A stretch of DNA of 64,000 nucleotides from an uncultured Dehalococcoidia bacterium (lineage in GTDB: Bacteria > Chloroflexota > Dehalococcoidia > Lucifugimonadales > UBA3495), in the NCBI GenBank assembly GCA_964502995.1, contig CAZCZB010000001.1, positions 45,854-109,853 of the forward strand, read 5' to 3'. Below, piece after piece: positions 1-64,000 of this stretch. The translations under genes and the position numbers were made by a program. Every line of letters starts with the position of its first letter. Positions within the stretch are counted from its first letter, which is position 1. The notes beneath the pieces were generated by a model. That model was not told the DNA's origin. It did not search any database and saw nothing but the letters and a program-made list of their open reading frames with translations.

Positions 1-491
1 AGGTGGACGTCACCGACCTCCGGTGTCGGGTCCTCGTCGAACTCAGCCTCCTCTTGCAGGGAGTCCGCGATGAACTTGTCCAGGTCTTGAAGGGACGCCA
101 CCAGATCCGCGTGAGGCTCGGTGATGTCGTTCAACAGGGCCAGGTAGCCGGAAACGTCGAGCTCTGCCGCCATGGTGATCGCGTCCAGCGAAGCGAGCGC
201 GGCCTTTTCCTGGGTCTCGTCCAAATCCACAACCAGCACCGGAACCTCGGTATGACCCGAGGCGATGGCTTCCTGGGCGCGCAGGTGGCCGTCAATCAGG
301 TGGTCGGATCGCTCGTTGAACAGCAGCGGCGCCAGCCAGCCCAGGTCGTTGATCGCCTGGTGCAGGGCCTGCCGCTGCTTCTGGGGATGCTTGCGGGGAT
401 TCAGCGGGTTCGCCTTGAGGGAGTAGGGATCTCTCCACTCAAGACGAAACGGGAAGGCGCTGGTGTCAGAAGAGTTGCCGGTTGATGTCAT
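1..491 (-). CDS. ParB-like nuclease (ParBc) domain protein, N-terminal part; C-terminus lies beyond position 1
   Basis: Not in ORF track (no stop in window). My translation from ATG 491..489: MTSTGNSSDTSAFPFRLEWRDPYSLKANPLNPRKHPQKQRQALHQAINDLGWLAPLLFNERSDHLIDGHLRAQEAIASGHTEVPVLVVDLDE... NPRKH and DGHLR patterns fit the ParB N-terminal fold, which is often fused to phage methylases. Confidence 0.6.
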   Translation of the reverse strand, partial: MTSTGNSSDTSAFPFRLEWRDPYSLKANPLNPRKHPQKQRQALHQAINDLGWLAPLLFNERSDHLIDGHLRAQEAIASGHTEVPVLVVDLDETQEKAALASLDAITMAAELDVSGYLALLNDITEPHADLVASLQDLDKFIADSLQEEAEFDEDPTPEVGDVH

Positions 492-1116
492 CGCCACTCT
501 CGTTCCATGAGGAGCTGTACCGCCAGGGAACACCATCGGGGATGCCCAGGACCTCCGCCTCCAACTCGCCGTCCAGGGGCTGGAAAGCGTCCGTGTGCGG
601 GTGAACGTCCATGCAGTTCTCGACCCAATGCTGGGAACCGCGACCCATCCGTCGGCCCCTGGGAGTGTGCATGTCCAGAGCGTTGTCCGGGATGTCGTAC
701 CGCTCCTTCTGATGATAGACGGCCCACACCAGGTTATCGCAGATGCGAGTCTTGGGGGCGGAGCACATCGCAAGGATAGCATGGGCGAGGAACAATCGCC
801 AACTGTCGTTTTTGCGGGACTTGGCCGAGCTGTAATTCTCGGCCAGCGTCGGCAGCAGGATCGCCACCGCGTTGCCTTCCGGCGTTGGGCCGATGTCCTC
901 GGAGGCGATGACCCTGAGACGGTTCCACAGGTAGGTGGCCTCCTTGGATCCGGTAGCTTCGATCTCGGCCGCCCAGTAAAGGGCCTGGCGGGGATCGCCG
1001 GCCCTGATGGTCTTCTGGAGTGCCGACACGCACTCGCCGAAATCGTAGTCGCCAGGGGTGCGCTGCCGGAACATATTGAAGCTCCCCTGCCTTCTTCTGC
1101 CAGATGCTGAGGTCAT
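466..1116 (-). CDS. stand-alone RarA/MgsA C-terminal-like protein (helical lid + MgsA_C), no ATPase module
   Basis: 216 aa. ALQKTIRAGDPRQALYWAAEI, RVIASEDIGPT, ILAMCSAPKTR and IPDNALDMHTPRG resemble the C-terminal half of RarA/MgsA. No Walker motifs. RBS AAGGAG upstream of ATG 1116. Confidence 0.6.
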   Translation of the reverse strand: MTSASGRRRQGSFNMFRQRTPGDYDFGECVSALQKTIRAGDPRQALYWAAEIEATGSKEATYLWNRLRVIASEDIGPTPEGNAVAILLPTLAENYSSAKSRKNDSWRLFLAHAILAMCSAPKTRICDNLVWAVYHQKERYDIPDNALDMHTPRGRRMGRGSQHWVENCMDVHPHTDAFQPLDGELEAEVLGIPDGVPWRYSSSWNESGDDINRQLF

Positions 1117-1144
1117 ACAATCAACTCCTTATCTTGATACTCAT

Positions 1145-1173
1145 ATTCTAGCAGAACAGGGAGTTGCAAGCCA
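1145..1173 (-). promoter_or_regulatory. candidate promoter, extended -10 TGCTAGAAT
   Basis: Minus strand reads TGGCTT-N17-TAGAAT with TGC directly upstream of the -10. It sits ~30 nt upstream of the RBS of the 466..1116 gene. The -35 is weak. Confidence 0.35.
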
Positions 1174-1178
1174 GACAT

Positions 1179-1640
1179 TTACGCGGAGGCGGGGATTGAC
1201 CCGTCCAGTTCGTGGCGGCTTGGGAACGCATCTATGGACACATGATTCCTTGGTGCGGGGATGGTCTGCCATCCCGGTTCGATCATGCCACCCACGACCG
1301 GCTCCATGTCGTAGAGGTGCCGGTTGGCCAGGGCCTCGCGTCCAGCGTCGGTAATCCATACCGGGGCGGCGTAGCGTTCGTCAGACCACTCGCCTATCTC
1401 CGTCCAGTCCGGGTGCCGGTTCAGCCAGTTGACCAGTTCGTTTGCGTCTGGAATCCCGCACACCTTCAAGTCGGCCGGCCGATCTCCTTTGTGCCTTCCT
1501 GCTTTGTCCCACCAGCAGATATAGAGCGGATTATGTTCCACAATCCGCTCCAGTGTCTCCCACTGGAGGTCGCGGATGTAGCGGGCACGCTCCCGGTGCC
1601 AGGGTTCATCCAGTAACTTGGGTTCGCGTTTCGTAGTCAT
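1179..1640 (-). CDS. hypothetical phage protein
   Basis: 153-aa ORF tightly packed between neighbouring minus-strand genes. No recognisable motif. Confidence 0.55.
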   Translation of the reverse strand: MTTKREPKLLDEPWHRERARYIRDLQWETLERIVEHNPLYICWWDKAGRHKGDRPADLKVCGIPDANELVNWLNRHPDWTEIGEWSDERYAAPVWITDAGREALANRHLYDMEPVVGGMIEPGWQTIPAPRNHVSIDAFPSRHELDGSIPASA

Positions 1641-1662
1641 CGTGTCCTATCTCCTTGTCGGC

Positions 1663-2334
1663 CTACAGCCCCATGCTCAGGGACAGGCGCAGCGGGTCAA
1701 ACACCTCGTAGGCTTGATCCGTGCCGCGGAGTCCGTGCCCCAACGCCTTGCCGTGGAGCTGGTCGTTCCATTTCATCCCGCCGTACTTCTTCCATTCGGT
1801 GAAGTGGGCGTTGAGCGCGGCGAACTTCAACTGCATGGCCTCCGGTGAAACGGGCCACGACACCGCCCCGTGGAAGGGATGTCCGGGCATACGCGCCGCG
1901 CTGATCGGCTCCCACAGCAGGATGTTGGGCATGTACCGGGTCGCGCTGATCACCGCCATGGCCGTGGCGCGATGGTCCTGGTGGCTGTCCGACGGCGAAT
2001 GCGTCAACACCAGGTCCGGCTGGAACTCGATGATCTCCTGCTCGACGGGGATCACGGCGTCCTTGCCCCAGGGAACATCCATGTTCTCCAGAAACAGGAC
2101 GGCCAGGTTGTCGGCGCCTACCCCGATTACGTCCGCGGCCTTGCGTCCTTCCTCCCAACACACCTCGTCGCTACGGTGGTGCGTGCCTTCGAGATTGCGG
2201 TATCCGGACAGTGTCATTGACACCATCCGGACCTCGTGCCCTCGCAACACCATGTCGGCTACGAAACCTCCGGCGCCGATTTCAATATCGTCCAAGTGGG
2301 CCCCCACGGCCATGATCTTCATTGCCGCCTCCAT
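1663..2334 (-). CDS. PIG-L/LmbE-family N-acetyl-sugar deacetylase-like protein
   Basis: 223 aa. N-terminal MAVGAHLDDIEIGAGG (AHPDD-type motif) and THSPSDSHQDHRAT (HxDH zinc motif) are characteristic of the PIG-L family. Confidence 0.8.
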   Translation of the reverse strand: MEAAMKIMAVGAHLDDIEIGAGGFVADMVLRGHEVRMVSMTLSGYRNLEGTHHRSDEVCWEEGRKAADVIGVGADNLAVLFLENMDVPWGKDAVIPVEQEIIEFQPDLVLTHSPSDSHQDHRATAMAVISATRYMPNILLWEPISAARMPGHPFHGAVSWPVSPEAMQLKFAALNAHFTEWKKYGGMKWNDQLHGKALGHGLRGTDQAYEVFDPLRLSLSMGL

Positions 2335-2356
2335 AGCTTACGTTCGGGCGCCCAAT

Positions 2357-3325
2357 TTACACATCGTCTGCCGCCGTGTCCACAGCCGCCGTGTCAGCCG
2401 GCAGGTGGGCGATGCGTCGCACGCGGAGCGAGTTCCTGACCTGGTAGAGGCCCTTGATAACCTCGTCGATCTGGGACTCGACCAGGCTGGGGTTCGCCAA
2501 CCCCTGCGCGAAGGCTCCGGGCGATTCCTTGTCCATCGCCTGCAACTTGTCCAGAGTCGAGCAGATGCTCTTGAACGCCCCCTCGAAGCTCGTAACCGCC
2601 TCGCGCTGGGCCTCGGTCAGCAGCCCCTCAGTGAACAGGGCCGTTTCCTCGGAGTTCTCCTCCTCATGGACCCGGTTGCACAGCAGCTCGACCTCGCGGG
2701 TCGTCAGGTTGGACCGGTTCATCGCCGCCAACACCCGACCCTGGCCGCTGGGCGACAGCTTGGACATGAAGATGGCCGACATCGGGTTGACCTCGCCCTT
2801 CGACACCATTTGCAGGACGTCTTCCCGAGCATCCAGGAGCTTGATGAACCAGTTGATGTTGCCGGCAGTGGTGCCGACCGATTCGCCGATCTCCTTGGCT
2901 GTGTAATCCTCGTCCAGCATCTTCTGGTAGGCGCGGGCCTTCTCGACCGGGTCGAGGTCCACCCGCACGATGTTTTCCAGCAGCTGGAGCTTGGCCGTTT
3001 CCTGGGCGGTGAGGTCCTTGCGGATGATGGCGGGGATGGTCTCCCAGCCGAGCAGACCGGCGGCTCGCCACCGGCGCTCACCGGCGATGATGATGTAGCG
3101 CTTGTTGCGCGTGGTGCTGTTCTCCTCGTCGGGCCGGATGCTGATGGGCTGGAGCAGGCCGTTGCTGGCCAGGCTCGCCGACAGTTCCTTGAGCGCCGCG
3201 TCGTCGAAGGTCTTGCGGGGCTGATCCGGGTCCGGCGTGATGGAATCGTGCCGGACGCTGATGACGTTGCCGACTACGACGTTGGTGGTCGGCTTGGCCC
3301 TGGTCGATTTCTGCGCGGTGGTCAT
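2357..3325 (-). CDS. parB: ParB/Spo0J-type partition or DNA-binding protein
   Basis: 322 aa. LLQPISIRP, IIAGERRWRAAGLLGWETIPAII, QLLENIVRVDLDPVEKARAY and an HTH (YTAKEIGESVGTTAGNINWFIKLL) match ParB box I/II. Confidence 0.85.
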   Translation of the reverse strand: MTTAQKSTRAKPTTNVVVGNVISVRHDSITPDPDQPRKTFDDAALKELSASLASNGLLQPISIRPDEENSTTRNKRYIIIAGERRWRAAGLLGWETIPAIIRKDLTAQETAKLQLLENIVRVDLDPVEKARAYQKMLDEDYTAKEIGESVGTTAGNINWFIKLLDAREDVLQMVSKGEVNPMSAIFMSKLSPSGQGRVLAAMNRSNLTTREVELLCNRVHEEENSEETALFTEGLLTEAQREAVTSFEGAFKSICSTLDKLQAMDKESPGAFAQGLANPSLVESQIDEVIKGLYQVRNSLRVRRIAHLPADTAAVDTAADDV

Positions 3326-3343
3326 GGTGTACTCTCCTTTTTT

Positions 3344-3371
3344 GCGGGCTTGCGGTGTAGGTGATGCCCGC
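3344..3371 (-). promoter_or_regulatory. 5' leader hairpin GCGGGC-(..CCUACAC..)-GCCCGC directly upstream of SD of parB-like gene
   Basis: Minus strand: GCGGGCAUCACCUACACCGCAAGCCCGC AAAAAAGGAGAG..AUG(3325). Same architecture as the 3' products of the hammerhead elements. Confidence 0.55.
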
Positions 3372-3384
3372 TTTTCGTAGTCGT

Positions 3385-3413
3385 ATTCTGGCAGAATAAC
3401 TATCTATTGTAAA
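3385..3413 (-). promoter_or_regulatory. candidate promoter TTTACA-N17-CAGAAT (TGC extended -10)
   Basis: Minus strand: CCCTTTACAATAGATAGTTATTCTGCCAGAATACG. Shares the cccTTTAC -35 and TGC-NAGAAT layout with the promoters at 22467-22495, 10135-10162 and 18145-18172. Confidence 0.4.
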
Positions 3414-3552
3414 GGGTTTTAGTCGGGATATTCCGAAATTCCTACGGGAGATTTCCCAGAACGACGGTTTCAGTAATCCGGGGCAAGGTAGCCAAACCTG
3501 ACCGCTCGCAATACAATGGCGGCAGCCGGATTTGCTCTCCTTTTCCGGCGCC

Positions 3553-3586
3553 GTTGCAGCCAGGGAGTGTAGGCCCGGGCTGCAAC
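3553..3586 (-). other. 9-bp hairpin with CCUACAC in the loop, just after the radC-like stop
   Basis: GUUGCAGCC-cgggCCUACACucccu-GGCUGCAAC on the minus strand, followed by AAAAGGAGAG but no obvious ORF. Confidence 0.4.
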
Positions 3587-3602
3587 CCTTCGTCCAGCCA
3601 AA

Positions 3603-4118
3603 TCAGAACCCCAGACCCTTTTCCTTGTGGCTGACGAAGCGGCCGGCGCCGATGACGACGTGATCCAGCACCTCGATGTCCAGCAGCTTGCCGGCCTGCA
3701 ACAGGTCACGGGTCACCGCAACGTCCTCAGGGCTGGGTGTCGGATCACCTGACGGGTGATTGTGGGCGATAATGATGCTGGGAGCGTTTTCAATCACGGC
3801 CGTGCGGAAGACTTCTGCCGGCCGGACTGCCGATGAGTTAACAGTGCCCTGATAGATGACCCGCTGGCCTACCACCTTGTTGCGGGTGTTCAGCAGCAGC
3901 ACCCGGAGCTGTTCCTGGGTCAAGGACTGCATCTCCGGCGCCAGCAGGTTGTAGATGTCCTGGGGACAGTTGATGGTGGTCAGTCCGTCCGGCCCGTCCG
4001 TTGGGGCCGACACCTGGTAGCGCAGGGACAGCTCGCGGAGCAGGTTCATGTTGTCGCGCAAGGTGTCCAACAGCGTCGCTTCGATTGGCGTAGCGTCCGT
4101 TGTGGTGGTCGACGTCAT
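3603..4118 (-). CDS. RadC-like JAB/MPN domain protein
   Basis: 171 aa. IIIAHNHPSGDPTPSPEDVAVTRDL carries the HxHPSG...S..D JAMM motif typical of RadC. Confidence 0.85.
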   Translation of the reverse strand: MTSTTTTDATPIEATLLDTLRDNMNLLRELSLRYQVSAPTDGPDGLTTINCPQDIYNLLAPEMQSLTQEQLRVLLLNTRNKVVGQRVIYQGTVNSSAVRPAEVFRTAVIENAPSIIIAHNHPSGDPTPSPEDVAVTRDLLQAGKLLDIEVLDHVVIGAGRFVSHKEKGLGF

Positions 4119-4146
4119 AGCGGCTCTCCTTTGGTGAATGCGGCCG

Positions 4147-4163
4147 GCGCGGTGTAGGCGCGC
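4147..4163 (-). promoter_or_regulatory. leader hairpin GCGCG-CCUACAC-CGCGC upstream of radC-like SD
   Basis: Perfect 5-bp stem with a 7-nt loop CCUACAC on the minus strand, 34 nt upstream of ATG 4118. AAAGGAGAG SD follows. Confidence 0.5.
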
Positions 4164-4226
4164 GAGTCAGCCGCTGCTACTGGTCTTGCGGGTTGGGCGG
4201 TGCCGAGGTTCGCCTTGCCGATGGGA

Positions 4227-4442
4227 CTAAACGACCCGCTGGAGCCGGCGCTCCATGAGCGCCCAGAACTTCGACTCGTCAGCAGCTTTGTTGGCCTCCG
4301 ACCACGCGGCGGACGTGTTCACGCTCTTGGCTCGATCAGTGAGATTTTTCTCTGTGTTGAACGCCAACGTCTTGCTCCGCACAACGTCCGCGACCGTCAT
4401 GTTGTCCTCGATCCAACGAATCATGTTGCTGATAGTGGCCAT
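4227..4442 (-). CDS. small hypothetical protein (71 aa)
   Basis: Starts at internal ATG 4442 (MATISNMIRWIEDN...), preceded by GCAAGGAGAUC from the hammerhead-a leader. The longer track ORF (to 4640) would run through the ribozyme. Confidence 0.55.
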   Translation of the reverse strand: MATISNMIRWIEDNMTVADVVRSKTLAFNTEKNLTDRAKSVNTSAAWSEANKAADESKFWALMERRLQRVV

Positions 4443-4475
4443 CGTGTGATCTCCTTGCGGGGCAGGTGTAGGAAT

Positions 4476-4528
4476 CCCGCGACCCGCCGGCTGGCGGGTT
4501 TCGCCGTCGCTACGGCTCATCAGGCGGG
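4476..4528 (-). ncRNA. hammerhead ribozyme, type I (copy a)
   Basis: Minus strand: CCCGC CUGAUGA GCCGU-AGCG-ACGGC GAA A-CCCGCC-AGCC-GGCGGG-U C^GCGGG. Full catalytic core. Predicted cleavage between 4481 and 4480. Confidence 0.85.
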
Positions 4529-4738
4529 CTGGCTGCAATGTTGGGTGTTGAAGCCGTGTACCTGGCACCAATCCCTTACCGGCGTACCGGTGGAGCTTTG
4601 GCACGGAACCTGCGGAGTCCCGAGGTTGGCCTTCCAGCACTTGGGGCAGTCCTGCTGGCTCCAGTACTCGACCGTCTTCGGCAGCGCTTTGCCCAGGGAC
4701 TCCCGAGCGCGGTCGATGAGGACCTGGGGCGCCCGCAT
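4520..4738 (-). CDS. small Cys-containing protein, probably 5'-truncated
   Basis: 72 aa from ATG 4738, ending ...HGFNTQHCSQPA with its UGA inside the hammerhead core. The frame stays open and protein-like up to 4876 (..FKKKYETILDLDYLEG M..) with no ATG, GTG or TTG. Confidence 0.5.
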   Translation of the reverse strand: MRAPQVLIDRARESLGKALPKTVEYWSQQDCPKCWKANLGTPQVPCQSSTGTPVRDWCQVHGFNTQHCSQPA

Positions 4739-5011
4739 CCCCTCCAGATAGTCCAGGTCGAGGATGGTCTCGTACTTCTTCTTGAACGGGGAGGAAATTT
4801 CGCTACTCCGGATCAGATGGACCAGTAGCTGAAAGCCGCCAATCCCGTGACGAATTGCGTCTCGGTGTTTCTGGAGTCAGCCGGCCTTTGGGAGTGAGCA
4901 AATCCTAGGCAGACCAGCACCGTGCAAAGTCGCGGAAATCAGGCAACTAAAGCAGGGAACTCCGGTACCTAGGAGTTTTCGTCGAAATTGGACTCGTGGT
5001 GACCACAATCG

Positions 5012-7480
5012 CTAGGTCACCAACTTGTCCCCCAAATGCCCCCGCAAAGAATCTGTGGCATCTTGAGCGTCCCACTTCAAACGAATAATTTTCTCCACGT
5101 CGTCGCTGATATGGGACACCTCATTGCGGTCGTCATGAACAGGTAACACTAGATCTCGCCACCGGTCTGCGAGATTGGGCAGAGTGGTGTCGGTAAATAC
5201 GTGCCCGCTCATTTGCGCCTGGACGAACTCTGAAGACAGCAACGCCAGCAAGTAAAACGGAGTGATGCCATGCCGGTTTTGAACATTGACGACTCGTATG
5301 GTCAGCAGTTCCCGAGTTAGCAGGACATTTTTGTCCCTGCTGGATGCCATTGCCACGGTTCCTATCCTGTAGCTTCCACGCCTCACCATGATGATGTCGC
5401 CTTCTTCCGGTAGGCGCTTGTTTTTGGTCATTCTGCAGAACGTATCAATAGGCACCAAGGACACCGGATTGCGGTACATCTCCCAATTCACGATGTCCTT
5501 CACCCGAATGTAGGGGATAGTCCCTTGTCCCTTAGCAGTCGCGGGCGGAGACCCGTGACCATCCCAGCACTGGATGACTCCTTTTTCTTCCAGTTGCCCC
5601 AAGGTGATCCCGGTCCGACCTGTCGGGACATTGACTGGTCGGGCTTTTTTCGAGAGGTAGTACGACGGAACCAACGCGTTGCGGTCAACGTCAGAGTAAG
5701 GGACCGTAAACGTGAACTGGTTACCAGGGTCACCCGGGTTGTGAAGTTCGCCCTTGACGACGGCGATGTCATCCCATATCTCGGCTGTTCCAGTCCTGTA
5801 CAAAGTTTTGCCGTTATGGTCATGCCCCATCTCTTCTGGCACTGCCATGACGATGGTGTCTTGCTGAGGCACGCCTTTCTCCAGCACCAACAGGCAGGTC
5901 TTGGCATTGCAGTAGGGCCGGAACGTGTTGTGTGGTAGCTGGACAACCGCTTTGAGGTTGTTGTTTTTCATAATGAATTGGCGGAGGTAGCCGAGCTGCT
6001 GACCGTGAAGCACTGTTTCAGGCAACACGATTGCCAGCGTACCTTCGTCCAGTAGCATGTCCAAGCATCGCTCAACGAACAGAACGTAAGGGTCTCGGGC
6101 GATTACCGACCGGGTCATCTGGTATTCACCACTCTGCTTTTCCAACTTCCACTTGTGCCCGAGTTCGAAATTCGCACAATCAGACGTGAGGACCTTAGTC
6201 TTTGTCCCAAATGGCGGGTTTGTCAGCACGAAGTTGAACCGCCGGAAATTGTTTCCAACGACGAACTTGGCTTTGGCTGGGTCCGTGAAATGATCAGCCT
6301 CGTGTAGCGAATTGTCGTGGACGACGTTGCTTTTGCCGTCGCCGGCAATGGACATGTGCGCTTTCGCGATTTTCACGAGATCCGATTCTTTGTCGATCCC
6401 GAACAAGGTACGTGCCGCCATGGATTTCTTGATACCTTCGAGTTGGGCTGAGCCCTTGTACCTAGGATCCTGATCCATTTCCCGCCAAATATGGTGCATC
6501 GCCTGAATGAGAAATCCACCAGACCCACAAGCTGGATCACATACCGTCTCGTTAGGTTTAGGTGCAGCGATCTCGACAGCCAACTCCACTACGTTCCTTG
6601 GCGTAAAGAATTCTCCTTTTTCGCCAACGAGACGCGACTCAGCGAAAACTTCAAAAGCGTCCCCCACAACATCGGTATCAGTGGACAGCAGGCTGCCTCT
6701 CTCGAGTTGACCCACGACCCAAGCGGTCGAACGTGCGTCCAGCGTGACTGTATCACCCTCCAGGAACACTCCGTCGCTCTGCAGGTCCTCCTTCACGCGT
6801 TCGAACAGACCGTCGATTCTCTGTTTTACATCTTCGGGGTCCTCACCAAACTGGACGCGAAAATCTGGCGGAAGACTCAAAAAACTCTTCTCATCTTCGA
6901 TCTTGCAAAAGATCAATTTGATCATTTCAGCGCCGAGCTTTTCGCGGCGACTGATGTTCGTGTTCGCATACAGATTATTCAGGATGCGGCGAAAAGCAGT
7001 GATGAGGTCGGCACGCTGGAATGGTGCCAACTCCGACTTTTTGATACGTCCAATGTCAGCAATCGTTTGTCCACGGGCAGGGATGTTGTAAAGGGAACCT
7101 TCCAACACCGCATTCTGGCTGACGTCCTTGAACAGGTACTCAATGTCGTTCCCGTTCGTCCAGACTGCCCAGACGGCCGATGTGGCGGTCATATACGATT
7201 TGAGCTGAGCTATCCCGTCGTCCCGCTCTGGCCTTTTGGTTTCGACAATTCCCCACACGTCCCGGGCAGGGTCACGCCCCGAGGCTGGCCTGTAGACCAC
7301 GATGTCAGCCTTGTCGGCGAAATAGCCTGATCCACGAGGAATCTGCACCTCAATGTCCAGTTCGCTCTTGCGATAGCCATAACTCTCGATCAGCACGCGC
7401 TCGTAATCTTGGCGCACCCGTTCTTCAGGCTTCGACAGGTCAATGGACTTGCCCGTCGCAAAGTCTTTCGATTTCGCCAT
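5012..7480 (-). CDS. single-chain type IIG-like restriction-modification enzyme (PD-(D/E)xK HSDR_N-like nuclease + N6-adenine methylase + target-recognition region)
   Basis: Motif I DPACGSGGFL and motif IV LTNPPFG. N-terminus YGYRKSELDIEVQIPRGSGYFADKADIVVY...GIVETKRP resembles the type I R-subunit N-terminal nuclease fold. Start placed at ATG 7480 (MAKSKDF); the track ORF extends to 7666. Confidence 0.8.
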   Translation of the reverse strand: MAKSKDFATGKSIDLSKPEERVRQDYERVLIESYGYRKSELDIEVQIPRGSGYFADKADIVVYRPASGRDPARDVWGIVETKRPERDDGIAQLKSYMTATSAVWAVWTNGNDIEYLFKDVSQNAVLEGSLYNIPARGQTIADIGRIKKSELAPFQRADLITAFRRILNNLYANTNISRREKLGAEMIKLIFCKIEDEKSFLSLPPDFRVQFGEDPEDVKQRIDGLFERVKEDLQSDGVFLEGDTVTLDARSTAWVVGQLERGSLLSTDTDVVGDAFEVFAESRLVGEKGEFFTPRNVVELAVEIAAPKPNETVCDPACGSGGFLIQAMHHIWREMDQDPRYKGSAQLEGIKKSMAARTLFGIDKESDLVKIAKAHMSIAGDGKSNVVHDNSLHEADHFTDPAKAKFVVGNNFRRFNFVLTNPPFGTKTKVLTSDCANFELGHKWKLEKQSGEYQMTRSVIARDPYVLFVERCLDMLLDEGTLAIVLPETVLHGQQLGYLRQFIMKNNNLKAVVQLPHNTFRPYCNAKTCLLVLEKGVPQQDTIVMAVPEEMGHDHNGKTLYRTGTAEIWDDIAVVKGELHNPGDPGNQFTFTVPYSDVDRNALVPSYYLSKKARPVNVPTGRTGITLGQLEEKGVIQCWDGHGSPPATAKGQGTIPYIRVKDIVNWEMYRNPVSLVPIDTFCRMTKNKRLPEEGDIIMVRRGSYRIGTVAMASSRDKNVLLTRELLTIRVVNVQNRHGITPFYLLALLSSEFVQAQMSGHVFTDTTLPNLADRWRDLVLPVHDDRNEVSHISDDVEKIIRLKWDAQDATDSLRGHLGDKLVT

Positions 7481-7686
7481 GATGCCACCCCCAACGCCGT
7501 CGACGTCGACAGCTCGTGGTTTCGCAGCAAGACCGAACCGCCTGCAGGCGCTGACAGTCCGTACCATGCGATGTGATGTTATCACAAAACTCTCGGCCCT
7601 TTGATGCAGACGAACGCTCCTACCGGGGTAGCGGGAGAAACAATAGAGTTCGTCCTCGTCGGCCAATCGGCGTTAATGTGCTTCAC

Positions 7687-9174
7687 CTACGCCGCCTGTT
7701 GAGCGGCGTTGAGTTCGTGGAGCACCAGCGCCGCCACGACGCCCGGCTCAACGCTCTGCTCTTCCCGACGCTTGGAACCTTTGGCAGGCGGCATCCTGAT
7801 CCTCATGTGCCGCATGTGGACGTAGTCGTCGGCCTTCAGGTGGGCCAGCGCCGTGGCCAAGTAGGTCAGCGTCGCCATCGCCACGTGCAGCGACACCTTC
7901 TGGATGTTCAGGTAGCGGTGGGTGTCCAGCAGCCTGCTGTGCTTGGCACTGCTGAAGTGCCGCTCGATGATCGGCCGCTTCTTGTACTCGGCCTTCCATT
8001 CGTCCGAACAGCGGGGCAGCAGGCCCACAATCCGCAACAGCCGACCCTCGGTCTTCTCGTAGTGGGCGTAATCGCAATGCCTCGTAAACTGCACGCTGTC
8101 CTTCAGGTGGCAACCCTCGGCGGGACACCCGAACAGGTGCCCCTGCTCTGGATCAGTCTCGACGTACTCCATGGACTTACCGCCCACGCAGGTCGGCCGG
8201 CCATCAGCGTCATAAATGCCGTCGTACCGCCGCTCGCCGGTTTCCTTGTCCTTCTCGGGCAGCCGGACCGCGATCACTGGCATCATGCCCACGTCGATGA
8301 CGTGCCGGATGTTGTCCAATTTGTCGTAGCCCTTGTCGCCCAGGAAGTAGTGCGGCCTCAGTTCGGGGTACAGGACCAAGCAGTCATCAAGGTCCTCGAC
8401 CATCACCGCCACGTCGCTGGCGTTGGCTGGACGGGTCCTGGCGAACATCGGCAATCCGTAGTTGGAGTCTGCGACGACATCAATCGAGTAGCCGAAGTAC
8501 AGCTCGTCCTTGCTGTCCTTCTGGCCCGACTCCGCGCTGTCGCCTTTGGGCTTGGACTTGCTCTTCTTGGAATTGCGGCCTTTGCGTCCCTTGCTGGAGC
8601 GGGCATTCTTGGCGGTGCGGTGTCCCCACTTGGCGTCCGTATCCTTGGACGGTATCTCGTCACCCGTCTTCCGGCTCTTGCGACTTGGCCGTGCCCACGC
8701 CTCAACGTCGGTGCTGTCGATGACCAGCGAGTGTCCCAGCGGCGGCTTATCGGCAGGGACGATGCCGGCTTCGCGCAGCCGTTCGATCTCGCCTCGGCAT
8801 TCAAGGAACACTTCGGCGATGATGGGATCGAAGGTGTCTCGATGCGCGGCCAGTTTCTTCTTGAATCGGCTGTAGGCCCCTTCACTGGGGGCGCATTCGA
8901 GGTCGCAGATGCCCAGCAGGCGGTCGTCGCTGCCCAAGCGGTTCAGGAAGCCGTTGGCGTAGCGCTCATTGAGCGCGAACTGCATCACGAAAGCAGCCAG
9001 CATGGGCAAAGCTGTGTAGCCTGGGTTTCCGCCGCGCTCGTGGGGCGCGTCCAAGGTCTCCGCCAGAGGGCCGGCACGGGATACTACACCCCCAACCACG
9101 CCTTCGAGGAAGCCGTAGCCGCTCTTGGGGGGTTGTTTAGGTAATGGTGTATGCTTAAAATAGCAGTCGCCCAC
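7687..9174 (-). CDS. IS4/IS5-superfamily DDE transposase (DUF772-like N-terminus)
   Basis: 495 aa. GNPGYTALPMLAAFVMQFALNERYANGFL resembles the DUF772 N-terminus. FLGDKGYD and YKKRPIIERHFSSAKH give the Y-2-R-3-E-6-K signature. I could not define the IS ends by eye. Confidence 0.85.
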   Translation of the reverse strand: MGDCYFKHTPLPKQPPKSGYGFLEGVVGGVVSRAGPLAETLDAPHERGGNPGYTALPMLAAFVMQFALNERYANGFLNRLGSDDRLLGICDLECAPSEGAYSRFKKKLAAHRDTFDPIIAEVFLECRGEIERLREAGIVPADKPPLGHSLVIDSTDVEAWARPSRKSRKTGDEIPSKDTDAKWGHRTAKNARSSKGRKGRNSKKSKSKPKGDSAESGQKDSKDELYFGYSIDVVADSNYGLPMFARTRPANASDVAVMVEDLDDCLVLYPELRPHYFLGDKGYDKLDNIRHVIDVGMMPVIAVRLPEKDKETGERRYDGIYDADGRPTCVGGKSMEYVETDPEQGHLFGCPAEGCHLKDSVQFTRHCDYAHYEKTEGRLLRIVGLLPRCSDEWKAEYKKRPIIERHFSSAKHSRLLDTHRYLNIQKVSLHVAMATLTYLATALAHLKADDYVHMRHMRIRMPPAKGSKRREEQSVEPGVVAALVLHELNAAQQAA

Positions 9175-9683
9175 AACGATTTTTCTCGGTCCGCGGGGGC
9201 ACCAGGCCGCTTGGTTTGTGAGAGATCCAAGCGGTCAAAATTATGTTCTATTTTGACTGGTGACATTATACCCGGAGGCCCTTCCTGCCTCAACCGAAAA
9301 CAGGGGGTTCGGGCCGTTTTTGAGTACAAAAAGTGCTCATTTCGAGCAGGGTAGGGCGATTGCGCAACGGCCCGGCCGGGCGTTCCTAGGGCGCAGTTAA
9401 GGCCCCGAGTGCACCCTGATTTTTGCCCCAGCGAAAAATGGATGCCCCAGGGCGTCCGTAGACGGCCCGTATTGGCCGTTCCGGGATTCCATGCGGTATT
9501 ATTCGACGGAGTCGGAAAAATCGCTCAGGGGCCGGATATGGCGATTTTCGGGGGCATTTTCGACGGTGCGCCCGGGGCGATTTCGGGACGCCGGCAGGGG
9601 CCGGCAATCAGCGGTTACCCGGAAAAATCGGGTCTGTGGCGGATTACGAAAAGCGTCGCTTCGCTGGATGATATACGTCCCGG

Positions 9684-9803
9684 TCAGCTCGGGGGCGGAG
9701 TAGCGAAATTTCCTCTGAACGGGTTGAACTTCTTGACCAGCCTGGTGGCCTCGTGGCCGCAGCGGTGAAGCACGACCGTGCTGGCTTGGCTTTTGGTGGT
9801 CAT
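9684..9803 (-). CDS. short ORF (39 codons) behind hammerhead-b leader; possibly the 5' remnant of a disrupted gene
   Basis: My translation: MTTKSQASTVVLHRCGHEATRLVKKFNPFRGNFATPPPS*. Good SD (GCAAGGAGAGAGACC AUG). Followed by ~500 nt with no convincing ORF. Confidence 0.3.
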   Translation of the reverse strand: MTTKSQASTVVLHRCGHEATRLVKKFNPFRGNFATPPPS

Positions 9804-9835
9804 GGTCTCTCTCCTTGCAGGGTTGGTGTAGGTAT

Positions 9836-9891
9836 CCCGCGACGGCCCGTAGGTTGGGGCCGTTTCGCCGTCTCACGGCTCATCAGGCAGG
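9836..9891 (-). ncRNA. hammerhead ribozyme, type I (copy b)
   Basis: CCUGC CUGAUGA GCCGU-GAG-ACGGC GAA A-CGGCCC-CAACCUAC-GGGCCG-U C^GCGGG. Predicted cleavage between 9841 and 9840. Confidence 0.85.
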
Positions 9892-10092
9892 CTGGTTCTC
9901 GGAGTTTGCCAAGCAGTCTTCGCAGTTCACCATGTAGCCTGCCGAGCTGTAGACCACGTAGTGCTCTCCCGCCATAGTGGACTGGCCCATGGCATAGTGG
10001 CGGGTCGTGACCTCGGCCAAACAGGCGGGCCGGGAGCTACCAACGCACTCTGTCAAATGGAAGGTAGCGCGCTTCTCGAACTTCTCAAACAT
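9883..10092 (-). CDS. small Cys-containing hypothetical protein
   Basis: 69 aa ending ...SENQPA, with its UGA being core nucleotides U4-G5-A6 of hammerhead b. SD AAGGAGAGAGACC before ATG 10092. Confidence 0.55.
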   Translation of the reverse strand: MFEKFEKRATFHLTECVGSSRPACLAEVTTRHYAMGQSTMAGEHYVVYSSAGYMVNCEDCLANSENQPA

Positions 10093-10134
10093 GGTCTCTC
10101 TCCTTGCCTTGTGAACTAGCGTTCTGATACGATA

Positions 10135-10162
10135 ACGATAGCAGACCGACCAGTGGTGTAAA
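10135..10162 (-). promoter_or_regulatory. candidate promoter TTTACA-N16-TATCGT (TGC extended -10)
   Basis: Minus strand: CCCCTTTACACCACTGGTCGGTCTGCTATCGT. Nearly identical copy at 18145-18172. Confidence 0.4.
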
Positions 10163-10367
10163 GGGGTTTGCGGAAAATGCGAACCGTGGCATTGGGACGC
10201 CGGCCAGCGAGCGCATCGGACGCCCTGGGCTGCTACGGCGGTAAGACCGTCTGCAAAAAAACCAGTTCAGGATAGGTAGGAAGCGGGGGTTCTGTAACAT
10301 TTGCGGGGTAGTTCCCTGTTCTAAAAACTCGTGCTGGGATTTGGCGGTTTTAGAACGCTACCCCCCC

Positions 10368-10397
10368 TTGACAGGGTGTATCCGTAGGGTGTATCCT
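10368..10397 (+). promoter_or_regulatory. candidate promoter TTGACA-N18-TATCCT overlapped by a tandem direct repeat GGGTGTATCC x2
   Basis: TTGACA at 10368-10373 and TATCCT at 10392-10397. The spacer and -10 consist of GGGTGTATCC-gta-GGGTGTATCC. Confidence 0.45.
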
Positions 10398-10427
10398 ATG
10401 GGTACATCAAAAACGGAGGAACCCAAA

Positions 10428-10928
10428 ATGGCCACCACCGTCAACGGCTACGAGATAAAACCTGGCGCAGACCTGCGCCATGCGTGCCTGACCGGCGCGG
10501 ACCTGTACCGCGCGGACCTGTACCGCGCGGACCTGTACCGCGCGAACTTGCGCGGCGCGGACCTGATCGGCGCAGACCTGCGCCATGCGTGCCTGACCGG
10601 CGCGGACCTGTACGGCGCGGACCTGTACCGCGCGACCCTGCGCCATGCGGACCTGTACGGCGCGAACTTGCGCGGCGCGAACCTGTACGGCGCGAACCTG
10701 TACGGCGCGAACCTGACCTGCGCGGACCTGATCGGCGCGGACCTGCGCCGTGCGTGCACCGGCGCGAACCTGCGCCATGCGGACCTGACCGGCGCGGACC
10801 TGCGCCGCGCGGACCTGTACGGCGCGGACCTGACCGGCGCGGACCTGACCGGCGCGAACCTGTACCGCGCGGACCTGTACGGCGCGACCCTGCCCTCTGG
10901 ATGGCACGCAGTCAGCTGCTGGTACTGA
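10428..10928 (+). CDS. pentapeptide-repeat protein
   Basis: 166 aa from ATG 10428 (RBS GGAGGA). Nearly the whole length is A(D/N)L(Y/R/I/T)(G/R/C) pentads (ADLYR ADLYR ANLRG ADLIG...). Built from near-identical 15-nt DNA units. Confidence 0.85.
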   Translation: MATTVNGYEIKPGADLRHACLTGADLYRADLYRADLYRANLRGADLIGADLRHACLTGADLYGADLYRATLRHADLYGANLRGANLYGANLYGANLTCADLIGADLRRACTGANLRHADLTGADLRRADLYGADLTGADLTGANLYRADLYGATLPSGWHAVSCWY

Positions 10929-10932
10929 TGCG

Positions 10933-11106
10933 ATGCCCCCCTACGCCGATCCCGCTGACCGCCGCGCATTCGAGCGGTTGCGCGCAGAGCGTCGCCGCAA
11001 CGCCGGCCTCTGCGCCAACTGCAACAGCAAGGCCGAACCTGGCCACTCACGCTGCGCCAAGTGCGCGGAACGCCGCAAGAACCGCTTGACTACCCCGCAA
11101 ATGTAA
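10933..11106 (+). CDS. small zinc-ribbon-like protein (57 aa)
   Basis: Below the track cutoff. My translation: MPPYADPADRRAFERLRAERRRNAGLCANCNSKAEPGHSRCAKCAERRKNRLTTPQM*. Has CxxC...CxxC. Its stop lies inside IR-R of the cassette. Confidence 0.45.
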   Translation: MPPYADPADRRAFERLRAERRRNAGLCANCNSKAEPGHSRCAKCAERRKNRLTTPQM

Positions 11107-11330
11107 CAGAACCGAAGCGGGACTTCCATAAATCCTGCGTGTGCGGCCTTGTGGCAAAAATCGCCAGTCCGAACCGTTCGAGAAAAACCGCTCCAGGATG
11201 GTAAAGGGGCGATGCGGCGAAACCCTCGCGTGTGCAGCCTTGTGGCCTGTGTGCGCCGCCTTGCGAAATTGCCTTAGAGCGGCGCCGAACGGAGCTTGTT
11301 GGGCCGGAGCGTGGGGGACGGCGAGACAAC

Positions 11331-11368
11331 AAAAAAAGGCCGGGGCAGGGTTCAACCCTGCCCCGGCC
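11331..11368 (-). terminator. rho-independent terminator (minus strand)
   Basis: Perfect 13-bp stem GGCCGGGGCAGGG/CCCTGCCCCGGCC with a 5-nt loop. An A7 run on the plus side gives U7 after the hairpin on the minus strand, downstream of the 11403..11924 gene. Confidence 0.7.
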
Positions 11369-11402
11369 TCGGGATCCCTTTTCGGTGATGGAGGTAGGCG
11401 CT

Positions 11403-11924
11403 TCAGACCACCGTTTCGTCATTCGCCAACAGTTGCCGGTCTTTAATCACAATTGGCCCGGCGTAGCCAGACTCCAGAAATCTCTGCACCTGTTCTGGGC
11501 TCGGCGGTCGCTCCCCCCGCCGCTGCGCCCAGAAATCACCATTGGCTACGAGGTAGTCGCCAAGTTCCTCAAGTGTCGGGAAAGGCGGCGAGACCGGCGT
11601 GCCTTCGCTTATGGTTTCATACACCTGATACCAGGTCGGTGCCTCCGCGAAGGGCGGCCGGTAGTCCTCTTTCATGGGAGGTCCACCATCGTACTCCCAG
11701 TATTCCATGTGCCGAGTCTCATCGCTCAGGTCTGGGTGGTCCCCGGTCTCCCACTGGCGGAAGTTCTCCTTCCACGTGTGGCTTGCTTCCTCGAAGCATT
11801 CGTCGAACAACGGCTTGTAGTGGCCCATCCAATCCTTACTGATTCGATTGCCGGTGGGCGGGTCATCCTCGGTGTAGCGCGGATGCTCCCAGTTTGGCGG
11901 CACTCGCCTGATCTCTCTGCCCAT
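11403..11924 (-). CDS. hypothetical phage protein
   Basis: 173 aa (MGREIRRVPPNWEHPRYTEDD...). Followed by a strong terminator. Confidence 0.65.
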   Translation of the reverse strand: MGREIRRVPPNWEHPRYTEDDPPTGNRISKDWMGHYKPLFDECFEEASHTWKENFRQWETGDHPDLSDETRHMEYWEYDGGPPMKEDYRPPFAEAPTWYQVYETISEGTPVSPPFPTLEELGDYLVANGDFWAQRRGERPPSPEQVQRFLESGYAGPIVIKDRQLLANDETVV

Positions 11925-11952
11925 GATATTCCTCCAATCGTCATTAGCGAAT

Positions 11953-12315
11953 CTACTTGTCCGGGTGTTCAGCGGCAGGAGGCCGGCCAGGGCGTCCCCT
12001 GATGCGTTCGATTGGCGTGGGGATCGCCCATTTCTTGCCGATCTTCCTGGCCCCCACGATTCGCCCGCTCCAACAGAGCTGGATCACACGTTTCGTCGTG
12101 ACGCCCAGTTCGGCGGCGGCCTCTTCCACAGTCACGTGGTTTTTCTCCCAAGGGGCCTTGGGTTCGATGTTGAACGGATCTGGAATTGCCCAGGTAGCAC
12201 CCATCTTGAACGCGCCCCTTATGCGGCCTTCCCTGCACATTTGGCTGATCCAGCTGATGTGGCAGCCTTCCCGCTCCGCGGCTTGCCGAACGCTGATGTA
12301 TGGGGCTGGCGGCAT
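11953..12315 (-). CDS. tandem excisionase/MerR-type helix-turn-helix DNA-binding protein
   Basis: Two repeats of the HTH_17-like pattern: ISVRQAAEREGCHISWISQMCREGRIRGAFKMGATWAIP and VTVEEAAAELGVTTKRVIQLCWSGRIVGARKIGKKWAIP. Confidence 0.7.
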   Translation of the reverse strand: MPPAPYISVRQAAEREGCHISWISQMCREGRIRGAFKMGATWAIPDPFNIEPKAPWEKNHVTVEEAAAELGVTTKRVIQLCWSGRIVGARKIGKKWAIPTPIERIRGRPGRPPAAEHPDK

Positions 12316-12324
12316 GTCAGTCCG

Positions 12325-13602
12325 CTATTCCAAACCTGGCCTAATCTGCGTTATCTGACCTAATCTCTCGATTGGCGATCCACAGGCAGGCACAGTGTTG
12401 GTTGACGCTTCACCGACCACCGCCGGCGTAGCCGGACTTACACAGTCTCCACGTCCTGACACCGGGAAGCTCGAACCCGGCCATTGTTCCAAATTCAGCG
12501 CGGCGTTCGCGTCACGCTCGACCAGCGCACCACATCCGCCGCAATACCACTGCCGATCAGAGAGCGTCATCTCTGCGTTGTGCCATCCGCAGTGAGCGCA
12601 CAGCCTGGACGAAGGGAACCATCGATCCGCCTTCTCAAAGTGGGCGCCGTACCAGGCGCACTTGTACTCCAGTTTGACCAGGAACCCGGCCATCCCAGCA
12701 TCGGCGATGGCCCGCGCCAGTCGCCGGTTCCGCATCATGCCAGCCACGTTCAGCGTCTCCACCACCACCCGGCCCGCCGACTTGGCTATCGCCGTCGTCG
12801 CCTTGTGGTGGTTGTCATTCCGAACGTTGACTATCCTGGCGTGCAGCCGCCGTCGTTTCGCGTACAGACACTCGCGCCGGTTGGAGCGATTGCTCTTGCC
12901 GTGGACGTTCCGGCTGCGGGCGATGGCTTTGTCAAGCCGGCGCAACTGCTTGAGGCCGCTGGCCAGCGCCTTTGGATTGGCCACCCTGGTACCGTCCGAG
13001 CACTCGGCCATCGTACCAACGCCGACATCGACACCGGTGGTCCGTCCATCCTTGACCGGCGGCGGTTGTTCACCGTCCTCGATGCAGAACGCGGCGAACC
13101 ACGTCCCCGCCGTGCGATTGATCGTTACCTCGCGGATCGAGCCGGGAAAGCGCAGAGCCTCCACCATGTCCACCCGGCCTATCTTCGGGAGGACCACCGC
13201 CTTGCCGTCCACGCGCACGGTGTCGGGACCGTTGTCGGCTCGGAATCCTTGTTCGTGCCGCCGCCGCTTGAAACGCGGGAACCCAACGCGCCGTCCTGGG
13301 CGCTGGCCAGCCTTCACCGCCTTGCGGTACGCCCCCCAACCCGCCGCGGCCTGGCCGAAGTCGATGATGGCGTATTTCGCAGCGTTCTGAGACAGCGGCG
13401 CGGACCATGGGGCGATCATCCCCTTGACCTTGTTCCAACGCGGCCGCAACGTGCGCTCGGACAGCCACTCGCCAACGTCCAGTCCAGCCTTGAACTCGCC
13501 CACCGCCCAGTTGTAGGCGAACCTGGCATAGCCGGCGTGCTGAGCCAGGACGGACTCCTGCTCCCGCGTAGGCTTCAACGCTATCCGGTGTGCTCGCTTC
13601 AT
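12325..13602 (-). CDS. tnpB: TnpB (OrfB) RNA-guided-endonuclease-type transposon protein
   Basis: 425 aa. N-terminal MKRAHRIALKPTREQESVLAQHAGYARFAYNWAV and a C-terminal zinc ribbon CAHCGWHN...WYCGGCGALVERDANAALNL. Confidence 0.9.
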   Translation of the reverse strand: MKRAHRIALKPTREQESVLAQHAGYARFAYNWAVGEFKAGLDVGEWLSERTLRPRWNKVKGMIAPWSAPLSQNAAKYAIIDFGQAAAGWGAYRKAVKAGQRPGRRVGFPRFKRRRHEQGFRADNGPDTVRVDGKAVVLPKIGRVDMVEALRFPGSIREVTINRTAGTWFAAFCIEDGEQPPPVKDGRTTGVDVGVGTMAECSDGTRVANPKALASGLKQLRRLDKAIARSRNVHGKSNRSNRRECLYAKRRRLHARIVNVRNDNHHKATTAIAKSAGRVVVETLNVAGMMRNRRLARAIADAGMAGFLVKLEYKCAWYGAHFEKADRWFPSSRLCAHCGWHNAEMTLSDRQWYCGGCGALVERDANAALNLEQWPGSSFPVSGRGDCVSPATPAVVGEASTNTVPACGSPIERLGQITQIRPGLE

Positions 13603-13605
13603 GGC

Positions 13606-14262
13606 CTATCCGATCAGCGACAGTTGCCGCGCCGTCTCCACCACAGTCTGATCTCCATCGTTGGCCAGCGCGTCCAGCAGTTTCTTGCTCTTGTGGCTGC
13701 GACTGCCGTACAACTTCGCCGAAAACACGGTGATGATCTCCAGCACGTCCTGCGCCAACTCTTCCTCAAAACTCGGCTGCTCGCCTTGATGGATGATGAC
13801 GATCTCGATACCTTGCAGCTCGCACAACGTGAACACCAGTTCAGCGCCGAACCGCAACAGCCGGTCCTTGTGCGTGATTACCAGCCGCTCCGTCCGCCGG
13901 CGCAGGATCAACTCCAGCAACTCCTGGAGTCCTTTCTTGCGGTAGTTCATACCGCTGCCGAGGTCGCGGATCACCTGGGTGCGCCATCCTTTCGTCGCGC
14001 AGTAGGCCTCTAGCGCGGCGTGCTGGCGATCCAGATCCGCCTTCTGGTCCGGGCTGGATACTCGCGAATAGCAAATGGTCAGCGGTTCCGCCGGGTCGCT
14101 CCGGTAGCCGAGCAGGTCCGCGACGGCGTAGTAGCGAGTGCCGCCCTGCGTTTTGCGCGTCGGCATCAATTCGCCGGTGGACTCCCACTTCCGCAACTGT
14201 CCCGGTGTGGTCCCGAGCATTCTCGCCGCTTCGCCTATCTTGACCAGTCTGGCATCGTTCAT
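13606..14262 (-). CDS. tnpA: IS607-type serine recombinase transposase
   Basis: 218 aa. MerR-like HTH (VKIGEAARMLGTTPGQLRKWESTGEL) followed by the resolvase catalytic motif ICYSRVSSPDQKADLDRQ. Confidence 0.9.
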   Translation of the reverse strand: MNDARLVKIGEAARMLGTTPGQLRKWESTGELMPTRKTQGGTRYYAVADLLGYRSDPAEPLTICYSRVSSPDQKADLDRQHAALEAYCATKGWRTQVIRDLGSGMNYRKKGLQELLELILRRRTERLVITHKDRLLRFGAELVFTLCELQGIEIVIIHQGEQPSFEEELAQDVLEIITVFSAKLYGSRSHKSKKLLDALANDGDQTVVETARQLSLIG

Positions 14263-14298
14263 TAGACCATATTAGCATCGATTAGGTGAGATTTTGGC

Positions 14299-15057
14299 TT
14301 ACAGTTTCAAACCCCGTAGTTTCTTCAACCGGGCCAACCGGTCTTTCTGGCGCTTGATGTTGCCGCCGAGGTTCTGCAGGACATAAGGCGGGAACGTCTT
14401 GCGGCCGTGATTGGCGGCGGCGAATTGGAGATCCCTCGTTTCCTTCTCGGTCAACCCCAGGCTGTCCAGGGGTTCGCCCTTGCGGATGCGCCGGTTCAGG
14501 TCCTTGATCCTTTCCCGCTGCTCTTCCAGCATGGCGATGCGCTCGGTCAGCGCTTCGATCACGTCGGGGTCATCGTCGTAGATGGACTGGTCCAGCTGTC
14601 GCCGGATTCCCTCGGCCGCCTGCTGGTGGCGGTCCGCCATTCGGTGATGCTCAATTCCTTCAAACGCCTTCCGCTCCGAGGTTCCCAGCGCTTTCCGGTG
14701 GGCGCGCTCCGAGTGGTGTCCCACCAGGATGGGCTGGCCCAGCGGGATTCCCTCCACGGCCTGGCGGCTGGCTTCCCATGCCGCCTCTCCCTTCCGTTCT
14801 CGGCTGTCGGCCCACTCCTCCCGCCGCTCGGCCCGCCGATCCAATCGGTCGCGGGTCGCTCCCGACGCCGGCTCCGTTTGATCGGTGGACCATACGCCGG
14901 CGATGACCTCCTCGACCAGTACGGCAGTCCAGGTCTTGCCCTTGCGGGTCGTAACCTGGACCGTCTCACCGGTCACTCCACCGGGGCCTACCAGCACTCC
15001 CCAACCTAGTCCGCCGGGCAGTTTGCGCGGCGTTGCGTTCTTCAATTCGTTGGACAT
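14299..15057 (-). CDS. DUF3560-like phage/plasmid protein
   Basis: Start at ATG 15057 (MSNELKN; RBS GGAAAGGAGGAT). GQPILVGHHSERAHRKAL plus Arg/Glu-rich helices match my recollection of DUF3560. Confidence 0.65.
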   Translation of the reverse strand: MSNELKNATPRKLPGGLGWGVLVGPGGVTGETVQVTTRKGKTWTAVLVEEVIAGVWSTDQTEPASGATRDRLDRRAERREEWADSRERKGEAAWEASRQAVEGIPLGQPILVGHHSERAHRKALGTSERKAFEGIEHHRMADRHQQAAEGIRRQLDQSIYDDDPDVIEALTERIAMLEEQRERIKDLNRRIRKGEPLDSLGLTEKETRDLQFAAANHGRKTFPPYVLQNLGGNIKRQKDRLARLKKLRGLKL

Positions 15058-15080
15058 TCTATCCTCCTTTCCAATTCCCG

Positions 15081-15671
15081 CTACACGATTCGCCAGAAAA
15101 CCTGGGCGATGGTCTCGTCTTCCCGTTGCTGGTGGATCAGGTGGTTTGCCAGGTGATCTACCCAATGGACGCCGAACCGGTCTCGTCGGGGATCGCCTGT
15201 GGCGTTGTCGATGACGCAGTGCTCATAGATCCACTGCAACGCATCGGCCAACCTTTCCTCGTGGTTCGACCGGCTCCGGTGACAGAAAACGAAGTCGGCG
15301 CCGAACTTCACCAGTTTCACCTCCTCGGGCATCAGGTCAATCAGCATCCTGTTGTCCTCGCCCTGGTGGTGCCCCATGCTGCCCTCGGTACCGGGATCGA
15401 AATGCACCAGCACCGTACCGTCGGGCTTCAGGTAGTGGGTGCGGTAATAGGCCAGGTCAATTGACCCGTCGAACCCGCCGCCCTCGTACTGCCTGACGAC
15501 GGCTTCGACCGCGGATTCCAGGGGGCCGTCCTCCCATCTGACGTTGATGCTGCCACCGCCGGCGTACCTCTCGGACCGGACACTGAACTTCCGGCCTGGA
15601 AAGGCTGACTTCAATCGCTGGCGGACGAGCTTGGCCGTCTCCGCCGGATTCAGGTAGGTGTAGTCAGACAT
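15081..15671 (-). CDS. conserved hypothetical phage/plasmid protein
   Basis: 196 aa (LVRQRLKSAFPGRKFSVRSERYAGGGSINVRWEDGP...). RBS GAAGGAGG before ATG 15671. Family name not asserted. Confidence 0.6.
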   Translation of the reverse strand: MSDYTYLNPAETAKLVRQRLKSAFPGRKFSVRSERYAGGGSINVRWEDGPLESAVEAVVRQYEGGGFDGSIDLAYYRTHYLKPDGTVLVHFDPGTEGSMGHHQGEDNRMLIDLMPEEVKLVKFGADFVFCHRSRSNHEERLADALQWIYEHCVIDNATGDPRRDRFGVHWVDHLANHLIHQQREDETIAQVFWRIV

Positions 15672-15886
15672 CGTGGTCTTGCCTCCTTCTACTCACAGGG
15701 TTGCCGTCGCGCGCTGGCGGTGGAAAAGTAGTACCGCCGGCAGACGTAGCATTGGCGTCCGCCCAACTTGTCGGGCGGCGCCAGTCGGTGCTGCCGTCCG
15801 GAGACACACGCCCGGCAGGGGCAATGGTCGCCGTGCTCTCACCAAGGGCCCAGCAACGTTGGCATTGGTATCTGCCCTTCCATCGC

Positions 15887-16180
15887 TCAGGCTATCCTGG
15901 CGGTTGCCCGTTCGTAGTCGCGGCTTCGCCGCAGGATCCGGTAGATGGAGCGATCAGTAACCTGAAACCGTACCGCCGCTTCCCTGGTCGTCAGGCCCTC
16001 ATTCCTGATAATCGCCGCAACGATCAGGTCGCGCTCCCGGCGTTGCTGCAACCGGTAATCAGCCAGCGCGTCGGGATTGTCGTAGAGACATTCCGGCAAC
16101 GGGCAATTCAGGCACGAGGGGAAATACTTGCAGCCGGTGTCCTTGTAATAGTCCGGCCAGTGATTTTCCATCTGATCCAT
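15887..16180 (-). CDS. small HTH DNA-binding protein
   Basis: Start at ATG 16180 (MDQMENH; RBS GAGGAA). The C-terminal LTTREAAVRFQVTDRSIYRILRR is a typical HTH. N-terminal Cys cluster. Confidence 0.6.
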   Translation of the reverse strand: MDQMENHWPDYYKDTGCKYFPSCLNCPLPECLYDNPDALADYRLQQRRERDLIVAAIIRNEGLTTREAAVRFQVTDRSIYRILRRSRDYERATARIA

Positions 16181-16259
16181 GTCCTTGTTCCTCTGACCTG
16201 CCTTGTTCAACGCCGGGCGGTCAACCCCGGTCGGACGCCCCGTGTCCGGGGCGTTTCGG

Positions 16260-16433
16260 CTATCCCTCGGCAACCGTTACTTCGATGGCCTTGGGAGCGC
16301 CGCCGGGGAACGCGGACTTGCTGATGTACACCGTGCTGACGGCGGCGTTTTCGTCCACTGCGGCGTACCGGTAGGTGCCCTTGGTCTCCTTGTCCTGTTC
16401 CATTCGAATGCTGATTGGTGTAATCTTTGCCAT
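16260..16433 (-). CDS. small hypothetical protein (57 aa)
   Basis: Below the track cutoff. My translation: MAKITPISIRMEQDKETKGTYRYAAVDENAAVSTVYISKSAFPGGAPKAIEVTVAEG*. RBS AAGGAGG before ATG 16433. Confidence 0.5.
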   Translation of the reverse strand: MAKITPISIRMEQDKETKGTYRYAAVDENAAVSTVYISKSAFPGGAPKAIEVTVAEG

Positions 16434-16460
16434 GGTTCTTCCTCCTTGGCAGGTGAATCT

Positions 16461-16483
16461 GGGGGCCGGACATTCCGGCCCCC
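16461..16483 (-). other. intercistronic GC hairpin immediately after dnaN stop
   Basis: GGGGGCCGG-aaugu-CCGGCCCCC (9 bp) with no U tract. Followed by an SD for the next gene. Confidence 0.5.
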
Positions 16484-16490
16484 GTGGTGG

Positions 16491-17756
16491 CTACCACTGG
16501 ACGTACATGGGCATTACCACGTACTTGAAGGTTTCATCGTCTGGGAGGGTCCAAAGGCCGGGGCTGCTGGGATTGTTTGCCGACAGGACCAACGGCCCCT
16601 CAACGACCTTGAGCAATTCGGACACGTACTTCGAGTTGAAGGCGATGCGGCCGAGATTTTCGTCCTCACCATCCAGTCCCATGACTTCGGCGCACTGGGC
16701 CTCCCGCTTGGCGTAGCCGACATCCTCGGTCCTGGCCGACACCCGGATGATTCCCGCCATCGCCGGCCCGTCTTCAGTGCGTTCTTCCTCGGGGATGGCC
16801 GTCTGCTCCGTCCAGAAGCGGATGATGTTGCTACCGTCCACCGCGTACACTGCGGCGCTTTCCACGGCGCCCTTCAAGACTTTGGCGTCGGTCTGCACCT
16901 GCCACGTCGGGCTGTCGGGAATCAGGGGCTCATAGTTGGGAAATTCGCTGGCGATCATCTGGGTCAGCACCAGATAGCTGCCGACCTCGAACTGGGCCTT
17001 GCTGTTGTCACGGTCGATGTTCAACCGCACCGGGTCTTCGGTGGACTTGAGCAGTTTCTCCATCGCCGTGAAGGTGCGGGCCGGAATCACCACCTGTAGC
17101 GGATCCTCCATCGGCTCGGCCTCCGGTGCAATCTCCCCCGTCTGGCAGGCCGCCTCAATCAGGTTGCCCCGCTGGCAGGCCAACCGGAAACCGTCGGCTG
17201 CGGCCAGCTCGTAACCGTTGTCGTCGAGCTTGAGGCAAATGCCAGTCAACACCGGCCTGGACTCGTCCTTCGCCGCCGCCAGTTGCACCCGCCGGATGTT
17301 CCCGGCCAGCTCGTCAGGGTCGAAGAGAACCGCCACGGGTTGGTTGAACTCCGTCTCTATCGTCGGCGGGAAGTCCGCAACAGCAACGCCGTTGAACGTG
17401 GCCTCGGTGTCGTTGACGCCAGACCGGATGGTCAGAACCAGGTTGCTGCCGCCGATGCCCGGCTCGGCTTCCTCATCGACGGGGCCGACCTCAAGGTCCA
17501 GACGGTCGGAGGCGAGGGTGCGGACGAAATCGTTCAGCATCTTGTGGCTGACGCAGATCCCGCCCTCATCTTCCACCATCGCTCCGACCCAGGTGCTGAA
17601 CCCCTTCTCAAGGTCAGTGGTATCCACCCGAAGCATTCCACGGTCGGTGGTCAGTCTCACCATCTTGCAGACGGGGATGCCATCCCCGCTGGCGGTGAAC
17701 GGCTTGGCCGCCGCCAGCGCCCTGGTGAAGTTTTCCTGTAACAACGAGACTCTCAT
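16491..17756 (-). CDS. dnaN: DNA polymerase III beta sliding clamp
   Basis: 421 aa. The start (LLQENFTRALAAAKPF...VRLTTDRGMLRVDTTDLE), the three-domain length and the ending ...FKYVVMPMYV fit DnaN. Confidence 0.8.
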   Translation of the reverse strand: MRVSLLQENFTRALAAAKPFTASGDGIPVCKMVRLTTDRGMLRVDTTDLEKGFSTWVGAMVEDEGGICVSHKMLNDFVRTLASDRLDLEVGPVDEEAEPGIGGSNLVLTIRSGVNDTEATFNGVAVADFPPTIETEFNQPVAVLFDPDELAGNIRRVQLAAAKDESRPVLTGICLKLDDNGYELAAADGFRLACQRGNLIEAACQTGEIAPEAEPMEDPLQVVIPARTFTAMEKLLKSTEDPVRLNIDRDNSKAQFEVGSYLVLTQMIASEFPNYEPLIPDSPTWQVQTDAKVLKGAVESAAVYAVDGSNIIRFWTEQTAIPEEERTEDGPAMAGIIRVSARTEDVGYAKREAQCAEVMGLDGEDENLGRIAFNSKYVSELLKVVEGPLVLSANNPSSPGLWTLPDDETFKYVVMPMYVQW

Positions 17757-17786
17757 GGTCTTCTCCTTTGCGGGTAGTGTAGGTAT

Positions 17787-17842
17787 CCCGCGACGGCCCG
17801 GAGGCCGGGCCGTTTCGCCGTCGCTACGGCTCGTCAGGCGAG
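17787..17842 (-). ncRNA. hammerhead ribozyme, type I (copy c)
   Basis: CUCGC CUGACGA GCCGU-AGCG-ACGGC GAA A-CGGCCCGG-CCU-CCGGGCCG-U C^GCGGG. Predicted cleavage between 17792 and 17791. Leader and SD feed dnaN. Confidence 0.85.
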
Positions 17843-17850
17843 CTGGGCGT

Positions 17851-18102
17851 CTAGTTCTCGGTCGTCTTCAAGGTGCCGTCGGCGTTGAGTTCCTCGGCAA
17901 AAACGTGGCCAGCGCTGAAAGACTCCCAAGTCCGTGGAACTGTCATCGGGGGAAGTGGCACGTCGTTATGCAGGGTTGCGGGGCAGTAGCGGCAGATCAT
18001 GTCAATGGGGTCGCCGTTGCGGTCGCGGGGAGAATCGGGCGCGGCGGTGAAGGAATGCCGACCCCTTTCCTCAAAGTATTCGCAGATGATGGTGGCGTCC
18101 AT
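17851..18102 (-). CDS. small hypothetical protein (83 aa)
   Basis: Start at ATG 18102 (MDATIICEYFEERG; RBS GGCAAGGAG). The UAG stop lies just before hammerhead c. Confidence 0.55.
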   Translation of the reverse strand: MDATIICEYFEERGRHSFTAAPDSPRDRNGDPIDMICRYCPATLHNDVPLPPMTVPRTWESFSAGHVFAEELNADGTLKTTEN

Positions 18103-18144
18103 GTTCCTACTCCTTGCCTTGTGAACTAGCGTTCTGATACGATA

Positions 18145-18172
18145 ACGATAGCAGGCCGACCGGTGGTGTAAA
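18145..18172 (-). promoter_or_regulatory. candidate promoter TTTACA-N16-TATCGT (copy of 10135-10162)
   Basis: Region 18111-18180 is ~97% identical to 10101-10170 (2 mismatches by eye). Confidence 0.4.
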
Positions 18173-18226
18173 GGGGTTTGGCGGGGAGTTGCGGAAATTC
18201 CTGAAAATGCGAACCTTGGCAATAAG

Positions 18227-18397
18227 TCACGGACATTGCAGCCGGTTAACGGGCAGGCGTGGATCGTAGGGGCGACGGCATTGGCAACACATCAGGGAGC
18301 CGTCGGGCATTCGGTAACAGGCCAGGCCGTTCCAAGGGTGATTGGCGCGACAGGCGCACAGCAGGGCAATGCTGGCGGTCTCGTCGGTGATCGTCAT
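18227..18397 (-). CDS. small Cys-rich protein (56 aa)
   Basis: Below the track cutoff. My translation: MTITDETASIALLCACRANHPWNGLACYRMPDGSLMCCQCRRPYDPRLPVNRLQCP*. RBS UAGGAGAG before ATG 18397. Confidence 0.4.
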   Translation of the reverse strand: MTITDETASIALLCACRANHPWNGLACYRMPDGSLMCCQCRRPYDPRLPVNRLQCP

Positions 18398-18432
18398 CTG
18401 CGTGCTCTCCTAAATCGGTAGGTCGGAATCCA

Positions 18433-18840
18433 TTAGGCGTCGGCGCAACCGAAGCCCGTGCAGCGTGAGGCCATGCGGTCAAAGACATTAGGTTCGCCGC
18501 GCTGGTGGCACCCGACCTCGACCTCGTACATTGACCCTCCCCAGTTTTTGTCCAGAGGGACATGGGTGAGGTAATGGCCCCTCGCGCACAGGTACACAAT
18601 GTGCTTTTTGTAGTGCCGCGCGATTGCCCTGGCTGGACCCACGGGCCGGATTTGAGCGTCCTTGTTCGCGCAATCGGCGTTGACCTGCCCATCGTCGCGG
18701 TTACCGCAGTCGTCGCACAGGGGCAGCCTGCAACGCGGGCAAAACTTGTGGCCGTCCATGACCCAATTCCACACGCTGGCGGGAGCCGGGTCAATTGGAC
18801 GGGTACAGTGTGAGCATTGGTGCATCGCTGCTGTAGTCAT
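18433..18840 (-). CDS. Cys-rich hypothetical protein
   Basis: 135 aa with several CxxC pairs (CSHC, CPRC, CDDC). Confidence 0.55.
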   Translation of the reverse strand: MTTAAMHQCSHCTRPIDPAPASVWNWVMDGHKFCPRCRLPLCDDCGNRDDGQVNADCANKDAQIRPVGPARAIARHYKKHIVYLCARGHYLTHVPLDKNWGGSMYEVEVGCHQRGEPNVFDRMASRCTGFGCADA

Positions 18841-18852
18841 GGGTTTCCTGGT

Positions 18853-19209
18853 CTAGCCAGCGCGTTCGGTCGTGTGGCAGATGGTGCACTCGCGGATACT
18901 GTCGCGCCCTACCACGCCATAAACCCAATCGTGGCTGGCGGGGACGCACTGGTCTTCGTGGAATAGCGTACCGCCGCCGTCCTCCCTGTTCTCATCCGAG
19001 TGCCGCTGGCACAGGCTGTCCAGCCCCACCGACCGGAACGAGCAAACCTCGCCCTGCCGGGTTGCGGCGCAACACTGGTCCGCCCACTTGCCCGCGTACT
19101 CCACGAAAATCGGGATGACATAGCAGACCCGGTAGCTGAACGGCTCCCCCTTGTAGCCATTGGCCGTCAATTCGATTGTGACGGGTTCTTTGCTGATCGT
19201 GATAATCAT
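18853..19209 (-). CDS. hypothetical protein (118 aa)
   Basis: Start at ATG 19209 (MIITISKEPV), behind the hammerhead-d leader GCAAGGAGAGAACC. Confidence 0.55.
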   Translation of the reverse strand: MIITISKEPVTIELTANGYKGEPFSYRVCYVIPIFVEYAGKWADQCCAATRQGEVCSFRSVGLDSLCQRHSDENREDGGGTLFHEDQCVPASHDWVYGVVGRDSIRECTICHTTERAG

Positions 19210-19239
19210 GGTTCTCTCCTTGCGGGTTGGTGTAGGGAT

Positions 19240-19298
19240 CCCGCGACCCGCCGGTCCTGACCGGCAGGTTTCGCTGTCGATACAGCTCATCAGGCGGA
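19240..19298 (-). ncRNA. hammerhead ribozyme, type I (copy d)
   Basis: UCCGC CUGAUGA GCUGU-AUCG-ACAGC GAA A-CCUGCCGG-UCAGGA-CCGGCGGG-U C^GCGGG. Stem II is compensatory relative to copies a-c. Predicted cleavage between 19245 and 19244. Confidence 0.85.
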
Positions 19299-19391
19299 CT
19301 GAATTTGGATCGCTCCGTCCCGTATCTGCTCCTGAATGACGGACTTGGTGCGCTCGAAGTCGTCCTGGGCCGCTTCCAACGAGTCGTGAGA

Positions 19392-19583
19392 CTAGCAGTA
19401 GAAGCCCGGGTTGCCGCGGACCTGAACGGTCAATATGAACACCTCCCGGGACGGCGTAACGCCCTGGAAAATGAGGCCCATCGCGGTGCCGGGCTCAAGG
19501 TCGGCGGTGGACGAATGTGTCTCCCAGGTGGCGACGATGCCGTCGTTGGGATGTCCGTAACGTCTCCAAGTGGTCTCGCTCAT
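19392..19583 (-). CDS. small hypothetical protein (63 aa) ending at an in-frame UAG
   Basis: Track ORF. After UAG (19394..19392) the same frame stays open for 33 codons to the UGA inside hammerhead d (see findings). Confidence 0.5.
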   Translation of the reverse strand: MSETTWRRYGHPNDGIVATWETHSSTADLEPGTAMGLIFQGVTPSREVFILTVQVRGNPGFYC

Positions 19584-19595
19584 GCTGGTCCTCCG

Positions 19596-20258
19596 TCAGA
19601 ACTCCGCGTGTTCGTTGCCCTGGGCGTCGACGTAGGTCGGGAACTCCGGCAGCTCGCCTCGGGCTTCCTCAGCCCTGAAGGCTGCCAGCGCCTTGTCAGC
19701 AACTTCCCGGATTACCGGGTACTTTTCGAGCAACTTCTTCGTCCCGTTTGCACTCTCGTTCCACCAGATCCCGACCTCGGGATGGTTGTCGTAGAACATG
19801 CAGACAGCGGACAGCAATTCCTGCATCATCGGAACCGTCATGACGTCCATTTCTACCGAGTCGCCGTCAGCGGGGTGCAAATCCTCGTACCTCTCTTCGA
19901 CGGTTTGGATCGCCGCGACGAAGATCCGTGCCAGGTCCGTCCCGAGGATGGCCTGGGACTGGTCGTTCCATTGCAGCAGGGTCGGCCGGCGATCAGCCAT
20001 GGCCAACGTCTCGAATTCGGCCTCAGTGACTTCGACGAGCACCTGGTAACGCCTTTCACCGTCCGGCACAGAAACCCAAAGGGATGCTGCGCGGGGAACC
20101 GTAACGGACCGGTCGAGGACGGTATGCTCGCCTCCCGTGCCGATAGTCCAGTCTTCCCAGACATCCTGGGGCACACGGCGCAGTTCAACTTCGTCCAGGC
20201 TATCGACCGCGGCAAAGTCGCCGGTCGGCAACACCGCTATCAACTGATACTGACCCAT
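19596..20258 (-). CDS. hypothetical protein with C-terminal ELPEFPTYV..GNEHAEF tail
   Basis: 220 aa. SD AAGGAGAGAAUA from the hammerhead-e leader. Confidence 0.65.
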   Translation of the reverse strand: MGQYQLIAVLPTGDFAAVDSLDEVELRRVPQDVWEDWTIGTGGEHTVLDRSVTVPRAASLWVSVPDGERRYQVLVEVTEAEFETLAMADRRPTLLQWNDQSQAILGTDLARIFVAAIQTVEERYEDLHPADGDSVEMDVMTVPMMQELLSAVCMFYDNHPEVGIWWNESANGTKKLLEKYPVIREVADKALAAFRAEEARGELPEFPTYVDAQGNEHAEF

Positions 20259-20298
20259 TATTCTCTCCTTGCTGCGGGCAGGTGATTTTGTAGGCTAT

Positions 20299-20357
20299 CC
20301 CGCGATCCGCCTGACGGCGGATTTCGGCCCGGCGCCACCGGGCCATCGTCAGGCAGG
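20299..20357 (-). ncRNA. hammerhead ribozyme, type I (copy e; extra U after A9)
   Basis: CCUGC CUGACGA U GGCCCGG-UGGCG-CCGGGCC GAA A-UCCGCC-GUCA-GGCGGA-U C^GCGGG. Predicted cleavage between 20304 and 20303. Confidence 0.75.
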
Positions 20358-20795
20358 GTCATCAACCAGCGAATACCGAGGTTCGCGCCAGGTGTCGTCA
20401 TCATCGTCGTTCCGGGTTGACCATGGGCAGCGGCGGGGGGCGCACGGGACAGCGCGTTCGCCTTCCGGCCCATCGCGTCCATCGCCGTCTTCGCGCATCC
20501 TCAAATGGTCGTTGCCGCAGGCGTGCCAGACCGTTTCTTCACACTGGGGCGTCCCGTCGGTGTACCAGCGTTTGATACAACTAACGCCGTTCCTCATGGC
20601 GGGGGCGAAAGCGATGTTGAGGTCTTCCACACGGACGGACGCGGACGGCTGGCTTGGGGCACGGGAGCATTGGCGGCAGCGGTCGCAGGCCAGACAGACG
20701 TGCAAGAACCCACCGCAGGCTTTACAGGGACGCTTCCACGGTTCGAAGCGATGACCTTCGGGGCGGATGCAAGGGAGAAATGGACGCTTGTTCAT
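20349..20795 (-). CDS. Cys-rich hypothetical protein
   Basis: 148 aa ending ...LVDDPA, with its UGA in the hammerhead-e core. RBS AAGGAGG before ATG 20795. Confidence 0.6.
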   Translation of the reverse strand: MNKRPFLPCIRPEGHRFEPWKRPCKACGGFLHVCLACDRCRQCSRAPSQPSASVRVEDLNIAFAPAMRNGVSCIKRWYTDGTPQCEETVWHACGNDHLRMREDGDGRDGPEGERAVPCAPRRCPWSTRNDDDDDTWREPRYSLVDDPA

Positions 20796-20859
20796 GGCGG
20801 AACCTCCTTATTCGCGGTTGGTTGGCTTCTCTGCCGGGACAAGACGCCCCGATTCGTGG

Positions 20860-21150
20860 TCAGGCGGGCTGGCTGCAATTTTGGGTGTTGAACCCGTGTG
20901 CCTGTAACGTCGGCGGAATGATCGGGCCGATGTCGCCAAACAGCGTATGGGTATCATCAATCGGCGGCGCGTCGGGAAGATCGCATACCTCGCCATTGTC
21001 CTCACACCAGGTGCAGTAGTAACGCTCCCAATCCCGGTACTCGGACGGGCCGAATTGCAGCCGTTCAGCGTGTCCACAGACAGGACACTGCAGCAGTTTC
21101 AGCCCGCAGATGGTTTCGATCACGGCTGGCGTTGTGGGGATGGTCGTCAT
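20860..21150 (-). CDS. small zinc-ribbon protein (96 aa)
   Basis: Start at ATG 21150 (MTTIPTTPAV; RBS GAAGGAG). Has CPVC and CTWC. The C-terminus AHGFNTQNCSQPA parallels the 4520..4738 product. Confidence 0.55.
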   Translation of the reverse strand: MTTIPTTPAVIETICGLKLLQCPVCGHAERLQFGPSEYRDWERYYCTWCEDNGEVCDLPDAPPIDDTHTLFGDIGPIIPPTLQAHGFNTQNCSQPA

Positions 21151-21212
21151 GGGTTCGACTCCTTCTTGTATGTGTTGGACAGTATTTTCGGCGCCTTTTA
21201 TCGCAAGTCGGA

Positions 21213-21530
21213 CTAGCGGCCCTTGCGCAATCGCCCCGACAGTCCCGCCCGTTTCAAGGCCGCATTGACCCTTCGGCGGTTGAGGGAGAACATCTGGCGG
21301 GAGTTGCCGAACGTCCAGTCCACGGCATCGCCCATTTCCACGAAGAAATTGTGGGCCTTCCTGCCACAGTCCGCGCAGATTGGTCCGCCCTCGCCGTCGC
21401 AATGCACGGCCAGCTGATAGGCATAGTCTCCGGTCAGAATCTCGGCCGGGTGCCGGGCTTCTCCGCAGGTGTTGCAAGTCGCGGACGAATCCACTTTGCG
21501 CAAGCCTTCCAGAATTTCGGCAACGGTCAT
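21213..21530 (-). CDS. small Cys-containing hypothetical protein
   Basis: 105 aa, directly behind the hammerhead-f leader. Confidence 0.55.
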   Translation of the reverse strand: MTVAEILEGLRKVDSSATCNTCGEARHPAEILTGDYAYQLAVHCDGEGGPICADCGRKAHNFFVEMGDAVDWTFGNSRQMFSLNRRRVNAALKRAGLSGRLRKGR

Positions 21531-21563
21531 GCTGTCTCTCCCAGCGGGTAGTGAGTTTGGCTT

Positions 21564-21624
21564 CCCGCGATCCCCTGGGCCGGGGATTTCGGGCCGGGAG
21601 CCACCCGGCCCATCGTCAGGCAGG
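21564..21624 (-). ncRNA. hammerhead ribozyme, type I (copy f; extra U after A9)
   Basis: CCUGC CUGACGA U GGGCCGGG-UGGCU-CCCGGCCC GAA A-UCCCC-GGCCCA-GGGGA-U C^GCGGG. Predicted cleavage between 21569 and 21568. Confidence 0.75.
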
Positions 21625-21900
21625 CTGGCAGTCCAGTTTCACGTAGTATCCGAACCGGGATGTGCGCCGCAGCGTCTTCAACTGGTAGCGGACTTCCCGC
21701 TCGGTCTTCACCCAGCTGGAGCCGGACTCTAGCCAGGCTTGGGCATCGTCTCGGTCGATGAACCCGATGGCCAGGCGTAGCCAGCCCCTGCCGTCGTCTA
21801 TCACGATGCTGTACCCGCCCCGATCCGGCACTATGCGGAAAGGGCAGCCGAGCGCGACGGGCGTGTCCAGTGATCGTCGGATGATGTCAGTGTCAGTCAT
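21616..21900 (-). CDS. small hypothetical protein
   Basis: 94 aa ending ...KLDCQPA, with its UGA in the hammerhead-f core. Confidence 0.55.
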   Translation of the reverse strand: MTDTDIIRRSLDTPVALGCPFRIVPDRGGYSIVIDDGRGWLRLAIGFIDRDDAQAWLESGSSWVKTEREVRYQLKTLRRTSRFGYYVKLDCQPA

Positions 21901-21941
21901 TGCGTTGCTCCTGGGGGGTCGTCAGAGCTGGCTCATATGCG

Positions 21942-22142
21942 TCAATCGTTGCTGCGGGTATGCCCGCATTCGGTACATACCCGCACCACTCTGCTGGGGA
22001 ACCGGGAGGGCGATACCGCTACCGTTGGCCCGTTGCATTCGCGCCCAAACTCGGTCGAACCGACCCAGGCTCTGCAACCGTTAGGCTGTATCGCTACCCG
22101 TTTCTGCGCGTTCTCGGGGACGCCGGAGTAAATCGTGACCAT
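21942..22142 (-). CDS. small hypothetical protein (66 aa)
   Basis: Start at ATG 22142 (MVTIYSGVPEN; RBS GAGAGGAG). Confidence 0.45.
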   Translation of the reverse strand: MVTIYSGVPENAQKRVAIQPNGCRAWVGSTEFGRECNGPTVAVSPSRFPSRVVRVCTECGHTRSND

Positions 22143-22199
22143 TGCGTCAACTCCTCTCGTTGCTCCTGTGGGGGCGTCGTTTCTGTGCAAGCAGGCGGG

Positions 22200-22409
22200 C
22201 TAGTAACCACTGGCCTGACGCAGCATCTCTTTGGTCTCCCTGGCATCGGGCCTGCCAAGCCTGTCCCACTCGGTGATCTCACGGATCAGGTCCTCCGGCC
22301 ACCACGTGCGTTCTGCGATCTTGGGCGGCACGTTGCCCCCGTTTCGCATGATGGCGCGGATGTCCTCCCGTAGTTCGCTGGCGGTGTAGGTGGTCTCTGT
22401 GCTGGTCAT
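22200..22409 (-). CDS. small hypothetical protein
   Basis: 69 aa. RBS GAAGGAGGAA before ATG 22409. First gene after the promoter at 22467-22495. Confidence 0.55.
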   Translation of the reverse strand: MTSTETTYTASELREDIRAIMRNGGNVPPKIAERTWWPEDLIREITEWDRLGRPDARETKEMLRQASGY

Positions 22410-22466
22410 TTCGGGTTCCTCCTTCGTGTGACACCGGGCTTTCGTGGCAACCTTTCTTATACCGAT

Positions 22467-22495
22467 ATTCTAGCAAATCTAGGAGTAAAAGTAAA
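22467..22495 (-). promoter_or_regulatory. candidate promoter TTTACT-N17-TAGAAT (TGC extended -10)
   Basis: Minus strand: CCCTTTACTTTTACTCCTAGATTTGCTAGAATATCGG. Best sigma70-like match among the repeated modules. Confidence 0.5.
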
Positions 22496-22644
22496 GGGAT
22501 TTAGCCGCGAGATTTCGGAATTGCCGAAGATGCGAACCGTGGCAATATCGCGGTCGGCATCTAGGCCGGACGCCGGCACCCATGGACCGCGCCGAAGGGA
22601 CTTTCAAAAAAAGGCCGGTCAAGATAGGTAGGAAGCGAGCTATC

Positions 22645-22666
22645 AAAAAAGGCTGCGTGTGCAGCC
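22645..22666 (-). terminator. rho-independent terminator (minus strand)
   Basis: GGCTGC-gtgt-GCAGCC stem-loop preceded by A6 on the plus strand, which gives U6 after the hairpin on the minus strand. Downstream of the 22790..23236 gene. Confidence 0.55.
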
Positions 22667-22789
22667 TTGTGACATGGTCTTGGAGCGGCGCCGAACGGCG
22701 TTGGCGGCTCCCGAACGCCTCACACGCCAATGGCGACGGTTAGACGTTTCCGATGCAGGCGGTCAGGGCATGACTATTCCGCGGCGCTG

Positions 22790-23236
22790 CTACTGACCGG
22801 CCTCGCCCAGCCTATGCAACACCTGAACCAGGAGCGCCCGCACCTCTTCGTTTTCGATGCCGAACACTCTCCGCAGCAACGTGCTCATCACCCGTTCGGT
22901 CATTCCGCCGGCCGGCGCCAGCGCGTCAACCGTCGCCACCGCCACCGCCTGGTTCGCACTCAGCCCGTCCTCCACCAGGATGATGATGGCTTTCTCCATG
23001 GCGGAGCATTGCTGCCAGGGCTGACCCGCCCGCTGGATCGCGCCGTAGGCAGTGGTCACCGCAGATTCGACCTCACGCAGCGGAGCGTCGGGATCCCTGA
23101 CCCCTTTGTCGTAGGGCCACGCGGCCTGCCCGTGCCGGACTTCCTGCGCGTTCAGGTCTGGAGCCAGGCCGAGAATCAGCCCGACCACGCTGCACACGAT
23201 CTGCCGGTCGGACGCCTCAGGATCGGACGGCATCAC
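22790..23236 (-). CDS. hypothetical protein
   Basis: 148-aa ORF that overlaps the upstream gene by 20 nt. Confidence 0.55.
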   Translation of the reverse strand: MMPSDPEASDRQIVCSVVGLILGLAPDLNAQEVRHGQAAWPYDKGVRDPDAPLREVESAVTTAYGAIQRAGQPWQQCSAMEKAIIILVEDGLSANQAVAVATVDALAPAGGMTERVMSTLLRRVFGIENEEVRALLVQVLHRLGEAGQ

Positions 23237-23588
23237 GACTGCGCTCCATCAGGACGGCCAAGTCCTGAAGGATTTCCTGCTGTTGGGTTCGGATCGCCTG
23301 CAACTCGGCGAGGATCTGCTGCAACAGCGTCAGCATCTGCTGGTCGCGGACGGCGGCCTGTTCGCGGCTGGTCTCGCAGCTCGTGAGCTGAGTGGTGACG
23401 AAACCGGAATCCATTGGGCAGGCGCGATCTACTACGGACGGGGGCGGTGCATGTACTGACTTGCCGTTCGATTCCCAAGAGGCCTTGATCGTCCGTGTGA
23501 ACCACCGCACCAGCATGGAGACACCTCCTATGATGCCTGCAATAGCAATAGCCAGGAGGAACCATTCGGGCAACACATCGAGAGCCAT
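23217..23588 (-). CDS. membrane-anchored coiled-coil protein
   Basis: 123 aa. The N-terminal LPEWFLLAIAIAGIIGGVSMLV looks like a TM helix. The C-terminus is Gln/Leu-rich. Confidence 0.55.
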   Translation of the reverse strand: MALDVLPEWFLLAIAIAGIIGGVSMLVRWFTRTIKASWESNGKSVHAPPPSVVDRACPMDSGFVTTQLTSCETSREQAAVRDQQMLTLLQQILAELQAIRTQQQEILQDLAVLMERSRDAVRS

Positions 23589-23672
23589 CTTCCATCTACC
23601 CCAGATTAACCGTTCTCAGCAAGCGGACCGGCCACACCAACCCTCACCTGTGCCCATTGGCCACGCAAACGA

Positions 23673-23709
23673 CAAAAGGCCGTTGGCCGACGGGTGTCGG
23701 CTAACGGCC
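23673..23709 (-). terminator. 14-bp hairpin, possible minus-strand terminator
   Basis: GGCCGTTGGCCGAC-gggt-GTCGGCTAACGGCC (one G-T pair). Only A4 on the plus side, which gives U4 on the minus strand. Confidence 0.35.
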
Positions 23710-23977
23710 TCGATGTAATAACATAGCGTCGCATCGTGCCCCGCTTCCTCGGGTTGCGATGTAGGGCTGGTTCGTGTGTCCGCACGGGCCAGTCCACTTG
23801 CCCCAATCTTACAGGATAGGCCGGGGCAGGTAAAGGGGCCGACTGCTATGCTGGGAGCGCAAGACGCAATGGAACTGCGTGGCGACCACCCTGAAAGCCC
23901 GGGTGCTGGCCGGGCAGCAGCGGTTGAGATGGACGGGCGTTCCTCGTCCTTTGACACATCAGACTGGAGGTGAAACG

Positions 23978-24250
23978 ATGCCGTATCTGGTCGGTCTGGC
24001 CGTCGTGATTGCCGGGTTCCTGTTCTGGCTCTTATTCGTCAAGCGGAACAAACCCCGCCCCATGGGTTCCGATCTGACGGAGCTGCGCCAGGCGGAGAAC
24101 AAGGTCAAGGTGTCCGCTCCCATTCTGCGCAGAGACATCGACATCCTGGAACGATTTAGTTCCGAGGTGTTGCAAGAAGCCATTGAGCTGCGCCGCGCCC
24201 AGATACTGCGGGGCGACCATCCCGACAGCCCGGGTGCCGGCCGGCCCTGA
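23978..24250 (+). CDS. small membrane-anchored protein (90 aa)
   Basis: Start at ATG 23978 after GGAGG (MPYLVGLAVVIAGFLFWLLFV = TM helix). An isolated plus-strand gene. Confidence 0.5.
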   Translation: MPYLVGLAVVIAGFLFWLLFVKRNKPRPMGSDLTELRQAENKVKVSAPILRRDIDILERFSSEVLQEAIELRRAQILRGDHPDSPGAGRP

Positions 24251-24268
24251 GACCTACTCGGCCACAGC

Positions 24269-25084
24269 TTATTCCGGGAACTGCCGCCAGAGTCGCCCGC
24301 CCAACTCCGCTCCGCCCTTGCCGTTGGCGGGCGGGTCGATCTCCTTCACCGTGGCGATGCTGTAACCCCGTTCCACCACCAGCGGGTGGTTGCCATACTG
24401 ACCCCACTGTTTCCCGAACACTGCGACGCCCAGATTCAAGCATTCCACGGTGATGCTGCTTGCCCATCCCGGAGCCATCGGACGCGCTCCGGCCCCGCTC
24501 TCACCGCCCCATATCAACCAGTCGGGGACGGTGTCGTGGTCCATCAGCGTCAACGGCCCCAACGCTGGCTCGTAGCTCACGAACTTCACCACGGCGGGGA
24601 TGCTGTCAAGGATCGGCCAGCGATGGTCGTAGCGCACTTGGTCCTCGGCGGAGATCCCGAGCCAGACGTTGGGCCAACCGTCGCCCCATTCCGGTAGGTC
24701 GAACGCGCTGGGCAGCATCCGTGTGATGTTCTCGGGTCGCTTGGTCAGCAGCAGCCAATCCAAATCAGGCGTCTGGTCGATCAGCTTCCACAGCCGATAC
24801 CGCGCTCCGCATGGCGCCTGGTTGTCGAACACATCGGCCAAGGACGCGCAGAACACCCTGTGGCGCTCGCCGGCCTCCGCCGCCTTCCGGTTCCAGGCCA
24901 ACGGCTTGCGCCAGTTGGTCTCGGAGGTGATCTGGCGCGGGGCTAGTGGCCCCCACTGGACCTTGCCGAACCGGTTAGCCCAAGTCTCGGCGTAACAGTT
25001 GGTGCATCCTGGGCTGACCGGCTGGCAACCGATCCAAGGGTTCATAGTATGGTGACACCATTCTATTTTGCTGTTCTCAGCCAT
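24269..25084 (-). CDS. phage Gp37/Gp68-family (DUF5131) protein
   Basis: Start at ATG 25084. MAENSKIEWCHHTMNPWIGCQPVSPGCTNCYAETWA is the family's signature N-terminus. Confidence 0.8.
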   Translation of the reverse strand: MAENSKIEWCHHTMNPWIGCQPVSPGCTNCYAETWANRFGKVQWGPLAPRQITSETNWRKPLAWNRKAAEAGERHRVFCASLADVFDNQAPCGARYRLWKLIDQTPDLDWLLLTKRPENITRMLPSAFDLPEWGDGWPNVWLGISAEDQVRYDHRWPILDSIPAVVKFVSYEPALGPLTLMDHDTVPDWLIWGGESGAGARPMAPGWASSITVECLNLGVAVFGKQWGQYGNHPLVVERGYSIATVKEIDPPANGKGGAELGGRLWRQFPE

Positions 25085-25358
25085 CGCTATCCTCCGCATA
25101 CAACAATCGCTTTGCGGCCAGCAACGACGCCTTCACGTCCCCCCGGACCGGCAACTCCTCAATGTTTTCCAGCGCCACTTCCAGGTAGCCCAGCAGTTGC
25201 AGTCCCGGCGTAAGGCTCAGGCAATCGGGGCAATCATAGCTCGATGGCATGAAAGTCAGCGTCCCGTTGGATGCTCCGCATACTGCGTCGCCCTGGCGGC
25301 GGCCGGACACCGCAAAGTCAACTATTCGATGTACAACTCTTGTCGTGTTTTCAACCAT
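25077..25358 (-). CDS. hypothetical protein
   Basis: 93-aa ORF with an 8-nt overlap with the downstream start. Confidence 0.5.
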   Translation of the reverse strand: MVENTTRVVHRIVDFAVSGRRQGDAVCGASNGTLTFMPSSYDCPDCLSLTPGLQLLGYLEVALENIEELPVRGDVKASLLAAKRLLYAEDSDG

Positions 25359-25361
25359 CTT

Positions 25362-25997
25362 CTACTCCGCAACCACCAGGTCCGGTTCCGGCTCGATGCT
25401 AACCGAGTGCCCACACAGCCGGCAATTCAGGACGGTTTCCCGCCGGTTCAGGGAGTCCGCCACGACCTGCTCCACGAGTTTCCCGCCACACCGTTTGCAT
25501 ACAGGCTTGGGAGGCGGCGGATCCGTTGGCTCAGCCGGCGGTTCTCTGCGGGAATACGTACCGTCGCCATTGCTCTCGAACTCCTTGTAGACGTACATCA
25601 ATTGACGCACCTGCTTCACGCAGCCGGCCAAATCCTCCGCGGCTTTTTCGTCCGTGGAATTCAGCAGGGCCAGGGCGACGGCGCGAACGTCCACGTTTCC
25701 GCGTTCTTGTACAACATGGCGCAGGGCCGATATGCGGTTCGGAGCATCGTTGATTATCGCCACCAACTCCGGGTCGGGGGTCTCCTCCACTTCATTCGTT
25801 GCTGCCCTGGAAACAGCCGGGGCGACGGCGGGAGACGGCTCAGGTGGGGCTTCAATCACCGACACGACGCTGCCGCCTCTCCGCAGAATGTCCACCGTGC
25901 GTTGCAGGGCATCGACCTCGGTTTCCAGCGAGGCGATGGAATCCAGCCGCGTCTTGATTTCCTGCTTCAACATTTCGACCATTTCATTGTTATCCAT
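25362..25997 (-). CDS. hypothetical coiled-coil protein with C-terminal zinc ribbon
   Basis: Start at ATG 25997 (MDNNEMVEMLKQ; RBS GGGAGA). C-terminus has CKRCGG...CRLCGH. Confidence 0.55.
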   Translation of the reverse strand: MDNNEMVEMLKQEIKTRLDSIASLETEVDALQRTVDILRRGGSVVSVIEAPPEPSPAVAPAVSRAATNEVEETPDPELVAIINDAPNRISALRHVVQERGNVDVRAVALALLNSTDEKAAEDLAGCVKQVRQLMYVYKEFESNGDGTYSRREPPAEPTDPPPPKPVCKRCGGKLVEQVVADSLNRRETVLNCRLCGHSVSIEPEPDLVVAE

Positions 25998-26271
25998 CGT
26001 TCTCCCTCGCACAAATCGCGCATACCAATTCGACTCCCCTCCCACCCTCGTTGTCCCGCCATTGCCGCCGTGCCAGGAACCCGCCGCAGTGCCCGCATTT
26101 GCCGTCCACTGGAACGGGGCGATGCACCATCCTCAAGTTGCTGCGGTCGAACCGGCGACGCAGATACGCCTTATGAGCGCAGGCTTCGGAACAATACAGC
26201 TTGGCCTGCCCTGGCCGCACCAACGGTTCAAACTCGTTGGGACATTCGGGCAGCAGGCACTTTTGCAACAT
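25990..26271 (-). CDS. small zinc-finger protein
   Basis: Start at ATG 26271 (MLQKCLLPECPNEF...). Several Cys pairs. The start choice is tentative. Confidence 0.45.
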   Translation of the reverse strand: MLQKCLLPECPNEFEPLVRPGQAKLYCSEACAHKAYLRRRFDRSNLRMVHRPVPVDGKCGHCGGFLARRQWRDNEGGRGVELVCAICARENDG

Positions 26272-26302
26272 GGCGGGTTCACCACTTCGCCACCAAGAGC
26301 GA

Positions 26303-26533
26303 CTACAACCCCATCTCGCGGATTGCCCGGTAGTCTGTGATGGCGTCCCGGATCTGTCCGTCAGATAGGTCCTCGGCAGTCCGTATGCCATCGTGAAGGA
26401 ACGTGTCCGCGATTTCATCGGCGATTTCATCGGCGTCGTTCCACCACTCCACGGCCTGCTCGTAGGTGCCGCCGTTCAACTGGACGTCACGGATGAACTC
26501 CAGGCGGCTTCGGGCGGTCTTGTTGTCTGCCAT
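26303..26533 (-). CDS. small acidic hypothetical protein
   Basis: 76-aa ORF. RBS GGUAAGGAG before ATG 26533. Confidence 0.55.
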   Translation of the reverse strand: MADNKTARSRLEFIRDVQLNGGTYEQAVEWWNDADEIADEIADTFLHDGIRTAEDLSDGQIRDAITDYRAIREMGL

Positions 26534-26728
26534 CAGAATGACTCCTTACCCTTGCAGCCACACGGGCACCAGTAGAGAGGCGCCGGCAGCAGCATGGCCA
26601 ATGGCGTGAGTTGCGTAATCAACTCAAACTCGATCTCTTCGTGGTCGAGGTGATCGACCGAGCTGTTCTGTTCCTCGGCCTGGGTCCCTGGAACCCGTAC
26701 ATGGTTTCGTTCATTGCGATGAAGCCGA

Positions 26729-27100
26729 TCATTGCGCTCTGACCTCCGTAGGCAGCGGCTCCACGCCTTCCGGCGCGTTGGCAATGGCCCAGGCCCGCCA
26801 GGCTTCCTGGTCGCGGAACGGCTCGCCGTCCACATCGGGCAGGTACTCATACTCGGCGCTGACGGACTGGACGCAGCGGCGGCCCCGTCCGTTCTTACCG
26901 GCGAGCATCACCGAAACGATGCCGCCGTCGTTCTTGACGCAGCGATAGACGTGGATCCTCTCGCTGCCTTTGGGGTAGTCCCCGAGCTGGTCGAGGACGT
27001 CGGTTTCGCCCGTCTTTTCGTCCACCACCGCCCGGAGGTGGTACGGGGCCCGGCGCACGGCGTAGGCGCCTTTGGCGGGGCCGTCTTTGAGAACCATCAT
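26729..27100 (-). CDS. hypothetical phage protein
   Basis: 123-aa ORF (MMVLKDGPAKGAYAVRRAPYHLRAV...). Confidence 0.6.
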   Translation of the reverse strand: MMVLKDGPAKGAYAVRRAPYHLRAVVDEKTGETDVLDQLGDYPKGSERIHVYRCVKNDGGIVSVMLAGKNGRGRRCVQSVSAEYEYLPDVDGEPFRDQEAWRAWAIANAPEGVEPLPTEVRAQ

Positions 27101-27104
27101 GGTG

Positions 27105-27422
27105 TTACTCCTCCTTCACAATGATGACTGGCTTGCCAGTAGCAGCCAGCATCCCAATGATCTCCTCGATAGTGGGCGGCTCTTTGCCCTCATACAATTC
27201 CGCTTTCAAGCCTTCCCAATTCAACCCTAGCTCGTGGTTGTACACTGGCCGGCCGAAAACATCCGCCAGTGATTCGAGAAGGATGTCCATGGGCATACAC
27301 ACCAATCCGTGAGAAAACTGAAAGTCAACACGTTCCCGGTGGGTCATGCCTTTCCAGCCTTCATGTTCGTAGAACTCTTTCGCTTGTTCAGGTGTAATCA
27401 TGGTCTGCTCCATATCATCCAC
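27105..27422 (-). CDS. hypothetical protein
   Basis: 105-aa ORF, tightly packed. Confidence 0.55.
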   Translation of the reverse strand: MDDMEQTMITPEQAKEFYEHEGWKGMTHRERVDFQFSHGLVCMPMDILLESLADVFGRPVYNHELGLNWEGLKAELYEGKEPPTIEEIIGMLAATGKPVIIVKEE

Positions 27423-27732
27423 TGAGCCTGTCGTCAGCGGTCGAATCCAAGCGTCCTCTACGACGCGCCCGATACCAGGTCCCGAGCAGCGGATCCGCCA
27501 GCTCCCATTTCCGATTTTGGTGCGACACGATCCCCTTGGCCTTCAGGCGGGTGAGCGCCATGCTTGCCTTGCGGGGTTCCAGCCTGGCCTCGCGGGCAAT
27601 CTCCGTCGCGCCGGCGGGAACGGGTAGCCTGGTCAGCGCCCCGATGACCTTTCGATGAGCCAGCGGAAGGCTGTCCATCAGGCGTTTGTACTTGGGGGTC
27701 ATTTCGTCGATCTGGTCCAGCGTTATCATCAT
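27415..27732 (-). CDS. winged-helix (MarR/ArsR-like) DNA-binding protein
   Basis: Start at ATGATG 27732 after AGGAGG. VIGALTRLPVPAGATEIAREARLEPRKASMALTRLKAKGIV is wHTH-like. Confidence 0.6.
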   Translation of the reverse strand: MMITLDQIDEMTPKYKRLMDSLPLAHRKVIGALTRLPVPAGATEIAREARLEPRKASMALTRLKAKGIVSHQNRKWELADPLLGTWYRARRRGRLDSTADDRLSG

Positions 27733-27748
27733 CGCCTCCTGACCTGTG

Positions 27749-27991
27749 TTACTCATCGCTCCCGTCGATAAATGGCGAAGTCCCAGACACGCAAACCGGC
27801 GGATGATGTCCCCAAACCTCCAGCCAGACAACTCCGGTTGCGAGGATTTCAGCGATTTCCTCGGCGGACAGCTCCCAGCACGAAATGTTCAAGCCAGTGG
27901 CATCGTCGCGCCAGGCCGGCAGGTCGGCGATGTCTCCCGGCCCGCCCCAGGTGATCGTGGCTTCGGGGAATGCCGTAGGTCGCGCCATCAT
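27749..27991 (-). CDS. hypothetical protein
   Basis: 80-aa ORF with a start/stop overlap with the neighbour. Confidence 0.5.
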   Translation of the reverse strand: MMARPTAFPEATITWGGPGDIADLPAWRDDATGLNISCWELSAEEIAEILATGVVWLEVWGHHPPVCVSGTSPFIDGSDE

Positions 27992-28311
27992 TCCCCCACC
28001 GTGAGAGTGAGCCGGTCGGTGAATTGTTTGATGATGCGCTCCGGGATCTCGTTGCTCCAGACGTTGCCTTCCGGCGACGGGATTTTGAGCGTGGTCTCAC
28101 CGGCCTCGGGGCGCAGTTCGGGGTTGTGCTTGTAGCAGACGAACTTACCGCACTTCCAGCCGTTTCCGTAGTCGCAGGTCAGGTACTGCTCCAGAACCTC
28201 GTGTCCACCGCCGGTCAGGATGATGGCATCGACGCCGGCCGACTCGACGGTGTGTTTGAGGTGGGCATACTTCTCGGCGGAAATGCGTCCGCTGGGTATT
28301 TCTTCGATCAT
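27988..28311 (-). CDS. hypothetical protein (107 aa)
   Basis: Start at ATG 28311, sharing one nt with the upstream UGA (UGAUG). Confidence 0.5.
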   Translation of the reverse strand: MIEEIPSGRISAEKYAHLKHTVESAGVDAIILTGGGHEVLEQYLTCDYGNGWKCGKFVCYKHNPELRPEAGETTLKIPSPEGNVWSNEIPERIIKQFTDRLTLTVGE

Positions 28312-28523
28312 CAAATGTCTCCCATTAGGATTTTGTGAATAACGTCCTTGGCAATATCCACTAAATCGGCGTGGCACTCCGGGCAGAGGTCGAAATCGTC
28401 CTCCTCTACCCGTCTCCATTCGGCGATTTCCTCTGGCACCTCGCGGTTCCCCACCGCATCGCAACGGTCACAATAGACAACCGCCGTTTCCAAGCCTGTA
28501 GCCGTGATCGTCGAATACATCAT
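28311..28523 (-). CDS. small zinc-ribbon protein
   Basis: 70 aa with CDRC...CPEC. Confidence 0.55.
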   Translation of the reverse strand: MMYSTITATGLETAVVYCDRCDAVGNREVPEEIAEWRRVEEDDFDLCPECHADLVDIAKDVIHKILMGDI

Positions 28524-28535
28524 TCACTCCCTTGT

Positions 28536-28856
28536 TCATGTTCCTTCGACTTTGGCGATGACGGCCTTGGCCTTCGCCAGTGCTTCCTCGGCGTCGTATG
28601 GAGCAGAGCCGGCGAGGTCATTGATCGACGAGATCAGACTGTCCAACTCGTCGGTGACGTGCAGCAGGGCCTCGAAGGTTTCCGGTGCGTTGCCGAGGAG
28701 CCGGCGGTTGGCCTGGGTGCGCCGGTCCGCCGCGGGAGTAGCCGGCATTTGCTGGAACACCCAGAGTACGAGGTTGCCGTCGGAGTCTTCAAATTTGGCG
28801 AAGTCCCCTAGTCGGTGCTTCCACGGTCCGGGACTGTATTTGTTCTCTTGGCTCAT
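28536..28856 (-). CDS. hypothetical protein, GPW...AAP-helix family paralog
   Basis: 106 aa with YSPGPWKH, LLGNAPETFEALL and a C-terminal AVIAKVEG. Paralogous to 29057..29383. Confidence 0.55.
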   Translation of the reverse strand: MSQENKYSPGPWKHRLGDFAKFEDSDGNLVLWVFQQMPATPAADRRTQANRRLLGNAPETFEALLHVTDELDSLISSINDLAGSAPYDAEEALAKAKAVIAKVEGT

Positions 28857-28862
28857 GTGTTT

Positions 28863-29060
28863 TCACCTTTTCTTTACCGGCCACACATTCTTCACCGCTT
28901 CCACGGCCTCTGCTATATCGCTGAGGGATGCGTTGGGATCCATGACAGTCATGACGACGTAGCAGTCCGAGCAACGCCAGGCTACCCACATCGGGCCGGA
29001 AATTTGGCCTTGAAAATCGTGCCATCCGAAATGGCAGAATATCCGACGCAGGTATCTCAC
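28863..29060 (-). CDS. small hypothetical protein (GTG start)
   Basis: 65-aa ORF. GTG 29060 overlaps the upstream UGA (GUGA). Confidence 0.45.
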   Translation of the reverse strand: MRYLRRIFCHFGWHDFQGQISGPMWVAWRCSDCYVVMTVMDPNASLSDIAEAVEAVKNVWPVKKR

Positions 29061-29383
29061 AATTCACCTCGAGCCTTTGCGATGGCAGCTTTGATCCGCT
29101 GCATTTCGGGCGATGATTGGTACTCCGCCCATCCGGCCTGCCCGTGGAAAAATCTGATGATGTCCACCGCCTCCTCCAATTCGTCCAGGAGGTCCGGCGC
29201 GGCGGAGATGAGGCACACATTGGCGCATGTAGTCTCCTGATCGAAGTCGCTATAGGCGTAATCAACGATGGTCAGGCCCGATGCCTTTTCCCAAATTTGG
29301 GGCTCGACGTTCTTGTCATCCCAACAATCAGGCAGGTTGCAAGTTGCGAGCCAGGGTCCCTGCGTGTGCTTTCTTTCGCTCAT
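29057..29383 (-). CDS. hypothetical protein, GPW...AAP-helix family paralog
   Basis: 108 aa with HTQGPWLA, LISAAPDLLDELEEA and a C-terminal AAIAKARGEL. Confidence 0.55.
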   Translation of the reverse strand: MSERKHTQGPWLATCNLPDCWDDKNVEPQIWEKASGLTIVDYAYSDFDQETTCANVCLISAAPDLLDELEEAVDIIRFFHGQAGWAEYQSSPEMQRIKAAIAKARGEL

Positions 29384-29700
29384 ACTTCTCCTTTGGCCTT
29401 GGCGATGACCCTGCGGGCGTTGTCGAGGACGGCGCGCCGAAGTTGAGACTCCGGCAAGCTCTCCAGCAGGTCGTCGAGGATGAGCACCATTTGCTCGCAG
29501 CCGAGGCGCACCTTGTGCTGGTTGTTTCGATAGTAGTCGCCCACGTATTCGATGTACTGATTCAGCCCTTCTAACGCGCTGCCTTCCAGGGCAATGCTGT
29601 TCAATACGGTAATGCCATTGCTGGTTTCCACGATCAGCGAGTGGCCATCGTGCCGGACGTAAACGCCGTCTCCGATGTATCGCGGGTTGGGTAGTCTCAT
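29380..29700 (-). CDS. hypothetical protein
   Basis: 106 aa. The C-terminal RRVIAKAKGEV encodes the SD for the next gene (AUGA overlap). Confidence 0.55.
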   Translation of the reverse strand: MRLPNPRYIGDGVYVRHDGHSLIVETSNGITVLNSIALEGSALEGLNQYIEYVGDYYRNNQHKVRLGCEQMVLILDDLLESLPESQLRRAVLDNARRVIAKAKGEV

Positions 29701-29731
29701 CTCTGTACGTTCTCCTTGTTCGGTCGTCGGA

Positions 29732-30772
29732 TCAGGGTCGTCGCAGCGACGACGTCCCTGCCTCGCCGTCGCCTATGGCCCGCTGCCACGCTTCGCGCAG
29801 GGCCGGGAGTTGGTCAGCGAACACACTCGGGTCTTGATGGGTCAACCAGTAAACGAAATCGTCACTGGCGTCCGATGCGTTTTGAGGTGGCGGCAGACCA
29901 TCACAATATGACTGCCACAGCAGCGCGAGGATGCGGTCAATTTGCCGGCGTTCCGCGCAGCGACGGCGACGCTCCCAGAACAGGTACACTCCATGATCCA
30001 GCCATTCCTCGAGGGCGTGGTCCAGCGGGTCGCCTTGGAAGCCCAGCACGTCGGAGCGGTATGCGTCGCGTCCGATGCGCAGACGGTCAAACACGGCGTC
30101 GGCAAGCCAGTCGCGGCAAGCCTTCAGGTCGGCCGGCTGCATGGACCGCCAGCCGTGAACCTGTTGGTATTCCAGATCATCGGGCGCCTTGGCCGGGGCG
30201 CCGGCATCCCCCAGACTCACCGGCTCGATGTTGTGCAGCCACCACCAGCCGTTGAGGTTGTTGATCAGCTCGGCCTTCACAACCATACCGGCCAGCCCAC
30301 GCACCATCGGCATCACCATTTCCGAGACCTCAGCTATAAATCCGTCGATGATCACCTTGCGATTACGTGGCTCGTTGCTCTCGATTCGCAGCACGCCGAC
30401 GACCACCTCGGGATACGGGAGCTGACGCCGGTCTTGAAGATCTTCTTGGCCATCGCCTTGCACCAGCTCGTGTTCAAGCGCCGCCCCCAGCGGTCCGTAG
30501 GCTTCCCTGGCAGTGGGTAGGTCCGCCCGCTCTGCGGATTCCTCCCGAACGCTGCCGATGCCCTCCGCATCGTCGGACTGGGTGATGCCGACGGTGGCGG
30601 CTACTTCGGCCTGGAGTTCCTGTTCCGCTATGGTTCCAAAATGCGGTGATGCCCTCCAGTCGGCGTCAACGTAGTCGCTGAGATACCAGAGGTGTGCATA
30701 TCGGCTCCACCACGCGGCGGGGTGCTCTCCCGGTCTTGGGTTGTGCATCATGTAGGCAGGTATCAATTTCAT
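29732..30772 (-). CDS. hypothetical protein (346 aa)
   Basis: Long ORF with consistent codon bias and no recognisable motif. Confidence 0.6.
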   Translation of the reverse strand: MKLIPAYMMHNPRPGEHPAAWWSRYAHLWYLSDYVDADWRASPHFGTIAEQELQAEVAATVGITQSDDAEGIGSVREESAERADLPTAREAYGPLGAALEHELVQGDGQEDLQDRRQLPYPEVVVGVLRIESNEPRNRKVIIDGFIAEVSEMVMPMVRGLAGMVVKAELINNLNGWWWLHNIEPVSLGDAGAPAKAPDDLEYQQVHGWRSMQPADLKACRDWLADAVFDRLRIGRDAYRSDVLGFQGDPLDHALEEWLDHGVYLFWERRRRCAERRQIDRILALLWQSYCDGLPPPQNASDASDDFVYWLTHQDPSVFADQLPALREAWQRAIGDGEAGTSSLRRP

Positions 30773-30779
30773 TCTCCTT

Positions 30780-31727
30780 TTAGTTCCAATCGGCCACGTC
30801 CCACCCTTTCGGGCAGGGACCGTAGCCGCCCAGGGCGCGGTACACGTCCTCGGCTTTCAGCATCTTCACGTCGCCGGCGATCCCGTCCAGGTAGTCGCGG
30901 ACGCGCAGCACGAACATCACGCCGGCGTCGTCGTTGTCGCCCATGACCAGCACTTCACGGTCTTTCAGCGGCCACCACGAGGTCGGCGCCGGCCCGCTCC
31001 CGCCCACCGGACAGGTGCAGGCGTACTGCGGCCACAGCTCGGCCGCGGCGTCCGTGGCCTTCTCGCCCTCGCAGATCAGCACCGTGGCGTCGGGCATGGC
31101 CAACAGTTCCGGCAACCGATACAGGGGCAGGATGGCGTCCTGGGTTCCGCCCAGCGCCCAGCGCCGGCCCGTCCAGGTAGCCCGACGCACTTCCTTGTCC
31201 GGGATGCCCTTTTTGTCGTTCCACGCCGGCCACCTGACCACCAGCAGGGCGATGCCGCCGTCCTTCGTGCGGTAGCGGTAGATCTCCGGCGCTCCGGTGG
31301 ACGAAATTTCCTGGTTCTCCGCCCAGAAGTCCAGTTCCTCTTTACGCGGCAACCGGGCGTCGGGCGGCGCGATCTTCAGGCGGTAGGTGGGCGGCGGGGT
31401 CTCCGGTACCGCCGGCGCCGTGGCGACGGAGCCGGTGCCACGGCTGAGCCAGTTGCTTGCCCTGAGCCACCGGATCGCGTCGCCGGCGTCGCAGCCCAGC
31501 CTGGCGGCCACCACGTCCACCACGTCGTGATAGACGCCCCCGTTGAACTCGTACCCATGCCCATCAGTGAGCGAGATCATGCAGGACTGGCCCGGTTCGC
31601 CCTGGAAGTTGCCGACCTGGAGCGTCTGCTTCCGTGAGTTGACCTTCCCAGTGGGATAGAGGCCCACCATCAACGCCCGCATGTCCGCGATCCGCTGGGA
31701 GATTGGGGGCCGTTTGTGCTGCGTCAT
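30780..31727 (-). CDS. Toprim-domain primase-like protein
   Basis: Start at ATG 31727 (AUGA overlap). VLICEGEKATDAA and VLVMGDNDDAG match the Toprim E...DxD motifs. Confidence 0.75.
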   Translation of the reverse strand: MTQHKRPPISQRIADMRALMVGLYPTGKVNSRKQTLQVGNFQGEPGQSCMISLTDGHGYEFNGGVYHDVVDVVAARLGCDAGDAIRWLRASNWLSRGTGSVATAPAVPETPPPTYRLKIAPPDARLPRKEELDFWAENQEISSTGAPEIYRYRTKDGGIALLVVRWPAWNDKKGIPDKEVRRATWTGRRWALGGTQDAILPLYRLPELLAMPDATVLICEGEKATDAAAELWPQYACTCPVGGSGPAPTSWWPLKDREVLVMGDNDDAGVMFVLRVRDYLDGIAGDVKMLKAEDVYRALGGYGPCPKGWDVADWN

Positions 31728-32092
31728 CGGCCTGCCCTCCCTGAGCGCAGCATGTGGCCCGCGCTCGGCATGGCCGCACATGCGCTACACATTGGCAGGT
31801 CCGGTGATTCCTTACGCCGGCTGCATTCGCAGAGCGACCGCTGATACTCCCGTGACTTGGCTCGGCAGGCTTCCAAGTTGCGATAGTAATAATCGCGCCA
31901 CCATTGCCGCCGCCGCTCCGATGGCAAGGAGTCTTGATATACCCTCGTGCGGCAGCTCGCCGAGCAGTAGATCTGCCGCATCCCCTTGACCTTGGGTGTG
32001 AAGGTGTTTTCGCAGCCATCGCGGGCGCACGTTCTAACCTCTGTCGTCATTACTGGACTCATGCCCTTCTCCGTTCGCATAGCGGGCCTCAC
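31724..32092 (-). CDS. zinc-finger protein
   Basis: 122-aa ORF with CARDGC...CSASC and further Cys pairs. The true start may be internal (MSPVMTTEV). Confidence 0.5.
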   Translation of the reverse strand: MRPAMRTEKGMSPVMTTEVRTCARDGCENTFTPKVKGMRQIYCSASCRTRVYQDSLPSERRRQWWRDYYYRNLEACRAKSREYQRSLCECSRRKESPDLPMCSACAAMPSAGHMLRSGRAGR

Positions 32093-32226
32093 AACGCCGC
32101 TTTGCTGCCCTTTTGATGCGTCTGTCGTTCGGCGTCGCCCGGATGCGCGAATCTCGGCGTCTCGGCTCCAATCGCCGAGACTCGGATTTTCGATTTCATG
32201 TCACCTGCCTGTCGTTCCCTGACCTG

Positions 32227-32344
32227 AAAATTGTCAAAATTGTCAATTTTCCAGTGCGTGTTATTCCAAATACCTATATTTCGTATTTCCTCGCGTACTA
32301 AATCTGTTAACACGCACCGACAATTTGACAATTTTGACAATTTC
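32227..32344. repeat. iteron/palindrome array: AAATTGTCA x2 - GTGCGTGTTA - 44-bp AT-rich core - TAACACGCAC - TGACAATTT x3 (origin-like)
   Basis: Two direct 9-10-bp repeats at 32227-32245. Three inverted copies at 32319-32344. A perfect 10-bp inverted repeat at 32254-32263 and 32308-32317. The region is markedly AT-rich and lies between the helicase-like and primase genes. Confidence 0.7.
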
Positions 32345-32348
32345 GGCG

Positions 32349-33878
32349 TTACTCTCGTGCCGCCGGATGGACCAGCCACTTTCCGCGCTGGCCGGGGATC
32401 GGCTCGACCAAGCCCTCGGTTTCCAGGCGACGGATGGCGTCATTCCGGCGGTCTGGATCGGTACGAAAAGATCTCCAACCCAACGTCAACAGCGACCGCA
32501 GCCCGACCACCAGCTCGCCCTCGGCGTCGGTGCTGACGCCCTTGGCGCCGCTGTACACGGCGTCACCGATGGCCCTCCACGCGATGAGCGCGTCGTTGGC
32601 CTCCTGGGTTGCCATGCTCATGCTGGCCACACGGCGCAGTTCGTTGCCGTACCAGTCGGCCAGGTCAATGCCGGCCTGGGCCTCGTCCGGTGTCATGGTC
32701 AGGTCGGAGCCGGGGCTGACCGTCTGATAGCCGCGCAACGCGGTCAGCAGCCCGGCGATGCGCTGGGCGTGTTCCGTGGATCGGTTGTGCCAGCCGGCCA
32801 TGACGGTGTCCCCGTCGCCGTTGGCCGTGGCAACGAGCACGTACTCGGTCTCCAGGTACGAGCGCATCATCCCGTGGGCCTCCAGGTCCAGTGTGATGTT
32901 GGCCCGTTCCGGCGTCCGGTAGCCCGCGAATTCGACGCCGTCGTTCTGGCGCCGGAGGGCCTCCGCCATGATGCGCTCGATGCCGTTGAATCGGCGCTTG
33001 GCGTCGGCGCGTTCCTGACGGGACAGATCCGGCGGCAGGTCTTCGAGGTCCGCCTGATACGACACCAGCAACCGTTGGGCATAACCGTTGGCGGCGGCCG
33101 GGTCCATCACCCATGAAGCGAAGGGGCCGGGCTGCCCGAAAAACAGGCAGGACAGATAGCGGCCGGTGATCGTATAGTCGGTCTGATCGCGCACGCGGTT
33201 GACATGTATGCCGGTGCCGTCCCAAAGGGCGGCGTAGTCGTGCATGGTCTTGGGCCGGTTGGCGGACTTGCCGGACCAACCGTCGGTCAACGTCACCAGC
33301 TCGGTCAGATATTGCCACTGGGCGGGCCGGCCCTCCGCCAGGCATTGCATCAGGGCCTCGATGGTGGCGTCGGACCGGAGCACCTGGGGCGATGAACGGG
33401 CCGGGGCCCGGTCGGGATTGTCGTCGCGGGCGGCTTTGTCGGCGTGGGACCACCACGCCTTGGCGTCGCGCCAACGCAGGCCGACGGCGGTATCGGCCTG
33501 GTCGAATATCTTCTTGACCTCGCCCAGGGTCGAGGACTTGCGCTGTCCCGTGGGCGCGGCGCAGATCGCATAGACCTGGAGCGGGAGGTCGGGGCCGATG
33601 CCCTGCACCACGTAGTCCAGCTGAGCGACGCCGGCCAGACCCGCCAGCAGAGCCGTGCCCGCCATGGCGGGGTTGGCGCCAGTGAGTTCGTAGAGCGCAT
33701 CGACGGCATCCTGCACGACCGGCGGCAGCTTGTGCAGCGGATATGGGGCCTGATCCGGTATGCGGGCATCGAGCGTCGGCTCCGGCCACTCGATGGCCGG
33801 GAGCGCCGGCCTTGATGGGCCGTCGTCCCGTTCGGGAGGGGCGTTCGCCATTGCCGCGAGGTCGGTTGTATCAGCCAT
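32349..33878 (-). CDS. DUF3987/P4-type replicative helicase-like protein
   Basis: 509 aa. Walker-A-like ICAAPTGQRKSS. Position next to the Toprim primase, and its size, fit phage primase-helicase partners. Confidence 0.6.
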   Translation of the reverse strand: MADTTDLAAMANAPPERDDGPSRPALPAIEWPEPTLDARIPDQAPYPLHKLPPVVQDAVDALYELTGANPAMAGTALLAGLAGVAQLDYVVQGIGPDLPLQVYAICAAPTGQRKSSTLGEVKKIFDQADTAVGLRWRDAKAWWSHADKAARDDNPDRAPARSSPQVLRSDATIEALMQCLAEGRPAQWQYLTELVTLTDGWSGKSANRPKTMHDYAALWDGTGIHVNRVRDQTDYTITGRYLSCLFFGQPGPFASWVMDPAAANGYAQRLLVSYQADLEDLPPDLSRQERADAKRRFNGIERIMAEALRRQNDGVEFAGYRTPERANITLDLEAHGMMRSYLETEYVLVATANGDGDTVMAGWHNRSTEHAQRIAGLLTALRGYQTVSPGSDLTMTPDEAQAGIDLADWYGNELRRVASMSMATQEANDALIAWRAIGDAVYSGAKGVSTDAEGELVVGLRSLLTLGWRSFRTDPDRRNDAIRRLETEGLVEPIPGQRGKWLVHPAARE

Positions 33879-33913
33879 CGTGCTTGTTCAATTCGGCGTT
33901 GGTGGCGTTGTCG

Positions 33914-35941
33914 TCATTCCGTAGGTTGGGCGTCAGACAGCGTGGCCCGGACGAGCGCGGCCGCCAGATGGACGGGAACCGCGTTGCCGATTTGCTTCGT
34001 GACCTCGCTGATGTTGCCCACGAACTCGTACTGCGACTCCTCGTCGTCAAACCCCATGGCCCGGGCCAGCTCGGCGTTCTCCAGCATCCTGAACCGGATG
34101 TCCAGCAGGTGAGGCTGGCCGTCCACGAAAACGATGCGCCTGGGGTCGATGCCGGCTTCGACGGCCTCGCGGGCGATGTCCTCCGCGATGGTGGGCGTAA
34201 CCAGGTTGCCCGCCCCTCGACTGGTGACTTTGGGCAGCGGGTCGGACACGTCATGCACCCTCGGCTCCTGACCGGAAGCCTCGCCGAAGTTGGGCACGAT
34301 GTAGGACTGCGCCACCGGAACCGTCAGCGTCAAATCTCCCTTGGTGGTCATGGTGGGCAGTGGGCTATCCAGCGGCCGGCTATAGTCGCCGCTGCGTCCC
34401 GTCTGACTGATCCGGGCCACGATGGGTTGCGCCAACCCCAGCCCCGGCGAGGTGGTGATAGAACCCAACGGCTTATCCACCGAGTGGACACGGCGGTCGT
34501 CGCCCTTCTCCCCCTGGCTGCCGTTGCCGTGGGCCAGTTTGATCACGGCGGGGTTGGCCAGCCCATGACGCGCCTTCGTGGTAACCGTGTGCAGGGGATC
34601 GTCGATGCTGGCGGCATCGCTGTTGCCGTAGTATTCGACGATAACCGGACTGACGACGGCGTGTTTACGGCAGCCGGTGATCGCCGACAGCGGGTGAGCC
34701 GTGTCCTGGGCGAAGCTCTGGCCGTAATACTGGATGATGGTCGGGCGTACCAGCGAGATCTTGCCCGCCGTGGCGATGGTAGGGGTCGGCTCCTCGGTCG
34801 ATCTTGGCGCTCCGGCGCTCTGCTGGCCCAGCATGAAGGGCCGCAGGTCCGGCTCGACGAGAATGCTGCCGCCGCCGTGGGCCGTGGTGATACAGGGAAC
34901 CGGCTCATCGACACCCTTGGGGGCATTGTCGGTCCGGTTCGCGTTCAGGAACGGTTCGGCGTCGGTGTTCACCAGGTAGCCGCCGCCCTGGCAGGTGACG
35001 GTTGGGAACGGATCATCGATTGAATGGAAGCGGCCGGTCCCGTTCTCGCCGTGGCGATTCAGGATGAACGCCTGCGCCGGCAGATCGGCGGGATCCGCGC
35101 CGATCTCGTCTTCCAGGTCCAATAGCCGGATGTAGAGCGGGGCCAGCGGACCGCCGAAATGCTGGAGGCCCTTGGCGATGCGCCGGCGCGTCTTGGGGCT
35201 GAGCGGACGCTTCCGGTACTTGGGGTCGTCCAGCAGGGAGCGTCCCAGGTTCTCCCAGTTGATGATCTCCTTGGCCCCGCGCCAGGGTTGCCGCCCCGGG
35301 AACATCCCCGTGTCGCCCCTGGCATGGGACGGCTCGGGCCAAACCGTCGGCCTGCCGTCCTTCCGGGCCAGCAGAAAGAACCGGGTGCGCGTGGTCGCGT
35401 CGCCGTAGTCGGCGGCGTTGAGCATCTTCCACTCGGCGGTGTAGCCCAGGGCGTGGAAGGTCAGGAACCAGGCTTCAAAATGCTTGCCGCGCTGGGACTT
35501 ATCGGGCCGTCCACTTTCGTCGAGAGGCCCCCAATTCACGAACTCCGGCACGTTCTCTATGATGACGCAGCGGACATCGAGCTTGGTGAGCCAATTGTGG
35601 ATCGCCCAGGGGTTCATCCTGCCCTGGTCGTGAATGGGCTTGCCGCCCCGTGCGCGGGAGTAGAACCGGCACTCCGGGCTGGCCATCAGCAGGTCCAGCC
35701 GGCCCCCCGGTACGACGGCCTCGGGATCCACGATGCTGACGTCCTCCACCAGGTGCCTGGCCGTGGGATGGTTGGCCTGGTGTGTGGCGATAGCGGTGTT
35801 CCAGTGGTTGATTGCCACCAGGTCCATGGCGCTGCCGAGGTCCTCTATGGCGTGTTGGGCGCCGGTCGAGGAACCGCCGGCTCCACAGAAGAGGTCGGCG
35901 ACGAGGAACGTACTCTGCAAATCTATGGTGGATGCTTTCAC
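33914..35941 (-). CDS. DNA (cytosine-5) methyltransferase with an expanded, 8-fold repeated target-recognition region
   Basis: GTG start. Motif I DLFCGAGGSS, PC-type motif IV ASPECRFYS, VIIENVPEF, TTRTRFFLLA and motif X GNAVPV. Between VIII and IX there are eight D-x-P-x-x-[TS]-[IV]-T units. Confidence 0.9.
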   Translation of the reverse strand: MKASTIDLQSTFLVADLFCGAGGSSTGAQHAIEDLGSAMDLVAINHWNTAIATHQANHPTARHLVEDVSIVDPEAVVPGGRLDLLMASPECRFYSRARGGKPIHDQGRMNPWAIHNWLTKLDVRCVIIENVPEFVNWGPLDESGRPDKSQRGKHFEAWFLTFHALGYTAEWKMLNAADYGDATTRTRFFLLARKDGRPTVWPEPSHARGDTGMFPGRQPWRGAKEIINWENLGRSLLDDPKYRKRPLSPKTRRRIAKGLQHFGGPLAPLYIRLLDLEDEIGADPADLPAQAFILNRHGENGTGRFHSIDDPFPTVTCQGGGYLVNTDAEPFLNANRTDNAPKGVDEPVPCITTAHGGGSILVEPDLRPFMLGQQSAGAPRSTEEPTPTIATAGKISLVRPTIIQYYGQSFAQDTAHPLSAITGCRKHAVVSPVIVEYYGNSDAASIDDPLHTVTTKARHGLANPAVIKLAHGNGSQGEKGDDRRVHSVDKPLGSITTSPGLGLAQPIVARISQTGRSGDYSRPLDSPLPTMTTKGDLTLTVPVAQSYIVPNFGEASGQEPRVHDVSDPLPKVTSRGAGNLVTPTIAEDIAREAVEAGIDPRRIVFVDGQPHLLDIRFRMLENAELARAMGFDDEESQYEFVGNISEVTKQIGNAVPVHLAAALVRATLSDAQPTE

Positions 35942-35966
35942 TTTGGGTCTCCGATAGCGTGTAGGT

Positions 35967-36476
35967 TTATGTCTGGTAGAGCATCGGCGTCGCCGCCTTG
36001 GGCAGGTACAGCGGATGGCGGGGCGCTCCGCCCTTCGTGGTCCCGAGGCAGTACAGCGACCTGTGCCGGAACCTGCTCAACATCGTCGCCACCGTGTCTC
36101 CCCGGTCCCGGTGGTGGCCGTGGACGCCCCAGGCACAAACCGTCAACGTCGCGTTGTCGTGCATGTCCACCAGGGCATCGTCGTTGTCAGGGCCGACCGG
36201 GTCGTCGCTCTCGTAGAGCCGGTTCGGGTCGGTGGCACGGAGGGCAAAGAGGTTGCCCACCACGAGGCCGCCGAAGTCCCAGCGCCGGGCGTAGTCAATG
36301 CAGCGGCGGATGGTCGGATCATCCTGGCTGGCGTCGGCGGTGGACGGGTTCAGCATGATGAACAGGCACGACGGCTTGTCGGCGTCCCATTCGCGCCAGA
36401 GGCGGTAGCGGTACACGCCGTCGTCGGAGAGGACGGCCCCACTGGTTGGCGGAAGGTTTAGGTCTAGGGGCAACAT
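35967..36476 (-). CDS. DUF1643-family protein
   Basis: 169 aa. YRYRLWREW...CLFIMLNPSTADASQDDPTIRRCIDYA...VVGNLFALRATDP is the DUF1643 signature. Confidence 0.8.
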   Translation of the reverse strand: MLPLDLNLPPTSGAVLSDDGVYRYRLWREWDADKPSCLFIMLNPSTADASQDDPTIRRCIDYARRWDFGGLVVGNLFALRATDPNRLYESDDPVGPDNDDALVDMHDNATLTVCAWGVHGHHRDRGDTVATMLSRFRHRSLYCLGTTKGGAPRHPLYLPKAATPMLYQT

Positions 36477-36479
36477 GGC

Positions 36480-36725
36480 TCACTTCTCCAGAGCTATGCA
36501 CGTAGGGCAATCGACTACCTCAGTCGAAACGCGATAGTGAGCGCCGTTGGCAGGTACATCCATCGACCCGCAAGCGGTCCATGCACAAAACGTTGCCCGA
36601 GGATTCTTCGGTACCAACGGTTCGCCAAGGACCCAATGCACGGTCCCAGCGCGGTCGCAATAGACGGCCTGACCGATCTTCAACGAGGTATAAGGAAGGT
36701 GGTCTTTCGGGTTGGCTAAAGTCAT
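36480..36725 (-). CDS. small hypothetical protein
   Basis: 81-aa ORF, tightly packed. Confidence 0.5.
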   Translation of the reverse strand: MTLANPKDHLPYTSLKIGQAVYCDRAGTVHWVLGEPLVPKNPRATFCAWTACGSMDVPANGAHYRVSTEVVDCPTCIALEK

Positions 36726-36816
36726 TAGTCCTTCTCCAATGGTGTGACGGTGATGCAGACCGGTCTCGATGCCATCGGCCGCTGGGCGATGAGGTTGAGC
36801 AGGTTGTCGGTCATGG

Positions 36817-37050
36817 TCAGTCCTGTACTCCGTTGATGTCGTGCCACAGCGAGATGAGCGAGACCATCGGGCGGGTCAGACTGCGCTTCAACGACCGGAA
36901 CCTCGGCGGAGACTCATTGGCGTACTTCCATGCCGGCGAGCCGATCACCGCTTCGGAGGTCGTCTTGAGCGCGTCCTGCACCAGGACGTAGTAGCGCAGG
37001 TGGAGTTGCTGCTGGTCGGCCATGCCACCCTCCAATTCGGTGCCTACCAT
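36817..37050 (-). CDS. small hypothetical protein (77 aa)
   Basis: Start at ATG 37050 after AAGGAG (MVGTELEGGMADQQQ...). Confidence 0.5.
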   Translation of the reverse strand: MVGTELEGGMADQQQLHLRYYVLVQDALKTTSEAVIGSPAWKYANESPPRFRSLKRSLTRPMVSLISLWHDINGVQD

Positions 37051-37345
37051 CGTTTGTACTCCTTGGACGGGTCGCCATTCGGACGACGCCGACCGGTATC
37101 GGGAGACCTGAACCAGCCGTCCGGTTCGTCCGCTCCTGTGTTCACCATTTCTGCAAGGGCCGCGACCGCGGCCAGTAAATCGGAGTATCAATATGAGCGG
37201 GCCAGGCCGGGACGTACGGGGCCCAAGTAATGCAAGCGCCACCCGCCCATAAACAGCGGCTGTAACTCCCAATTCCGCACCTCTTCGAGGAATGCGGAGT
37301 CCTGGGTTGCTTCGGCGGCGGCACAGGTTTCGGATACTTCGGGTG

Positions 37346-37696
37346 TCATTGGGTCTTTCCTTTCGCCTTGGCGATGGCTAAGCGGGCGGCGGCGCAATTC
37401 TCGTGATGATCGCCCGAGTCAAGCGGGATGAAGCTGTCGGGACAAATGCACCAGTCATCGGATGGCCCGCGATTCAAACCAAGCAGCGCAGACATCAGGT
37501 AGGGAGCGGCTCTTATGGTGGCGTCGCTGAGATGGTTCGGCACCAACACCAGCCGCCAGTCCGCTCCGTTGCAGCAGGTGATCTCGTGATTGCACCGGCG
37601 GTAGCCGCACTCGGAACAATGGCTGCATGGGATTTGCAGGTCTCCTAAATTGGGGATAACCATTCGCAACTTGTCGGTGTGTTCGCAATCAGGCAT
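37346..37696 (-). CDS. Cys-rich hypothetical protein
   Basis: 116 aa. CSHCSECGYRRC and a C-terminal LAIAKAKGKTQ. Confidence 0.55.
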   Translation of the reverse strand: MPDCEHTDKLRMVIPNLGDLQIPCSHCSECGYRRCNHEITCCNGADWRLVLVPNHLSDATIRAAPYLMSALLGLNRGPSDDWCICPDSFIPLDSGDHHENCAAARLAIAKAKGKTQ

Positions 37697-37698
37697 GG

Positions 37699-38175
37699 CT
37701 ATCTCCCTTCACCCACGGGTGAACCGGACATGAGCATGGGAGGCATCCGGCCGGTGGCATAGGCTTCGTCCACCTGAGGGGAAAGCCAGTCAATGGCGCG
37801 GTGGTTGTTCGGCAATACCAGGTGAGCCATGAACTCTTCCTCCAGGGTGCTGATGCCGGACTCCACCGCTTCGAGCTTGGCCTTGATAACCAGGAGCAGG
37901 GCCCGCCAGCGTTGGCGACAGGCTTGTTCCCATGCTCTCTGCCATGCGTCTTCGCTGCGCCGCTGCCGGGTTGGCGTGAGGGTAAAGTTGTTCGCATCGG
38001 GCATGGTCATCACCATGCGGAACCGGCGACCGGACAACATGAACTCGATGAATGTCTGCCCGCCCTCGATGTTCTCTCCTCGCAGGAATGCCGTCGCTCC
38101 GTAACGGGCGAGCAGAGATTCAATCTCGGCCTTGCTGCGTTCAATCGATACAGTGGTTTTGCGTGCGTAGGTCAT
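37699..38175 (-). CDS. hypothetical protein (158 aa)
   Basis: Start at ATG 38175 (MTYARKTTVSIERSKAEIESLL...). The longer track ORF overlaps the methylase gene. Confidence 0.55.
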   Translation of the reverse strand: MTYARKTTVSIERSKAEIESLLARYGATAFLRGENIEGGQTFIEFMLSGRRFRMVMTMPDANNFTLTPTRQRRSEDAWQRAWEQACRQRWRALLLVIKAKLEAVESGISTLEEEFMAHLVLPNNHRAIDWLSPQVDEAYATGRMPPMLMSGSPVGEGR

Positions 38176-38182
38176 TCGCTTT

Positions 38183-39739
38183 TCACCTGTCTTCTGTATC
38201 CTCGTAGACCAGCGGCATTGGTAGGTTGGTCGCTTCCAGGTTGCGGCGGGCCAACGCGAGATAATCGGGGTTGAGGTCCAGGCCAACGGAACGCCGGCCC
38301 AGGCGTTGGGCGACGATGCTGGTGGTGCCCCGGCCGACGAAACAGTCCAGGACGGTGGCGGGCACGGTATCGGCGCCGCACTCGCAGGTGGGCCGCCACT
38401 GGTCGGTAGATACCATCGTTGGTTTCCACCCCGTGCTATCGGTTTTCGTTGGGCAATTCCCAGGAACATGGGCGGGCTCACGTTGATTGACGTGTCCGGT
38501 TTTCTCCGCCACGCGGACCCAGGGGTTGCCGCATTGGGCGCAGACGCCGCGCTCGCTGGTGCCGGCCAGGATGCACAGCTCAGGCAGGCGGTCGGGGAAC
38601 GAGGCGTAGTGCGTGTCCTTCCTCCCCTGCGTCGGGATCACCCACCAGTTGCGAAGGTTGGCGCTGCCGATTAGGCCGTTCGACATTGCAGACGTAAAAC
38701 CCTCATTGGCTCTAACCATGCCCGGCTCACCGACTTTGTTTTTCGACGAGGTGTTGGGGTTTTTACCAAATCGTTCTATCGTGCTATTGGCGTACGGCTG
38801 CCGGACAGCCTCAGCGTCATAGAAATAGCGGGCCTGCTTCGTCAGGTGGAACACGTACTCCACCCCCGACGTGGTGCGGTCGTTGACCGACTCCGGCATG
38901 GGGTTGGGCTTGATCCAGTGGTTGGTCTGCCGCGCGATCCAGCCGGGCGTTTCCACCGCGACGCCGTGGCTGCCCAGGCATTCGGGGCAGATAAGCCGGC
39001 CGTCGGGCCAGCGTCCGTATCTGCTCTGATGATGCGTCGCCTCGCACTCGCGGCAGGTGAGCCACGGCTGCTGCAACGCCAGCGCCACGCGGTGGGGCTG
39101 GAACACCAGGTTTTTGGCGGCCAACCCTTCCACCGGCATGTTGCCGCCACCCCAACGTCCGCTGCCCTCTCCGCGCGCAACCCGCTTCCCACGTACCACG
39201 GGGATGTTCAGGGTGCCCCGATTGGTCTTCTGTTTCTCACCGTCCGAGTGCGTCCCGTCCGCGTTCATGCCCTTGCCGCTGCCCGCGTAGGCGTCGCCCA
39301 AGTTGAGCCAGACGCTGCCGTCGTCGCGGAGCACGCGGCGGACCTCGCGCAGCACGGCGACGATGTTGGCCAGCCATTCCTCCAGGGACGGCTCCAGGCC
39401 GATGCCGGCCGATTGCTGGTGGGCACCGCAGTGTCCGCACACTCCGTTGGGCCAGTGTTCGGGAGCATCCCCGCCGTAACTCGCGGTCGTGTCCAGTCGG
39501 TCCGGCCAATCCCGCTGCTGCTGGTGGTCCCGAGCGTGTCGTATGTGGTCGCAGTGCGGGTCCCCGCCTTCCCACGTCGCCAGCCCGTAATCCCTGAGCG
39601 ACCAGTAAGGCGGTGATGTCACAACGCAGTGGACGGACTGGTCTGGGAGCGGGAGGTAGCGGGCATCGCCCTTCCGCAGCTCGACCAGGCCATTGCTCCA
39701 AACCACACTATCCGCTTGGGCTATCGGGTATTCAGGCAT
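38183..39739 (-). CDS. beta-class N4-cytosine/N6-adenine DNA methyltransferase with zinc-ribbon insert
   Basis: Motif IV VVTSPPYW is N-terminal and motif I VLDCFVGRGTTS is C-terminal (beta order). Inserted CRECEA...CPEC. Start placed at ATG 39739. Confidence 0.85.
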   Translation of the reverse strand: MPEYPIAQADSVVWSNGLVELRKGDARYLPLPDQSVHCVVTSPPYWSLRDYGLATWEGGDPHCDHIRHARDHQQQRDWPDRLDTTASYGGDAPEHWPNGVCGHCGAHQQSAGIGLEPSLEEWLANIVAVLREVRRVLRDDGSVWLNLGDAYAGSGKGMNADGTHSDGEKQKTNRGTLNIPVVRGKRVARGEGSGRWGGGNMPVEGLAAKNLVFQPHRVALALQQPWLTCRECEATHHQSRYGRWPDGRLICPECLGSHGVAVETPGWIARQTNHWIKPNPMPESVNDRTTSGVEYVFHLTKQARYFYDAEAVRQPYANSTIERFGKNPNTSSKNKVGEPGMVRANEGFTSAMSNGLIGSANLRNWWVIPTQGRKDTHYASFPDRLPELCILAGTSERGVCAQCGNPWVRVAEKTGHVNQREPAHVPGNCPTKTDSTGWKPTMVSTDQWRPTCECGADTVPATVLDCFVGRGTTSIVAQRLGRRSVGLDLNPDYLALARRNLEATNLPMPLVYEDTEDR

Positions 39740-40130
39740 AACGGTCAATCCATCGCCATTGCCACCAGGCTTCGTTGATGACCAACTCGGCCCAGAGGTC
39801 GTTTTTGTATCCATTCCACATTTGCAAGTCGCGGATCGCGGGGTCGTCGCTGTACTTCGTCAACATCCAATCACGGCCACAAAAGCGGGAGCGTGCGTCC
39901 TCAGCCATTTCCCGATCCAACCGTTGCTGCCAACGGAGAAATCGGGGGCTGGCTTCGTGGCCGGCTATCCAATCGCCCTCGGCGACGGACGCGCCGCACT
40001 TACGGCACCGCCAGCGGGGAGCCGTGCGATACTCGGTCATGTAGCGCTCGCGGTGTCCATTGCCGCACCGCGGTTTGTCAGGCGACGGCGGACCGAGCCA
40101 TGCGGGGCTAACACAGATGGCGGATGTCAT
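39732..40130 (-). CDS. hypothetical protein
   Basis: 132-aa ORF with start/stop overlaps on both sides. Confidence 0.5.
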   Translation of the reverse strand: MTSAICVSPAWLGPPSPDKPRCGNGHRERYMTEYRTAPRWRCRKCGASVAEGDWIAGHEASPRFLRWQQRLDREMAEDARSRFCGRDWMLTKYSDDPAIRDLQMWNGYKNDLWAELVINEAWWQWRWIDRYA

Positions 40131-40564
40131 GCTGCCTCCAGCCCTCGATTCACGGCGGCCATCGTTTCACTGTCCGGGAGCCACAACCCCAGCGCGCCTT
40201 TCGCCTCCACCGGTTCCGGCAATACCCGCAGGTTGCCCAGTTGCCATGCCCACCGGCCCGGGCTGTAATCCCCATAGCGGCGTTCATTGGGCGGGAGGTC
40301 CGCCGGCAACATCAACCCATCGGTGCGGTAGCACTCCATGAGATCGACGGCGCACAGGATCGCGCTTTGGGGCAGTTCCTCATCCAGGATGCCCTCATTG
40401 AGCAACTCCGCAGTGAAGGCGCGGTCGATGCCCTTACCGGCGTGTATCAGCAACGGCCCGCGATAGGTGGGTGCCCAACTCCGCGTCTCAAACCGTTTCA
40501 AGTGCAGGGCGATGAGCGACGCCCACGGTTGCCAAAGAGTGATAGCGCGAGGCGCGTCAGTCAT
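40127..40564 (-). CDS. ASCH-domain protein
   Basis: 145 aa. AITLWQPWASLIALHLKRFETRSW matches the ASCH N-terminal pattern. Confidence 0.75.
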   Translation of the reverse strand: MTDAPRAITLWQPWASLIALHLKRFETRSWAPTYRGPLLIHAGKGIDRAFTAELLNEGILDEELPQSAILCAVDLMECYRTDGLMLPADLPPNERRYGDYSPGRWAWQLGNLRVLPEPVEAKGALGLWLPDSETMAAVNRGLEAA

Positions 40565-40859
40565 AAATCCTCCTCAGCACCTCGCGAGGATTGACTTTGC
40601 CGTGCTCGATGTCGTTCAGGGATAGCGGCGTAATTCCCAACATCTGGGCGCGTTCTCGCCCGCCGACGTTATGAGCGATGCGATCACGGCGCAGCAGTTC
40701 TCCGCAACGGATCCACTCGGCTTGCTCGGACGGGATCGCCCGTTCGCCTTTGCATCTGAAGCAGGGCATGGTTCGGATGCTGCCGCCGTCAGGTCCGCAG
40801 ACCAGCCCTGTGATGTCGCCGGATGCGTTGCAGTCGGGGCATGGAATCATCGAGGTCAT
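40557..40859 (-). CDS. zinc-finger + XRE-type HTH protein
   Basis: CPDCNASG...CFRCKG, then RERAQMLGITPLSLNDIEHGKVNP. Confidence 0.65.
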   Translation of the reverse strand: MTSMIPCPDCNASGDITGLVCGPDGGSIRTMPCFRCKGERAIPSEQAEWIRCGELLRRDRIAHNVGGRERAQMLGITPLSLNDIEHGKVNPREVLRRIYD

Positions 40860-40863
40860 ACCA

Positions 40864-41121
40864 TCACTTCTCCCACACCAAGATGCAGTGGCTGTTGTCG
40901 AGGCCGAAACCTTGGATCTCGACCAGTCGATGCCCTTCCTCCACCCGGCGGTTTATGCGACTCAGGGCTTGGCGGCACTTCACGGTTTCCGCCCCGCCGC
41001 CAAAGAGCGTTACGCGCTCCGGCAAAGCTGGCGTTGGTTGCGGTGGTGGTCCGCCCTTGCCACAGGCAACCCCGAGGGCCAACAGTGTGGCTACCCCGAA
41101 CGCGGCGATTTGGTACTTCAT
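40864..41121 (-). CDS. putative lipoprotein
   Basis: 85 aa. The signal-like MKYQIAAFGVATLLALGVAC has Cys at the lipobox position. Confidence 0.5.
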   Translation of the reverse strand: MKYQIAAFGVATLLALGVACGKGGPPPQPTPALPERVTLFGGGAETVKCRQALSRINRRVEEGHRLVEIQGFGLDNSHCILVWEK

Positions 41122-41483
41122 GAGGACGCCTCGTCGCTTGGGCGCGCCGGTTGGCGCGGCGGTCGATACTCAAAGCGGGTAAAGTCCCCGTGTTCATCCG
41201 TGTAGCCAACGATAAAGCCCCAGCTGTCCGGTCCGATGCCAAACAGTCCGTTGATGACACCCAGCAGCCGCACTCGGTAAGGGCCGTGCTGTAGCGGGTC
41301 GTCGGTCTCGTCGTCGGTCTCCGGGTCATACGCGCCAACCTGGATGCTCCAGTGGTCGCCCAGGTCCCAGTTGCATTCCACGGAATGTTTGAGCAAGGCG
41401 TTCATCGCCACACGGTCGGCTTCAAGGGCCTCGTTCAGAACCTTGATCGCCAGTTGGATTGCGGGGATGTTTGGTGTCGTCAT
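41118..41483 (-). CDS. hypothetical protein
   Basis: 121-aa ORF with a 4-nt overlap. Confidence 0.5.
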   Translation of the reverse strand: MTTPNIPAIQLAIKVLNEALEADRVAMNALLKHSVECNWDLGDHWSIQVGAYDPETDDETDDPLQHGPYRVRLLGVINGLFGIGPDSWGFIVGYTDEHGDFTRFEYRPPRQPARPSDEASS

Positions 41484-41514
41484 CTTGGGTCGTCTCCTCT
41501 TCTCTCGGCAGAGT

Positions 41515-41745
41515 TCAAGTTCGGCTACTGAGTTTCTCGCCGATACGTTTCACGAGTCGCTTTTCGGCTGTCTGTAAGGCAGAGCGTGAGATGTACCCGC
41601 GAACTTTCAACCGTACCAGCGCGTTGGCGTCCAATTGCTCGTGCTCCCAATCAGCCTCCGACCCTCCCAATTGCTCGTGCAACGGTGGAGCCAAAGTGCC
41701 GAAAACCACTTCCGTGTTGGCTGGGAGATGTTTACTCGTCGTCAT
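41515..41745 (-). CDS. small hypothetical protein (76 aa)
   Basis: Start at ATG 41745 in an AUGA overlap with the upstream stop. Confidence 0.5.
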   Translation of the reverse strand: MTTSKHLPANTEVVFGTLAPPLHEQLGGSEADWEHEQLDANALVRLKVRGYISRSALQTAEKRLVKRIGEKLSSRT

Positions 41746-42170
41746 AGCATTACCTCCACGGGCGTAATCGTGATGCGGAAGCCGGGCTTGCCCTTGCGGT
41801 ACACCAGCTCGGCGTCGATATGTTTCAGCGCCGGCCAGTCGTCGCTCACCATGTCGCCCTCGTAGTGGACTCCCTCGATTTCCAGGGGGCACACGGCGTC
41901 CATGTAGGGCTTCGCCGCGGCAATCAAGTTTTCCACGCCGCGCCGGCCCTGGGTCGGCACGAAGAACGTTAGCTTGAACACCGCCTGCGCCATCATCAGC
42001 GGCGGGCGGTTGGCCCGTCTGCGCTGCTCATCAATCTGCCGGAACGCAGCCACCTTGACTTCGCGGGTGAGGCGGGCGCGGTAGGCCATACCCGCCTTGC
42101 TGGTGCCCTGGGAGCGGTTCAGTGTCTTGCCGGTCGGCAGGTGGTCGAACTCATACACGATGGGCGTCAT
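41742..42170 (-). CDS. possible RusA-like Holliday-junction resolvase
   Basis: 142 aa. VENLIAAAKPYMDAV...GDMVSDDW loosely resembles the RusA D-x-D-N...D-A...DD pattern. Weak. Confidence 0.4.
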   Translation of the reverse strand: MTPIVYEFDHLPTGKTLNRSQGTSKAGMAYRARLTREVKVAAFRQIDEQRRRANRPPLMMAQAVFKLTFFVPTQGRRGVENLIAAAKPYMDAVCPLEIEGVHYEGDMVSDDWPALKHIDAELVYRKGKPGFRITITPVEVML

Positions 42171-42369
42171 AGCAGTTTGCCCTGCGTGTTGAGTTCACAG
42201 CGGCAGTAGCCCCCGCCATAGCAGAATAGGCAGGTCTGGCATCCAAAGCCTTCCCGTAACACTTGGCGCACAGCCAGCGTCGGACGCGATCTACTCTTGC
42301 AGAGATAATGGCGACGTTGTCGCAGTGGGTGATCCGGTCATAATCGCAATTCACGGGTCTAGGCATCAC
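42151..42369 (-). CDS. small hypothetical protein
   Basis: 72-aa ORF overlapping both neighbours. Confidence 0.4.
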   Translation of the reverse strand: MMPRPVNCDYDRITHCDNVAIISARVDRVRRWLCAKCYGKALDARPAYSAMAGATAAVNSTRRANCYDAHRV

Positions 42370-43078
42370 TAACCTCCATCAGCACAGCCCAGGACACCGG
42401 AAAAGCGCGGGCCATTTCGTCGGCAATCATTTCGGCAACTGAGCGGGTCTCGGGTTGGGCATCAGGCGCCAGCCGTTCACGGCACAGCTTCGCGTAGGCG
42501 AACAGCGAGCCGGTCCACAGCCATGTCGTCAGCGTACACACGGGCAGCACCACGCGGGCTTGCTCCGGAGCGACGCCCATCGTTATCAATTCTCGGTATG
42601 AGGACATCATCTGCGCCACGGCCATTTCCGCGATATAACGGGCGTCCCGTTGCCGAGCGACGGGAAGCCCGCTGACTTGTGGATTGCCGGATTTGCCCGC
42701 CTCTCGCCATTCCTTGGGCAATTCGACCATCGGATCACTGCTGGTGTAGCGCCGGCTGACCTCGTTGCGGGAAACGTCGTTGTCGTCAGCGAAGTCGTCC
42801 ATTTCCACGATGCCAGGCTCATCAGCCCAATACAGCGGGCTAGCTTTCAACCCCACGTGGGAACGGCGAAGCTGCCGCGCCATGTAAAAAGGTATCGTGA
42901 TGCGAAACTGCGCCTGAGGATGGTAAAACGGGCTGTTATGGCCGCTGCGGGCGAGATGGACGATCAGGCGGCTATCCTTGTCGGTAAGCGTATCGCTCTG
43001 GCGGTCGTAAGAGATCCTGGCGGCGTTCACCACCATCAGGTCGTCGCCAAACGTGTCCATTAGTTCAACTTTCGCCAT
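42359..43078 (-). CDS. thyX: ThyX-like (flavin-dependent thymidylate synthase family) protein with atypical signature
   Basis: 239 aa. GHNSPFYHPQAQFRITIP, ...EVSRRYT and EQARVVLPVCTLTTW fit the ThyX fold. The RHR motif reads RRSH and is followed by a ~30-aa insert. Confidence 0.7.
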   Translation of the reverse strand: MAKVELMDTFGDDLMVVNAARISYDRQSDTLTDKDSRLIVHLARSGHNSPFYHPQAQFRITIPFYMARQLRRSHVGLKASPLYWADEPGIVEMDDFADDNDVSRNEVSRRYTSSDPMVELPKEWREAGKSGNPQVSGLPVARQRDARYIAEMAVAQMMSSYRELITMGVAPEQARVVLPVCTLTTWLWTGSLFAYAKLCRERLAPDAQPETRSVAEMIADEMARAFPVSWAVLMEVSDA

Positions 43079-43166
43079 GTTTGTCCTCCGTTTATGAATG
43101 TGGTGATGGTGTTTCCCATACTGTCAAAACGGCCCTCGCCACCCCGAAGGCAACAAAGGTAATCGG

Positions 43167-43448
43167 CTACACCTCCAGCGCCAGGCGCTCGTTGCCGGTA
43201 GCGTCGATGGCGTACACGCGGTCGCCCGGTCGCACGGCTACACCGGCAAACCGGATACCCAATTTCATCAGCCAGTAACCCAGCGTTGCCTTGCTGATGC
43301 CCAAGTCCTGGGCCGCCAAGGCCATGGATTGGTCCCAAAACTCAACGCCGTTCAACCGGTCCCACAGGTAGGTTTCCAACGGGCACTCGATGCGGGCCTC
43401 GACGCTCAACATCCTGCTCGTTTTCTTCTTGCTCATGGTCATCCTCAT
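43167..43448 (-). CDS. HTH DNA-binding protein
   Basis: 93 aa. MALAAQDLGISKATLGYWLMKLGI. Confidence 0.55.
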   Translation of the reverse strand: MRMTMSKKKTSRMLSVEARIECPLETYLWDRLNGVEFWDQSMALAAQDLGISKATLGYWLMKLGIRFAGVAVRPGDRVYAIDATGNERLALEV

Positions 43449-43452
43449 CTTC

Positions 43453-43686
43453 CTACCCCACTGGGTTCAGGTGGGAATAATCGCGTTCGGGGTGCATACC
43501 GTCGCCGGCGCTATCAACGTGGTGGTGCAGAACGCACCAGGGATGCAAGGGTGTTCTGCAAATGGAACAGTGGCGGACCATGCGACCGCTGACCGTCTCT
43601 CCACACTGGGCGCACACGCAATTGCGTGTGGGCTGGCGACGGCGAGGCTTGCGCTCTTCTCTTTTTTTGACGGGCATTGGTCGCAT
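43453..43686 (-). CDS. small zinc-finger protein
   Basis: 77 aa. CVCAQCG...CSICRTPLHPWC. Confidence 0.5.
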   Translation of the reverse strand: MRPMPVKKREERKPRRRQPTRNCVCAQCGETVSGRMVRHCSICRTPLHPWCVLHHHVDSAGDGMHPERDYSHLNPVG

Positions 43687-43727
43687 TCCTCCAACGGCTC
43701 GAATTCAGGGGAATCCCGCCTGTTGGT

Positions 43728-45494
43728 TTAGAGCAGTGCCGCGCCGGCGGGTTCCGGCTCGGTTGCTGGATCTTCGGATGTTGCCGGGTTGTTGCCGGGA
43801 ACCGGCATGGTGCAGAGCGAACACAACCCATCCTCATTGACTTGGGTGCTATCCACCTCCTCGCCGCATCCCTCACACTCCACGCGGACCGCCTGCTTGG
43901 GTCCTTCGCTTGCCTCGGCTCCGTCGCTCTTCTGGTCCGGCGCGGCGCTAGGACTGTTGGACGTCTCAGGTTCCTCGACGGCGTTGGTTGCCGTATCCTC
44001 CGCCTGGGCCACGGCCTCACCCTCAGTCGGCGGTTTTTCGGGTTCCGGCTCGACTTCCTTCACCCGAGGGTCGGAGATCAGCAACTTCGGCTTGTCCACG
44101 ACGTAGCCGCCTTCCTCGGCCGCGTCGCTGATCCGGTCCAGCAACCGTACTTTCTGCTCGCCCTCATCGAGGCGGTCGTACACATCGTTCAGCAGAGCGG
44201 TGTAGTCGGCCGCGCTCTCACAGGCGTTGATGCGGTCGCGGAAGGTCGCGCCCTTCTGATCCGGTTCCTGGGGGATTTCCCCCGTCTCGAAGTCTGCGTT
44301 GCCGAAGTCGTCATCCGCCTGGCGCTGTGGTACGCCGGCCTGGGCGCGGCGGAAATTGGCCGCGTTGGAATAGTCGTCATCGTCCGGGAGCGGAACCACG
44401 CCTTCGGGGGCGTACTCGCCGGCGTGGAGCATTTCATCCCTTTCCTCGTCCGGTTCCGGCACCACTCCCTCGCCGAGGGCCCACATGGGCGACTTTGCCG
44501 CTTCCAGGAGGTTATCCAGCTTGCCCTGCATTTTGAGTTTCAGCACGTACACCGTGATTTTCTTGCCGAACGGGGTGACGTCCTTCGGTTCCAGTGCCAA
44601 GGTCAACGGCACACCAGCGAAGTTGCCGAACAGGTTGAGGTAGGCCACGCTGTCGTAGAAGCCGGTGATGCTGTGAAAACTGCCGGTGTCGATTTGCCAG
44701 ACGCCGTAGCCATCCACATCGGGCATCAGGAACTGGAGGTTCATCACCTCGCTGCACGCGCCGCGAGGGTTGCTGTCGCTGTGATAGTCGGGGCACTCGC
44801 GGCCTCGGCAAACCACATTCGGATAGAGCTGGATGCTGCGGTCGTCGCGGTGCGGGAGCGGCCCCCACACTCCGTTGCCCATTCGGTCCACTCGCTCGGG
44901 ATTCATCTTGCGGTTGGCCCGTTCGCCGTCGCCCTTGCACACCCAGTCGCGGGTTTGCTGATAGGCTTTGTACCAGGTGGGCGCGATGACATCGAGATCC
45001 ATCGTGGGCAGGACGATGGTGAGTTCCTTCGGAAACTCGCCGTACACTTCCCTCACCTCCGGCGGGCAAACGAAGTAGTCGGTCTTGGCCGGGTATTCGT
45101 TACCGTTGGAATGCTTCTTCTTAATGCCGAGCCGGATCTTGCCGATGCGGGGCAACATCCTTTGCCGGTCGTGAGTCAGTCCTCTGATGGGCATGATTTT
45201 GATCTCCTCCAAGTAGGGTTCTAGCGTGCGAAACAGTCGGATGTGTTTGCAGTGGGTCAGTTTCGGCTGGCGCCGATATTTGAAGTCAGCACATCCGCAC
45301 CAGTCCAAAGTCGTCTTGTAGTGAAGCAGTCGCTCCAGAGCGTGGACGAGCTGCTCCTTGGTCAGTGCGTCTGACACGGCGGCATGGGCTGCCTCGCTCT
45401 CCTGGATGCCAACCACCGGTTCCGCGACCAGAGCAGGGCACCCAGCATCGTGCTGGCCATCGCCGAAAAGGACGCCGGCGCAGTCGCAGTCCAT
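43728..45494 (-). CDS. SWIM-zinc-finger-containing large protein with acidic C-terminal half
   Basis: Start at ATG 45494. CGCADFKYRRQPKLTHCKH gives CxC...CxH (SWIM). An internal strong RBS (GGAGGAG) precedes ATG 45194 (MPIRGLTHDRQR...). Confidence 0.6.
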   Translation of the reverse strand: MDCDCAGVLFGDGQHDAGCPALVAEPVVGIQESEAAHAAVSDALTKEQLVHALERLLHYKTTLDWCGCADFKYRRQPKLTHCKHIRLFRTLEPYLEEIKIMPIRGLTHDRQRMLPRIGKIRLGIKKKHSNGNEYPAKTDYFVCPPEVREVYGEFPKELTIVLPTMDLDVIAPTWYKAYQQTRDWVCKGDGERANRKMNPERVDRMGNGVWGPLPHRDDRSIQLYPNVVCRGRECPDYHSDSNPRGACSEVMNLQFLMPDVDGYGVWQIDTGSFHSITGFYDSVAYLNLFGNFAGVPLTLALEPKDVTPFGKKITVYVLKLKMQGKLDNLLEAAKSPMWALGEGVVPEPDEERDEMLHAGEYAPEGVVPLPDDDDYSNAANFRRAQAGVPQRQADDDFGNADFETGEIPQEPDQKGATFRDRINACESAADYTALLNDVYDRLDEGEQKVRLLDRISDAAEEGGYVVDKPKLLISDPRVKEVEPEPEKPPTEGEAVAQAEDTATNAVEEPETSNSPSAAPDQKSDGAEASEGPKQAVRVECEGCGEEVDSTQVNEDGLCSLCTMPVPGNNPATSEDPATEPEPAGAALL

Positions 45495-46015
45495 CAGAAC
45501 TCTCCGTGCTCCTGCCCGTCCCAGCCCACATAGATTGGGAACTCCGGCAACTCGACAGGTTCGGGTTCGCGGTGCATCTTCATGCGCCCGAACACATCGC
45601 CCGGATTGCACCGATCGCAGGCGGTGAGCCAATGGACCGCTTCAAAAAGTATCCCGGTGGGCACGCCGCAGAAATCGCAACGCGCCGCATCGATTTGGTG
45701 AATGAACGTATCGGACGGCTCACGCTCTTCCAATTCGCGGCCGTCAAAAAATGGGTTGTACCTACCGTCGCTATACCGCCAATGCCCTGCTTGCCACCAC
45801 GCCTGGTGACTGCGCCGTTCGGGTCGGGGCTGCGACGGGCAGGCGGGGTAGCAGACAAGGCGCCAGTTGTGGCCGATGATGCCGCGGTCCTCGGTTCCCC
45901 ATTTGGAGCGTCCCCCCTTGCCGCAGAGATCGCACAGGGCAGCGTCCCAAAAGAACCGGAATGGTGCCAACGGTGCCAGCTGCCCGAGGTAGTATGACGA
46001 TTCAACGATGTTCAT
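45494..46015 (-). CDS. Cys-rich hypothetical protein with C-terminal ELPEFPIYV..GQEHGEF tail
   Basis: Start at ATG 46015 (RBS GGAGG). The tail is shared with the 19596..20258 product. Confidence 0.55.
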   Translation of the reverse strand: MNIVESSYYLGQLAPLAPFRFFWDAALCDLCGKGGRSKWGTEDRGIIGHNWRLVCYPACPSQPRPERRSHQAWWQAGHWRYSDGRYNPFFDGRELEEREPSDTFIHQIDAARCDFCGVPTGILFEAVHWLTACDRCNPGDVFGRMKMHREPEPVELPEFPIYVGWDGQEHGEF

Positions 46016-46017
46016 GG

Positions 46018-46347
46018 TCAGTTGCCTCCGTTGTCGCGAAATCCGGGGAGTCCGAACATATCGGCCTGGCGAGTGCGGACCTCGTGAGCGTCCGGGTCCT
46101 CGGCCGGCAGGATGGCGAAGTCGCCGCCCAGCCAGTCCATGAAGCACTCGTCGCACATGGCGACCGTGGTGTCGCCCTCGCATGCATGGAACGGCATTTC
46201 GGTTTCGTGTTCGCAGCGCCAGCAGGTGGTCATAGGCATCTGTGGGAGTTCCGGCTGTTCACCTTCCTGTTCGTCGATGAGTCCATCGACGCGCCTGACG
46301 AATTGATCGACGCTTTCCGCGTCGACGGTAATGGTTGAATCGGGCAT
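46018..46347 (-). CDS. acidic zinc-finger protein
   Basis: 109 aa. CWRCEHE...CDEC. Confidence 0.55.
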   Translation of the reverse strand: MPDSTITVDAESVDQFVRRVDGLIDEQEGEQPELPQMPMTTCWRCEHETEMPFHACEGDTTVAMCDECFMDWLGGDFAILPAEDPDAHEVRTRQADMFGLPGFRDNGGN

Positions 46348-46489
46348 TTTCTATCTACTCCTCGGATGAATGGGACGCACCACGGTGACGATCCCGTCGC
46401 AGACATTGCACGGCTTTCCCGTCGGGCAAACGGCCGGCTGGCCATTCTCGAACTGGGGATGTTTGGGCTTGCGGGCCATGCTGGCCGAC

Positions 46490-46942
46490 CTATCGCCGGG
46501 GCGGCAGGAGCGCAGAGACGGTGGCTTCGACACGCTGGTCGGTGTTGTCAAACACAGCCGCGTCGTCAATCGGCCCGTAGCGTTCTTGGCTGCGCGCGGC
46601 TTCTTGTGCCGCCACGACGCGCTCCTGGTTGGCTTTCATTTCCTTGGCGCGGGGCAACAGTGTCTCCACCAAATGTTCGACCCACACGCCGGGGCGGAAA
46701 ATCTGAGGATGGCCCCAACTGCTGTAGCCCGCAGCAAACACCGTGGTCCACTGCTCGTTGAGATTGACCAAAACGTCGACGTTCGACACGTAAGTGTCGA
46801 GCGTGACGCGGATCTTCTCGTCCTCGTAGATGTCGTACCCACCGTGCTTCTTGGTCCTGTGCTTGGTCTTGAGGTACCGGGCCACCACTGCTGCCGCGGA
46901 CGCGACCATGATGGCCTGGTCTTTATCTGGCTGTGTCATCAC
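46490..46942 (-). CDS. hypothetical protein
   Basis: 150-aa ORF. Confidence 0.55.
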   Translation of the reverse strand: MMTQPDKDQAIMVASAAAVVARYLKTKHRTKKHGGYDIYEDEKIRVTLDTYVSNVDVLVNLNEQWTTVFAAGYSSWGHPQIFRPGVWVEHLVETLLPRAKEMKANQERVVAAQEAARSQERYGPIDDAAVFDNTDQRVEATVSALLPPRR

Positions 46943-46984
46943 TGGATCGTCCGTTTGTTCGGGTTCATCGGGACGGACAACCGA

Positions 46985-47452
46985 CTACGTCTTCACGTCG
47001 ACGCGCTCTTCACGGTCGGTGACCTTGTAGATGCCGGGGTGCTCCTTGGGAGGAAACGCCTTGCGGACTGCCGTGGTATCGATCTTGCGCGGGCCGTACA
47101 GCGAGGGGTATTCGTCCTCCGGGTACTGGTGCCGGAACTCCGGTTCGTCGATGTTGGTCGTGGTGCCGGGAGCTTTGTATTCGAACACCACGCTGGCGTC
47201 GGTCAGGATCGCGCTGGCGCCGACACCGCCGCGAACCACGTCCAGGGCGTCGTTCTTGCCGCTGGTCTCAAGGTGGTCGGCCAGCAGGCGCAATTCCACG
47301 GCCAGGTGAATGCGTTCGCCGGGCGAGTAGGTGCAGCCCGGATCGGTCAGCTCGTCGGCCAAGCGCTCCAGACCGTCTCCGCTCAGCAGCGTCGACAGGG
47401 AGCGCAGGCGCTCGATGGTGAGGGGAGATTGCGGGACAGATTTTTTAGCCAT
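46985..47452 (-). CDS. hypothetical protein
   Basis: 155-aa ORF. Confidence 0.55.
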   Translation of the reverse strand: MAKKSVPQSPLTIERLRSLSTLLSGDGLERLADELTDPGCTYSPGERIHLAVELRLLADHLETSGKNDALDVVRGGVGASAILTDASVVFEYKAPGTTTNIDEPEFRHQYPEDEYPSLYGPRKIDTTAVRKAFPPKEHPGIYKVTDREERVDVKT

Positions 47453-47717
47453 GGGGCCACTCCTTCGGTCGTGGTTGGGCCGGGTCGTCGTTTATCGAAA
47501 AGAACACGACCTTGCCGTCGTCTCTGGCCAGCAGGCTGCATCCGGTCTCCAGCGCCTCGTCCAGCAGCACGCAGATTTCGTCGGCGGTGGTTTCGACGTA
47601 CCACTCCCAGTCGGACGGGGCGTGCATGGGGACCTGCACTTGGCGATCCTTGGCCAGCGTTCTAACCTGGGCTTTATCGGTGACCACCTCGGTCACTGTT
47701 GGAATAGAAATTGGCAT
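47445..47717 (-). CDS. hypothetical protein
   Basis: 90-aa ORF. SD AAAGGAGAGGAA. CCUACAC lies 28 nt upstream of the start. Confidence 0.5.
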   Translation of the reverse strand: MPISIPTVTEVVTDKAQVRTLAKDRQVQVPMHAPSDWEWYVETTADEICVLLDEALETGCSLLARDDGKVVFFSINDDPAQPRPKEWPHG

Positions 47718-47761
47718 AATTTCCTCTCCTTTATGCCTTCGTGCGTGTAGGACGTGATCCG

Positions 47762-47983
47762 TCAGTACGTTTTGAAGGGCCCAGTCGCGTTCTCTTCCGC
47801 GGGCGTAGTTTCTTCCAGCCAGGCTTCCAAGGCCCAGGCCGGCACCAGGCGAGAACGCCCAACCTTTTTGCTGGCGATGTCGCCGCGCAGAAGAAGCTCT
47901 CGCATCTTGGTTTCACCCAGGCCCACGGCTTGAGCAGCCTCGGCCACGCTGTAGGCCAGTCGTTTGATTTCGACCTCAGACAT
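47762..47983 (-). CDS. excisionase/AlpA-type HTH protein
   Basis: Start at ATG 47983. LAYSVAEAAQAVGLGETKMRELLLRGDIASKKVGRSRLVPAWALEAWL is the HTH_17 pattern. Confidence 0.6.
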   Translation of the reverse strand: MSEVEIKRLAYSVAEAAQAVGLGETKMRELLLRGDIASKKVGRSRLVPAWALEAWLEETTPAEENATGPFKTY

Positions 47984-48245
47984 AGCGGCCCTCCTCCATG
48001 CAAGCGTTCTGAGCCTCCGCCAGCAGCATGTTGAACCTGGCCCGCTTCCGGGCGATGTCCCGTTCCAACTCCGCGATGCGGTCGGCGCGGTGCTCACCGG
48101 CCGGCCGGCAGCGCAGCACGGTCAGGCTCTCCCGGTCGTAGGCCAGTTCTCCGGCCAACTTCCGCAAGGGACCTTCGTAGCGGCGCCGAGCCGTGGGTTG
48201 GGCCAGACGTTTCTGTTGGCGTTCCGCGATGGCCAGCGTCATCAC
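47976..48245 (-). CDS. hypothetical basic protein
   Basis: 89-aa ORF, second gene of the rightmost minus-strand operon. Confidence 0.5.
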   Translation of the reverse strand: MMTLAIAERQQKRLAQPTARRRYEGPLRKLAGELAYDRESLTVLRCRPAGEHRADRIAELERDIARKRARFNMLLAEAQNACMEEGRYV

Positions 48246-48487
48246 TCCGTCTCCGGCTTTTCTTTCCCTGCCAATACCCGTTGCCGGGCCTCTTCGGCCC
48301 GATCCAACAGGTCCAGGGCTTCATAGACGTCCGGCTCGAACCCTTCGGGCATGGGGCGCCGGCCGTTCAGGATCGCGCTGAGCGCGGTTTCGTGGATTTG
48401 CAGGATATCTGCGAGTTCCCTGGCCCGGTGTCCACGGGAGGCTATCTGGCCCCGGAGCCGGGCTAGTAATGGCGTGACTTCAGGCAT
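48242..48487 (-). CDS. Cro-like HTH regulator
   Basis: 81 aa. ARELADILQIHETALSAILNGRR. Divergent from the cI-like gene across the operator region. Confidence 0.7.
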   Translation of the reverse strand: MPEVTPLLARLRGQIASRGHRARELADILQIHETALSAILNGRRPMPEGFEPDVYEALDLLDRAEEARQRVLAGKEKPETE

Positions 48488-48511
48488 TGCAGTCTCCTCG
48501 TTTTGCTGGTT

Positions 48512-48532
48512 GATACCAGTAATACTGGTATC
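48512..48532. promoter_or_regulatory. operator O1: perfect 10-1-10 palindrome GATACCAGTA-A-TACTGGTATC
   Basis: Read directly from the sequence. Related imperfect sites at 48548-48566 (AAACCAGTATTACTTGTAT) and a half-site GATACAGTA at 48584-48592. Confidence 0.75.
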
Positions 48533-48542
48533 AGATTGGCGA

Positions 48543-48571
48543 ATCCTAAACCAGTATTACTTGTATGTCAA
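48543..48571 (-). promoter_or_regulatory. candidate cro-side promoter TTGACA-N17-TAGGAT with operator O2 in the spacer
   Basis: Minus strand: TACTTGACATACAAGTAATACTGGTTTAGGATTCG. O1 lies just downstream of the -10. Confidence 0.55.
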
Positions 48572-48618
48572 GTATTTTTGTTTGATACAGTAAGGCCACC
48601 GTTGATAGCGGAGGTGTC

Positions 48619-49290
48619 ATGGCGACTACAAATCTTTTAGGCGGTCGGGTGAAGCGAGCACGTGACCGCGCCAACATGACTCAAGCGGAATTGGCCGATT
48701 GCTTGGGCGTGCGACAACAGGCCATATCCAACGTCGAGACCAACCGCAACGAGTTGAAGTGGGAGATGATTGTCGATTTAGCGAAAGCGCTCAACGTCTC
48801 CGTTGACTACCTAGCCTGTCTGACGGACGACCCCATATCCTGCGACGACCGATTTGTCAGGTCTATCGGCTATGAGTTCGTCGAATACGTACCCATCCAA
48901 CGGGATTTGGCAGTGGCCGGCATCAACATGGGGAATCTTGTTGGCCACGAGGTCGGCGGCTTGCCTTTTCGCCGCTTCCGACTGGAACAGCTCGGCATCG
49001 ACCCGACGAATGCGCGTGTGTTTCGGGTCAAGGGCGATTCCATGTGCCCGACATTGACCGACGGCGGCGCAATCCTGGTGGACTACGCCCAAAGCAGGCT
49101 CTACGACGGCGGGATATTCGTTTTTGAGATAGACGACACCCTGATGGTGAAGCGCGCCCGTTACAGCGACCAATGGATGATGGTCAGCGACAATCCGGAC
49201 CCGGCATTTGCGTCGATTCCCTTCACCGAAGAGGCCATTATCTGGGGGCGGGTGGTCTGGACGTCACGGATTTTCTACGGCAGTAAGTAA
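48619..49290 (+). CDS. CI/LexA-like repressor (XRE HTH + S24 peptidase)
   Basis: 223 aa. MTQAELADCLGVRQQAISNVE HTH. VKGDSMCPTL (Ser) and MVKRARY (Lys) form the autocleavage dyad. Confidence 0.9.
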   Translation: MATTNLLGGRVKRARDRANMTQAELADCLGVRQQAISNVETNRNELKWEMIVDLAKALNVSVDYLACLTDDPISCDDRFVRSIGYEFVEYVPIQRDLAVAGINMGNLVGHEVGGLPFRRFRLEQLGIDPTNARVFRVKGDSMCPTLTDGGAILVDYAQSRLYDGGIFVFEIDDTLMVKRARYSDQWMMVSDNPDPAFASIPFTEEAIIWGRVVWTSRIFYGSK

Positions 49291-49442
49291 TAGGGCAGGC
49301 TCGTTCCTTGCACTCTTGGGATGGCCGACGATGTGTCCGATGCTGAGGGGAACGGCCACCCCAGAATACCAAGCCCGCCTGATCAACCTAGAACTGGAGA
49401 AATGACGTTGACGAAACTACCGACGCTCTTCCAAGGAGAACC

Positions 49443-50294
49443 ATGAAACTCACCAAACGAATCGGTATTCTGATAATCGCCGTAGCCGTCATCGCGGCTG
49501 CGATAGTCGGATCGGTCGTTGCCGCCGGCGATGCCCAAAAGTTCACCACCTGGCAGGCCGCATTTGACCACCTGACCGGTCGCGTGGCGGACCTGGAGGC
49601 CAAGCACAGCATCGTCTGCTCCACGCTCGTGGACGAGTACAACGTCGGTCACCGGGCGTCCAGCACCGACACTGAGCAGGAATCGCACGACCTCGGGATC
49701 GGCAAGGTCGAAGATTACCTGGATAAGGCAACCAGCGGGACCCACTACGAAACGAGCTGGACGCGAGCCGGAGCGGAGGCTGAGTACAAACGATGCACTC
49801 CCGTCAGTCAGACCTCCAACACCCCGAAACCAACTTCCACCACGCCGGCGCCGTCATCGACCACGACCTGCACACCGGACGATTACGACCGCCAAGAATG
49901 GGGCGACTACCCGGCCGCCAATGCTGATGCAACGCCCCGGTGGACGTTGCCCGCAGACAATGTAAATTCACCGGGCATCACCCAGGACCACCATGTTGCG
50001 CTGAAGGACGCCCACGTATCCGGCGGATGCGATTGGTCGGAGGCTCGGAAAGATACCTTTTCCGACGACACCGGCAACCTGAACCCGACCACTCGGTCGT
50101 TCAACTCCAGCAAGGGGAATCGCACGCCCGACCAGTTGACGGGTATCGCGCTGCGCATCATTGATACGCCTGTTGAGAAGTGCGCTTATGCCACTCAACA
50201 CGACGCGGTGAAACGCAAGTACGGCCTGACCATGACGGACAGTGAGCAAACGACCGTGACCGCTTGGCTCGCACTCTGTTCGTCCGAGAGGTAG
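49443..50294 (+). CDS. membrane-anchored DUF1524/His-Me-finger nuclease-like protein
   Basis: N-terminal TM GILIIAVAVIAAAIVGSVVAA and a Thr/Pro linker. DYDRQEWGDYP...QDHHVALKDAH...GNLNPTTRSFNSSKGNRTP resembles secreted DUF1524 nucleases. Confidence 0.6.
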   Translation: MKLTKRIGILIIAVAVIAAAIVGSVVAAGDAQKFTTWQAAFDHLTGRVADLEAKHSIVCSTLVDEYNVGHRASSTDTEQESHDLGIGKVEDYLDKATSGTHYETSWTRAGAEAEYKRCTPVSQTSNTPKPTSTTPAPSSTTTCTPDDYDRQEWGDYPAANADATPRWTLPADNVNSPGITQDHHVALKDAHVSGGCDWSEARKDTFSDDTGNLNPTTRSFNSSKGNRTPDQLTGIALRIIDTPVEKCAYATQHDAVKRKYGLTMTDSEQTTVTAWLALCSSER

Positions 50295-50300
50295 TTCAAA

Positions 50301-50753
50301 ATGGCAACGGAGACAAGAAACAGGATCCCTTGGTGGCGCCGTTGGGGGATGATCGTCGTCTGGGGAGTCTTGATCGGTTTGTGCATTGCCGCAATATCTT
50401 GTGGCGACGAAACCGATCAATCCTCAGCCGTTAACACTCAGATTTCCGCTGACCTGAAAGCCATGATCGTAGCGCAGGTCACAGGCTACCCAGAAGCGTT
50501 GGACGCCGCGATCACGCAACAAGACGAGGACATCAGCATTGTCCTTGTGGTCGCAGGCTGGACTTCCGAATCGAAGGCCAGAGAACTAGGCGACAACGCC
50601 GTAAGAATGACCAAAAGCCTCAGCCCAGATTCTTCTCCAGGGGAGTCAATTGGACAGGGAAGGTACAACTACTTGGTCAGCGTATATGACCCAGGTGAGC
50701 GGTTGATTGCTCAGGGCGCTAAAGCCAAGGGCGCCGACCGTATCACGTGGTAA
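50301..50753 (+). CDS. putative lipoprotein or membrane protein
   Basis: 150 aa. WGMIVVWGVLIGLCIAAISCGDE is signal/lipobox-like. Confidence 0.5.
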   Translation: MATETRNRIPWWRRWGMIVVWGVLIGLCIAAISCGDETDQSSAVNTQISADLKAMIVAQVTGYPEALDAAITQQDEDISIVLVVAGWTSESKARELGDNAVRMTKSLSPDSSPGESIGQGRYNYLVSVYDPGERLIAQGAKAKGADRITW

Positions 50754-50792
50754 TCAGCGCAAACCTTTGCGGCGTCATTTCGGAGCCTAATC

Positions 50793-51899
50793 ATGCCACT
50801 TGAAGAAAGCATCCACTCCCTCGCTGCACGACTGCCCGACGTCCTGTCTCTGATAGAAACCGAGGAGGGCACCAAGAACGCCCTGGTGCTCCCCTTCATC
50901 GCGGCGCTGGGCTACAACCCATTCGACCCGAATGAAGTCATACCTGAGTACGTCGCCGACGTGGGGATCCGGCGCGGCGAAAGGGTTGACTTTGCCTTGA
51001 TGCGGGACAGAGAGCCTATCATCCTCTTTGAGTGCAAGGCAGCTAACGTCAACTTGGGCGATAGCCACATATCGCAACTGTTTCGCTACTTCACCACCAC
51101 GCCGGTCCGCATCGGCGTGCTCACCAACGGCGTCGTTTATCGGTTCTTTTCGGACCTGGACAAAGCCAACACCATGGACCAGCAGCCTTTTCTCGAAGTC
51201 AACCTGGCGGAGTTGGACGATGCAACGGTCGCTGTACTGCACCGTTTCGCCAAAGGTTCCTTTGACGCGGAACGGACCATCGAGGCAGCCCTCGATCTGA
51301 AATACACCAACTCAATCCAACAGGTGCTGGCCGAAGAGTTCGCCAACCCGTCCGGCGAGTTGGTCCGAATGATAGCGCGGCGGGTCCATGGCAGCAGCGT
51401 ACCACAGGCAGTAATCAAGAGATTCGAGGCGTTGGTCAAGGACGCATTTGCTCGGTTCATCAACAAAAGAACCGAAGCCCGTCCTCAGTCCGGTCCCGAA
51501 CCGGACGGGTCGGGGACATCCACAGAAGAGGCTATTGCACAACACCGCCCGAACCCGGCGCCCGTGGAGCTTCCCATTGACTTGTTTATGGAACCGGGCG
51601 TCGGTATGTATTCGAGGGCGCGACTGGAGGACGATGGCTTTACCGTTGTCGTGCTTGCCGGGTCAGCGATTTGCGCGCACGAAAGGCGGACAGCTGGACT
51701 CGTCGTTTCCGAACAAAGAAGAGACGCCCTGGAGCGGGCCACATGGGTTGAAGATGGCGAACACTATCAACTGACGCAAGACTACAGATGCACATCGCCT
51801 ACCAACGCGGCCACTTTCGTCTTGGGGTGGCACGCCAATGGTCGTCAATGGTGGACAGATGCAGACGGCAGAAAGCTGGCCCAAATCCTGAACGGCTGA
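50793..51899 (+). CDS. restriction-endonuclease-like (HSDR_N-type PD-(D/E)xK) protein with C-terminal DUF4357-like domain
   Basis: EEGTKNALVLPFIAALGY...VDFALMRDREPIILFECKAANVNL...QLFRYF matches the type I R N-terminal fold. The C-terminal FTVVVLAGS...TSPTNAATFVLGWHANGRQWWTDADGRKL resembles DUF4357. Confidence 0.65.
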   Translation: MPLEESIHSLAARLPDVLSLIETEEGTKNALVLPFIAALGYNPFDPNEVIPEYVADVGIRRGERVDFALMRDREPIILFECKAANVNLGDSHISQLFRYFTTTPVRIGVLTNGVVYRFFSDLDKANTMDQQPFLEVNLAELDDATVAVLHRFAKGSFDAERTIEAALDLKYTNSIQQVLAEEFANPSGELVRMIARRVHGSSVPQAVIKRFEALVKDAFARFINKRTEARPQSGPEPDGSGTSTEEAIAQHRPNPAPVELPIDLFMEPGVGMYSRARLEDDGFTVVVLAGSAICAHERRTAGLVVSEQRRDALERATWVEDGEHYQLTQDYRCTSPTNAATFVLGWHANGRQWWTDADGRKLAQILNG

Positions 51900-51928
51900 G
51901 CCGAGATAGTCCATAACGAACGACCGAT

Positions 51929-52405
51929 TTGACGACAAGGGAGACTACTTTGAAAACTAGGACCACTTTGCTTGCCGCCTTTGCGGTGGTCGTCGCCATC
52001 GTTGGGGCGTGGTTCTCTGCCGGCGCGAGCGTCTCCGCGCACCAGCCTGACGTTTATCAGATTGATCAGAGCAATGCACCTGATCCCCCCTGCACCTTCT
52101 ACCACGACGATGCCTGTGAAATCGCCGCTACCCCAGGAAGTTTGACTATCTCTGAGTCGAACTGGGCCGGGCAATCCCATGGACTCGATACCCAACTCAG
52201 CGCCGCGCAAGCGCACTTTCAGAACCTTACCGGCTTCGCCGAACTAAAGGGGCAGGTGAACGACCACATCGTGCCAAGCGTCACCCGCTTACTTGTCGCA
52301 AGCGGCGGGACCGATACTTCGAGCGGAGATGTGAGCTACGCCATAACCTCAGACATCACCGGCCTGCCGTGGATCGCGGAGGCGGAGTACCAGGTACTGC
52401 CTTAG
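51929..52405 (+). CDS. secreted hypothetical protein
   Basis: 158 aa. Signal-like TLLAAFAVVVAIVGAWFSAGASVSA. Confidence 0.5.
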   Translation: MTTRETTLKTRTTLLAAFAVVVAIVGAWFSAGASVSAHQPDVYQIDQSNAPDPPCTFYHDDACEIAATPGSLTISESNWAGQSHGLDTQLSAAQAHFQNLTGFAELKGQVNDHIVPSVTRLLVASGGTDTSSGDVSYAITSDITGLPWIAEAEYQVLP

Positions 52406-52425
52406 GTCAGACCGACATCAACCCC

Positions 52426-53553
52426 ATGGCCGGCCAGATAACACAACGCAAGCCCGGCGTCTGGAAGCTCGTCGTCAACCTCGGCCGCGATACCCAGGGC
52501 ATCCGCCGGCGCCGCGCCTTCACCGTTCACGGCACCCGCCGCGACGCCGAGCGACGCCTGCGTGAAATCCTGACCGACCTTGACCGCGGCGTCGCTCCGC
52601 CGGAACACATCACCTTGGCCGAGTGGCTCGACCGTTGGATGCGGGAGGTCATCGTCCCTCAGCGGAGTGTGGCCACCGCCGAGCGGTACGAGGGCATCAT
52701 CCGCAAGTACATTGGCCCAGCCCTCGGCCATCACGAATTGGCCCGACTATCGCCCCTGCGGATCAAGCGGTTCCAGGACGAGATGCTCGATGACGGCCTG
52801 TCGCCCTCGTCAGTGGGCCTGATGCACATCATCATTTCGGGGGCCTACCGCTACGCCATGATGCTGGAGGTAGTCCAGCGCAACCCCGCGTCGGCGGTGC
52901 CGGGCCCACCCCGCGTTCGGGGCGCAATCGACGTACCCGAGGTCGAATACGTTCAGGCGATGCTGGACCTGGCCGAACGCGAAAAGCACCTGTTGTTCCC
53001 CATGATCCACGCCATCGCCTACACCGGAATGCGCCGGGGCGAGGCCATCGCGCTGACGTGGGACGACGTCGACCTGGACAACGGCTATTTGGAGATAACC
53101 CGTTCGGCGGGCTGGCGACGGGCCGGGCTGGTCATCTCGTCGCCCAAGACTGCCGCCGGCGCCCGCATGGTGGACCTGGACCCGAGGACGATTGAGGTGC
53201 TGCTGGACCACCGGAAGTGGCAGGCCGCTTACATCGCGGACCATGCCGGCTACTACGACAACCGGGGCATATTGTTCGCTGACGAAAAAGGCGGCTATAT
53301 CAAGCCCAACCGGGTGTCGCGGACTATTGGGGACCTTGGTCGGAAGGTCGGCCACCCCCGAATGACGACCCACTCCCTGCGCCACTTCCACGTGACGATG
53401 CTGTTGCAATCGGGGTTCCACGAGGCCATCGTCGCCCAGCGCGCCGGCCACGCCAATTCCTCAATCACCCGGACGGTGTACGCCCACGCACTGCCCGGCT
53501 GGCAACGCGAAGCGGCGGAAGCCTTCGGTAAGGCTATGGAGCGTGGAGCGTGA
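52426..53553 (+). CDS. int: tyrosine integrase
   Basis: Start at ATG 52426 (MAGQITQRKPGVWKLVVNLG). AYTGMRRGEAIALTWDDVD (Arg I), HSLRHFHVT (H-x-x-R) and RTVYAH (Tyr). Confidence 0.9.
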   Translation: MAGQITQRKPGVWKLVVNLGRDTQGIRRRRAFTVHGTRRDAERRLREILTDLDRGVAPPEHITLAEWLDRWMREVIVPQRSVATAERYEGIIRKYIGPALGHHELARLSPLRIKRFQDEMLDDGLSPSSVGLMHIIISGAYRYAMMLEVVQRNPASAVPGPPRVRGAIDVPEVEYVQAMLDLAEREKHLLFPMIHAIAYTGMRRGEAIALTWDDVDLDNGYLEITRSAGWRRAGLVISSPKTAAGARMVDLDPRTIEVLLDHRKWQAAYIADHAGYYDNRGILFADEKGGYIKPNRVSRTIGDLGRKVGHPRMTTHSLRHFHVTMLLQSGFHEAIVAQRAGHANSSITRTVYAHALPGWQREAAEAFGKAMERGA

Positions 53554-53693
53554 CTGTGAGATTGGTGCCTCTCTCCGAAAATGGTGCCCTAATGGTGCCC
53601 TGCTCGCCAACGTCCCATGATGGACGGTGGCGCCAAACCCCTGATTTCCCGCACGGATGCGATGCCAACGATGCTTTGCGATGCTGATATGCG

Positions 53694-53713
53694 GAGTCCC
53701 TCCCTCGGCACCA
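53694..53713 (+). other. tRNA 3'-end-like fragment; candidate att core / right prophage boundary
   Basis: GAGTCCCTC-CCTCGGC-A-CCA reads as T-loop end + T-stem + acceptor strand + discriminator + CCA. The 5' two-thirds of a tRNA are absent upstream. 140 nt after the int stop. Confidence 0.3.
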
Positions 53714-54192
53714 GATTTCTTCCAAATGAGTATAAAAAGCCCCATCGGCGTTGCTGTGTATGACATCCTGCTTCTTTGGGTTGCCTGCTGCCAAGGCGCG
53801 ACGTCAGCCGTCAGCAAAGCGGAGCGCCACTCGTTCTATTGGCGCGGCTGCGGAACCGAAAAACCGTACGAGCCGAAAATCTGCGAACGGCATGGTTCCC
53901 GGGTCATGTGAGCGGGTACCGGGTAACAGGTGAAACCGGTGGCCCATGCCATAGCCGGTTCCTTGCCCGTCAAGAGTAAAGTCCCCACACGTGGATCAAC
54001 TGAAATCGGGTGGCAGGAAGATGGCCACCGCGTCATCCTGATCGGAATTACCAAAGCCCGATGAGGGAGGGCCGCGATGGCCAAGCACAGCGTGGCGAAC
54101 GCAGTCCGGACCGGCTCACCCACTGCGATGTGGTGGGCACGTTTGGGGATAAACTCCCAAAACCCCATTCCAAACGAGGTTGCCCATTGCCG

Positions 54193-55026
54193 TCAGGTAG
54201 GCTTCGTTGCCACGAACAGCGCCCAGCCAATGTTGCCGGCGTTGGCCGAATCGACCCAGAAGGACAGTGCCTCCACCGTTCCGTCAATGGTGTCGTAACC
54301 GATTCTGGGAGCCAGGGCCTCGCGGTTTTCCAGCAGGCGGTCGCGCACCCACGCATAGGAACGACCGACGTGCTGGGACCAGTCCTCCTCCCGTGTAACG
54401 GGCAGGTCGAGGCGGGACAACGCGGCCCGATAATCTTGCATATCCCACATATCGGGGGACTTGACCCGGTCATATATCTTTTCCCGATCGGCCTCCGGCG
54501 TGGTTCGGCGCACCAGGATGTCAGTGAATATCAGGCTGCCGCCCGGCCTCGCTACGCGCCGGCATTCCGACAGGACGGCGTTCTTGTCTGCGGCGTGCAG
54601 AAAGGCTTCCTGGCTCCAGACCACATCGTAGGAATCGTCGGCGTAGAAGAGTCGGTGAAAATCCCCGTACTCAAAGGACAGGAGGTGGTCCAGGCCGGCC
54701 TCCGTGGCGCGCGAGCGGGCCAGTTCCAATTCCTTCTCGCTGATGTTTGCGCCGGTCACCGCGCAACCGAAGTTTGCCGCAAGGTATCGGGCGGTGGAAC
54801 CATAGCCGCACCCCAGGTCCAACACCCGCGTACCCGGCCGCAACGAGACAGCGTTGGCCATAATCTCGTTGGTATGCTCCATCGCCTCGGGATGCGAGCA
54901 GTCGGGGTGGCGAGGCACGCCCAGATGCAGATTATCACCCCAGATGGTGCGATATATCTCGTCGGCGGGGCCGTCGTAGTATTCCTGGGTGCTGGCAACG
55001 ATGGCGCCGATGTCCCTTTCCGTCAT
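54193..55026 (-). CDS. SAM-dependent methyltransferase, sarcosine/dimethylglycine N-methyltransferase-like
   Basis: VLDLGCGYGSTARYLA is SAM motif I. YYDGPADEIYRTIWGDNLHLG is typical of this subgroup. Start could be ATG 55026, 55041 or 55086. Confidence 0.7.
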   Translation of the reverse strand: MTERDIGAIVASTQEYYDGPADEIYRTIWGDNLHLGVPRHPDCSHPEAMEHTNEIMANAVSLRPGTRVLDLGCGYGSTARYLAANFGCAVTGANISEKELELARSRATEAGLDHLLSFEYGDFHRLFYADDSYDVVWSQEAFLHAADKNAVLSECRRVARPGGSLIFTDILVRRTTPEADREKIYDRVKSPDMWDMQDYRAALSRLDLPVTREEDWSQHVGRSYAWVRDRLLENREALAPRIGYDTIDGTVEALSFWVDSANAGNIGWALFVATKPT

Positions 55027-55094
55027 GGTGAACGTCTCCATTGGTGTCGACTGGAATGAAGCCGGTTGTCCGGCAACAGCGGCCAAGCTGAAGC

Positions 55095-55865
55095 TTACTT
55101 CAAGGCGATCTGGATCACGAAATCCGGATCGTAGCGCTCATAACTCGCTTCGAAATCGCCGTACCGCTCCACGCTCCGAAAGCCGGCGTCGAGCAAAAGT
55201 CCGGTTATGTAGTCCTGCCGGATGGGACATATCGTCAGGAAGTGGACCTCGCCATCGCTGTATTCGTACCGCATCTTCAGGATGTCTTCGGTCAGTTCCT
55301 CGGGTTTGACATCCACGGTATCGCCCAGATAGTACGACTGGTGCTTGCTGCTGAAACCGTTGTCCAGAATGGCGTCATAGTTGCGCTGGTCGATGATGGC
55401 GACCCCGCCATCGTTGAGCAAGTGGTACACCTCATCAAGCGACCGGATACGATCCGATTCGTCGAACAGGTGGGTGAATGCGTTGCCCAGGCAGATGACG
55501 GCATCGAACCGCTCGTCGGGGAATGACTCTCCCAACGTGGTCCACTCGGCCTCCACGATACGCAGGTTGTCTATTCCCCAGCGTTCGGCGTTTTCCCTGG
55601 TCTGCGCCAGCATATTGGGCGCACCGTCGGCCGCGGTCACGTCGAAACCGTCGGATGTCAGCGTAACGGCGTGAAATCCGGTGCCGCAGGCGATGTCCAG
55701 CACGGTTTCCGCCCCATGCTGGCTCAAAATATCCTGGAAAAAATTGTTCTCCGCCTCTGCCCGACGCTGCCAATCGATCAATTCGTCCCACCGTCCGGCG
55801 AACTCCGGCGAGTACTCCTCCTTGTACAACTCCTTGGGGACGATGCTTCTTTCGGCTTTGGACAT
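55095..55865 (-). CDS. SAM-dependent methyltransferase, glycine/sarcosine N-methyltransferase-like
   Basis: Start at ATG 55865 (RBS AAGGAG). VLDIACGTGFHAVTL is motif I. AVICLGNAFTHL is GNMT-like. Confidence 0.7.
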   Translation of the reverse strand: MSKAERSIVPKELYKEEYSPEFAGRWDELIDWQRRAEAENNFFQDILSQHGAETVLDIACGTGFHAVTLTSDGFDVTAADGAPNMLAQTRENAERWGIDNLRIVEAEWTTLGESFPDERFDAVICLGNAFTHLFDESDRIRSLDEVYHLLNDGGVAIIDQRNYDAILDNGFSSKHQSYYLGDTVDVKPEELTEDILKMRYEYSDGEVHFLTICPIRQDYITGLLLDAGFRSVERYGDFEASYERYDPDFVIQIALK

Positions 55866-56575
55866 GCCATCACTCCTTGTGTGGTGAACTCTATTCCCCT
55901 GGAAGGGTCGGCAACCGGTCAGCATCGTGATTCGCTTCAAGGAATCCAACAGTCGGGTGGGCAGCAGCGGAATCCTGAAACCCCGCACCGCATCCCTGCC
56001 AGCGAGCGATGCAGCCCCGGATTCGGGCGGGAATCGGGCGCGAGAGGCGCCGGAGGCGAAAGAGCCGGCAAGATGCCGGCGCAATGGCACGGCCAGACTC
56101 TACCCAGACCTGGCCCACCAGGGTTTATTCGTTTGTAACAGTAAGTAGCCGGACCCGGCCCGGTCAAAGATAATCCGCTCCGGCGTCCTTCCCCCACGGT
56201 TGTACCACGTTCGATGTGGACCGACCAGCCTGGGTTCAGGATCCCTGGGCCGGATGGCCCCGGACGCGCCGGATCATAGCAGCCATTGAACCATGTGGTG
56301 GCGGCCGCACTACGGAAACTCGACCGTGATGGCGCCGTATCTCTCCAGATAGCCGTTCGCGTGGCGCCAGAGGGGCGGCGTTTCATCATCGTCCTGGACA
56401 ATCATCGGAGGCGTCGGTTATCGATGGCAGCGCTCGCCGCTCCGAGCGGGCAGGGACAAGGACACCAACGACAGGGAAACGGCAAACTGCACCGGTCAAA
56501 CTGCCACGCGACCAGGGTCGGGCGTGATCCCTGGCGATCACCGGGTCAATTCCCGCCGCGTTTCCGGATGGCGGC

Positions 56576-57784
56576 TCAGATAACCCTGACCGCCCGCAGC
56601 AGTCCCAGGTCCCGAAGCGTGAGGCCCAGTTCACCACACAGAATTTCGACGTTGTGTTCGCCCAGGCGGGGCGCCGGTCGGGTCGATGCCATGGCGTTTT
56701 CCCCATCGATAAAGAATCCCGAACCCGGGTAGTTCAACTGCCCGGCGCTGGCATGATCCATTTCCACGAAGAATCCTCTCTCTTCCAGGTGCGGCGATTC
56801 CACCACTTGCTGCGGCGTCTGAACCAGTCCAATGACGAGGCCCCGGGCCATGCTCTCTCGCATCAAGTCCAGATTGGTCCACTGGGCCAGTTTGGGGGCC
56901 ACCAGGGCGTGAAGTTCCTCCCAGTGTTCCATCCGGCCTCCGCGGGATGCGAACTTGGGGTCCAGCAGCCCGGGTTCTTCCAGAAACTCTGCCCACGCCT
57001 GCATGGGTCGGCCGCCGGTGCCGGCTGTGGTGAGTGTTACTTCTCCGTCCAGGGTGGGCAGGTGCATCCCGTCCATGACGTTGCCGTCGCTGCCTCCCCG
57101 GTGAGGATTGCGTCCGGTGTAGGTGTAGGGGTGAATCAGCCCGGAGGGGGTGCTGACGGCGGCCTCCATCGTCGAAACGTCGATGTGCGTGCCGTTGCCC
57201 GACTGCTCCCGTCGCATGAGCGCGGCCATCACCGCCACCGCGCTGTTGCGCGCTGCGGTGATCTCCATCTGCTGCAGGGCTGTGCCCATTGGCGGCTTGC
57301 TGGCCGAGCCGGTCACTGCGTAAAGGTAACCGCCCATGGCCTGAGCCACCAGATCATCGCCCTGGTAGCCGGCGTATGGCCCGTCCTGGCCAAAATAGGT
57401 GATGGAAACCAGGATCAGGCCGGGGTTGAATTGAGACAGGTTTTCATAGCCCAGCCCCAATTCCGCCAGCCTGCCGGGTGGATGGCTCTCAACAATCACA
57501 TCCGCGGTGGCGGCCAATCGCTGGAAAAGGTCGCGCCCGTCCGCCTGCTCCACGTCCAGCGTGATGCCCCGCTTGTTGGTGTTGAAGGCAAGGTAGGAGG
57601 TGCTCCGGTCGGGATGGGGCGCCTCGTCTATGAAGGGTGGTTCGTGCCGGGCCTGGTCGCCCCAGCCGGGCGGCTCAACCTTGATGGTGTCCGCGCCCTG
57701 ATCGGCCAGCAGCTTGGCGCAATAGGAACCGGAGGGCCGGTGGGTCAGTTCCAATACGCGCAATTCTGAAAGTATTCCGGGCAT
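56576..57784 (-). CDS. family III CoA-transferase (CaiB/BaiF)
   Basis: 402 aa. LRVLELTHRPSGSYCAKLLADQGADTIKVEPPGWGD is the N-terminal signature. Confidence 0.85.
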   Translation of the reverse strand: MPGILSELRVLELTHRPSGSYCAKLLADQGADTIKVEPPGWGDQARHEPPFIDEAPHPDRSTSYLAFNTNKRGITLDVEQADGRDLFQRLAATADVIVESHPPGRLAELGLGYENLSQFNPGLILVSITYFGQDGPYAGYQGDDLVAQAMGGYLYAVTGSASKPPMGTALQQMEITAARNSAVAVMAALMRREQSGNGTHIDVSTMEAAVSTPSGLIHPYTYTGRNPHRGGSDGNVMDGMHLPTLDGEVTLTTAGTGGRPMQAWAEFLEEPGLLDPKFASRGGRMEHWEELHALVAPKLAQWTNLDLMRESMARGLVIGLVQTPQQVVESPHLEERGFFVEMDHASAGQLNYPGSGFFIDGENAMASTRPAPRLGEHNVEILCGELGLTLRDLGLLRAVRVI

Positions 57785-57862
57785 ATTCTCTCCAACAATC
57801 GCCTATTCCAGAGTGTTTATTCCACTGCCCTTCTCAATCGGTCGTGGGCGCCGGCGTTTCAA

Positions 57863-59122
57863 CTACGGCCTTGGTTCGTCGGGACGGGGCGCGCCGAAAA
57901 CCACGCCCTCGGATTCCAGATCGGTTATCTCCGCCGGCGACAACCCGGCCAGGTCGGCCAATATGGCCTCGTTGTCCTGCCCCAATCCCGCGACCTTTTC
58001 GATCGACATGGGATTGCCCGGGTCTCTAAACGGTCGCCCGGCGAAAATACGGGGCCCCACGGCAGGCGCTTGAGGGTTGGAAAACTCCCACATATAGCCG
58101 CGTTCCCGTAGATGAGAGTCGTTCGCCAGATCCTGTGCGGTCATCGCCGAACCGGCCGCGATGCCCAGTCCCTGCAACCTTTGAGCCAAGTCCAGGTCGT
58201 CGTGCTGGGAGGTCCAGTTGCCGATCGACTCGTCCAGTTCGTGGCGGTTGTGCCAGCGGGACAAAGCCGTGGCGAATTTGGCATCCTCGGCCCATTGCGG
58301 TCCGCCCATTGCTGCCTTCAGCGATCCCCATTCCGCATCGGACGACACGACGATTACTATCCAACGGTCGTCGCCCCTGGCCGGATACACATTGTGCGGC
58401 GCCTTCCACCAGTGGGCGCAGCCCAAACGATCGCGGGTGATCCCCCGCTGCGCCTCCAGGATGGCCGGTCCCACCGCCGAGACTCCCGTTTCCAGCATGG
58501 TGAGGTCAACCCGCAGGCCCTGGCCGGTTCTGGCGCGCTGGTACAGCGCCAGCAGCAGGGCGTAAGCCACGTTGTTGCCCACGGAATGGTCCATGTAGTT
58601 GGGGCTGGCACGCTGGGAGGGTCCCTCCTCGTAGCCGGTCAGGAAGGACAGACCGCACGCGGCGTCAACAGTCCGGGCACGGGAGCCGGCGCGCCGCCAG
58701 GGTCCGGTGTACCCGTATGCGGTGCTGCTTAGGGTGATGATACGGGGATTGACTGCGGAGAGACTTTCGTGGTCGAACCCGAACCGCTGCATGGTGCCGG
58801 GACGGAAGTTATCGGTCACGATGTCAGCCGTTTCCACCAGTTTGAGAAAGACTTCCTTGCCTCGCGGGTTCGTCACGTCCATGCACAGGCTGCGCTTGTT
58901 GCGAGCGCCGTAATAGACCATGTTGCCGGCTTCGTTCCACCACTCATCGCCGGGAACGCCCTCGGGAAAGGGGCCGGCTTTTCGGTCCTGCAGGTGGTCG
59001 GGGCTTTCGACGCGTATCACATCGGCGCCCAGATCAGCGAGGAACCCCGTCCCCCACGGCAGCGCATGCACCTGCTCCAGGGTCAGGACTCTAACGCCGT
59101 CGAGAATACCCTTCTCCGCCAT
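57863..59122 (-). CDS. family III CoA-transferase (CaiB/BaiF), paralog
   Basis: Start at ATG 59122 (RBS GGGAGG). VRVLTLEQVHALPWGTGFLADLGADVIRVESP. Confidence 0.85.
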   Translation of the reverse strand: MAEKGILDGVRVLTLEQVHALPWGTGFLADLGADVIRVESPDHLQDRKAGPFPEGVPGDEWWNEAGNMVYYGARNKRSLCMDVTNPRGKEVFLKLVETADIVTDNFRPGTMQRFGFDHESLSAVNPRIITLSSTAYGYTGPWRRAGSRARTVDAACGLSFLTGYEEGPSQRASPNYMDHSVGNNVAYALLLALYQRARTGQGLRVDLTMLETGVSAVGPAILEAQRGITRDRLGCAHWWKAPHNVYPARGDDRWIVIVVSSDAEWGSLKAAMGGPQWAEDAKFATALSRWHNRHELDESIGNWTSQHDDLDLAQRLQGLGIAAGSAMTAQDLANDSHLRERGYMWEFSNPQAPAVGPRIFAGRPFRDPGNPMSIEKVAGLGQDNEAILADLAGLSPAEITDLESEGVVFGAPRPDEPRP

Positions 59123-59811
59123 TGTTGCTGGACCTCCCTTTGCCGCCGGTGCGCCGGTGCGTTTGACAGGCGCAATGATAGTCGAGGCCAGGGGCCGCGT
59201 CCACTTGACCGGTGTCCGCTGCATCGCCGCTCTCCCGCTACGGCGACGTTCGACATCTTTACCGGCCTGCCGGCGCGCGACGCATAGGCACTCTGGGATC
59301 CTCGCTTTCGAGCGGTTATCGGCTGGGCGAGACGAGCAATGTCCGCCCCGCCCTGTTCATCCATACAGGTCTGACCCGTAGATTGCCGTCCGATCAGAAT
59401 CGCATTTCTGGCAGACAACGCGCTGCGCTAACACGGCGCCGTTAACCGGCCAGATCAGCATTGGCGGGTGCTTACTGTATTGCGCCGCTTGCCCCAGATC
59501 ATTCGTTGGCGAACCGGTCGGGGCCAACCGGCCGGGTTCAAGAGCCGTGAGTGCATACCCCCGATAGCGGCTCCGGAGATTCGCGGGTCCGGTTTTGACG
59601 GTCAAAGGAGTTTCGGACTCACGAATGAACGGCAACATGATGCCGCGGTTCGGCGGCTGAACCGAAACGGGCTCGCCAGTCTCCTGGGCTTGCCCGCGGT
59701 CGATCTACGCCGTACAGTAATGGCGCTGTGTACTTCACGCTCCGATACCTTTGTCCCGTACCAGGGCGGGCCAGGGCAGCGGGCGGGATCAATCTGGAAA
59801 GGGAGGTCAAG

Positions 59812-60912
59812 ATGCGACTCGACCCCATCAATCTTTACGACTACGAAGAGCGCGCCAGGCTGGCGCTTCCCCACGACGACTGGGACACCATTGACGCCGG
59901 GGCAATGGACATGTTCACCACCCGCCGCAACCGGGCGGCTTTTGAGGAACTTACCCTGCGCCCCAGGTTCCTGCGCGACATCACGGACCGGGACCTTTCG
60001 ACCACCATGCTGGGCAATGAACTCAGCATGCCGGTGTTCGTCTGCCCGGCGGGATCCCATCACCGCGCCCATCCCGAAGGAGAGGTTGCCACCGCGCGCG
60101 GCGCGAGCATGTCGAATACCCTGATGATGCTCAGCACCGGTTCCAACTGCAGCATGGAAGAAGTGGCCGAAGCTGCCACCAGCCCGCTGTTTTTCCAGCT
60201 ATACCACCGGGGTTACGACCTGACCGAAATGCTGGTACGCCGCGCCGAGGAGGCCGGGTTCAAGGCCATCACCCTCACGGTGGACACCCCAACTCCCAGT
60301 CCCAAGGAGCGCGACCTGCGCAACCGGTACAACCGGAACTTCGAGCAGGGCAACTTCCGGGGCGTCAACAAGCCGGAGAATGTTCTTCGGGGCACCGACG
60401 AGTCCGTCGGTTGGGACGTCAACCGAACCGCTCCCCTCACCTGGGAGGAGCTTGAATGGCTCCGCAACCTGACCGGGCTGCCCCTGGTGCTCAAGGGAAT
60501 CCGCACCGCCGAGGACGCCCACATCGCCGCAGAGAGCGGTGTTGACGGCATCCTGGTATCCACCCACGGCGGACGCCAATTGGACATGACCATGGGCGCA
60601 ATCGAGATGCTGCCCGAGGTCGTCGATGCGGTGAAGGGCAACTGCGAAGTGTACGTTGACTCGGGAGTACGCCGCGGCAGCGATGTTGTCAAGGCGCTGG
60701 CCATGGGGGCGAGGGCCGTCGGCATCGGGCGTCCGCTCTACTGGGGACTGGCCGTCGACGGGGCCGAGGGAGTTCACGGTGTGCTGGAACTGCTCAGGGA
60801 AGAGATCGACCGGGCCATGGCCTACTGTGGGCAAACCTCCGTCCAGGACCTGGAGCCGAACCTGGTCAACATACCGCAGGGCTGGGGAGCGCCCCCGCAG
60901 CCTGACTTTTAG
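59812..60912 (+). CDS. FMN-dependent alpha-hydroxy-acid dehydrogenase/oxidase
   Basis: Start at ATG 59812 (RBS GGGAGG). LRPRFLRDI, FFQLY, TVDTPTPSPKERDLRN and ILVSTHGGRQLD. Confidence 0.85.
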   Translation: MRLDPINLYDYEERARLALPHDDWDTIDAGAMDMFTTRRNRAAFEELTLRPRFLRDITDRDLSTTMLGNELSMPVFVCPAGSHHRAHPEGEVATARGASMSNTLMMLSTGSNCSMEEVAEAATSPLFFQLYHRGYDLTEMLVRRAEEAGFKAITLTVDTPTPSPKERDLRNRYNRNFEQGNFRGVNKPENVLRGTDESVGWDVNRTAPLTWEELEWLRNLTGLPLVLKGIRTAEDAHIAAESGVDGILVSTHGGRQLDMTMGAIEMLPEVVDAVKGNCEVYVDSGVRRGSDVVKALAMGARAVGIGRPLYWGLAVDGAEGVHGVLELLREEIDRAMAYCGQTSVQDLEPNLVNIPQGWGAPPQPDF

Positions 60913-61186
60913 GATGGCGCCCGTAATGGCTGTGGTTCCGAGGAGTTGGTGAATCCCCGATCGCTGCAGGACAGTGAACCCACTTGCGGTGGCGGTGTCT
61001 ACCGCCCTGCGGTCGTATCGCTTTTCAAGCCGGGTTGATCGCCACCTTTGCAGGATGATCCTCGGTGCGGGTTGGGGATAACCGCCAAGGTCTGCGGTCA
61101 ATAGGGAAAGGCGCGCATCATCGTTCGGTTGCACGGGCGATGGGCGCGCCTTACGTCATAAATCTGCAACTACTGATGCCAGCGAG

Positions 61187-61612
61187 GTGAACAAAATGGC
61201 GGAATTGCAGCGGACAGCGATAACCAGCGATCAGGCTCCCCGACCTTTGGGCGCGTATTCAGTCGGAATGTCGGTGAACGCCGGCAGGTTGATATACGTA
61301 GCGGGACAGGTTGGCGTGGACATTTCGGGCTCCCTGGTGGGGCCCGGCGATGCAGCGGCCCAGACCCGCCAGGTGTTTGAGAACATAGGCAGCGTCCTGG
61401 CATCCGCCGGCGCAGGGTTCGACAACGTGGTGGAACTCACGACCTACGTTGTGGGGCGCGATTCGGTGCAAGGCTTCATCGACGGCCGCAACCAGGTATT
61501 CCCCGAGATTTTCCCCAATGGAGACTATCCTCCAAACACGCTGCTGGTGGTCAGCGGCCTGGTGAGGGAGGAGTTCCTGGTGGAAATAAAGGCGGTGGCC
61601 GCCCTGCGGTAA
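61187..61612 (+). CDS. ridA: RidA/YjgF-family enamine/imine deaminase
   Basis: 141 aa. APRPLGAYSVGMSVNAGRLIYVAGQVG...LVEIKAVA. Confidence 0.85.
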   Translation: MNKMAELQRTAITSDQAPRPLGAYSVGMSVNAGRLIYVAGQVGVDISGSLVGPGDAAAQTRQVFENIGSVLASAGAGFDNVVELTTYVVGRDSVQGFIDGRNQVFPEIFPNGDYPPNTLLVVSGLVREEFLVEIKAVAALR

Positions 61613-61773
61613 CGGTAACGGGTAACTTCCTGTCCCCCGCATGAGAATGGGCCGGGTGCATCGCCCCGGCCCAATCATTGCCGATCCTTCCACAGAGCCG
61701 TTCCTGCGACCGAGCCGTCCCTTCAGCAAAGGTTTCGCCGGCTGCGGAAATCGCGGGCCATATCGTCCAGCGG

Positions 61774-63153
61774 TTAGGCTGCTCCCAAATCTGCGGCCAC
61801 CTGACCGATGGCGCTGTCCATCGTGGCTATGATTTGCTCGACCTCGCCGGGCGTAACGCAGAGGGGAGGCATGATGTTCATCAGGTCTCCGCCACGGAGG
61901 AAAAGTCCGTCATCGGCGAATTTCTGGGTCAACCTTGGGCCCAGTCCGGCTTCCGCGGGGAAGTGTTCCTTCGTTTCCCGGTCCTTTACCAACTCCATCC
62001 CGCACATGAGGCCCAGGCCACGCACGTTGCCGATGATGGAATGTTTCCGCTTGAGATCTTCGAGGCCGTCCAACAGGTACCGACCCATCCGGGCCGAATT
62101 CTCCACCATTCCTTCCCGTTCCATGATTTCCAGGTTTTTGAGGGACGCGGCCGCGGCAACCGGGTGGCCGCCGAATGTGATCACGTGGCGGAATGCCGCT
62201 CTGGGGCTGCCCACAAACGCGTCGGCAATGGGCTTGCGCAGGATGGTTCCGCCCATGGGGATATAGCCGCTGGTGATGCCTTTCGCCACGGTCATCATGT
62301 CCGGCACAATTCCCCAATGGTCGCAGCCGAACCACTTGCCGGTGCGTCCGAAACCGGTAATCACCTCGTCGGCGATCAACAGGCAACCGTACTTGTCGCA
62401 GACCTCGCGGAGCAGGGGCCAGTAGTTGTCCGGCGGCACCACCGCTCCCATGGGGCTGGAGATGGGTTCGGCGATCACCGCCGCCACCGTGTCGGGCCCC
62501 TGGAACTGGATGATTTTCTCGATGGCGTCCACGGAACGCTGGCCACATTCCTCCGGCGTTTCGCTGTTGAACTCGCAGTGGTAGAAGTTGGGCTGCGGAG
62601 CGTGGAAGGTATTGGGCATCAGGGGCTCGTAGTCTTCGCGGGGATAGAGGTAATTGCCCCCCAACGCCATCGCGCCCATGGTCGCGCCGTGGTACGAGTC
62701 CCGGCGGCTGATGAACTTGGTGCGCTGGGGCTCGCCCATCCGCTTGAAATAGGCGCGGGACAGTTTCAACGCCGTTTCCACCGACTCGGAACCGCCGCTG
62801 GTGAAGAAGCAGCGGGAGAGATCACCGGGCATCATGGACGCGACTTTTTCCGAAAGCCGAATGGTGGGTTCGGTGGTGGTGCCCATGGGCATGTAGGTGA
62901 TCTTGAGCATCTGCTCGTAGGCTGCGTCCGCAATTTCGCTCTGACCGTAGCCTACGTTTTTCAGCCACAGTCCGGACATGGCGTCAATGTAGGTGTTGCC
63001 CTGGGAGTCGGTCACCTGGCAACCCTTGCCTTCCACAAAAATTTGCGGCTCCCCTTTCTCGGCCATATCGCTGGGTTCCCTCAGGTACACCCAGAGATTT
63101 TCCAGGGCGGTTCTCTGCAGGTCCTGGAGCATGGATTCGGATTGGGTAGCCAT
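61774..63153 (-). CDS. class III (omega) aminotransferase
   Basis: 459 aa. SYHGATMGAMALGG and ADEVITGFGRTGKWFGCDHWGIVPDMMTVAKG (PLP lysine). Confidence 0.9.
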   Translation of the reverse strand: MATQSESMLQDLQRTALENLWVYLREPSDMAEKGEPQIFVEGKGCQVTDSQGNTYIDAMSGLWLKNVGYGQSEIADAAYEQMLKITYMPMGTTTEPTIRLSEKVASMMPGDLSRCFFTSGGSESVETALKLSRAYFKRMGEPQRTKFISRRDSYHGATMGAMALGGNYLYPREDYEPLMPNTFHAPQPNFYHCEFNSETPEECGQRSVDAIEKIIQFQGPDTVAAVIAEPISSPMGAVVPPDNYWPLLREVCDKYGCLLIADEVITGFGRTGKWFGCDHWGIVPDMMTVAKGITSGYIPMGGTILRKPIADAFVGSPRAAFRHVITFGGHPVAAAASLKNLEIMEREGMVENSARMGRYLLDGLEDLKRKHSIIGNVRGLGLMCGMELVKDRETKEHFPAEAGLGPRLTQKFADDGLFLRGGDLMNIMPPLCVTPGEVEQIIATMDSAIGQVAADLGAA

Positions 63154-63448
63154 ACGTTCCTCCCGGTGTTGTTTGAGTCATCAGACTGTTTCGATGACTG
63201 CGCGGCAAGTCTAACACCGGAAACAGGCCGCCACAAACCGGAAAGGCAGCCTGGGGTCGAGTCTCTTTGCAATCCGGCGTCGCAGACTCGTCAATTCGCG
63301 ACGCTGGCCGGTCGCCGCTACGGATTGAAAGCAGGCCGGCGCCGTGCTACCGTGCCGGAATTGTAGAATTGAACCGCCGGATGTCGACGGCGCAGGTTCC
63401 CCCGGCGTCTGGCACACCCCGGCGTTCACAAGGAGTCCCACCGTGCGA

Positions 63449-64000
63449 ATGGATCCAATCAACCTTTACGACTACGAGGCCAGGGCCAGGCAGGTCCTGC
63501 CCCATAACTACTGGGAATTCATCGAAGCCGGCGCGATGGATGAGATCGCCACCGCCCGAAACCGCTCCGCCTTCGAGTCGCTGACCCTGCGTCCGCGATT
63601 CCTGCGGGATACCACGGAACGCAAGACCGCCACGACGGTTCTGGGCGCCGACATCAGCTTTCCGGTGATGATCTCTCCCACCGACGCTCACAGCAACGCC
63701 CATCCGGATGCGGAGTGCGCCACCGTCCGAGGCGCGGGAATGTCCAACACCCTGATGATGTGCAGCACCAACTCCAACTGCAGCATGGAAGAGATTGCCG
63801 AGGCCGCAACCGGCCCGCTCTGGTTCCAGCTTTCGCACCGCAGTTTTGAACTCACGGAGAACCTGGTCAAGCGCGCTGAGGCGGCCGGCTACGGCGCAAT
63901 CGTGCTGACCATCGACGCCCCGTTTCCCAGCCCGAAAGAACGGGACATTCGCAATCGCTACGAGCGTCCGGGCGAATACGGTAATTTCCGCGAGCAATTG
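63449..64000 (+). CDS. second FMN-dependent alpha-hydroxy-acid dehydrogenase paralog, partial (runs off window)
   Basis: Not in track (no stop in window). My translation: MDPINLYDYEARARQVLPHNYWEFIEAGAMDEIATARNRSAFESLTLRPRFLRD...LTIDAPFPSPKERDIRNRY. RBS AAGGAG. GTG 63443 is an alternative start. Confidence 0.8.
   Translation, partial: MDPINLYDYEARARQVLPHNYWEFIEAGAMDEIATARNRSAFESLTLRPRFLRDTTERKTATTVLGADISFPVMISPTDAHSNAHPDAECATVRGAGMSNTLMMCSTNSNCSMEEIAEAATGPLWFQLSHRSFELTENLVKRAEAAGYGAIVLTIDAPFPSPKERDIRNRYERPGEYGNFREQL

Follow-up and report, generated by a model that had tools for sequence, protein, structure and literature searches.

The 64,000-nucleotide stretch of DNA analysed here (hereafter the window) carries six type I hammerhead RNAs between phage genes, in the neighbourhood of a phage replication-type module that encodes a sliding clamp and ParB-like, primase-like and repair proteins. 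[quoted passage not shown] Their positions are given below, with scores from the covariance model R1 described further on.

Hammerhead a, 4476-4528, minus strand: stem I 5′ strand 4524-4528, C3 at 4523, cleavage site between 4481 and 4480; core and stems assigned by direct reading; 46.4 bits, E 6e-11; weak Rfam HH9 match over 4476-4528
Hammerhead b, 9836-9891, minus strand: C3 at 9886, G1.1 (the first base after cleavage) at 9840; 47.9 bits
Hammerhead c, 17787-17842, minus strand: C3 at 17837, first base after cleavage at 17791, core UGA not used as a stop; 44.4 bits
Hammerhead d, 19240-19298, minus strand: C3 at 19293, G1.1 (the first base after cleavage) at 19244; 39.8 bits
Hammerhead e, 20299-20357, minus strand: C3 at 20352, G1.1 at 20303, unpaired U between A9 and stem II; 62.4 bits
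Hammerhead f, 21564-21624, minus strand: C3 at 21619, G1.1 at 21568, unpaired U between A9 and stem II; 55.0 bits

Following the core criteria of Perreault 2011, with C3 located in the motif CUGAYGA, the catalytic core (C3 U4 G5 A6 N7 G8 A9, G12 A13 A14, A15.1-U16.1 and H17) was complete in six of six copies, with C at H17. Stem I measures 5 bp, stem II 5-8 bp and stem III 5-10 bp, and the topology is that of type I, in which stem I is open and loops cap stems II and III. The unpaired U after A9 in copies e and f is shared by most family members (consensus GAUGGC). De la Pena and Flores reportedly described, in 2001, an additional nucleotide at this place in the plus-strand CChMVd hammerhead, although that is a viroid type III ribozyme, whereas those described here are phage type I ribozymes with predicted activity.

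R1 was built from 90 IMG/VR sequences from unrelated viral contigs, with the window left out, and its matches in the window were exactly the six copies (39.8-62.4 bits, E 5e-9 to 2e-15; next match 12.6 bits). At gathering threshold, the window contained no match to Rfam RF00163, RF00008, RF02275, RF02276 or RF02277, and HH9 reached only 20.0 and 20.5 bits (vs. 52) for copies a and d alone. We collected a family sample with two sequence patterns, yielding 157 unique (non-redundant) phage hammerheads. Covariation was seen in all three helices of the family alignment, and in alignment A2, whose sequences had been pre-selected for pairing, 15 of 18 pairs had both-sided changes and the covariation score was 0.526 (0.151 when shuffled). 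Judged by sequence, all six are true hammerhead ribozymes of type I, within a large phage family located between same-strand genes.

The initial annotation had claimed that, in five of the six elements, the frame of the upstream gene ends on the UGA formed by core nucleotides U4-G5-A6, and translating that frame confirmed it:

Upstream ORF a, 4520-4738, minus strand: 72 aa, ending ..HCSQPA*, stop on core UGA 4520-4522
Upstream ORF b, 9883-10092, minus strand: 69 aa, ending ..SENQPA*, stop on core UGA 9883-9885
Upstream ORF c, 17851-18222, minus strand: 123 aa, terminated by its own UAG (17851-17853) ahead of the ribozyme
Upstream ORF d, 19290-19583, minus strand: 63 codons, an in-frame TAG at 19392-19394, then 33 codons ending ..IQIQSA* on core UGA 19290-19292
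Upstream ORF e, 20349-20795, minus strand: 148 aa, ending ..LVDDPA*, stop on core UGA 20349-20351
Upstream ORF f, 21616-21900, minus strand: 94 aa, ending ..LDCQPA*, stop on core UGA 21616-21618

Copy c is the exception already recognized, its UAG preceding the core UGA by 17 nt and lying in a different frame. Copy d, whose internal TAG had been noted already, counts only given readthrough of that codon. In the relative L197, the homolog of ORF d has CAG in place of this TAG and is intact, ending ..IEVQPA* on its own core UGA. The chance of finding five of six in one frame within the window is p ~0.02 under random frames, a weak figure because the copies are related (they share CAG-CCY-GCC). 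A seventh case had been overlooked at a decayed ribozyme that R1 did not pick up:

Decayed hammerhead, 20796-20870, minus strand: stem II and core lost; its UGA 20860-20862 ends ORF 20860-21150 (..NCSQPA*), and its leader and Shine-Dalgarno sequence precede ORF e

The convergent tails of these small proteins reflect RNA rather than protein. Coding and RNA constraints do overlap here as had been proposed, the last two codons consisting of the stem I 5′ strand plus C3, and across the family the tail dipeptide follows the stem I sequence (PA in 33, TA in 6, SA in 3 and LA in 3 of the 51 cases with a stop on the core UGA). Window copy d has UCC (Ser) where its L197 homolog has CCC (Pro); the residue differs, and the base pair is kept, as U-G vs. 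C-G. The RNA dictates the last two residues, Pro, Ser, Thr or Leu followed by Ala, and the tails converge for this reason and not because of the proteins themselves.

We assessed the position of the upstream stop across the 157 family hammerheads, assigning as the upstream ORF the longest open frame reaching -60 (a heuristic). The stop fell on the core UGA (offset 0) in 51 cases (32%), immediately 5′ of stem I at -8 to -12 in 56 (36%), and at -13 to -59 in 39 (about a quarter), with zero stops at offsets -1 to -7 among all 157. This pattern was robust to the ORF-length cut-off and to clustering, after which the counts were 45/43/37/7 of 132 contexts, and frame 0 was used in 77 of these 132 clustered independent contexts (58%, p = 3.5e-9). 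The initial annotation had held that the overlap would be incidental if homologs kept the ribozyme unchanged behind ORFs that end upstream and lack the PA tail. That largely applies: in two-thirds of the family, core and stem I are the same although the ORF ends upstream and has no PA tail. It also applies in L197, where the hammerhead before the homolog of gene 19596-20258 has an upstream ORF that terminates on a TAG at -10.

Junctions in the window and its relatives carry possible traces of how such ends arise. The last ~27 codons of ORF a (about 4529-4616) run through an older decayed hammerhead and leader to the next core UGA, while the L198/L199 homolog, shorter by 27 codons, likewise terminates on a core UGA, with the tail ..GRPA*. 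ORF a homologs meet the ribozyme at a different point, again in frame. Relatives of 73-85% identity keep the overlap at the orthologous junctions a and d. In the L197 hammerhead, a b-like stem II is combined with an e-like stem III to form a chimera, which like the ORF a homologs speaks for fusion by recombination, and mosaic boundaries relative to these relatives coincide with ribozymes. Moreover, among partly related sequences, a single substitution would turn the codon at -9 into a stop in 27 of 51 instances vs. 111 of 357 upstream codons (p = 0.004, a single uncorrected comparison), which suggests stop loss with the core UGA as a putative backstop. The extended ORF a and the decayed hammerhead whose UGA still terminates ORF 20860-21150 also speak for this route.

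Self-cleavage had been thought to remove the stop codon from the upstream message. This is wrong: the UGA precedes the scissile bond, located after C17, by 39-48 nt, and a 5′ product of cleavage therefore keeps the stop codon together with the stem II and stem III hairpins. The predicted 3′ products begin with the following leaders:

Leader of a, 4443-4480, minus strand: GCGGG ... CCCGC swap hairpin, AAGGAG, ATG at 4442
Leader of b, 9804-9840, minus strand, equivalent
Leader of c, 17757-17791, minus strand, equivalent
Leader of d, 19210-19244, minus strand, equivalent
Leader of e, 20259-20303, minus strand, equivalent
Leader of f, 21531-21568, minus strand, equivalent

The swap hairpin, which after cleavage would re-pair the stem I 3′ strand with a downstream copy of CCYGC, covaries across the family and is a separate, apparently undescribed feature. 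The GCGGG strand is common to two mutually exclusive helices, both covarying. When the uncleaved RNA was folded to minimum free energy, the swap hairpin formed in preference to stem I in five of the six copies. With the stop codon within footprint distance, the elements have the structural makings of an alternative-helix switch.

On balance, the overlap is probably an opportunistic, tolerated consequence of genome compaction, not a proven control device. Each unit runs, 5′ to 3′, as CCYGC (the stem I 5′ strand), CUGAYGA, hairpin II, GAAA, hairpin III, UC and the cleavage site, followed by GCGGG, a short loop, the second CCYGC, the Shine-Dalgarno sequence and the next start codon. Presumed cleavage in vivo would cut the polycistronic RNA in two, leaving an upstream mRNA that retains its stop and has two hairpins and a cyclic phosphate at its 3′ end, and a downstream mRNA whose 5′-OH end would fold into a hairpin beside the ribosome-binding site, where its role is putative. 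Since no stop codon can occur within stem I, an ORF that abuts the ribozyme is expected to end just 5′ of stem I or on the first assured stop, the invariant U4-G5-A6. By the route we infer, an ORF deprived of its own stop, or fused through deletion or recombination, would persist only in the UGA frame, and the other two frames would read across the cleavage site. Nor did we find translational tuning of the core, N7 being U in 27 of 51 overlapping vs. 51 of 95 other family cases. Set against compaction, frame 0 occurs far above the one-third expected from pure stop loss, so extra fusion events and a filter must be assumed; the overlap at junctions a and d is conserved; and for 68% of stops the distance to stem I is within a ribosome footprint, as would also be expected if ribosome placement mattered. 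There may be direct selection for the overlap.

A translation-gated ribozyme, in which selection places the stop in or beside stem I and cleavage is coupled to upstream translation, is possible but unlikely. The ribosome ending the upstream ORF would melt the stem I 5′ strand, and the freed GCGGG would pair with the downstream CCYGC and switch the ribozyme off. Cleavage would thereby be confined to RNAs or time windows without upstream translation, coupling both processing and the fate of the downstream mRNA to translation upstream. The earlier suggestion that terminating ribosomes would sit on the ribozyme is well founded, as a ribosome terminating there could not avoid unwinding stem I. The ribosomal mRNA channel extends about 11-13 nt 3′ of the P site, and 107 of the 157 family stops fall at 0 or -8 to -12, where a terminating ribosome would cover stem I. 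The exclusive helices, the folding preference of the uncleaved RNA, the frame-0 excess and the conserved junctions a and d are likewise consistent with gating. In leader-peptide attenuators of the trp type, the position of the ribosome chooses between alternative helices; the family resembles them in its exclusive helices and in having a stop codon close enough to one strand for a ribosome footprint to reach it, but the putative output here is self-cleavage, not transcription termination. However, the swap hairpin is about as frequent with stops at 0 (33/51) as with near (44/57) or far upstream stops (25/40), a quarter of the family has stops 13-59 nt upstream, and window copy c and L197 copies also have upstream stops. 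N7 preference is not linked to stop use, and compaction alone predicts the same pile-up. That a stop in the core or at most 12 nt away is a selected design by which translation of the preceding gene gates self-cleavage appears unlikely to us.

It is very unlikely that the tails are an annotation artefact, with the small ORFs b, e and f and the extension of d not translated to the core UGA and their ends representing stop-free non-coding RNA. PHROG and Pfam matches are absent for ORFs a, b, c, e and f, ORF e has no homolog among 5.8 billion proteins, and the d extension sits behind a TAG, all as such an artefact would have it. Against it, GC3 across the upstream ORFs (0.66-0.84, and 0.70-0.84 in the small ORFs at issue) is similar to that of conserved genes here, most have a Shine-Dalgarno sequence and ATG, and homologs of ORFs a and d are conserved at the amino acid level up to the tail. 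Public gene calls include an identical 148-aa protein for ORF e, and these independent calls place the ends of ORF e and ORF 20860-21150 on the same UGAs. Family ORFs longer than 130 codons also reach the core UGA as often as short ones. As for cleavage stripping the upstream stop to yield non-stop mRNAs handled by trans-translation, we give it practically no credence: nothing in its favor was found, it would need a cleavage site 5′ of the core, and all six copies are ordered stem I 5′ strand, core with UGA, stem II, GAAA, stem III, cleavage site, with the UGA 5′ of the cut.

Clustered prophage hammerheads flanking single genes have been described previously; examples other than those in the window were shown to cleave in vitro and in E. 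coli, and the role proposed was the processing of long phage transcripts into gene-length mRNAs (Perreault 2011, PMC3088659). The window copies resemble those clusters in having the consensus core and in being same-strand hammerheads in phage DNA on either side of single genes or short gene blocks whose identity varies, but unlike them score below all Rfam gathering thresholds. That paper contains 0 occurrences of "stop codon" and describes neither the ORF overlap nor a post-cleavage hairpin. It does report pseudoknot-stabilized hammerheads, and in our family loop II is complementary to the tail that follows stem I on its 3′ side, over at least 4 bp in 60% of members vs. 30% with foreign tails (5 bp in copy f and 2-3 bp in copies a-d by that measure). 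RiboJ, a synthetic insulator, combines a hammerhead ribozyme with a 23-nt hairpin before the ribosome-binding site (PMC7536230). Here too, the ribozyme would remove upstream RNA and leave a hairpin at the new 5′ end, immediately ahead of the Shine-Dalgarno sequence; unlike RiboJ, the window element is natural, its 5′ strand lies inside the preceding coding sequence, and its hairpin re-uses the stem I 3′ strand and so is in competition with the active fold.

What bacterial and phage hammerheads do in biological terms is still described as an unresolved matter (PMC6765202). Three regularities, which we did not find in the searchable literature, hold in the window and about 160 relatives: no gap separates the ribozyme from the ORF before it, a third of these ORFs take the invariant UGA of the ribozyme as their stop codon, and the strand released by cleavage is predicted to refold into a covarying 5′ hairpin beside the Shine-Dalgarno sequence. 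For annotation, this means that gene callers will list small proteins with RNA-dictated ..PA C termini, and that stem I will escape any ribozyme scan in which coding sequence is masked. The regularities make two hypotheses testable, namely intercistronic processing with end protection and a possible gating by translation. If the latter were true, hundreds of phage genomes would carry a ribosome-sensing ribozyme, and whether the mRNA of the next cistron is separated and stabilized would depend on translation of the gene before it.

A pattern search of the window (CUGANGA...GAAA) returned six well-formed elements on the minus strand, copies a to f, with C3 at 4523, 9886, 17837, 19293, 20352 and 21619. 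It also hit CUGAUGAG...GAAA at 42802-42825, a seventh match that forms no stems and was rejected as chance. Each unit reads, 5' to 3', stem I 5' strand, C3-U4-G5-A6-N7-G8-A9, capped stem II, G12-A13-A14, capped stem III (closed by A15.1-U16.1), C17 and GCGGG, the stem I 5' strand comprising 5 nt (CCCGC, CCUGC, CUCGC or UCCGC). The topology is type I, and all core positions demanded by Perreault et al. 2011 (PMC3088659) are present in the six elements. None of them matched Rfam at gathering thresholds; in E-value mode only copies a and d were hit by HH9, at about 20 bits (threshold 52), alongside one mutated type II-like match. We built a covariance model of the phage type I hammerhead family (R1) from 90 aligned IMG/VR relatives, leaving window sequences out; both partners vary in 15 of the 18 base pairs and all three helices covary in this alignment, whose sequences were pre-selected for pairing. 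Applied to the whole window with filters off, R1 recovered exactly six copies (39.8-62.4 bits, E 5e-9 to 2e-15), the runner-up scoring 12.6 bits. Judged by sequence, the six elements are new hammerhead copies of an already known kind.

Two side observations concern the element type. A9 is separated from the first stem II pair by an unpaired U (consensus CUGAYGA-U-GGC) at 20345-20352 and 21612-21619 and in most IMG/VR family members, and strict hammerhead filters may reject members with such an insertion beside the core. Separately, a type II hammerhead-like element at 16192-16261 on the minus strand (33.5 bits against an Rfam gathering threshold of 37) has good stems III and I and the core UUGAACA instead of CUGAUGA, with C3 and G8 altered; from its sequence it is probably an inactive relic.

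The initial annotation had reported that five of the six reading frames directly upstream of the hammerheads (ORFs a to f) end on the core UGA formed by U4-G5-A6. Translation of this frame reproduced its tails and coordinates exactly (HCSQPA*, 4520; SENQPA*, 9883; IQIQSA*, 19290; LVDDPA*, 20349; LDCQPA*, 21616), as well as its exception, copy c, whose upstream ORF ends on UAG 17851-17853. GC3 in the upstream ORFs is as high as in genuine genes of this genome, and most of these ORFs have a Shine-Dalgarno sequence and ATG. For copy d, just 33 codons separate an in-frame TAG (19392-19394, minus strand) from the core UGA. The ORF d homologue on L197, one of three related contigs sharing genes with the window (L197-L199), has CAG at this codon, is unbroken and ends IEVQPA* on its own core UGA, and protein similarity extends past the window TAG, which could be a lineage-specific nonsense mutation, read-through or a sequence error in an otherwise overlapping ORF. 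A seventh case involves a decayed element:

20796-20870, minus strand: decayed hammerhead keeping the stem I 5' strand, UGA and leader-like GAAGCCAACCAACCGC...AAGGAGG; stem II is gone, as is part of the core

Its UGA still ends an ORF at 20860-21150 (NCSQPA*), predicted as a gene in public assemblies as well, and its Shine-Dalgarno sequence still serves ORF e. Recoding of UGA was set aside, the conserved genes (clamp, ParB-like, TnpB) being intact under the standard code.

We assessed how often the overlap occurs across the family. Two IMG/VR pattern scans, anchored in stem I and in stem II respectively, gave 196 loci (L001-L196), and a structural filter left 161 non-identical type I hammerheads, the window's six included. 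An upstream ORF comes within 60 nt in 157 of these.

Position of the upstream stop relative to U4 (0, stop on the core UGA) among 157 hammerheads
Stop offset 0: 51/157 (32%)
Stop offset -1 to -7: 0/157 (0%)
Stop offset -8 to -12: 56/157 (36%)
Stop offset -13 to -59: 39/157 (25%)
Apparent read-through: 11/157 (7%)

The offset-0 share was steady at 32-34% across ORF-length cut-offs of 40 to 150 codons and similar in both scans. As a control for kinship, the 27 nt upstream were clustered into 132 independent contexts, which divided into 45 (offset 0), 43 (-8 to -12), 37 (-13 to -59) and 7 (read-through); the UGA frame was used in 77 of the 132 (p = 3.5e-9 vs one third). The overlap is a real, family-wide phenomenon, and the window, at five of six, lies at the upper end of the family range, but its copies are mutually related. 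The family is present in isolated gut phages too: in Faecalibacterium phage FP_Brigit the annotated CDS ends on the base preceding stem I, and the next begins 27 nt past the match. A 2011 study described prophage hammerhead clusters flanking variable genes and reported their cleavage both in vitro and in E. coli (PMC3088659), and later reviews still call the function of such hammerheads open (PMC6765202). We found no description of ORFs ending in the hammerhead core, or of the stop-codon overlap, in the searchable open-access literature; one speculative preprint remarks only that CUGAUGA holds two UGA triplets.

The protein tail is dictated by the RNA. GCC is the final sense codon in 46 of the 51 overlapping ORFs, and the penultimate codon follows the stem I variant (CCC, ACC, CCU, UCC or CUC), so that the tail dipeptide is PA, TA, SA or LA. 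Copy c, despite having no overlap, still carries the CAG-CUC-GCC string; the shared Q is thus a property of the repeated RNA module, not of the proteins. We compared nucleotide- and amino-acid-level conservation of the last codons, as had been suggested, for ORFs a and d via L197-L199; a homologue search with ORF e returned only the ORF e protein itself. The constraint lies on the nucleotides: window copy d has UCC-GCC (Ser-Ala) and its L197 homologue CCC-GCC (Pro-Ala), the residue differing while the pair with GCGGG is kept (U-G vs C-G). The proposal that coding and RNA constraints overlap here was right, with RNA dominant. UGA-C terminates weakly and UGAUGA forms a tandem stop, and N7, the sole free core position, is also the base following the core UGA. 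We saw no sign that the core is adapted to its stop role: N7 is U in 27/51 overlapping and 51/95 other members. The idea that use of the core UGA favours tandem UGAUGA was rejected, U and C being equally common at N7 with and without overlap.

The predicted scissile bond follows C17, 3' of stem III, as in type I topology, and the predicted 3' products of copies a to f begin with G at 4480, 9840, 17791, 19244, 20303 and 21568. The initial annotation had held that self-cleavage removes the upstream stop codon; this was wrong, because the predicted site lies 39-48 nt downstream of the core UGA, so that the upstream fragment would retain its stop and end in the stem II and stem III hairpins. On this prediction, no non-stop message arises from cleavage. 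An ORF that ran into the ribozyme in either other frame would cross the cleavage site, which could plausibly be why overlaps persist in frame 0 only.

Past the cleavage site, family members show GCGG(G)-loop-(C)CGC, followed by a Shine-Dalgarno sequence and a start codon. The stem I 3' strand (GCGGG) can re-pair with a nearby second CCYGC, which repeats the 5' strand immediately ahead of the Shine-Dalgarno sequence, in the family loci L001-L196 and in the window leaders:

4443-4480, minus strand: hairpin leader, copy a
9804-9840, minus strand: hairpin leader, copy b
17757-17791, minus strand: hairpin leader, copy c
19210-19244, minus strand: hairpin leader, copy d
20259-20303, minus strand: hairpin leader, copy e
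21531-21568, minus strand: hairpin leader, copy f

A perfect 5-bp hairpin is found in 6/6 window copies and a hairpin in 89/112 GCGG-type members, vs about 16 in shuffled controls. The pairing covaries, GUGG members having CCAC and ACGG members CCGU, and occurs in 23/49 non-GCGG members vs 8.2 +/- 1.6 with foreign arms substituted. The most economical reading of these predicted structures is a post-cleavage 5' hairpin, which would render cleavage irreversible, shield the 5'-OH end and present the ribosome-binding site; the synthetic part RiboJ, a hammerhead plus hairpin, follows the same logic (PMC7536230). In the minimum-free-energy fold of the uncleaved RNA the hairpin is preferred over stem I in 5/6 window copies, and the two compete. 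In a rival model, the hairpin could also serve as an off-state that is chosen while a ribosome sits on stem I. However, it is equally common at any stop position (33/51 at offset 0, 44/57 near, 25/40 far upstream), and the link between swap hairpin and stop position, when tested, was absent. Coupling between upstream translation and the ribozyme, the remaining part of the initial annotation's proposal, may exist. As a separate observation, the ORF b start is preceded by GCAAGGAGAGAGACC-ATG (10093-10112, minus strand), which nearly matches the leader after hammerhead b (9804-9822) and has no ribozyme upstream.

By gene content, the neighbourhood resembles a replication or early region of a phage, with genes for a ParB-like protein, a repair protein, a sliding clamp, a primase-like protein and a large methyltransferase-like protein with pentapeptide repeats, and an inserted element:

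12325-14262, minus strand: IS607-type insertion, with TnpA (MerR-HTH + serine recombinase) at 13606-14262 and TnpB/OrfB_IS605 with a Cas12f-like TNB domain at 12325-13602

The ribozymes flank small genes of unknown function, much like those of published prophage clusters (PMC3088659). Megablast of 4000-22000 against 50,697 phage records gave no match, and the sole distant blastn match was the pentapeptide-repeat segment of an 884-aa gene (5012-7666). This segment (6465-6900) has 73-80% DNA identity to Ralstonia, Caulobacter and Rhizobium phage genes and is the only part of 4000-11900 matched in the phage collection. One metagenome scan with the leader pattern gave ten chance matches in ordinary genes and zero relatives; a genome scan gave two contigs of one MAG, and a third viral scan one relative.

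Three observations indicate that the overlap probably arose opportunistically. First, the codon at -9 is one substitution from a stop in 27/51 overlapping ORFs vs 111/357 upstream codons (p = 0.004), and is CAG in 4/5 overlapping window ORFs. Such codons fit the loss of a stop abutting stem I, after which the core UGA would catch the ribosome two codons on. Second, ORF a reads through a dead ribozyme: its last ~27 codons (CQSSTGTPVRDWCQVHGFNTQHCSQ; about 4529-4616, minus strand) align with a degraded hammerhead and leader, CAGCCCGCC-TG...hairpin...GTC-CGCGATTGG...TACAC. The same relic occurs in L197 (about 2590-2680) and upstream of the 20860 remnant; from this alignment, the relic in ORF a is an older tandem copy now read as protein. 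The ORF a homologue on L198/L199 is without the relic. Third, junctions appear recombined. This L198/L199 homologue meets its ribozyme 27 codons sooner, again in frame, ending ..KANLGTGRPA*. The L197 hammerhead at 1083-1159, ahead of a homologue of the gene at 19596-20258, is a chimera, with stem II like copy b (9836-9891) and stem III and leader like copy e (20299-20357), and its unrelated upstream ORF stops on UAG at -10. Since similarity between the window and L197-L199 also breaks off at ribozymes, the sequences suggest that the ribozymes serve as joints at which gene cassettes recombine. Our preferred reading is that the overlap is tolerated, arising as genes are packed against a ribozyme whose core holds an obligatory UGA.

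Follow-up and report, generated by a model that had tools for sequence, protein, structure and literature searches.

Transporter insertion sequences (tIS, in ISfinder usage) and mobile insertion cassettes (MICs) are derived from insertion sequences (IS) and carry passenger genes, with or without a transposase of their own. Examples of the cassettes are IS231/MIC231 and the MICs of the Tn3-like TnXax1. Transposon-like restriction-modification (RM) units with inverted repeats (IRs) and 8-bp duplications are also known, published examples coming from X. oryzae and N. gonorrhoeae, in the second of which a homologue of Type IIG enzymes is paired with a transposase-like gene (Furuta, Abe & Kobayashi 2010, PMC2853133). 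Tn7-like elements, too, carry defence systems as cargo (Benler et al. 2021, PMC8649781).

Here we describe an element that is very probably a cargo-carrying IS, composed of an IS1182-like module and a Type IIG-like RM gene, which has passed from the genome of the Chloroflexota host into an integrated prophage. The element lies in a stretch of 64,000 nt from an uncultured Dehalococcoidia bacterium, called the window below. In common with the published RM units (PMC2853133) it has an RM gene inside terminal IRs, an 8-bp duplication and an empty site in a relative. What sets it apart is an intact transposase, a full-length Type IIG-like gene, ends that belong to a multi-copy family of IS whose other cargoes are numerous, and a target that is a prophage gene. 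Such RM units being already known, the element adds another, with an intact transposase. As in tIS and MICs, one IR pair brackets both autonomous copies, with transposase and cargo, and transposase-less cassettes. Unlike them, the family showed no minimal IR-transposase-IR copy among nine elements examined, its cargo slot has a constant position immediately behind the transposase stop, and most of the annotated cargoes are defence genes. With Tn7-like elements (PMC8649781) it shares the character of a transposon family with variable, defence-rich cargo, although it is a DDE IS that has a single gene and shows no evident preference among targets, whereas Tn7 has a multi-protein machinery with target selectors.

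Results and Discussion

The element and its target

The insertion comprises 4,925 bp (window 4791-9715) plus an 8-bp target duplication. Its terminal inverted repeats are perfect at 20 of 20 positions, the left, transposase-proximal copy GAGGAAATTTCGCTACTCCG lying at 9696..9715 (-) and the right one at 4791-4810, within a conserved 52-nt right-end module (4791..4842, -); shuffled sequences give a chance expectation of 0 matches for a 20-nt pair of this kind. Immediately outside the repeats stands the octamer TGAACGGG, its left copy at 4783..4790 and its right copy at 9716..9723. Only two genes, for a transposase and the RM protein, are present, both enclosed by the IRs, and the order is left IR, 520-nt leader, 495-aa DDE transposase, cargo and 52-nt right end. 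Terminal IRs, a short target duplication and an empty site in relatives are what characterizes an IS. A simple IS has no passenger genes and is under about 2.5 kb; the present element has an 822-aa RM gene inside its IRs and a total of 4,925 bp, which makes it a transporter IS or unit transposon. An earlier reading, made from the sequence alone, had proposed an insertion of about 4.8 kb into one gene and a search for IS ends. It was right about the event and a little short on its size, and the 20/20 IRs and the 8-bp TGAACGGG do bracket both genes.

Deletion of 4791-9723 joins 9803..9724 to 4790..4520 in frame and yields a 116-aa ORF, which is zinc-ribbon-like and sits between two hammerhead-like motifs. 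Four homologues (P0001-P0004, 73-88% identity) cross the joint uninterrupted, reading ..RLVKK[F/Y]NPFKKKYETILDLDYLE.. there. As it stands, the 5' fragment (9724..9803, -) runs into the IS end and meets a stop at 9684, after 39 codons, while the frame open at 4791-4876, upstream of the 3' fragment (4520..4790, -), is IS right-end sequence. Both had been seen in the sequence-only reading: the 39-codon ORF (9684..9803, -) is real, and the frame of the ORF at 4520..4738 does stay open as far as 4876 and lacks a start until 4738. The stretch that it described as '~500 nt without ORFs' corresponds to the non-coding leader of the element (9175-9695), although mechanical ORFs do exist there in other frames.

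Empty sites were found in four contigs of related sponge-metagenome phages (L033-L036) with the same RadC neighbour. These align to both flanks but contain neither the RM gene nor the IS, and in the subject the left and right alignments have exactly 8 nt in common, the octamer being present once. Element ends, duplication, restored ORF and empty sites thus all support the proposed splitting of a single phage gene. A distant blastn search of GenBank phages with the right flank gave pentapeptide-repeat matches only and no related phage.

Of the two hammerhead-like motifs, 'b' (9830..9890, -), with its CTGATGAG..CGAAAC core at 9862-9886, is followed by a leader, a Shine-Dalgarno sequence and the ATG at 9803; Rfam did not detect it at the gathering threshold or at E<=1. 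The other, downstream of the split gene (4476..4528, -), has the core pattern and matches Rfam HH9 with 20 bits (E 0.28), under the gathering score, and the TGA stop of the split gene falls within its CUGAUGAG.

The surrounding DNA had been taken for a prophage, correctly: there is a tyrosine integrase at 52369..53553, host metabolic genes begin at about 55 kb, and the window is syntenic with phage contigs bearing terminase, portal and capsid genes. The genes beyond about 55 kb are Chloroflexota host genes, and cluster mates from Chloroflexota are further evidence for the host. In the sequence of events that we propose, the IS1182-like transposase module with its single passenger RM gene, together a 4,925-bp transporter IS, left the Chloroflexota host genome for the integrated prophage, where insertion by cut-and-paste or copy-in DDE chemistry duplicated the 8-bp target TGAACGGG and split the 116-aa zinc-ribbon-like phage ORF. 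Homologue searches found no donor in the form of a second copy of the exact element, and the 100%-identical transposase is known from this prophage site only.

Transposase and leader

The 495-aa DDE transposase (7687..9174, -) contains the DDE_Tnp_1 catalytic domain (PF01609) with an E-value of 9.9e-14 and 52 bits against a Pfam cut-off of 23. Against the NCBIfam IS1182 profile (NF033551) it scores 94.3 bits, below the curated cut-off of 270 that marks family membership, although almost the whole profile is aligned (positions 46-487 of 488). We file it as IS1182-like, not as an IS1182 member, within the broad IS4/IS5 DDE_Tnp_1 class. The earlier assignment as IS4/IS5-type is correct for this broad class, with the amendment that the best curated match is IS1182, below cut-off. 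The element further resembles the IS1182 and IS5-IS4 class in its whole-profile alignment, in a Y-x2-R-x3-E-x6-K signature, in terminal IRs that begin GAG and in variable duplications (8-11 bp). It differs from the IS1182 family in score (94 vs 270 bits) and in length, 4.9-7.2 kb vs under 2 kb, the latter because of the cargo. There are 230 homologues at E<=1e-20, and in 34 sequences the D, D and E columns and Y397-x2-R400-x3-E404-x6-K411 are conserved. The enzyme is presumably active. Searches of viral and metagenome contigs with the single transposase and with the 34-sequence alignment gave nothing, or proteins of only 24-29% identity.

At the nucleotide level, a core module of IR, leader and transposase (7680..9715, -) is common to relatives. 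Its homology to L055/L056 (76%) extends from the IR to 7 nt beyond the transposase stop and ends there. The cargo slot opens a few nucleotides past that stop and closes at the conserved right end, whose 52 nt match (85%) the termini of elements bounded by IRs in L012, L015 and L023.

The leader (9175-9695) is kept as non-coding DNA in relatives. A terminator-like hairpin with a T-run (9334..9348, -), conserved in relatives, closely precedes the promoter and probably shields the transposase from transcription reading through from outside. The sigma-70-type promoter itself (TTGAGG-17-TATAAT; 9265..9293, -) is the best promoter match in 4400-10000 (10/12), and its TTGAG and TATAAT are unchanged in six relatives. 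It is followed by a structured 5'UTR (9175..9262, -) with a conserved hairpin (GACCGC..GCGGTC) and pairing over the GTG start; RNAalifold with eight relatives gives 17 pairs, 4 of them with compensatory changes, all of which come from the most divergent copy, L061. A terminator, an own promoter and a start-masking UTR are usual IS devices for low transposase expression independent of outside transcription, and here the three would serve the same end. Rfam found no known RNA in the 520-nt leader, either at the gathering threshold over the whole window or at E<=1 over 4300-10400. A guide RNA, as in IS110/IS1111, was considered for the leader and rejected: the transposase is a DDE enzyme, the duplicated targets (TGAACGGG, CCTCGGGC, AAAGTAGA, GTATTTAAC, GCAATTGAC) have no common motif, and the conserved parts are instead the hairpin and T-run, the promoter and the start-masking UTR.

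The passenger protein

The cargo segment (4843..7679, -) is AT-richer and consists of an upstream region of about 200 nt, the RM gene and a tail of about 170 nt. The gene (5012..7480, -) encodes an 822-aa single-chain protein of Type IIG-like architecture, with nuclease, methylase and putative specificity domains. Its start is correctly placed at the ATG at 7480 rather than at the TTG at 7666, close homologues all being of 818-822 aa, and the protein is intact, with the same length as more than 100 homologues. Pfam identifies a nuclease domain (HSDR_N_2, E 5.6e-16) and methylase domains (N6_Mtase, E 2.9e-39; Eco57I, E 2e-13). Nuclease and methylase thus share one chain, and the latter has the gamma-class N6-adenine motifs I and IV (DPACGSGGF and NPPF), of which D315-P-A-x-G-S-G and N421-P-P are invariant. 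The AF2 model (pLDDT 83) finds BsaXI (E 1e-22) and BpuSI (E 6e-19) with Foldseek, and these are the best structural and sequence matches, at an identity of only 13-22%. As in BpuSI (PDB 3S1S) and RM.BsaXI (PDB 8W0P), the order in the single chain is nuclease, gamma-class N6-adenine methylase and then, in the present protein, a putative specificity domain. The model also aligns to CamA, a methylase solved in complex with its cognate substrate DNA. The C-terminal region of about 260 aa is confidently folded (pLDDT about 90) and has no Pfam Methylase_S match. The separate S subunit that BsaXI requires is absent; a Type IIB enzyme of the BsaXI/BcgI kind was rejected, since the element holds no S gene and the chain has room for a single C-terminal domain. 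Unlike in Type IIG and IIB enzymes, the putative specificity domain is conserved rather than variable, and cleavage is here predicted.

The cargo had been read earlier as a complete nuclease-methylase-specificity chain. Its domains, catalytic motifs and BsaXI/BpuSI-like predicted fold agree with this, and nuclease activity would follow from them. The alternative, which we consider unlikely, is that the 822-aa chain does not make up a restriction enzyme by itself but is a methyltransferase only, or a stray part of a larger system such as MADS. In the first case it would be an orphan, epigenetic or anti-restriction methylase that benefits the prophage; in either, the island would be no working defence module. 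The best NCBIfam match is in fact the MADS methyltransferase MAD2 (320 bits), PADLOC favours 'MTase_I' and 'MTase_II' with Type IIG profiles much weaker, and the public annotation of the family is 'N-6 DNA methylase'. The putative specificity domain is also unusually well conserved across the family, which is atypical of Type IIG enzymes with diversifying specificities, and the prophage has further DNA methylases at 33914..35941 and 38183..39814. Against this, the PD-(D/E)xK residues D59 and E80 are invariant and K82 nearly so in 57 sequences, and the predicted fold matches Type IIG BpuSI and the BsaXI RM subunit along its entire length. MADS membership was rejected: the MAD2 score is far under the 720-bit cut-off, the element lacks any further mad gene, and close homologues occur as solitary genes.

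The closest homologues (85-90%) are solitary chromosomal genes without a nearby transposase, which argues that the protein works alone and not as part of a larger system. The cargo DNA itself is homologous to such solitary chromosomal copies in L040 (86%, window 7485..4993) and L039 (78%, window 7597..5012), and dN/dS against the L040 gene is 0.08. As a self-contained Type IIG-like enzyme, the protein presumably both methylates and cuts DNA, and may protect the lysogen, hence prophage and IS, against other phages.

Composition and a probable single arrival

The sequence-only reading had singled out 4739-9835 as an AT-richer island from spot counts, which are exact (46.7% GC at 6901-6960 and 66.7% at 13021-13080). 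In sliding 500-nt windows, GC is 0.51-0.55 from about 4750 to 7250; cargo windows average 0.532, against 0.618 +/- 0.031 outside the element, where only 0.3% of windows are as low as the cargo mean. The transposase half (7687-9715), with a GC of about 0.61, is at background. The island is therefore real for the RM cargo, while the drop misses the transposase part of the interval. GC3 is 0.635 in the RM ORF, 0.81 in the transposase and 0.77-0.90 in four neighbouring phage ORFs.

The difference between the two halves (0.62 vs 0.53) might suggest that RM gene and IS arrived separately, the IS beside a phage 'moron' RM gene or the RM gene into a resident prophage IS, and nested cassettes do occur in relatives (L047). 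Yet the GC difference would be just as likely had the cargo been captured before entry into the phage, neither part is present in the empty sites, and the 8-bp duplication encloses the two together. Nor do internal IR copies mark a nested cassette: with up to 7 mismatches, none is in a plausible place, the interval between transposase and RM gene included. Separate arrival is accordingly very improbable. That the assembly wrongly fused IS/RM sequence of the host into a phage contig is scarcely credible: the contig is metagenome-assembled and IS elements often cause mis-joins, but the 8-bp duplication is perfect, the frame is restored, and the identical 4,925 bp with identical flanks occupy the same site in two independent Logan assemblies from different runs (SRR22586461 and SRR8304783), which shows that it is not a chimera.

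Relatives of the element

The family survey rested on a genome scan and exact-protein look-ups, since contig searches with the transposase yielded little. The left-IR 20-mer GAGGAAATTTCGCTACTCCG is present in 31 stretches of MAG genome contigs, all but one (30/31) labelled Dehalococcoidia, and is absent from IMG/VR viral contigs. Many of the Dehalococcoidia carriers are from sponge or marine samples. Defence-type genes directly follow the transposase stop in 6 of 8 distinct transposase-bearing relatives, and the defence-type cargoes include three different Type IIG enzymes, Druantia, PDC-M33 with a GmrSD-like gene, Dsr1-like genes and a methylase pair. In L055 (Druantia) and L057, cargo membership in the element is deduced from position only.

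One 7,235-bp relative is found in three contexts with 99.9-100% identity and 9-11-bp duplications, and L047, 6.55 kb long and flanked by an 8-bp duplication, contains a nested cassette. The same ends enclose transposase-less cassettes of 0.8-3.4 kb in Dehalococcoidia genomes, with 8-10-bp duplications; Pfam finds nothing in most cassette ORFs, one PaREP1/HEPN-like protein being the exception. A minimal IR-transposase-IR copy was seen in none of L001, L006, L014, L047, L055, L057, L058-60 and L061.

It is conceivable, and we offer it tentatively as a reading with slightly less than even support, that these elements make up a Chloroflexota family, as yet undescribed, of IS1182-like transposons which have a single transposase and have become specialised in ferrying anti-phage systems. 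On that reading, the fixed slot after the transposase stop may have been filled independently, and the Druantia system found there may be complete. The transposase-less cassettes may be mobilised in trans, and movement may extend among chromosome, plasmid-like circles and prophages.

With its ends, duplication and empty site established, the element described here documents, from end to end, how a putative defence gene came into a prophage by transposition. It provides one concrete route for 'moron' defence genes into the prophages of uncultured sponge and marine Chloroflexota. At the level of the family, simple DDE elements with just one transposition gene seem to acquire and mobilise defence systems, even ones of the size of Druantia. 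If this is confirmed, small IS-type transposons would join Tn7-like elements, integrons, satellites and ICEs as vehicles of defence, and the 20-nt end would be an easy sequence handle by which unannotated cargoes could be screened for new defence genes.

An insertion within a phage gene

A perfect 20-mer, GAGGAAATTTCGCTACTCCG, at 4791-4810 and 9696-9715 (20/20 positions) forms the longest inverted repeat (IR) within 4400-10100; the window holds no further copy even at three mismatches, and shuffled sequences hold none. Both arms are directly flanked on the outside, at 4783-4790 and 9716-9723, by the 8-bp duplication TGAACGGG. When 4791-9723 is removed, the two ORF pieces, 9803..9724 and 4790..4520 on the minus strand, fuse in frame (aac ccg ttc a/ag aag, the slash marking the joint) to encode a 116-aa protein. 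As a query this protein retrieved five homologues, four of which (P0001-P0004, 73-88% identity) are continuous over the joint (..RLVKK[F/Y]NPFKKKYETILDLDYLE..). Their contigs are phage-like, with a downstream RadC gene in common, and one comes from a record named as a sponge metagenome. At the DNA level, 9816..9716 and 4790..4617 align to 1417-1516 and 1509-1682 of the phage-like contig L033, and three more such contigs (L034-L036) give the same picture, the two flank pieces overlapping in every case by exactly the eight duplicated bases. Empty sites of this sort are the classical proof of an insertion.

The sequence-only reading, that an insertion had split one phage gene, is supported and the finding real. 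Its description of the flanks was also accurate, both for the 39-codon ORF after the hammerhead motif just upstream of the split gene and for the opposite frame, open back to 4876 without a start codon. Two Logan assemblies from other runs carry the whole 4,925 bp and its flanks at 100% identity, which excludes a chimera.

The last 27 residues of the split gene (4520-4600, minus strand), CQSSTGTPVRDWCQVHGFNTQHCSQPA, are missing in P0001-P0004 and almost identical in the distant homologue P0005 (about 43-48% identical). This tail resembles a nucleotide-level module, appended upstream of the hammerhead, more than a protein feature.

Anatomy and composition of the element

The element is of DDE type and was inserted as a single unit holding both genes. 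On the minus strand, the left IR (9715-9696) is followed by a 520-nt non-coding leader, the transposase gene (9174..7687), the cargo containing the restriction-modification (RM) gene (7679-4843) and the right end (4842-4791), these last 52 nt resembling IR-bounded element ends at three other loci. In relatives the distal part of the leader is variable and the proximal part, about 190 nt, strongly conserved; it has no match to any Rfam family. It contains a hairpin with a T-run (9348-9334) and the top-scoring sigma-70 match of the region, TTGAGG-17-TATAAT (9293-9265). Compensatory changes, every one contributed by L061, the copy that diverges most, support a hairpin in the 5'UTR, where a second pairing is predicted to mask the GTG start.

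The 495-aa transposase has a DDE_Tnp_1 domain. Among curated models IS1182 is best; the alignment spans its whole profile but scores 94 bits, below the cut-off of 270. Y397-x2-R400-x3-E404-x6-K411 and the acidic residues are kept in 34 homologues. Nucleotide homology to the closest relatives (L055 and L056, 76%) ends at 7680, 7 nt past the transposase stop.

The island had been described as AT-richer from two spot counts, both exact on recount. Using 500-nt windows, one every 100 nt, GC drops to 0.51-0.55 over roughly 4750-7250, from a level of about 0.62, and is again 0.59-0.63 from 7250 onward. Cargo windows average 0.532, the remainder 0.618 +/- 0.031; just 0.3% of the windows outside come down to the cargo mean. 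The drop is real but limited to the RM gene (GC 0.537, GC3 0.635); the transposase ORF (GC 0.624, GC3 0.81) resembles the adjacent phage genes.

The putative restriction-modification cargo

The RM gene starts at the ATG at 7480, giving 822 aa; among the matches listed the four closest homologues have 822 aa each and, with few exceptions, the 120 have 813 to 830. Pfam identifies HSDR_N_2 (residues 80-185, counted in the longer reading frame from TTG at 7666), N6_Mtase, Eco57I and, weakly, MmeI_Mtase. Across a 57-sequence alignment D59 and E80 of the PD...ExK motif are invariant and K82 nearly so; motif I, DPACGSGGF, and motif IV, NPP(F), are invariant too. Foldseek, run with an AlphaFold2 model (mean pLDDT 83), puts the RM subunit of BsaXI, a Type IIB enzyme, at the top (E 1e-22); BsaXI is also the best PDB match by sequence. 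Then come BpuSI, a Type IIG enzyme whose full length aligns (E 6e-19), and CamA, a methylase with a structure solved bound to cognate substrate DNA. The best NCBIfam match, MADS methylase MAD2, scores less than half of its cut-off. The single-chain, Type IIG-like architecture originally proposed, with nuclease, methylase and probable specificity domains, is therefore present and intact beside the transposase. Its C-terminal domain is unusually conserved across the family, a caveat to the Type IIG reading, and we infer cleavage, specificity and protection.

The closest RM homologues (85-90%) are solitary genes on Chloroflexota contigs without a transposase. Comparison with one of these, in L040 (90% amino acid identity), gives a dN/dS of 0.08. 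Another, of 822 aa, lies between ftsH and gcvT on a 3.6-Mb chromosome (L039, 8001-15150), where a HindIII-like endonuclease and methylase pair is also wedged between both gcvP subunit genes; this glycine-cleavage operon seems to collect RM genes.

A family with variable cargo

Among 185,579 representative genomes scanned, the 20-nt end occurs in 31 stretches, 30 of them labelled as Dehalococcoidia MAGs. Our survey covered eight further transposase-bearing elements, with transposases 71-80% identical where measured, and all eight have different genes after the transposase stop; ends and transposase module are common to this element and recently moved ones. Both ends were identified only in the window element, in L047 and in L058-L060. 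The latter three are copies of a single 7,235-bp element, 99.9-100% identical and flanked by duplications of 11, 9 and 9 bp, in three contexts within one sample (two of the contigs are chromosomal, the third is a 94-kb circle); its ORFs of 614 and 558 aa both match one Type IIG profile, and the leader has a T5orf172/PDC-S57-like gene. L047 (6.55 kb, duplication AAAGTAGA) holds a nested IR-bounded cassette encoding a Cas12f/TnpB-like protein and two unannotated ORFs; the cassette, at 8870-10061, is 1.2 kb long.

Elsewhere, cargo membership is inferred from position. L055, with the closest transposase (80%), would carry DruM, a nicking-endonuclease-like protein, DruF, DruL and DruE (E down to 9e-270), and L057 PDC-M33A/B/C with a GmrSD_N/HEC-05-like gene; in both the left IR was found and the sequence covered stops short of the right end. 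The complete-looking Druantia system of L055 (2474-10073) begins 400 nt past the transposase stop, and its nicking-endonuclease-like protein is HhH-GPD. The left IR was likewise found in L001 (Dsr1-like ORFs) and L014 (unannotated genes), both with no right IR, and in L006 (N6_N4 methylase and a 202-aa ORF), where the right IR is uncertain; L061, with a 1,175-aa MmeI/Eco57I-type enzyme, yielded no IR. In none of the elements examined was an IR seen directly behind the transposase.

Paired ends also enclose cassettes that lack a transposase, 0.8-3.4 kb long and in many cases flanked by 8-10-bp duplications, as in L019 (1,689 bp, CCTCGGGC) and L012 and L023 (3.4 kb, ATAGCATCAC). Their ORFs are mostly unannotated, one being PaREP1/HEPN-like. 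In L009 (231-1930) a 1,182-bp and a 508-bp cassette, both IR-bounded, stand in tandem, 10 nt apart, and a AAGTTGAAA-like sequence at all three junctions suggests one target site used repeatedly.

Prophage setting

A tyrosine integrase (52369..53553) and, beyond about 55 kb, ordinary metabolic genes (CoA-transferases, FMN dehydrogenase, aminotransferase) clustering at at least 90% identity with Chloroflexota/Dehalococcoidia MAG proteins confirm the proposed location: the element sits in an integrated prophage, whose host group is the one with the IS ends. The prophage should end, with its attachment site, at about 53.6-55 kb; the window has no tRNA gene.

The prophage also encodes a C5 cytosine methylase (33914..35941), an N6_N4 methylase fused to a second methyltransferase domain (38183..39814) and an HSDR_N/DUF4357 nuclease-like protein (50793..51899). 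A second mobile element, a 425-aa TnpB (OrfB_IS605, Cas12f1-like TNB and HTH; 12325..13602, minus strand), lies in a locally GC-rich stretch. The pentapeptide-repeat gene at 10341..10928 (plus strand; ADLYRADLYGANL...) is the only part of the right flank matched in GenBank phages (Ralstonia, Caulobacter and Rhizobium phages). Three hammerhead cores (CTGATGAG..CGAAAC) occur on the minus strand, at 4498-4523, 9862-9886 and 19268-19293, against 0.03 expected by chance. Rfam misses them at gathering score, one having a sub-threshold HH9 match of 20 bits. The two near the island each overlap the stop codon of the upstream gene, whose protein therefore ends ..QPA; a similar leader, SD and ATG come after each one (families D1 and D2).

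Proposed mechanism and significance

By analogy with established DDE insertion sequences, the transposase would bind both IRs, and target cuts staggered by 8 (to 11) bp would produce the duplication; the terminator-like hairpin and start-masking UTR would hold expression down and uncouple it from the phage operon. The split ORF is presumably inactivated. The hairpin may exert polarity on the phage transcript and, more speculatively, transcripts reading out of the element could undergo re-processing at the hammerhead-like motif downstream. The RM enzyme would methylate lysogen DNA, including the prophage, and cut incoming unmodified phage DNA, which would favour keeping both IS and prophage.

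Insertion sequences with passenger genes and transposase-less IR-bounded cassettes are established concepts (ISfinder, IS231/MIC231). RM genes resist loss through post-segregational killing (PMC2853133). Furuta et al. (2010) described RM units that lie between IRs and have both 8-bp duplications and empty sites; one of these units pairs a transposase-like gene with a Type IIG homologue that is truncated (PMC2853133). Carriage of defence genes by transposons has been documented at scale in Tn7-like elements (PMC8649781). A full-text search of the literature on insertion sequences or DDE transposases with cargo found no mention of Druantia; the family pattern is perhaps unreported. The single island is a further example of an already described type, and the part worth pursuing is the family pattern, with a cargo slot apparently biased towards defence genes, cassettes and recent multi-site copies.

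Follow-up and report, generated by a model that had tools for sequence, protein, structure and literature searches.

In the window (the whole 64,000-nucleotide stretch that we analyzed, from an uncultured Dehalococcoidia bacterium), positions 10288-11113 form an 826-bp cassette in a prophage of this Chloroflexota bacterium. The cassette is bounded by terminal inverted repeats (TIRs), identified with a repeat finder as a left arm GGTTCTGTAACATTTGCGGGGTAG(T) on the plus strand (10288-10312) and a right arm on the minus strand (11089-11113), with one mismatch at position 9, where the right arm has T instead of A. The arms are 24/25 complementary (96% over 25 nt), which extends the 23/24 match that the earlier note had reported between GGTTCTGTAACATTTGCGGGGTAG at 10288-10311 and its reverse complement at 11090-11113. 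None of 100 dinucleotide-preserving shuffles of the window produced a TIR match with three or fewer mismatches. Directly outside the arms, the 8-bp sequence GAAGCGGG abuts the outer edge of each (10280-10287 and 11114-11121), the two copies of this target-site duplication being identical (8/8), while an exact 8-mer match at the flank position has a chance expectation of 4^-8. The likeness of both the inverted and the direct repeats thus persists on exact alignment, and the TIR with its GAAGCGGG flanks is exact, far above chance expectation. Elsewhere in the window, no TIR-like sequence with seven or fewer mismatches is present except for a chance 7-mismatch match at 59111. The subterminal spacer that separates the left TIR from the promoter (10313-10367, plus strand) folds no differently from shuffled sequences (z-score of 0.01).

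The cargo lies on the plus strand, and the open reading frame (ORF) map is consistent with the cassette being the sole plus-strand unit in its part of the element. A sigma-70-like promoter, TTGACA-18-TATCCT, is predicted from the sequence at 10368-10397, its spacer and -10 element being overlapped by two direct repeats AGGGTGTATCC (10373-10398). It is followed by a GGAGG ribosome-binding site (10415-10419) located 8 nt upstream of an ATG. The first gene (10428-10928) encodes a 166-aa pentapeptide-repeat protein (Pfam PF00805, E = 4.8e-61, 202 bits against a cut-off of 20.2), which is composed of ~28 tandem A(D/N)LxX repeats and whose DNA displays a 15-bp periodicity and a GC3 of 0.92. The second (10933-11106) is a 57-aa zinc-ribbon ORF with a CxxC-N10-CxxC motif and a weak DZR_2 match, the last six codons and TAA stop (11104-11106) of which are supplied by the right TIR. 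This ORF has one homologue, P0277, to which it is 78% identical, with 8, 6, and 16 differences at the three codon positions. A promoter, both ORFs, and the stop within the right TIR had been described in the earlier note, as had the lack of a transposase, which is confirmed by Pfam and PHROG scans of both ORFs and by a tblastn search of the window with an IS6 transposase, which gave no match.

The cargo has a counterpart outside the cassette. In a metagenomic contig (L027) that contains an operon of small co-directional ORFs and no TIR, we found homology to the promoter, ribosome-binding site, start codons, and zinc-ribbon gene of the cassette, the GGAGG motif being conserved. The homology falls into two stretches, one starting 56 nt inward of the left TIR, at the point where the contig itself begins, and the other stopping ~10-20 nt inside the right TIR; between them lies the pentapeptide-repeat gene, for which L027 has no counterpart. 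Given this homology of its promoter and zinc-ribbon gene, the cargo looks like a captured transcription unit.

As for the pentapeptide-repeat protein, it belongs to the same right-handed quadrilateral β-helix family as Qnr, MfpA, and AlbG, and is of similar size (166 aa vs. ~180-220 aa). However, it falls below the curated NCBIfam cut-offs for Qnr, MfpA, HetL, and Alr5209, and for the first two it does so by far (45.5 bits vs. 240 for Qnr, 67 vs. 360 for MfpA). In the PDB, it best matches designed consensus repeat proteins and pentapeptide-repeat proteins of cyanobacteria, and PADLOC models gave no match to any of the cargo proteins. By these profile scores, the protein is a generic member of the family and not a Qnr. 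Judging from the fold, its general mode of action would most likely be that of a DNA-shaped β-helix binding a DNA-binding enzyme, while an anti-defence or gyrase-protection role is pure conjecture. Pentapeptide-repeat proteins of similar size are common in viral contigs (307 stretches), and none of 80 such viral loci is bounded by the TIR.

The cassette lies between the terminator of a 173-aa gene (11336-11370) and the promoter of a 69-aa gene (10135-10162), where it interrupts a target unit (U1) whose proximal half, caggataggtaggaagcggg, is at 10268-10287 and whose distal half, ...cctgcgtgtgcggccttgtgg, is at 11122-11154. A paralogous unit that is not interrupted lies at 22620-22672; on the minus strand, it forms a hairpin resembling a terminator, AAGGCTGC-ACAC-GCAGCCTT, with a T-run after it. 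The sequence GATAGGTAGGAAGCG occurs in the window only at 10271 and 22623, while GCGTGTGCRGCCTTGTG occurs at 11137, 11228, and 22655. When the flanks are joined with one repeat copy, they align with 22623-22672 without gaps at 40 of 50 positions, the inner 15 nt matching at 7/15 (hand count). The 22.6-kb unit, which the earlier note had taken for an empty site, is a real paralogue, colinear and with the same 17-nt spacing as the reconstructed U1, but it is diverged and is not an orthologous empty site. A second uninterrupted copy, U2, which had been overlooked in the earlier note, is found in tandem at 11194-11245, with a 16-nt spacer between its motifs. Removal of the cassette and one repeat copy thus leaves a unit that is colinear with two paralogous units of the window.

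An orthologous empty site was sought via the flanking 173-aa gene, whose best homologue is only 53% identical, too distant for this purpose, and sits in co-directional phage gene blocks. The searched databases held no close relative of the host prophage, and megablast of 9000-13700 against plasmids and phages gave no match. We saw no polymorphism of the insertion among short-read assemblies of this strain, in which every contig that extends to the right junction is filled and none extends to the left one. The breaks in these contigs fall within the pentapeptide repeats or the triplicated promoter module.

The ends of the cassette recur elsewhere. In a scan of 185,579 species genomes, the same end was found in four Dehalococcoidia metagenome-assembled genomes (MAGs). 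One of these genomes contains two cassettes: a 951-bp one (L006, 4303-5253) with two unrelated ORFs and the flanks GGCGCAGC / GGCGCGGC, and an 810-bp one (L007, 185-994) encoding a 234-aa membrane protein, with the flanks GTTTTAGC / GTTTCAGC. The 810-bp element is present again in another genome (L008, 4527-5336), the two copies being identical at 810/810 positions while their flanks differ by ~3% beyond +28 bp. Two further loci (L005 and L009) have single ends. The 810- and 951-bp cassettes have perfect 24-bp ends on both sides, an 8-bp flanking repeat (7/8), and no transposase, and the 24 bp are the only sequence that different cassettes have in common. The 8-kb loci around the MAG cassettes contain no transposase or recombinase, their neighbors being housekeeping genes. 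With the exact end, a scan of viral sequences returned nothing and one of metagenomes returned a single contig (L010). A blastn search of plasmids with the TIR gave nothing relevant, and a search of the literature gave unrelated primer matches only.

Since the same ends recur on other cargo, with 8-bp flanking repeats, and the restored target is colinear with its paralogues, we consider 10288-11113 likely to be a non-autonomous DNA transposon of the mobile insertion cassette (MIC) type. The earlier proposal of a TIR-bounded cassette without a transposase, inserted with an 8-bp duplication, is supported by the same two observations. We count against it that the flanking repeats of the MAG cassettes match at only 7/8 positions each despite perfect TIRs. 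In the mechanism that we propose, a transposase encoded elsewhere would bind both ends and insert the cassette at staggered cuts 8 bp apart. The insertion would have hit an intergenic regulatory region of an integrated phage-like element, bringing in a captured unit that would be transcribed against the flow of the prophage genes.

The ends offer a clue to the enzyme. Members of the IS6 family generate 8-bp duplications and have inverted repeats whose tips carry GG plus cTGTt (PMC7986276). The cassette ends, which read GGTTCTGTT (right) and GGTTCTGTA (left), likewise show a GG tip followed by CTGT(T/A). Furthermore, the first 10 nt of the cassette end are the same as the right end (IRR) of an element annotated as IS6 family on plasmid p3BKT015925 of Clostridium botulinum, whose end reads GGTTCTGTTAATTAAT and which has its own 8-bp duplication, TTTAGGGT. 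In 675 kb of fetched DNA, the 10-mer GGTTCTGT[TA]A was present only in the cassette ends and this Clostridium IS6 end. In viral contigs, IS6-type transposase genes are flanked by inverted repeats reading CTGTAAAG. Finally, two contigs (L010 and L026) have a 3-mismatch TIR-like end ~500 bp from an IS6-type transposase gene (PF13610), and this is the sole type of transposase seen near any copy of the end. Since a GG tip with CTGT-W-A and an 8-bp duplication fit the IS6/IS26 family, we infer that the enzyme would be of this type, in which case transposition would yield a cointegrate, which recombination between its two copies of the cassette would then resolve.

The likeness to IS6/IS26 elements includes the overall length of ~800 bp and the occurrence of the family in Dehalococcoides with a passenger gene (PMC7986276). 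In contrast to the cassette, these elements carry their transposase inside, their inverted repeats are shorter (14-20 bp vs. 24 bp), and these contain a "caaa" motif that is absent from the cassette repeat, where positions 10-16 read ACATTTG.

We searched for an autonomous element with these ends in genomes, metagenomes, viruses, and plasmids and found none. In a complete chromosome (OZ241992.1) and a 3.2-Mb contig (CBDBDI010000003.1), there was no further exact copy of the 21-nt end. Several candidate partners were set aside. Smith-Waterman alignment revealed no second end in L010, and its relatives with 97-98% identical transposases are without the end, the similarity stopping ~116 bp before it. 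A 75%-identical transposase gene, found in three loci (L011-L013), has no IS6-like ends. Within the window, neither a 495-aa DDE_Tnp_1 gene (7687-9174) nor an IS607-type TnpA/TnpB pair (12325-14262) is accompanied by another TIR-like sequence, and no relatives of either occur next to the other cassettes.

Since 8-bp duplications are common to several IS families, the element might be a MIC whose GG-tipped ends belong to a different one, such as ISL3, IS1595, or IS256; it would then transpose by simple cut-and-paste or copy-paste, without cointegrates. The missing "caaa" motif and the failure to find any IS6 transposase between such ends speak for this alternative, but we rate it unlikely given the 10-nt identity with an annotated IS6-family end, the GG plus CTGT(T/A) signature of that family (PMC7986276), and the IS6-type nature of the only transposase found near a copy of the end.

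Less probable still is that the cassette itself never moved and is the in-situ remnant of an autonomous passenger-carrying IS (tIS), the transposase of which was deleted after insertion. A tIS, ISDsp3, has been recorded in Dehalococcoides (PMC7986276), and the order of elements in L010 is transposase, small ORF, end. However, three independent cassettes (window, L006, and L007/L008) with different cargo all lack a transposase while retaining perfect or near-perfect ends, and in the window sequence homologous to L027 lies on both sides of the pentapeptide-repeat gene, from 56 nt inside the left TIR to ~10-20 nt inside the right one, with no transposase remnant.

The repeats could also be recombination sites at which a site-specific recombinase inverts a segment that bears a promoter; one candidate is the serine recombinase whose gene lies 2.5 kb away, at 13606-14262. 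Hin-type invertible segments are of similar length to the ~0.8 kb seen here, and the promoter is outward-reading. Nevertheless, we find this very improbable: the serine recombinase is the TnpA of the IS607-type TnpA-TnpB pair, the 8-bp direct repeat is a signature of transposition and not of inversion, the same ends are found at unrelated loci whose 8-kb surroundings lack a recombinase, and the three short-read contigs that cross the right junction all have the same orientation. Finally, it is hardly credible that both kinds of repeat match by chance in DNA rich in GC and in repeats: the only point in favor is that short repeats are generally abundant around the pentapeptide-repeat gene, while the shuffles never reproduced the TIR and the identical 24-mer is paired again in other genomes.

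Returning to the preferred reading, a MIC, the earlier note held that cargo-carrying elements of this kind are rarely annotated. They form a named class with precedents, including for pentapeptide-repeat cargo, since qnrS2 (PMC2600179) and qnrD (PMC3913671) are carried by MICs. Thus, the kind of cassette is already known, and it is no new class of system. MICs such as MIC231 of Bacillus cereus, mic-qnrS2 of Aeromonas, and mic-qnrD of Proteeae consist of two IS-like inverted repeats around one or a few non-transposition genes with their own promoter. Like our cassette, they have no transposase, are flanked by a target duplication, and place modular cargo behind constant ends. The cassette has two TIRs, a target-site duplication, and other genes but no transposase, as in MICs, whereas miniature inverted-repeat transposable elements (MITEs) are small (usually < ~0.5 kb) and non-coding, and the cassette is 826 bp long with two conserved ORFs and a promoter.

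The closest relatives in terms of cargo, mic-qnrS2 and mic-qnrD, also carry a pentapeptide-repeat gene (PMC2600179, PMC3913671), but that of the cassette is not a qnr. Moreover, mic-qnrS2 has 22-bp inverted repeats with four mismatches and a 5-bp duplication, and mic-qnrD has 24-bp inverted repeats with six mismatches and a 2-bp duplication, while the 24-bp repeats of the cassette are near-perfect and its duplication is 8 bp. The ends of MIC231 are those of IS231 (IS4 family), while those of the cassette are IS6-like. In contrast to these MICs, the host is a member of the Chloroflexota and the insertion site is a prophage. Mobilization in trans is reported to have been demonstrated for MIC231 (PMC3913671), while for the cassette it is proposed.

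The cassette adds a well-supported cargo-only transposable element to the Chloroflexota/Dehalococcoidia, in which mobile elements are poorly catalogued. For the family to which the IS6-like ends point, PMC7986276 records no cargo-only cassette; the derivatives that it lists are two MITEs and a single IS with a passenger gene (ISDsp3 of Dehalococcoides sp. BAV1). The cassette also illustrates a route by which small accessory genes can enter a prophage regulatory region, own promoter included, and its 24-bp end is a signature with which annotators can find more cassettes and, via them, the missing transposase.

A bolder reading, which we advance tentatively and regard as rather unlikely, is that the 24-bp end pair defines a cassette-exchange system in Chloroflexota, in which a transposase encoded elsewhere would shuttle small units between chromosomes and phages. 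The cargo may then comprise arbitrary small transcription units, such as phage morons, membrane proteins, and lipoprotein pairs, which would be packaged time and again between identical IS6-like ends. Three observations would be in line with this: the cassettes share their ends only, one cassette shows 100% identity between two genomes although its flanks there are 3% different, and the cargo stops ~10-20 nt short of the ends. If true, phages would be the vehicles of an exchange that parallels that of integron cassettes but is driven by a transposase.

As anticipated from the sequence alone by the earlier note, which described an insertion bounded by terminal inverted repeats (TIRs) and an 8-bp duplication with no transposase of its own, the cassette (826 bp, window 10288-11113) has well-defined ends. 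The left TIR, GGTTCTGTAACATTTGCGGGGTAG, read from the sequence, lies at 10288-10311 on the plus strand, and the right TIR (11090-11113, minus strand) is its reverse complement with one mismatch; a repeat finder stretched the pair to 25 nt (96% complementary), with 776 nt separating the arms. When up to three mismatches are allowed, the TIR has only two matches within the 64 kb, both of them the cassette arms, and none in 100 dinucleotide-preserving shuffles of the window. The direct repeat GAAGCGGG adjoins the outer edge of each arm (10280-10287 and 11114-11121). The lone inter-arm mismatch falls on the middle base of a TGT-N-ACA palindrome within the end (10293-10299 and 11102-11108), and the plus strand consequently reads TGTAACA in both arms.

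Between the arms, the plus strand carries a promoter-like site, TTGACA-18-TATCCT (10368-10397), a GGAGG ribosome-binding site 8 nt ahead of the ATG, a 166-aa pentapeptide-repeat ORF (10428-10928; PF00805, E = 4.8e-61) and a 57-aa zinc-ribbon ORF of the CxxC...CxxC type (10933-11106) whose stop codon falls within the right arm. No transposase gene was found within the cassette, either by domain and profile scans or by a transposase search of the window. With inverted-repeat ends, a duplication, cargo and no transposase, the element is therefore a mobile insertion cassette (MIC), a further member of an established class, and its structure is real. The class was first described as MIC231 from Bacillus cereus, and later for two pentapeptide-repeat genes: qnrS2, whose 1,375-bp MIC has inverted repeats of 22 bp and a duplication of 5 bp (PMC2600179), and qnrD, whose 1,519-bp MIC has inverted repeats of 24 bp and a duplication of 2 bp (PMC3913671). 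Since these likewise carry pentapeptide-repeat genes, this kind of element is already known, cargo included; what the cassette adds is an example from an under-studied phylum, the Chloroflexota.

The flanks allow the target to be reconstructed. Only two positions in the window, 10271 and 22623, carry the motif GATAGGTAGGAAGCG, and three, 11137, 11228 and 22655, carry GCGTGTGCRGCCTTGTG, a distribution that defines a unit (caggatRggta....gcg-N-gcgtgtgcRgccttgtg) found in three places: interrupted by the cassette (10268-10287 and 11122-11154), as an intact tandem copy (11194-11245) and as an intact distant copy (22620-22672). Taking out the cassette together with exactly one GAAGCGGG leaves 17 nt between the two motifs, exactly as many as at 22.6 kb (the tandem copy has 16 nt), as a target duplication would predict. 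The restored target aligns with the 22.6-kb unit without gaps, 40 of 50 positions being identical over 50 nt. The earlier note had taken this unit for an empty site; it is indeed colinear with the restored target, with the same spacer, but as a diverged paralogue it does not amount to an orthologous empty site.

The same ends recur in other genomes. When one genome from each of 185,579 species was searched for exact matches to 20 specified bases of the end, four Dehalococcoidia MAGs yielded hits, at five loci in all. The L006 cassette, directly after dnaA, measures 951 bp, has perfect 24-bp ends (at 4303 and 5253) and carries ORFs of 109 aa and 154 aa, the latter lipoprotein-like (flanks GGCGCAGC / GGCGCGGC). 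In L007 (185-994), found in the same genome, perfect 24-bp ends surround 810 bp encoding a 234-aa protein with a C-terminal membrane segment (flanks GTTTTAGC / GTTTCAGC), and L008 (4527-5336), from another genome, has this element at the orthologous position. At L009 (3768-4067 and 3773-3829), a right end, preceded by a gene for a 171-aa membrane protein, cuts a HigA-like HTH gene short at its 3' end, and at L005 the right end lies at the contig edge. The L009 cassette is missing its left end, and its target gene has GGTTCTG, like the tip of the element itself, 9 nt from the insertion point. The only sequence common to the cassettes is the 24 bp; housekeeping genes (obg, nadD-like, peptidases, MBL hydrolase) surround them, and no transposase or recombinase was found within the 8-kb Dehalococcoidia loci.

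While the 24-bp ends are perfect, the flanking 8-bp repeats match at 7/8 positions with one transition each (L006 4295-4302 / 5254-5261; L007 177-184 / 995-1002), the mismatch being identical in L007 and L008. Since a 7/8 match would arise by chance at one given position with a probability of ~4e-4, these are real, slightly imperfect duplications, for which later mutation, gap-repair error and assembly error are candidate causes. The L007 and L008 cassettes are identical (810/810), and comparison of L007 1-1022 with the reverse complement of L008 showed that the 100% identity extends past the cassette by 184 bp in one direction and 28 bp in the other; beyond the 28 bp the DNA differs by ~3%, and outside the identical stretch as a whole by ~3-5%. 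Such identity amid diverged flanks suggests recent acquisition, exchange or a recombination tract.

Two lines of sequence evidence, the target reconstruction and the ends recurring elsewhere, thus argue that the cassette is an insertion. Together they exclude chance repeats and an inversion in place; a single orientation was also seen in 3/3 same-strain short-read contigs that cross the right junction.

As for the transposase family, IS6 elements make 8-bp duplications, are ~800 bp long and have inverted repeats with a GG tip and cTGTt and caaa motifs; derivatives listed in the family review are two MITEs and one passenger-carrying member, ISDsp3 from Dehalococcoides sp. BAV1 (PMC7986276). The cassette ends, which read GGTTCTGTA/T-ACATTTGCGGGGTAG, have the GG and CTGT(T) but not the caaa. 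Clostridium botulinum plasmid p3BKT015925 carries an annotated IS6-family element whose transposase is extended at the N terminus; the element has the ends cGTTCTGTTAAGTTAT and GGTTCTGTTAATTAAT and an 8-bp duplication, TTTAGGGT; across the 675 kb of DNA compared, the 10-mer GGTTCTGT[TA]A was found only in the cassette ends and this IS6 end. Inverted repeats flanking IS6-type transposase genes in viral contigs read CTGTAAAG, hence both T and A variants at position 9 occur beside such genes. L010, the only metagenomic match, and L026, part of a Eubacteriales MAG, each have a TIR-like end with three mismatches. A 98-aa ORF lies 100 bp from this end, and a gene for a 390-aa transposase that combines PF13610 (DDE_Tnp_IS240) with a SWIM-like zinc finger lies ~500 bp from it. 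The T variant of the TIR mismatch base is also seen in these two loci. However, L010 has no second end, the TIR-like end is absent from relatives whose genes are 97-98% identical to those of L010, more distant relatives of its transposase have no IS-like ends, and the complete chromosome OZ241992.1 has no further exact copy of the cassette end. Weighing the evidence against these limits, we consider it likely that the cassette ends are IS6-like. The 390-aa transposase, divergent to a small AbrB/SpoVT-like gene (L010 1004-3102; database locus L011 2770-4185), has >1,000 homologues (methanogens, Thermoplasmata, Eubacteriales), and none of the copies examined has IS ends that can be recognised; possible explanations are domestication and a variant type whose ends are atypical.

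Together, these findings show a cassette with a target duplication, ends present in multiple copies and a self-contained promoter-RBS-gene layout. Its movement would depend on a transposase acting in trans on the 24-bp ends and cutting the target with an 8-bp stagger; an IS6-like enzyme would produce a cointegrate, resolved via recombination between the duplicated cassettes (PMC7986276). Transcription of the cargo would start at its own promoter and run opposite to the prophage genes, in the direction of the hairpin at 11336-11370.

The zinc-ribbon ORF has one homologue among 5.8 billion proteins (P0277; 78% identity, E = 1e-16), encoded on L027, a 2.5-kb metagenomic contig with a series of small co-directional ORFs. 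The two genes differ at 8/6/16 sites by codon position and all four cysteines are conserved, which shows that the ORF is a real gene. The start of L027 shares the cassette promoter architecture (TTGACA, two GTATCC repeats 7 nt apart, ACGGAGGAACCC-AAATG and similar first codons), and the TIR is absent from this contig. Homology stops ~10-20 nt short of the right TIR, from which the zinc-ribbon ORF takes its last codons and stop. Because the promoter is shared and homology runs so close to the TIR, the cargo looks like a transcription unit captured nearly edge to edge.

The pentapeptide-repeat protein is a generic family member. It scores under every curated cut-off (Alr5209, 114 bits vs 125; HetL, 103 vs 260), including the quinolone-protection models (MfpA, 67 bits vs 360; Qnr, 45.5 vs 240), has designed consensus repeat proteins as top PDB matches and has no PADLOC match. 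Small proteins of similar type are common in viral contigs (307 stretches), and none of the 80 viral loci examined is TIR-bounded. A putative DNA-mimic action on a DNA-binding enzyme would follow from the fold only. The gene (10433-10922) is a DNA array of 15-bp period with runs of exact copies, such as GCGGACCTGTACCGC three times at 10493-10540, and one unit 3 nt short (~10757-10769) that breaks the pentapeptide register. Short-read contigs terminate inside this array, so repeat number may be variable or mis-assembled.

The window derives from a 154-kb contig of a Chloroflexota MAG. In window coordinates, ~0.5-48 kb form a minus-strand block of phage-type genes (a ParB-like protein, two large DNA methyltransferases, a sliding-clamp-like protein, primase/helicase), and an integrase gene lies at 52369-53553. 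Contigs that carry homologues of the 173-aa gene beside the cassette also have terminase and portal genes. The region at ~5-14.3 kb is dense in accessory and mobile DNA, all on the minus strand apart from the cassette: an 822-aa N6-methyltransferase/type IIG-like (restriction-like) gene (5012-7480) of low GC (0.52-0.54 vs 0.61 for the window); a 495-aa DDE_Tnp_1 (IS4/IS5-like) transposase (7687-9174), with no convincing terminal repeats within 6500-10300; and an IS607-type pair (12325-14262) composed of TnpA, a MerR-HTH serine recombinase (13606-14262), and TnpB, a Cas12f-like protein with OrfB_IS605 and TNB domains (12325-13602). The methyltransferase gene, the two IS elements and the cassette make ~5-14 kb an accessory-gene hotspot of the prophage. 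The IS607-type pair is flanked by an HTH/excisionase-like gene (11953-12315) and a DUF3560 gene.

The cassette site is intergenic, between the 173-aa gene's intrinsic terminator (11336-11370) and the 69-aa gene's promoter-like site, TTTACA-16-TATCGT (10162-10135), both on the minus strand. The latter belongs to a promoter/5'-UTR module (TTTACA-16-TATCGT ... gcaaggagagagaccATG) present three times ahead of minus-strand genes (10093-10190, 18100-18220 and 22410-22545), the first two copies being nearly identical; short-read assemblies of the strain break at these modules, and their RBS/start 18-mer is seen again at 9801-9818. A 9-11-nt motif, AGAACGCTA, upstream of the cassette promoter (10347-10360) is also found on the sense strand of the prophage-gene 5'-UTR modules (10117-10130), and could be a shared operator or chance.
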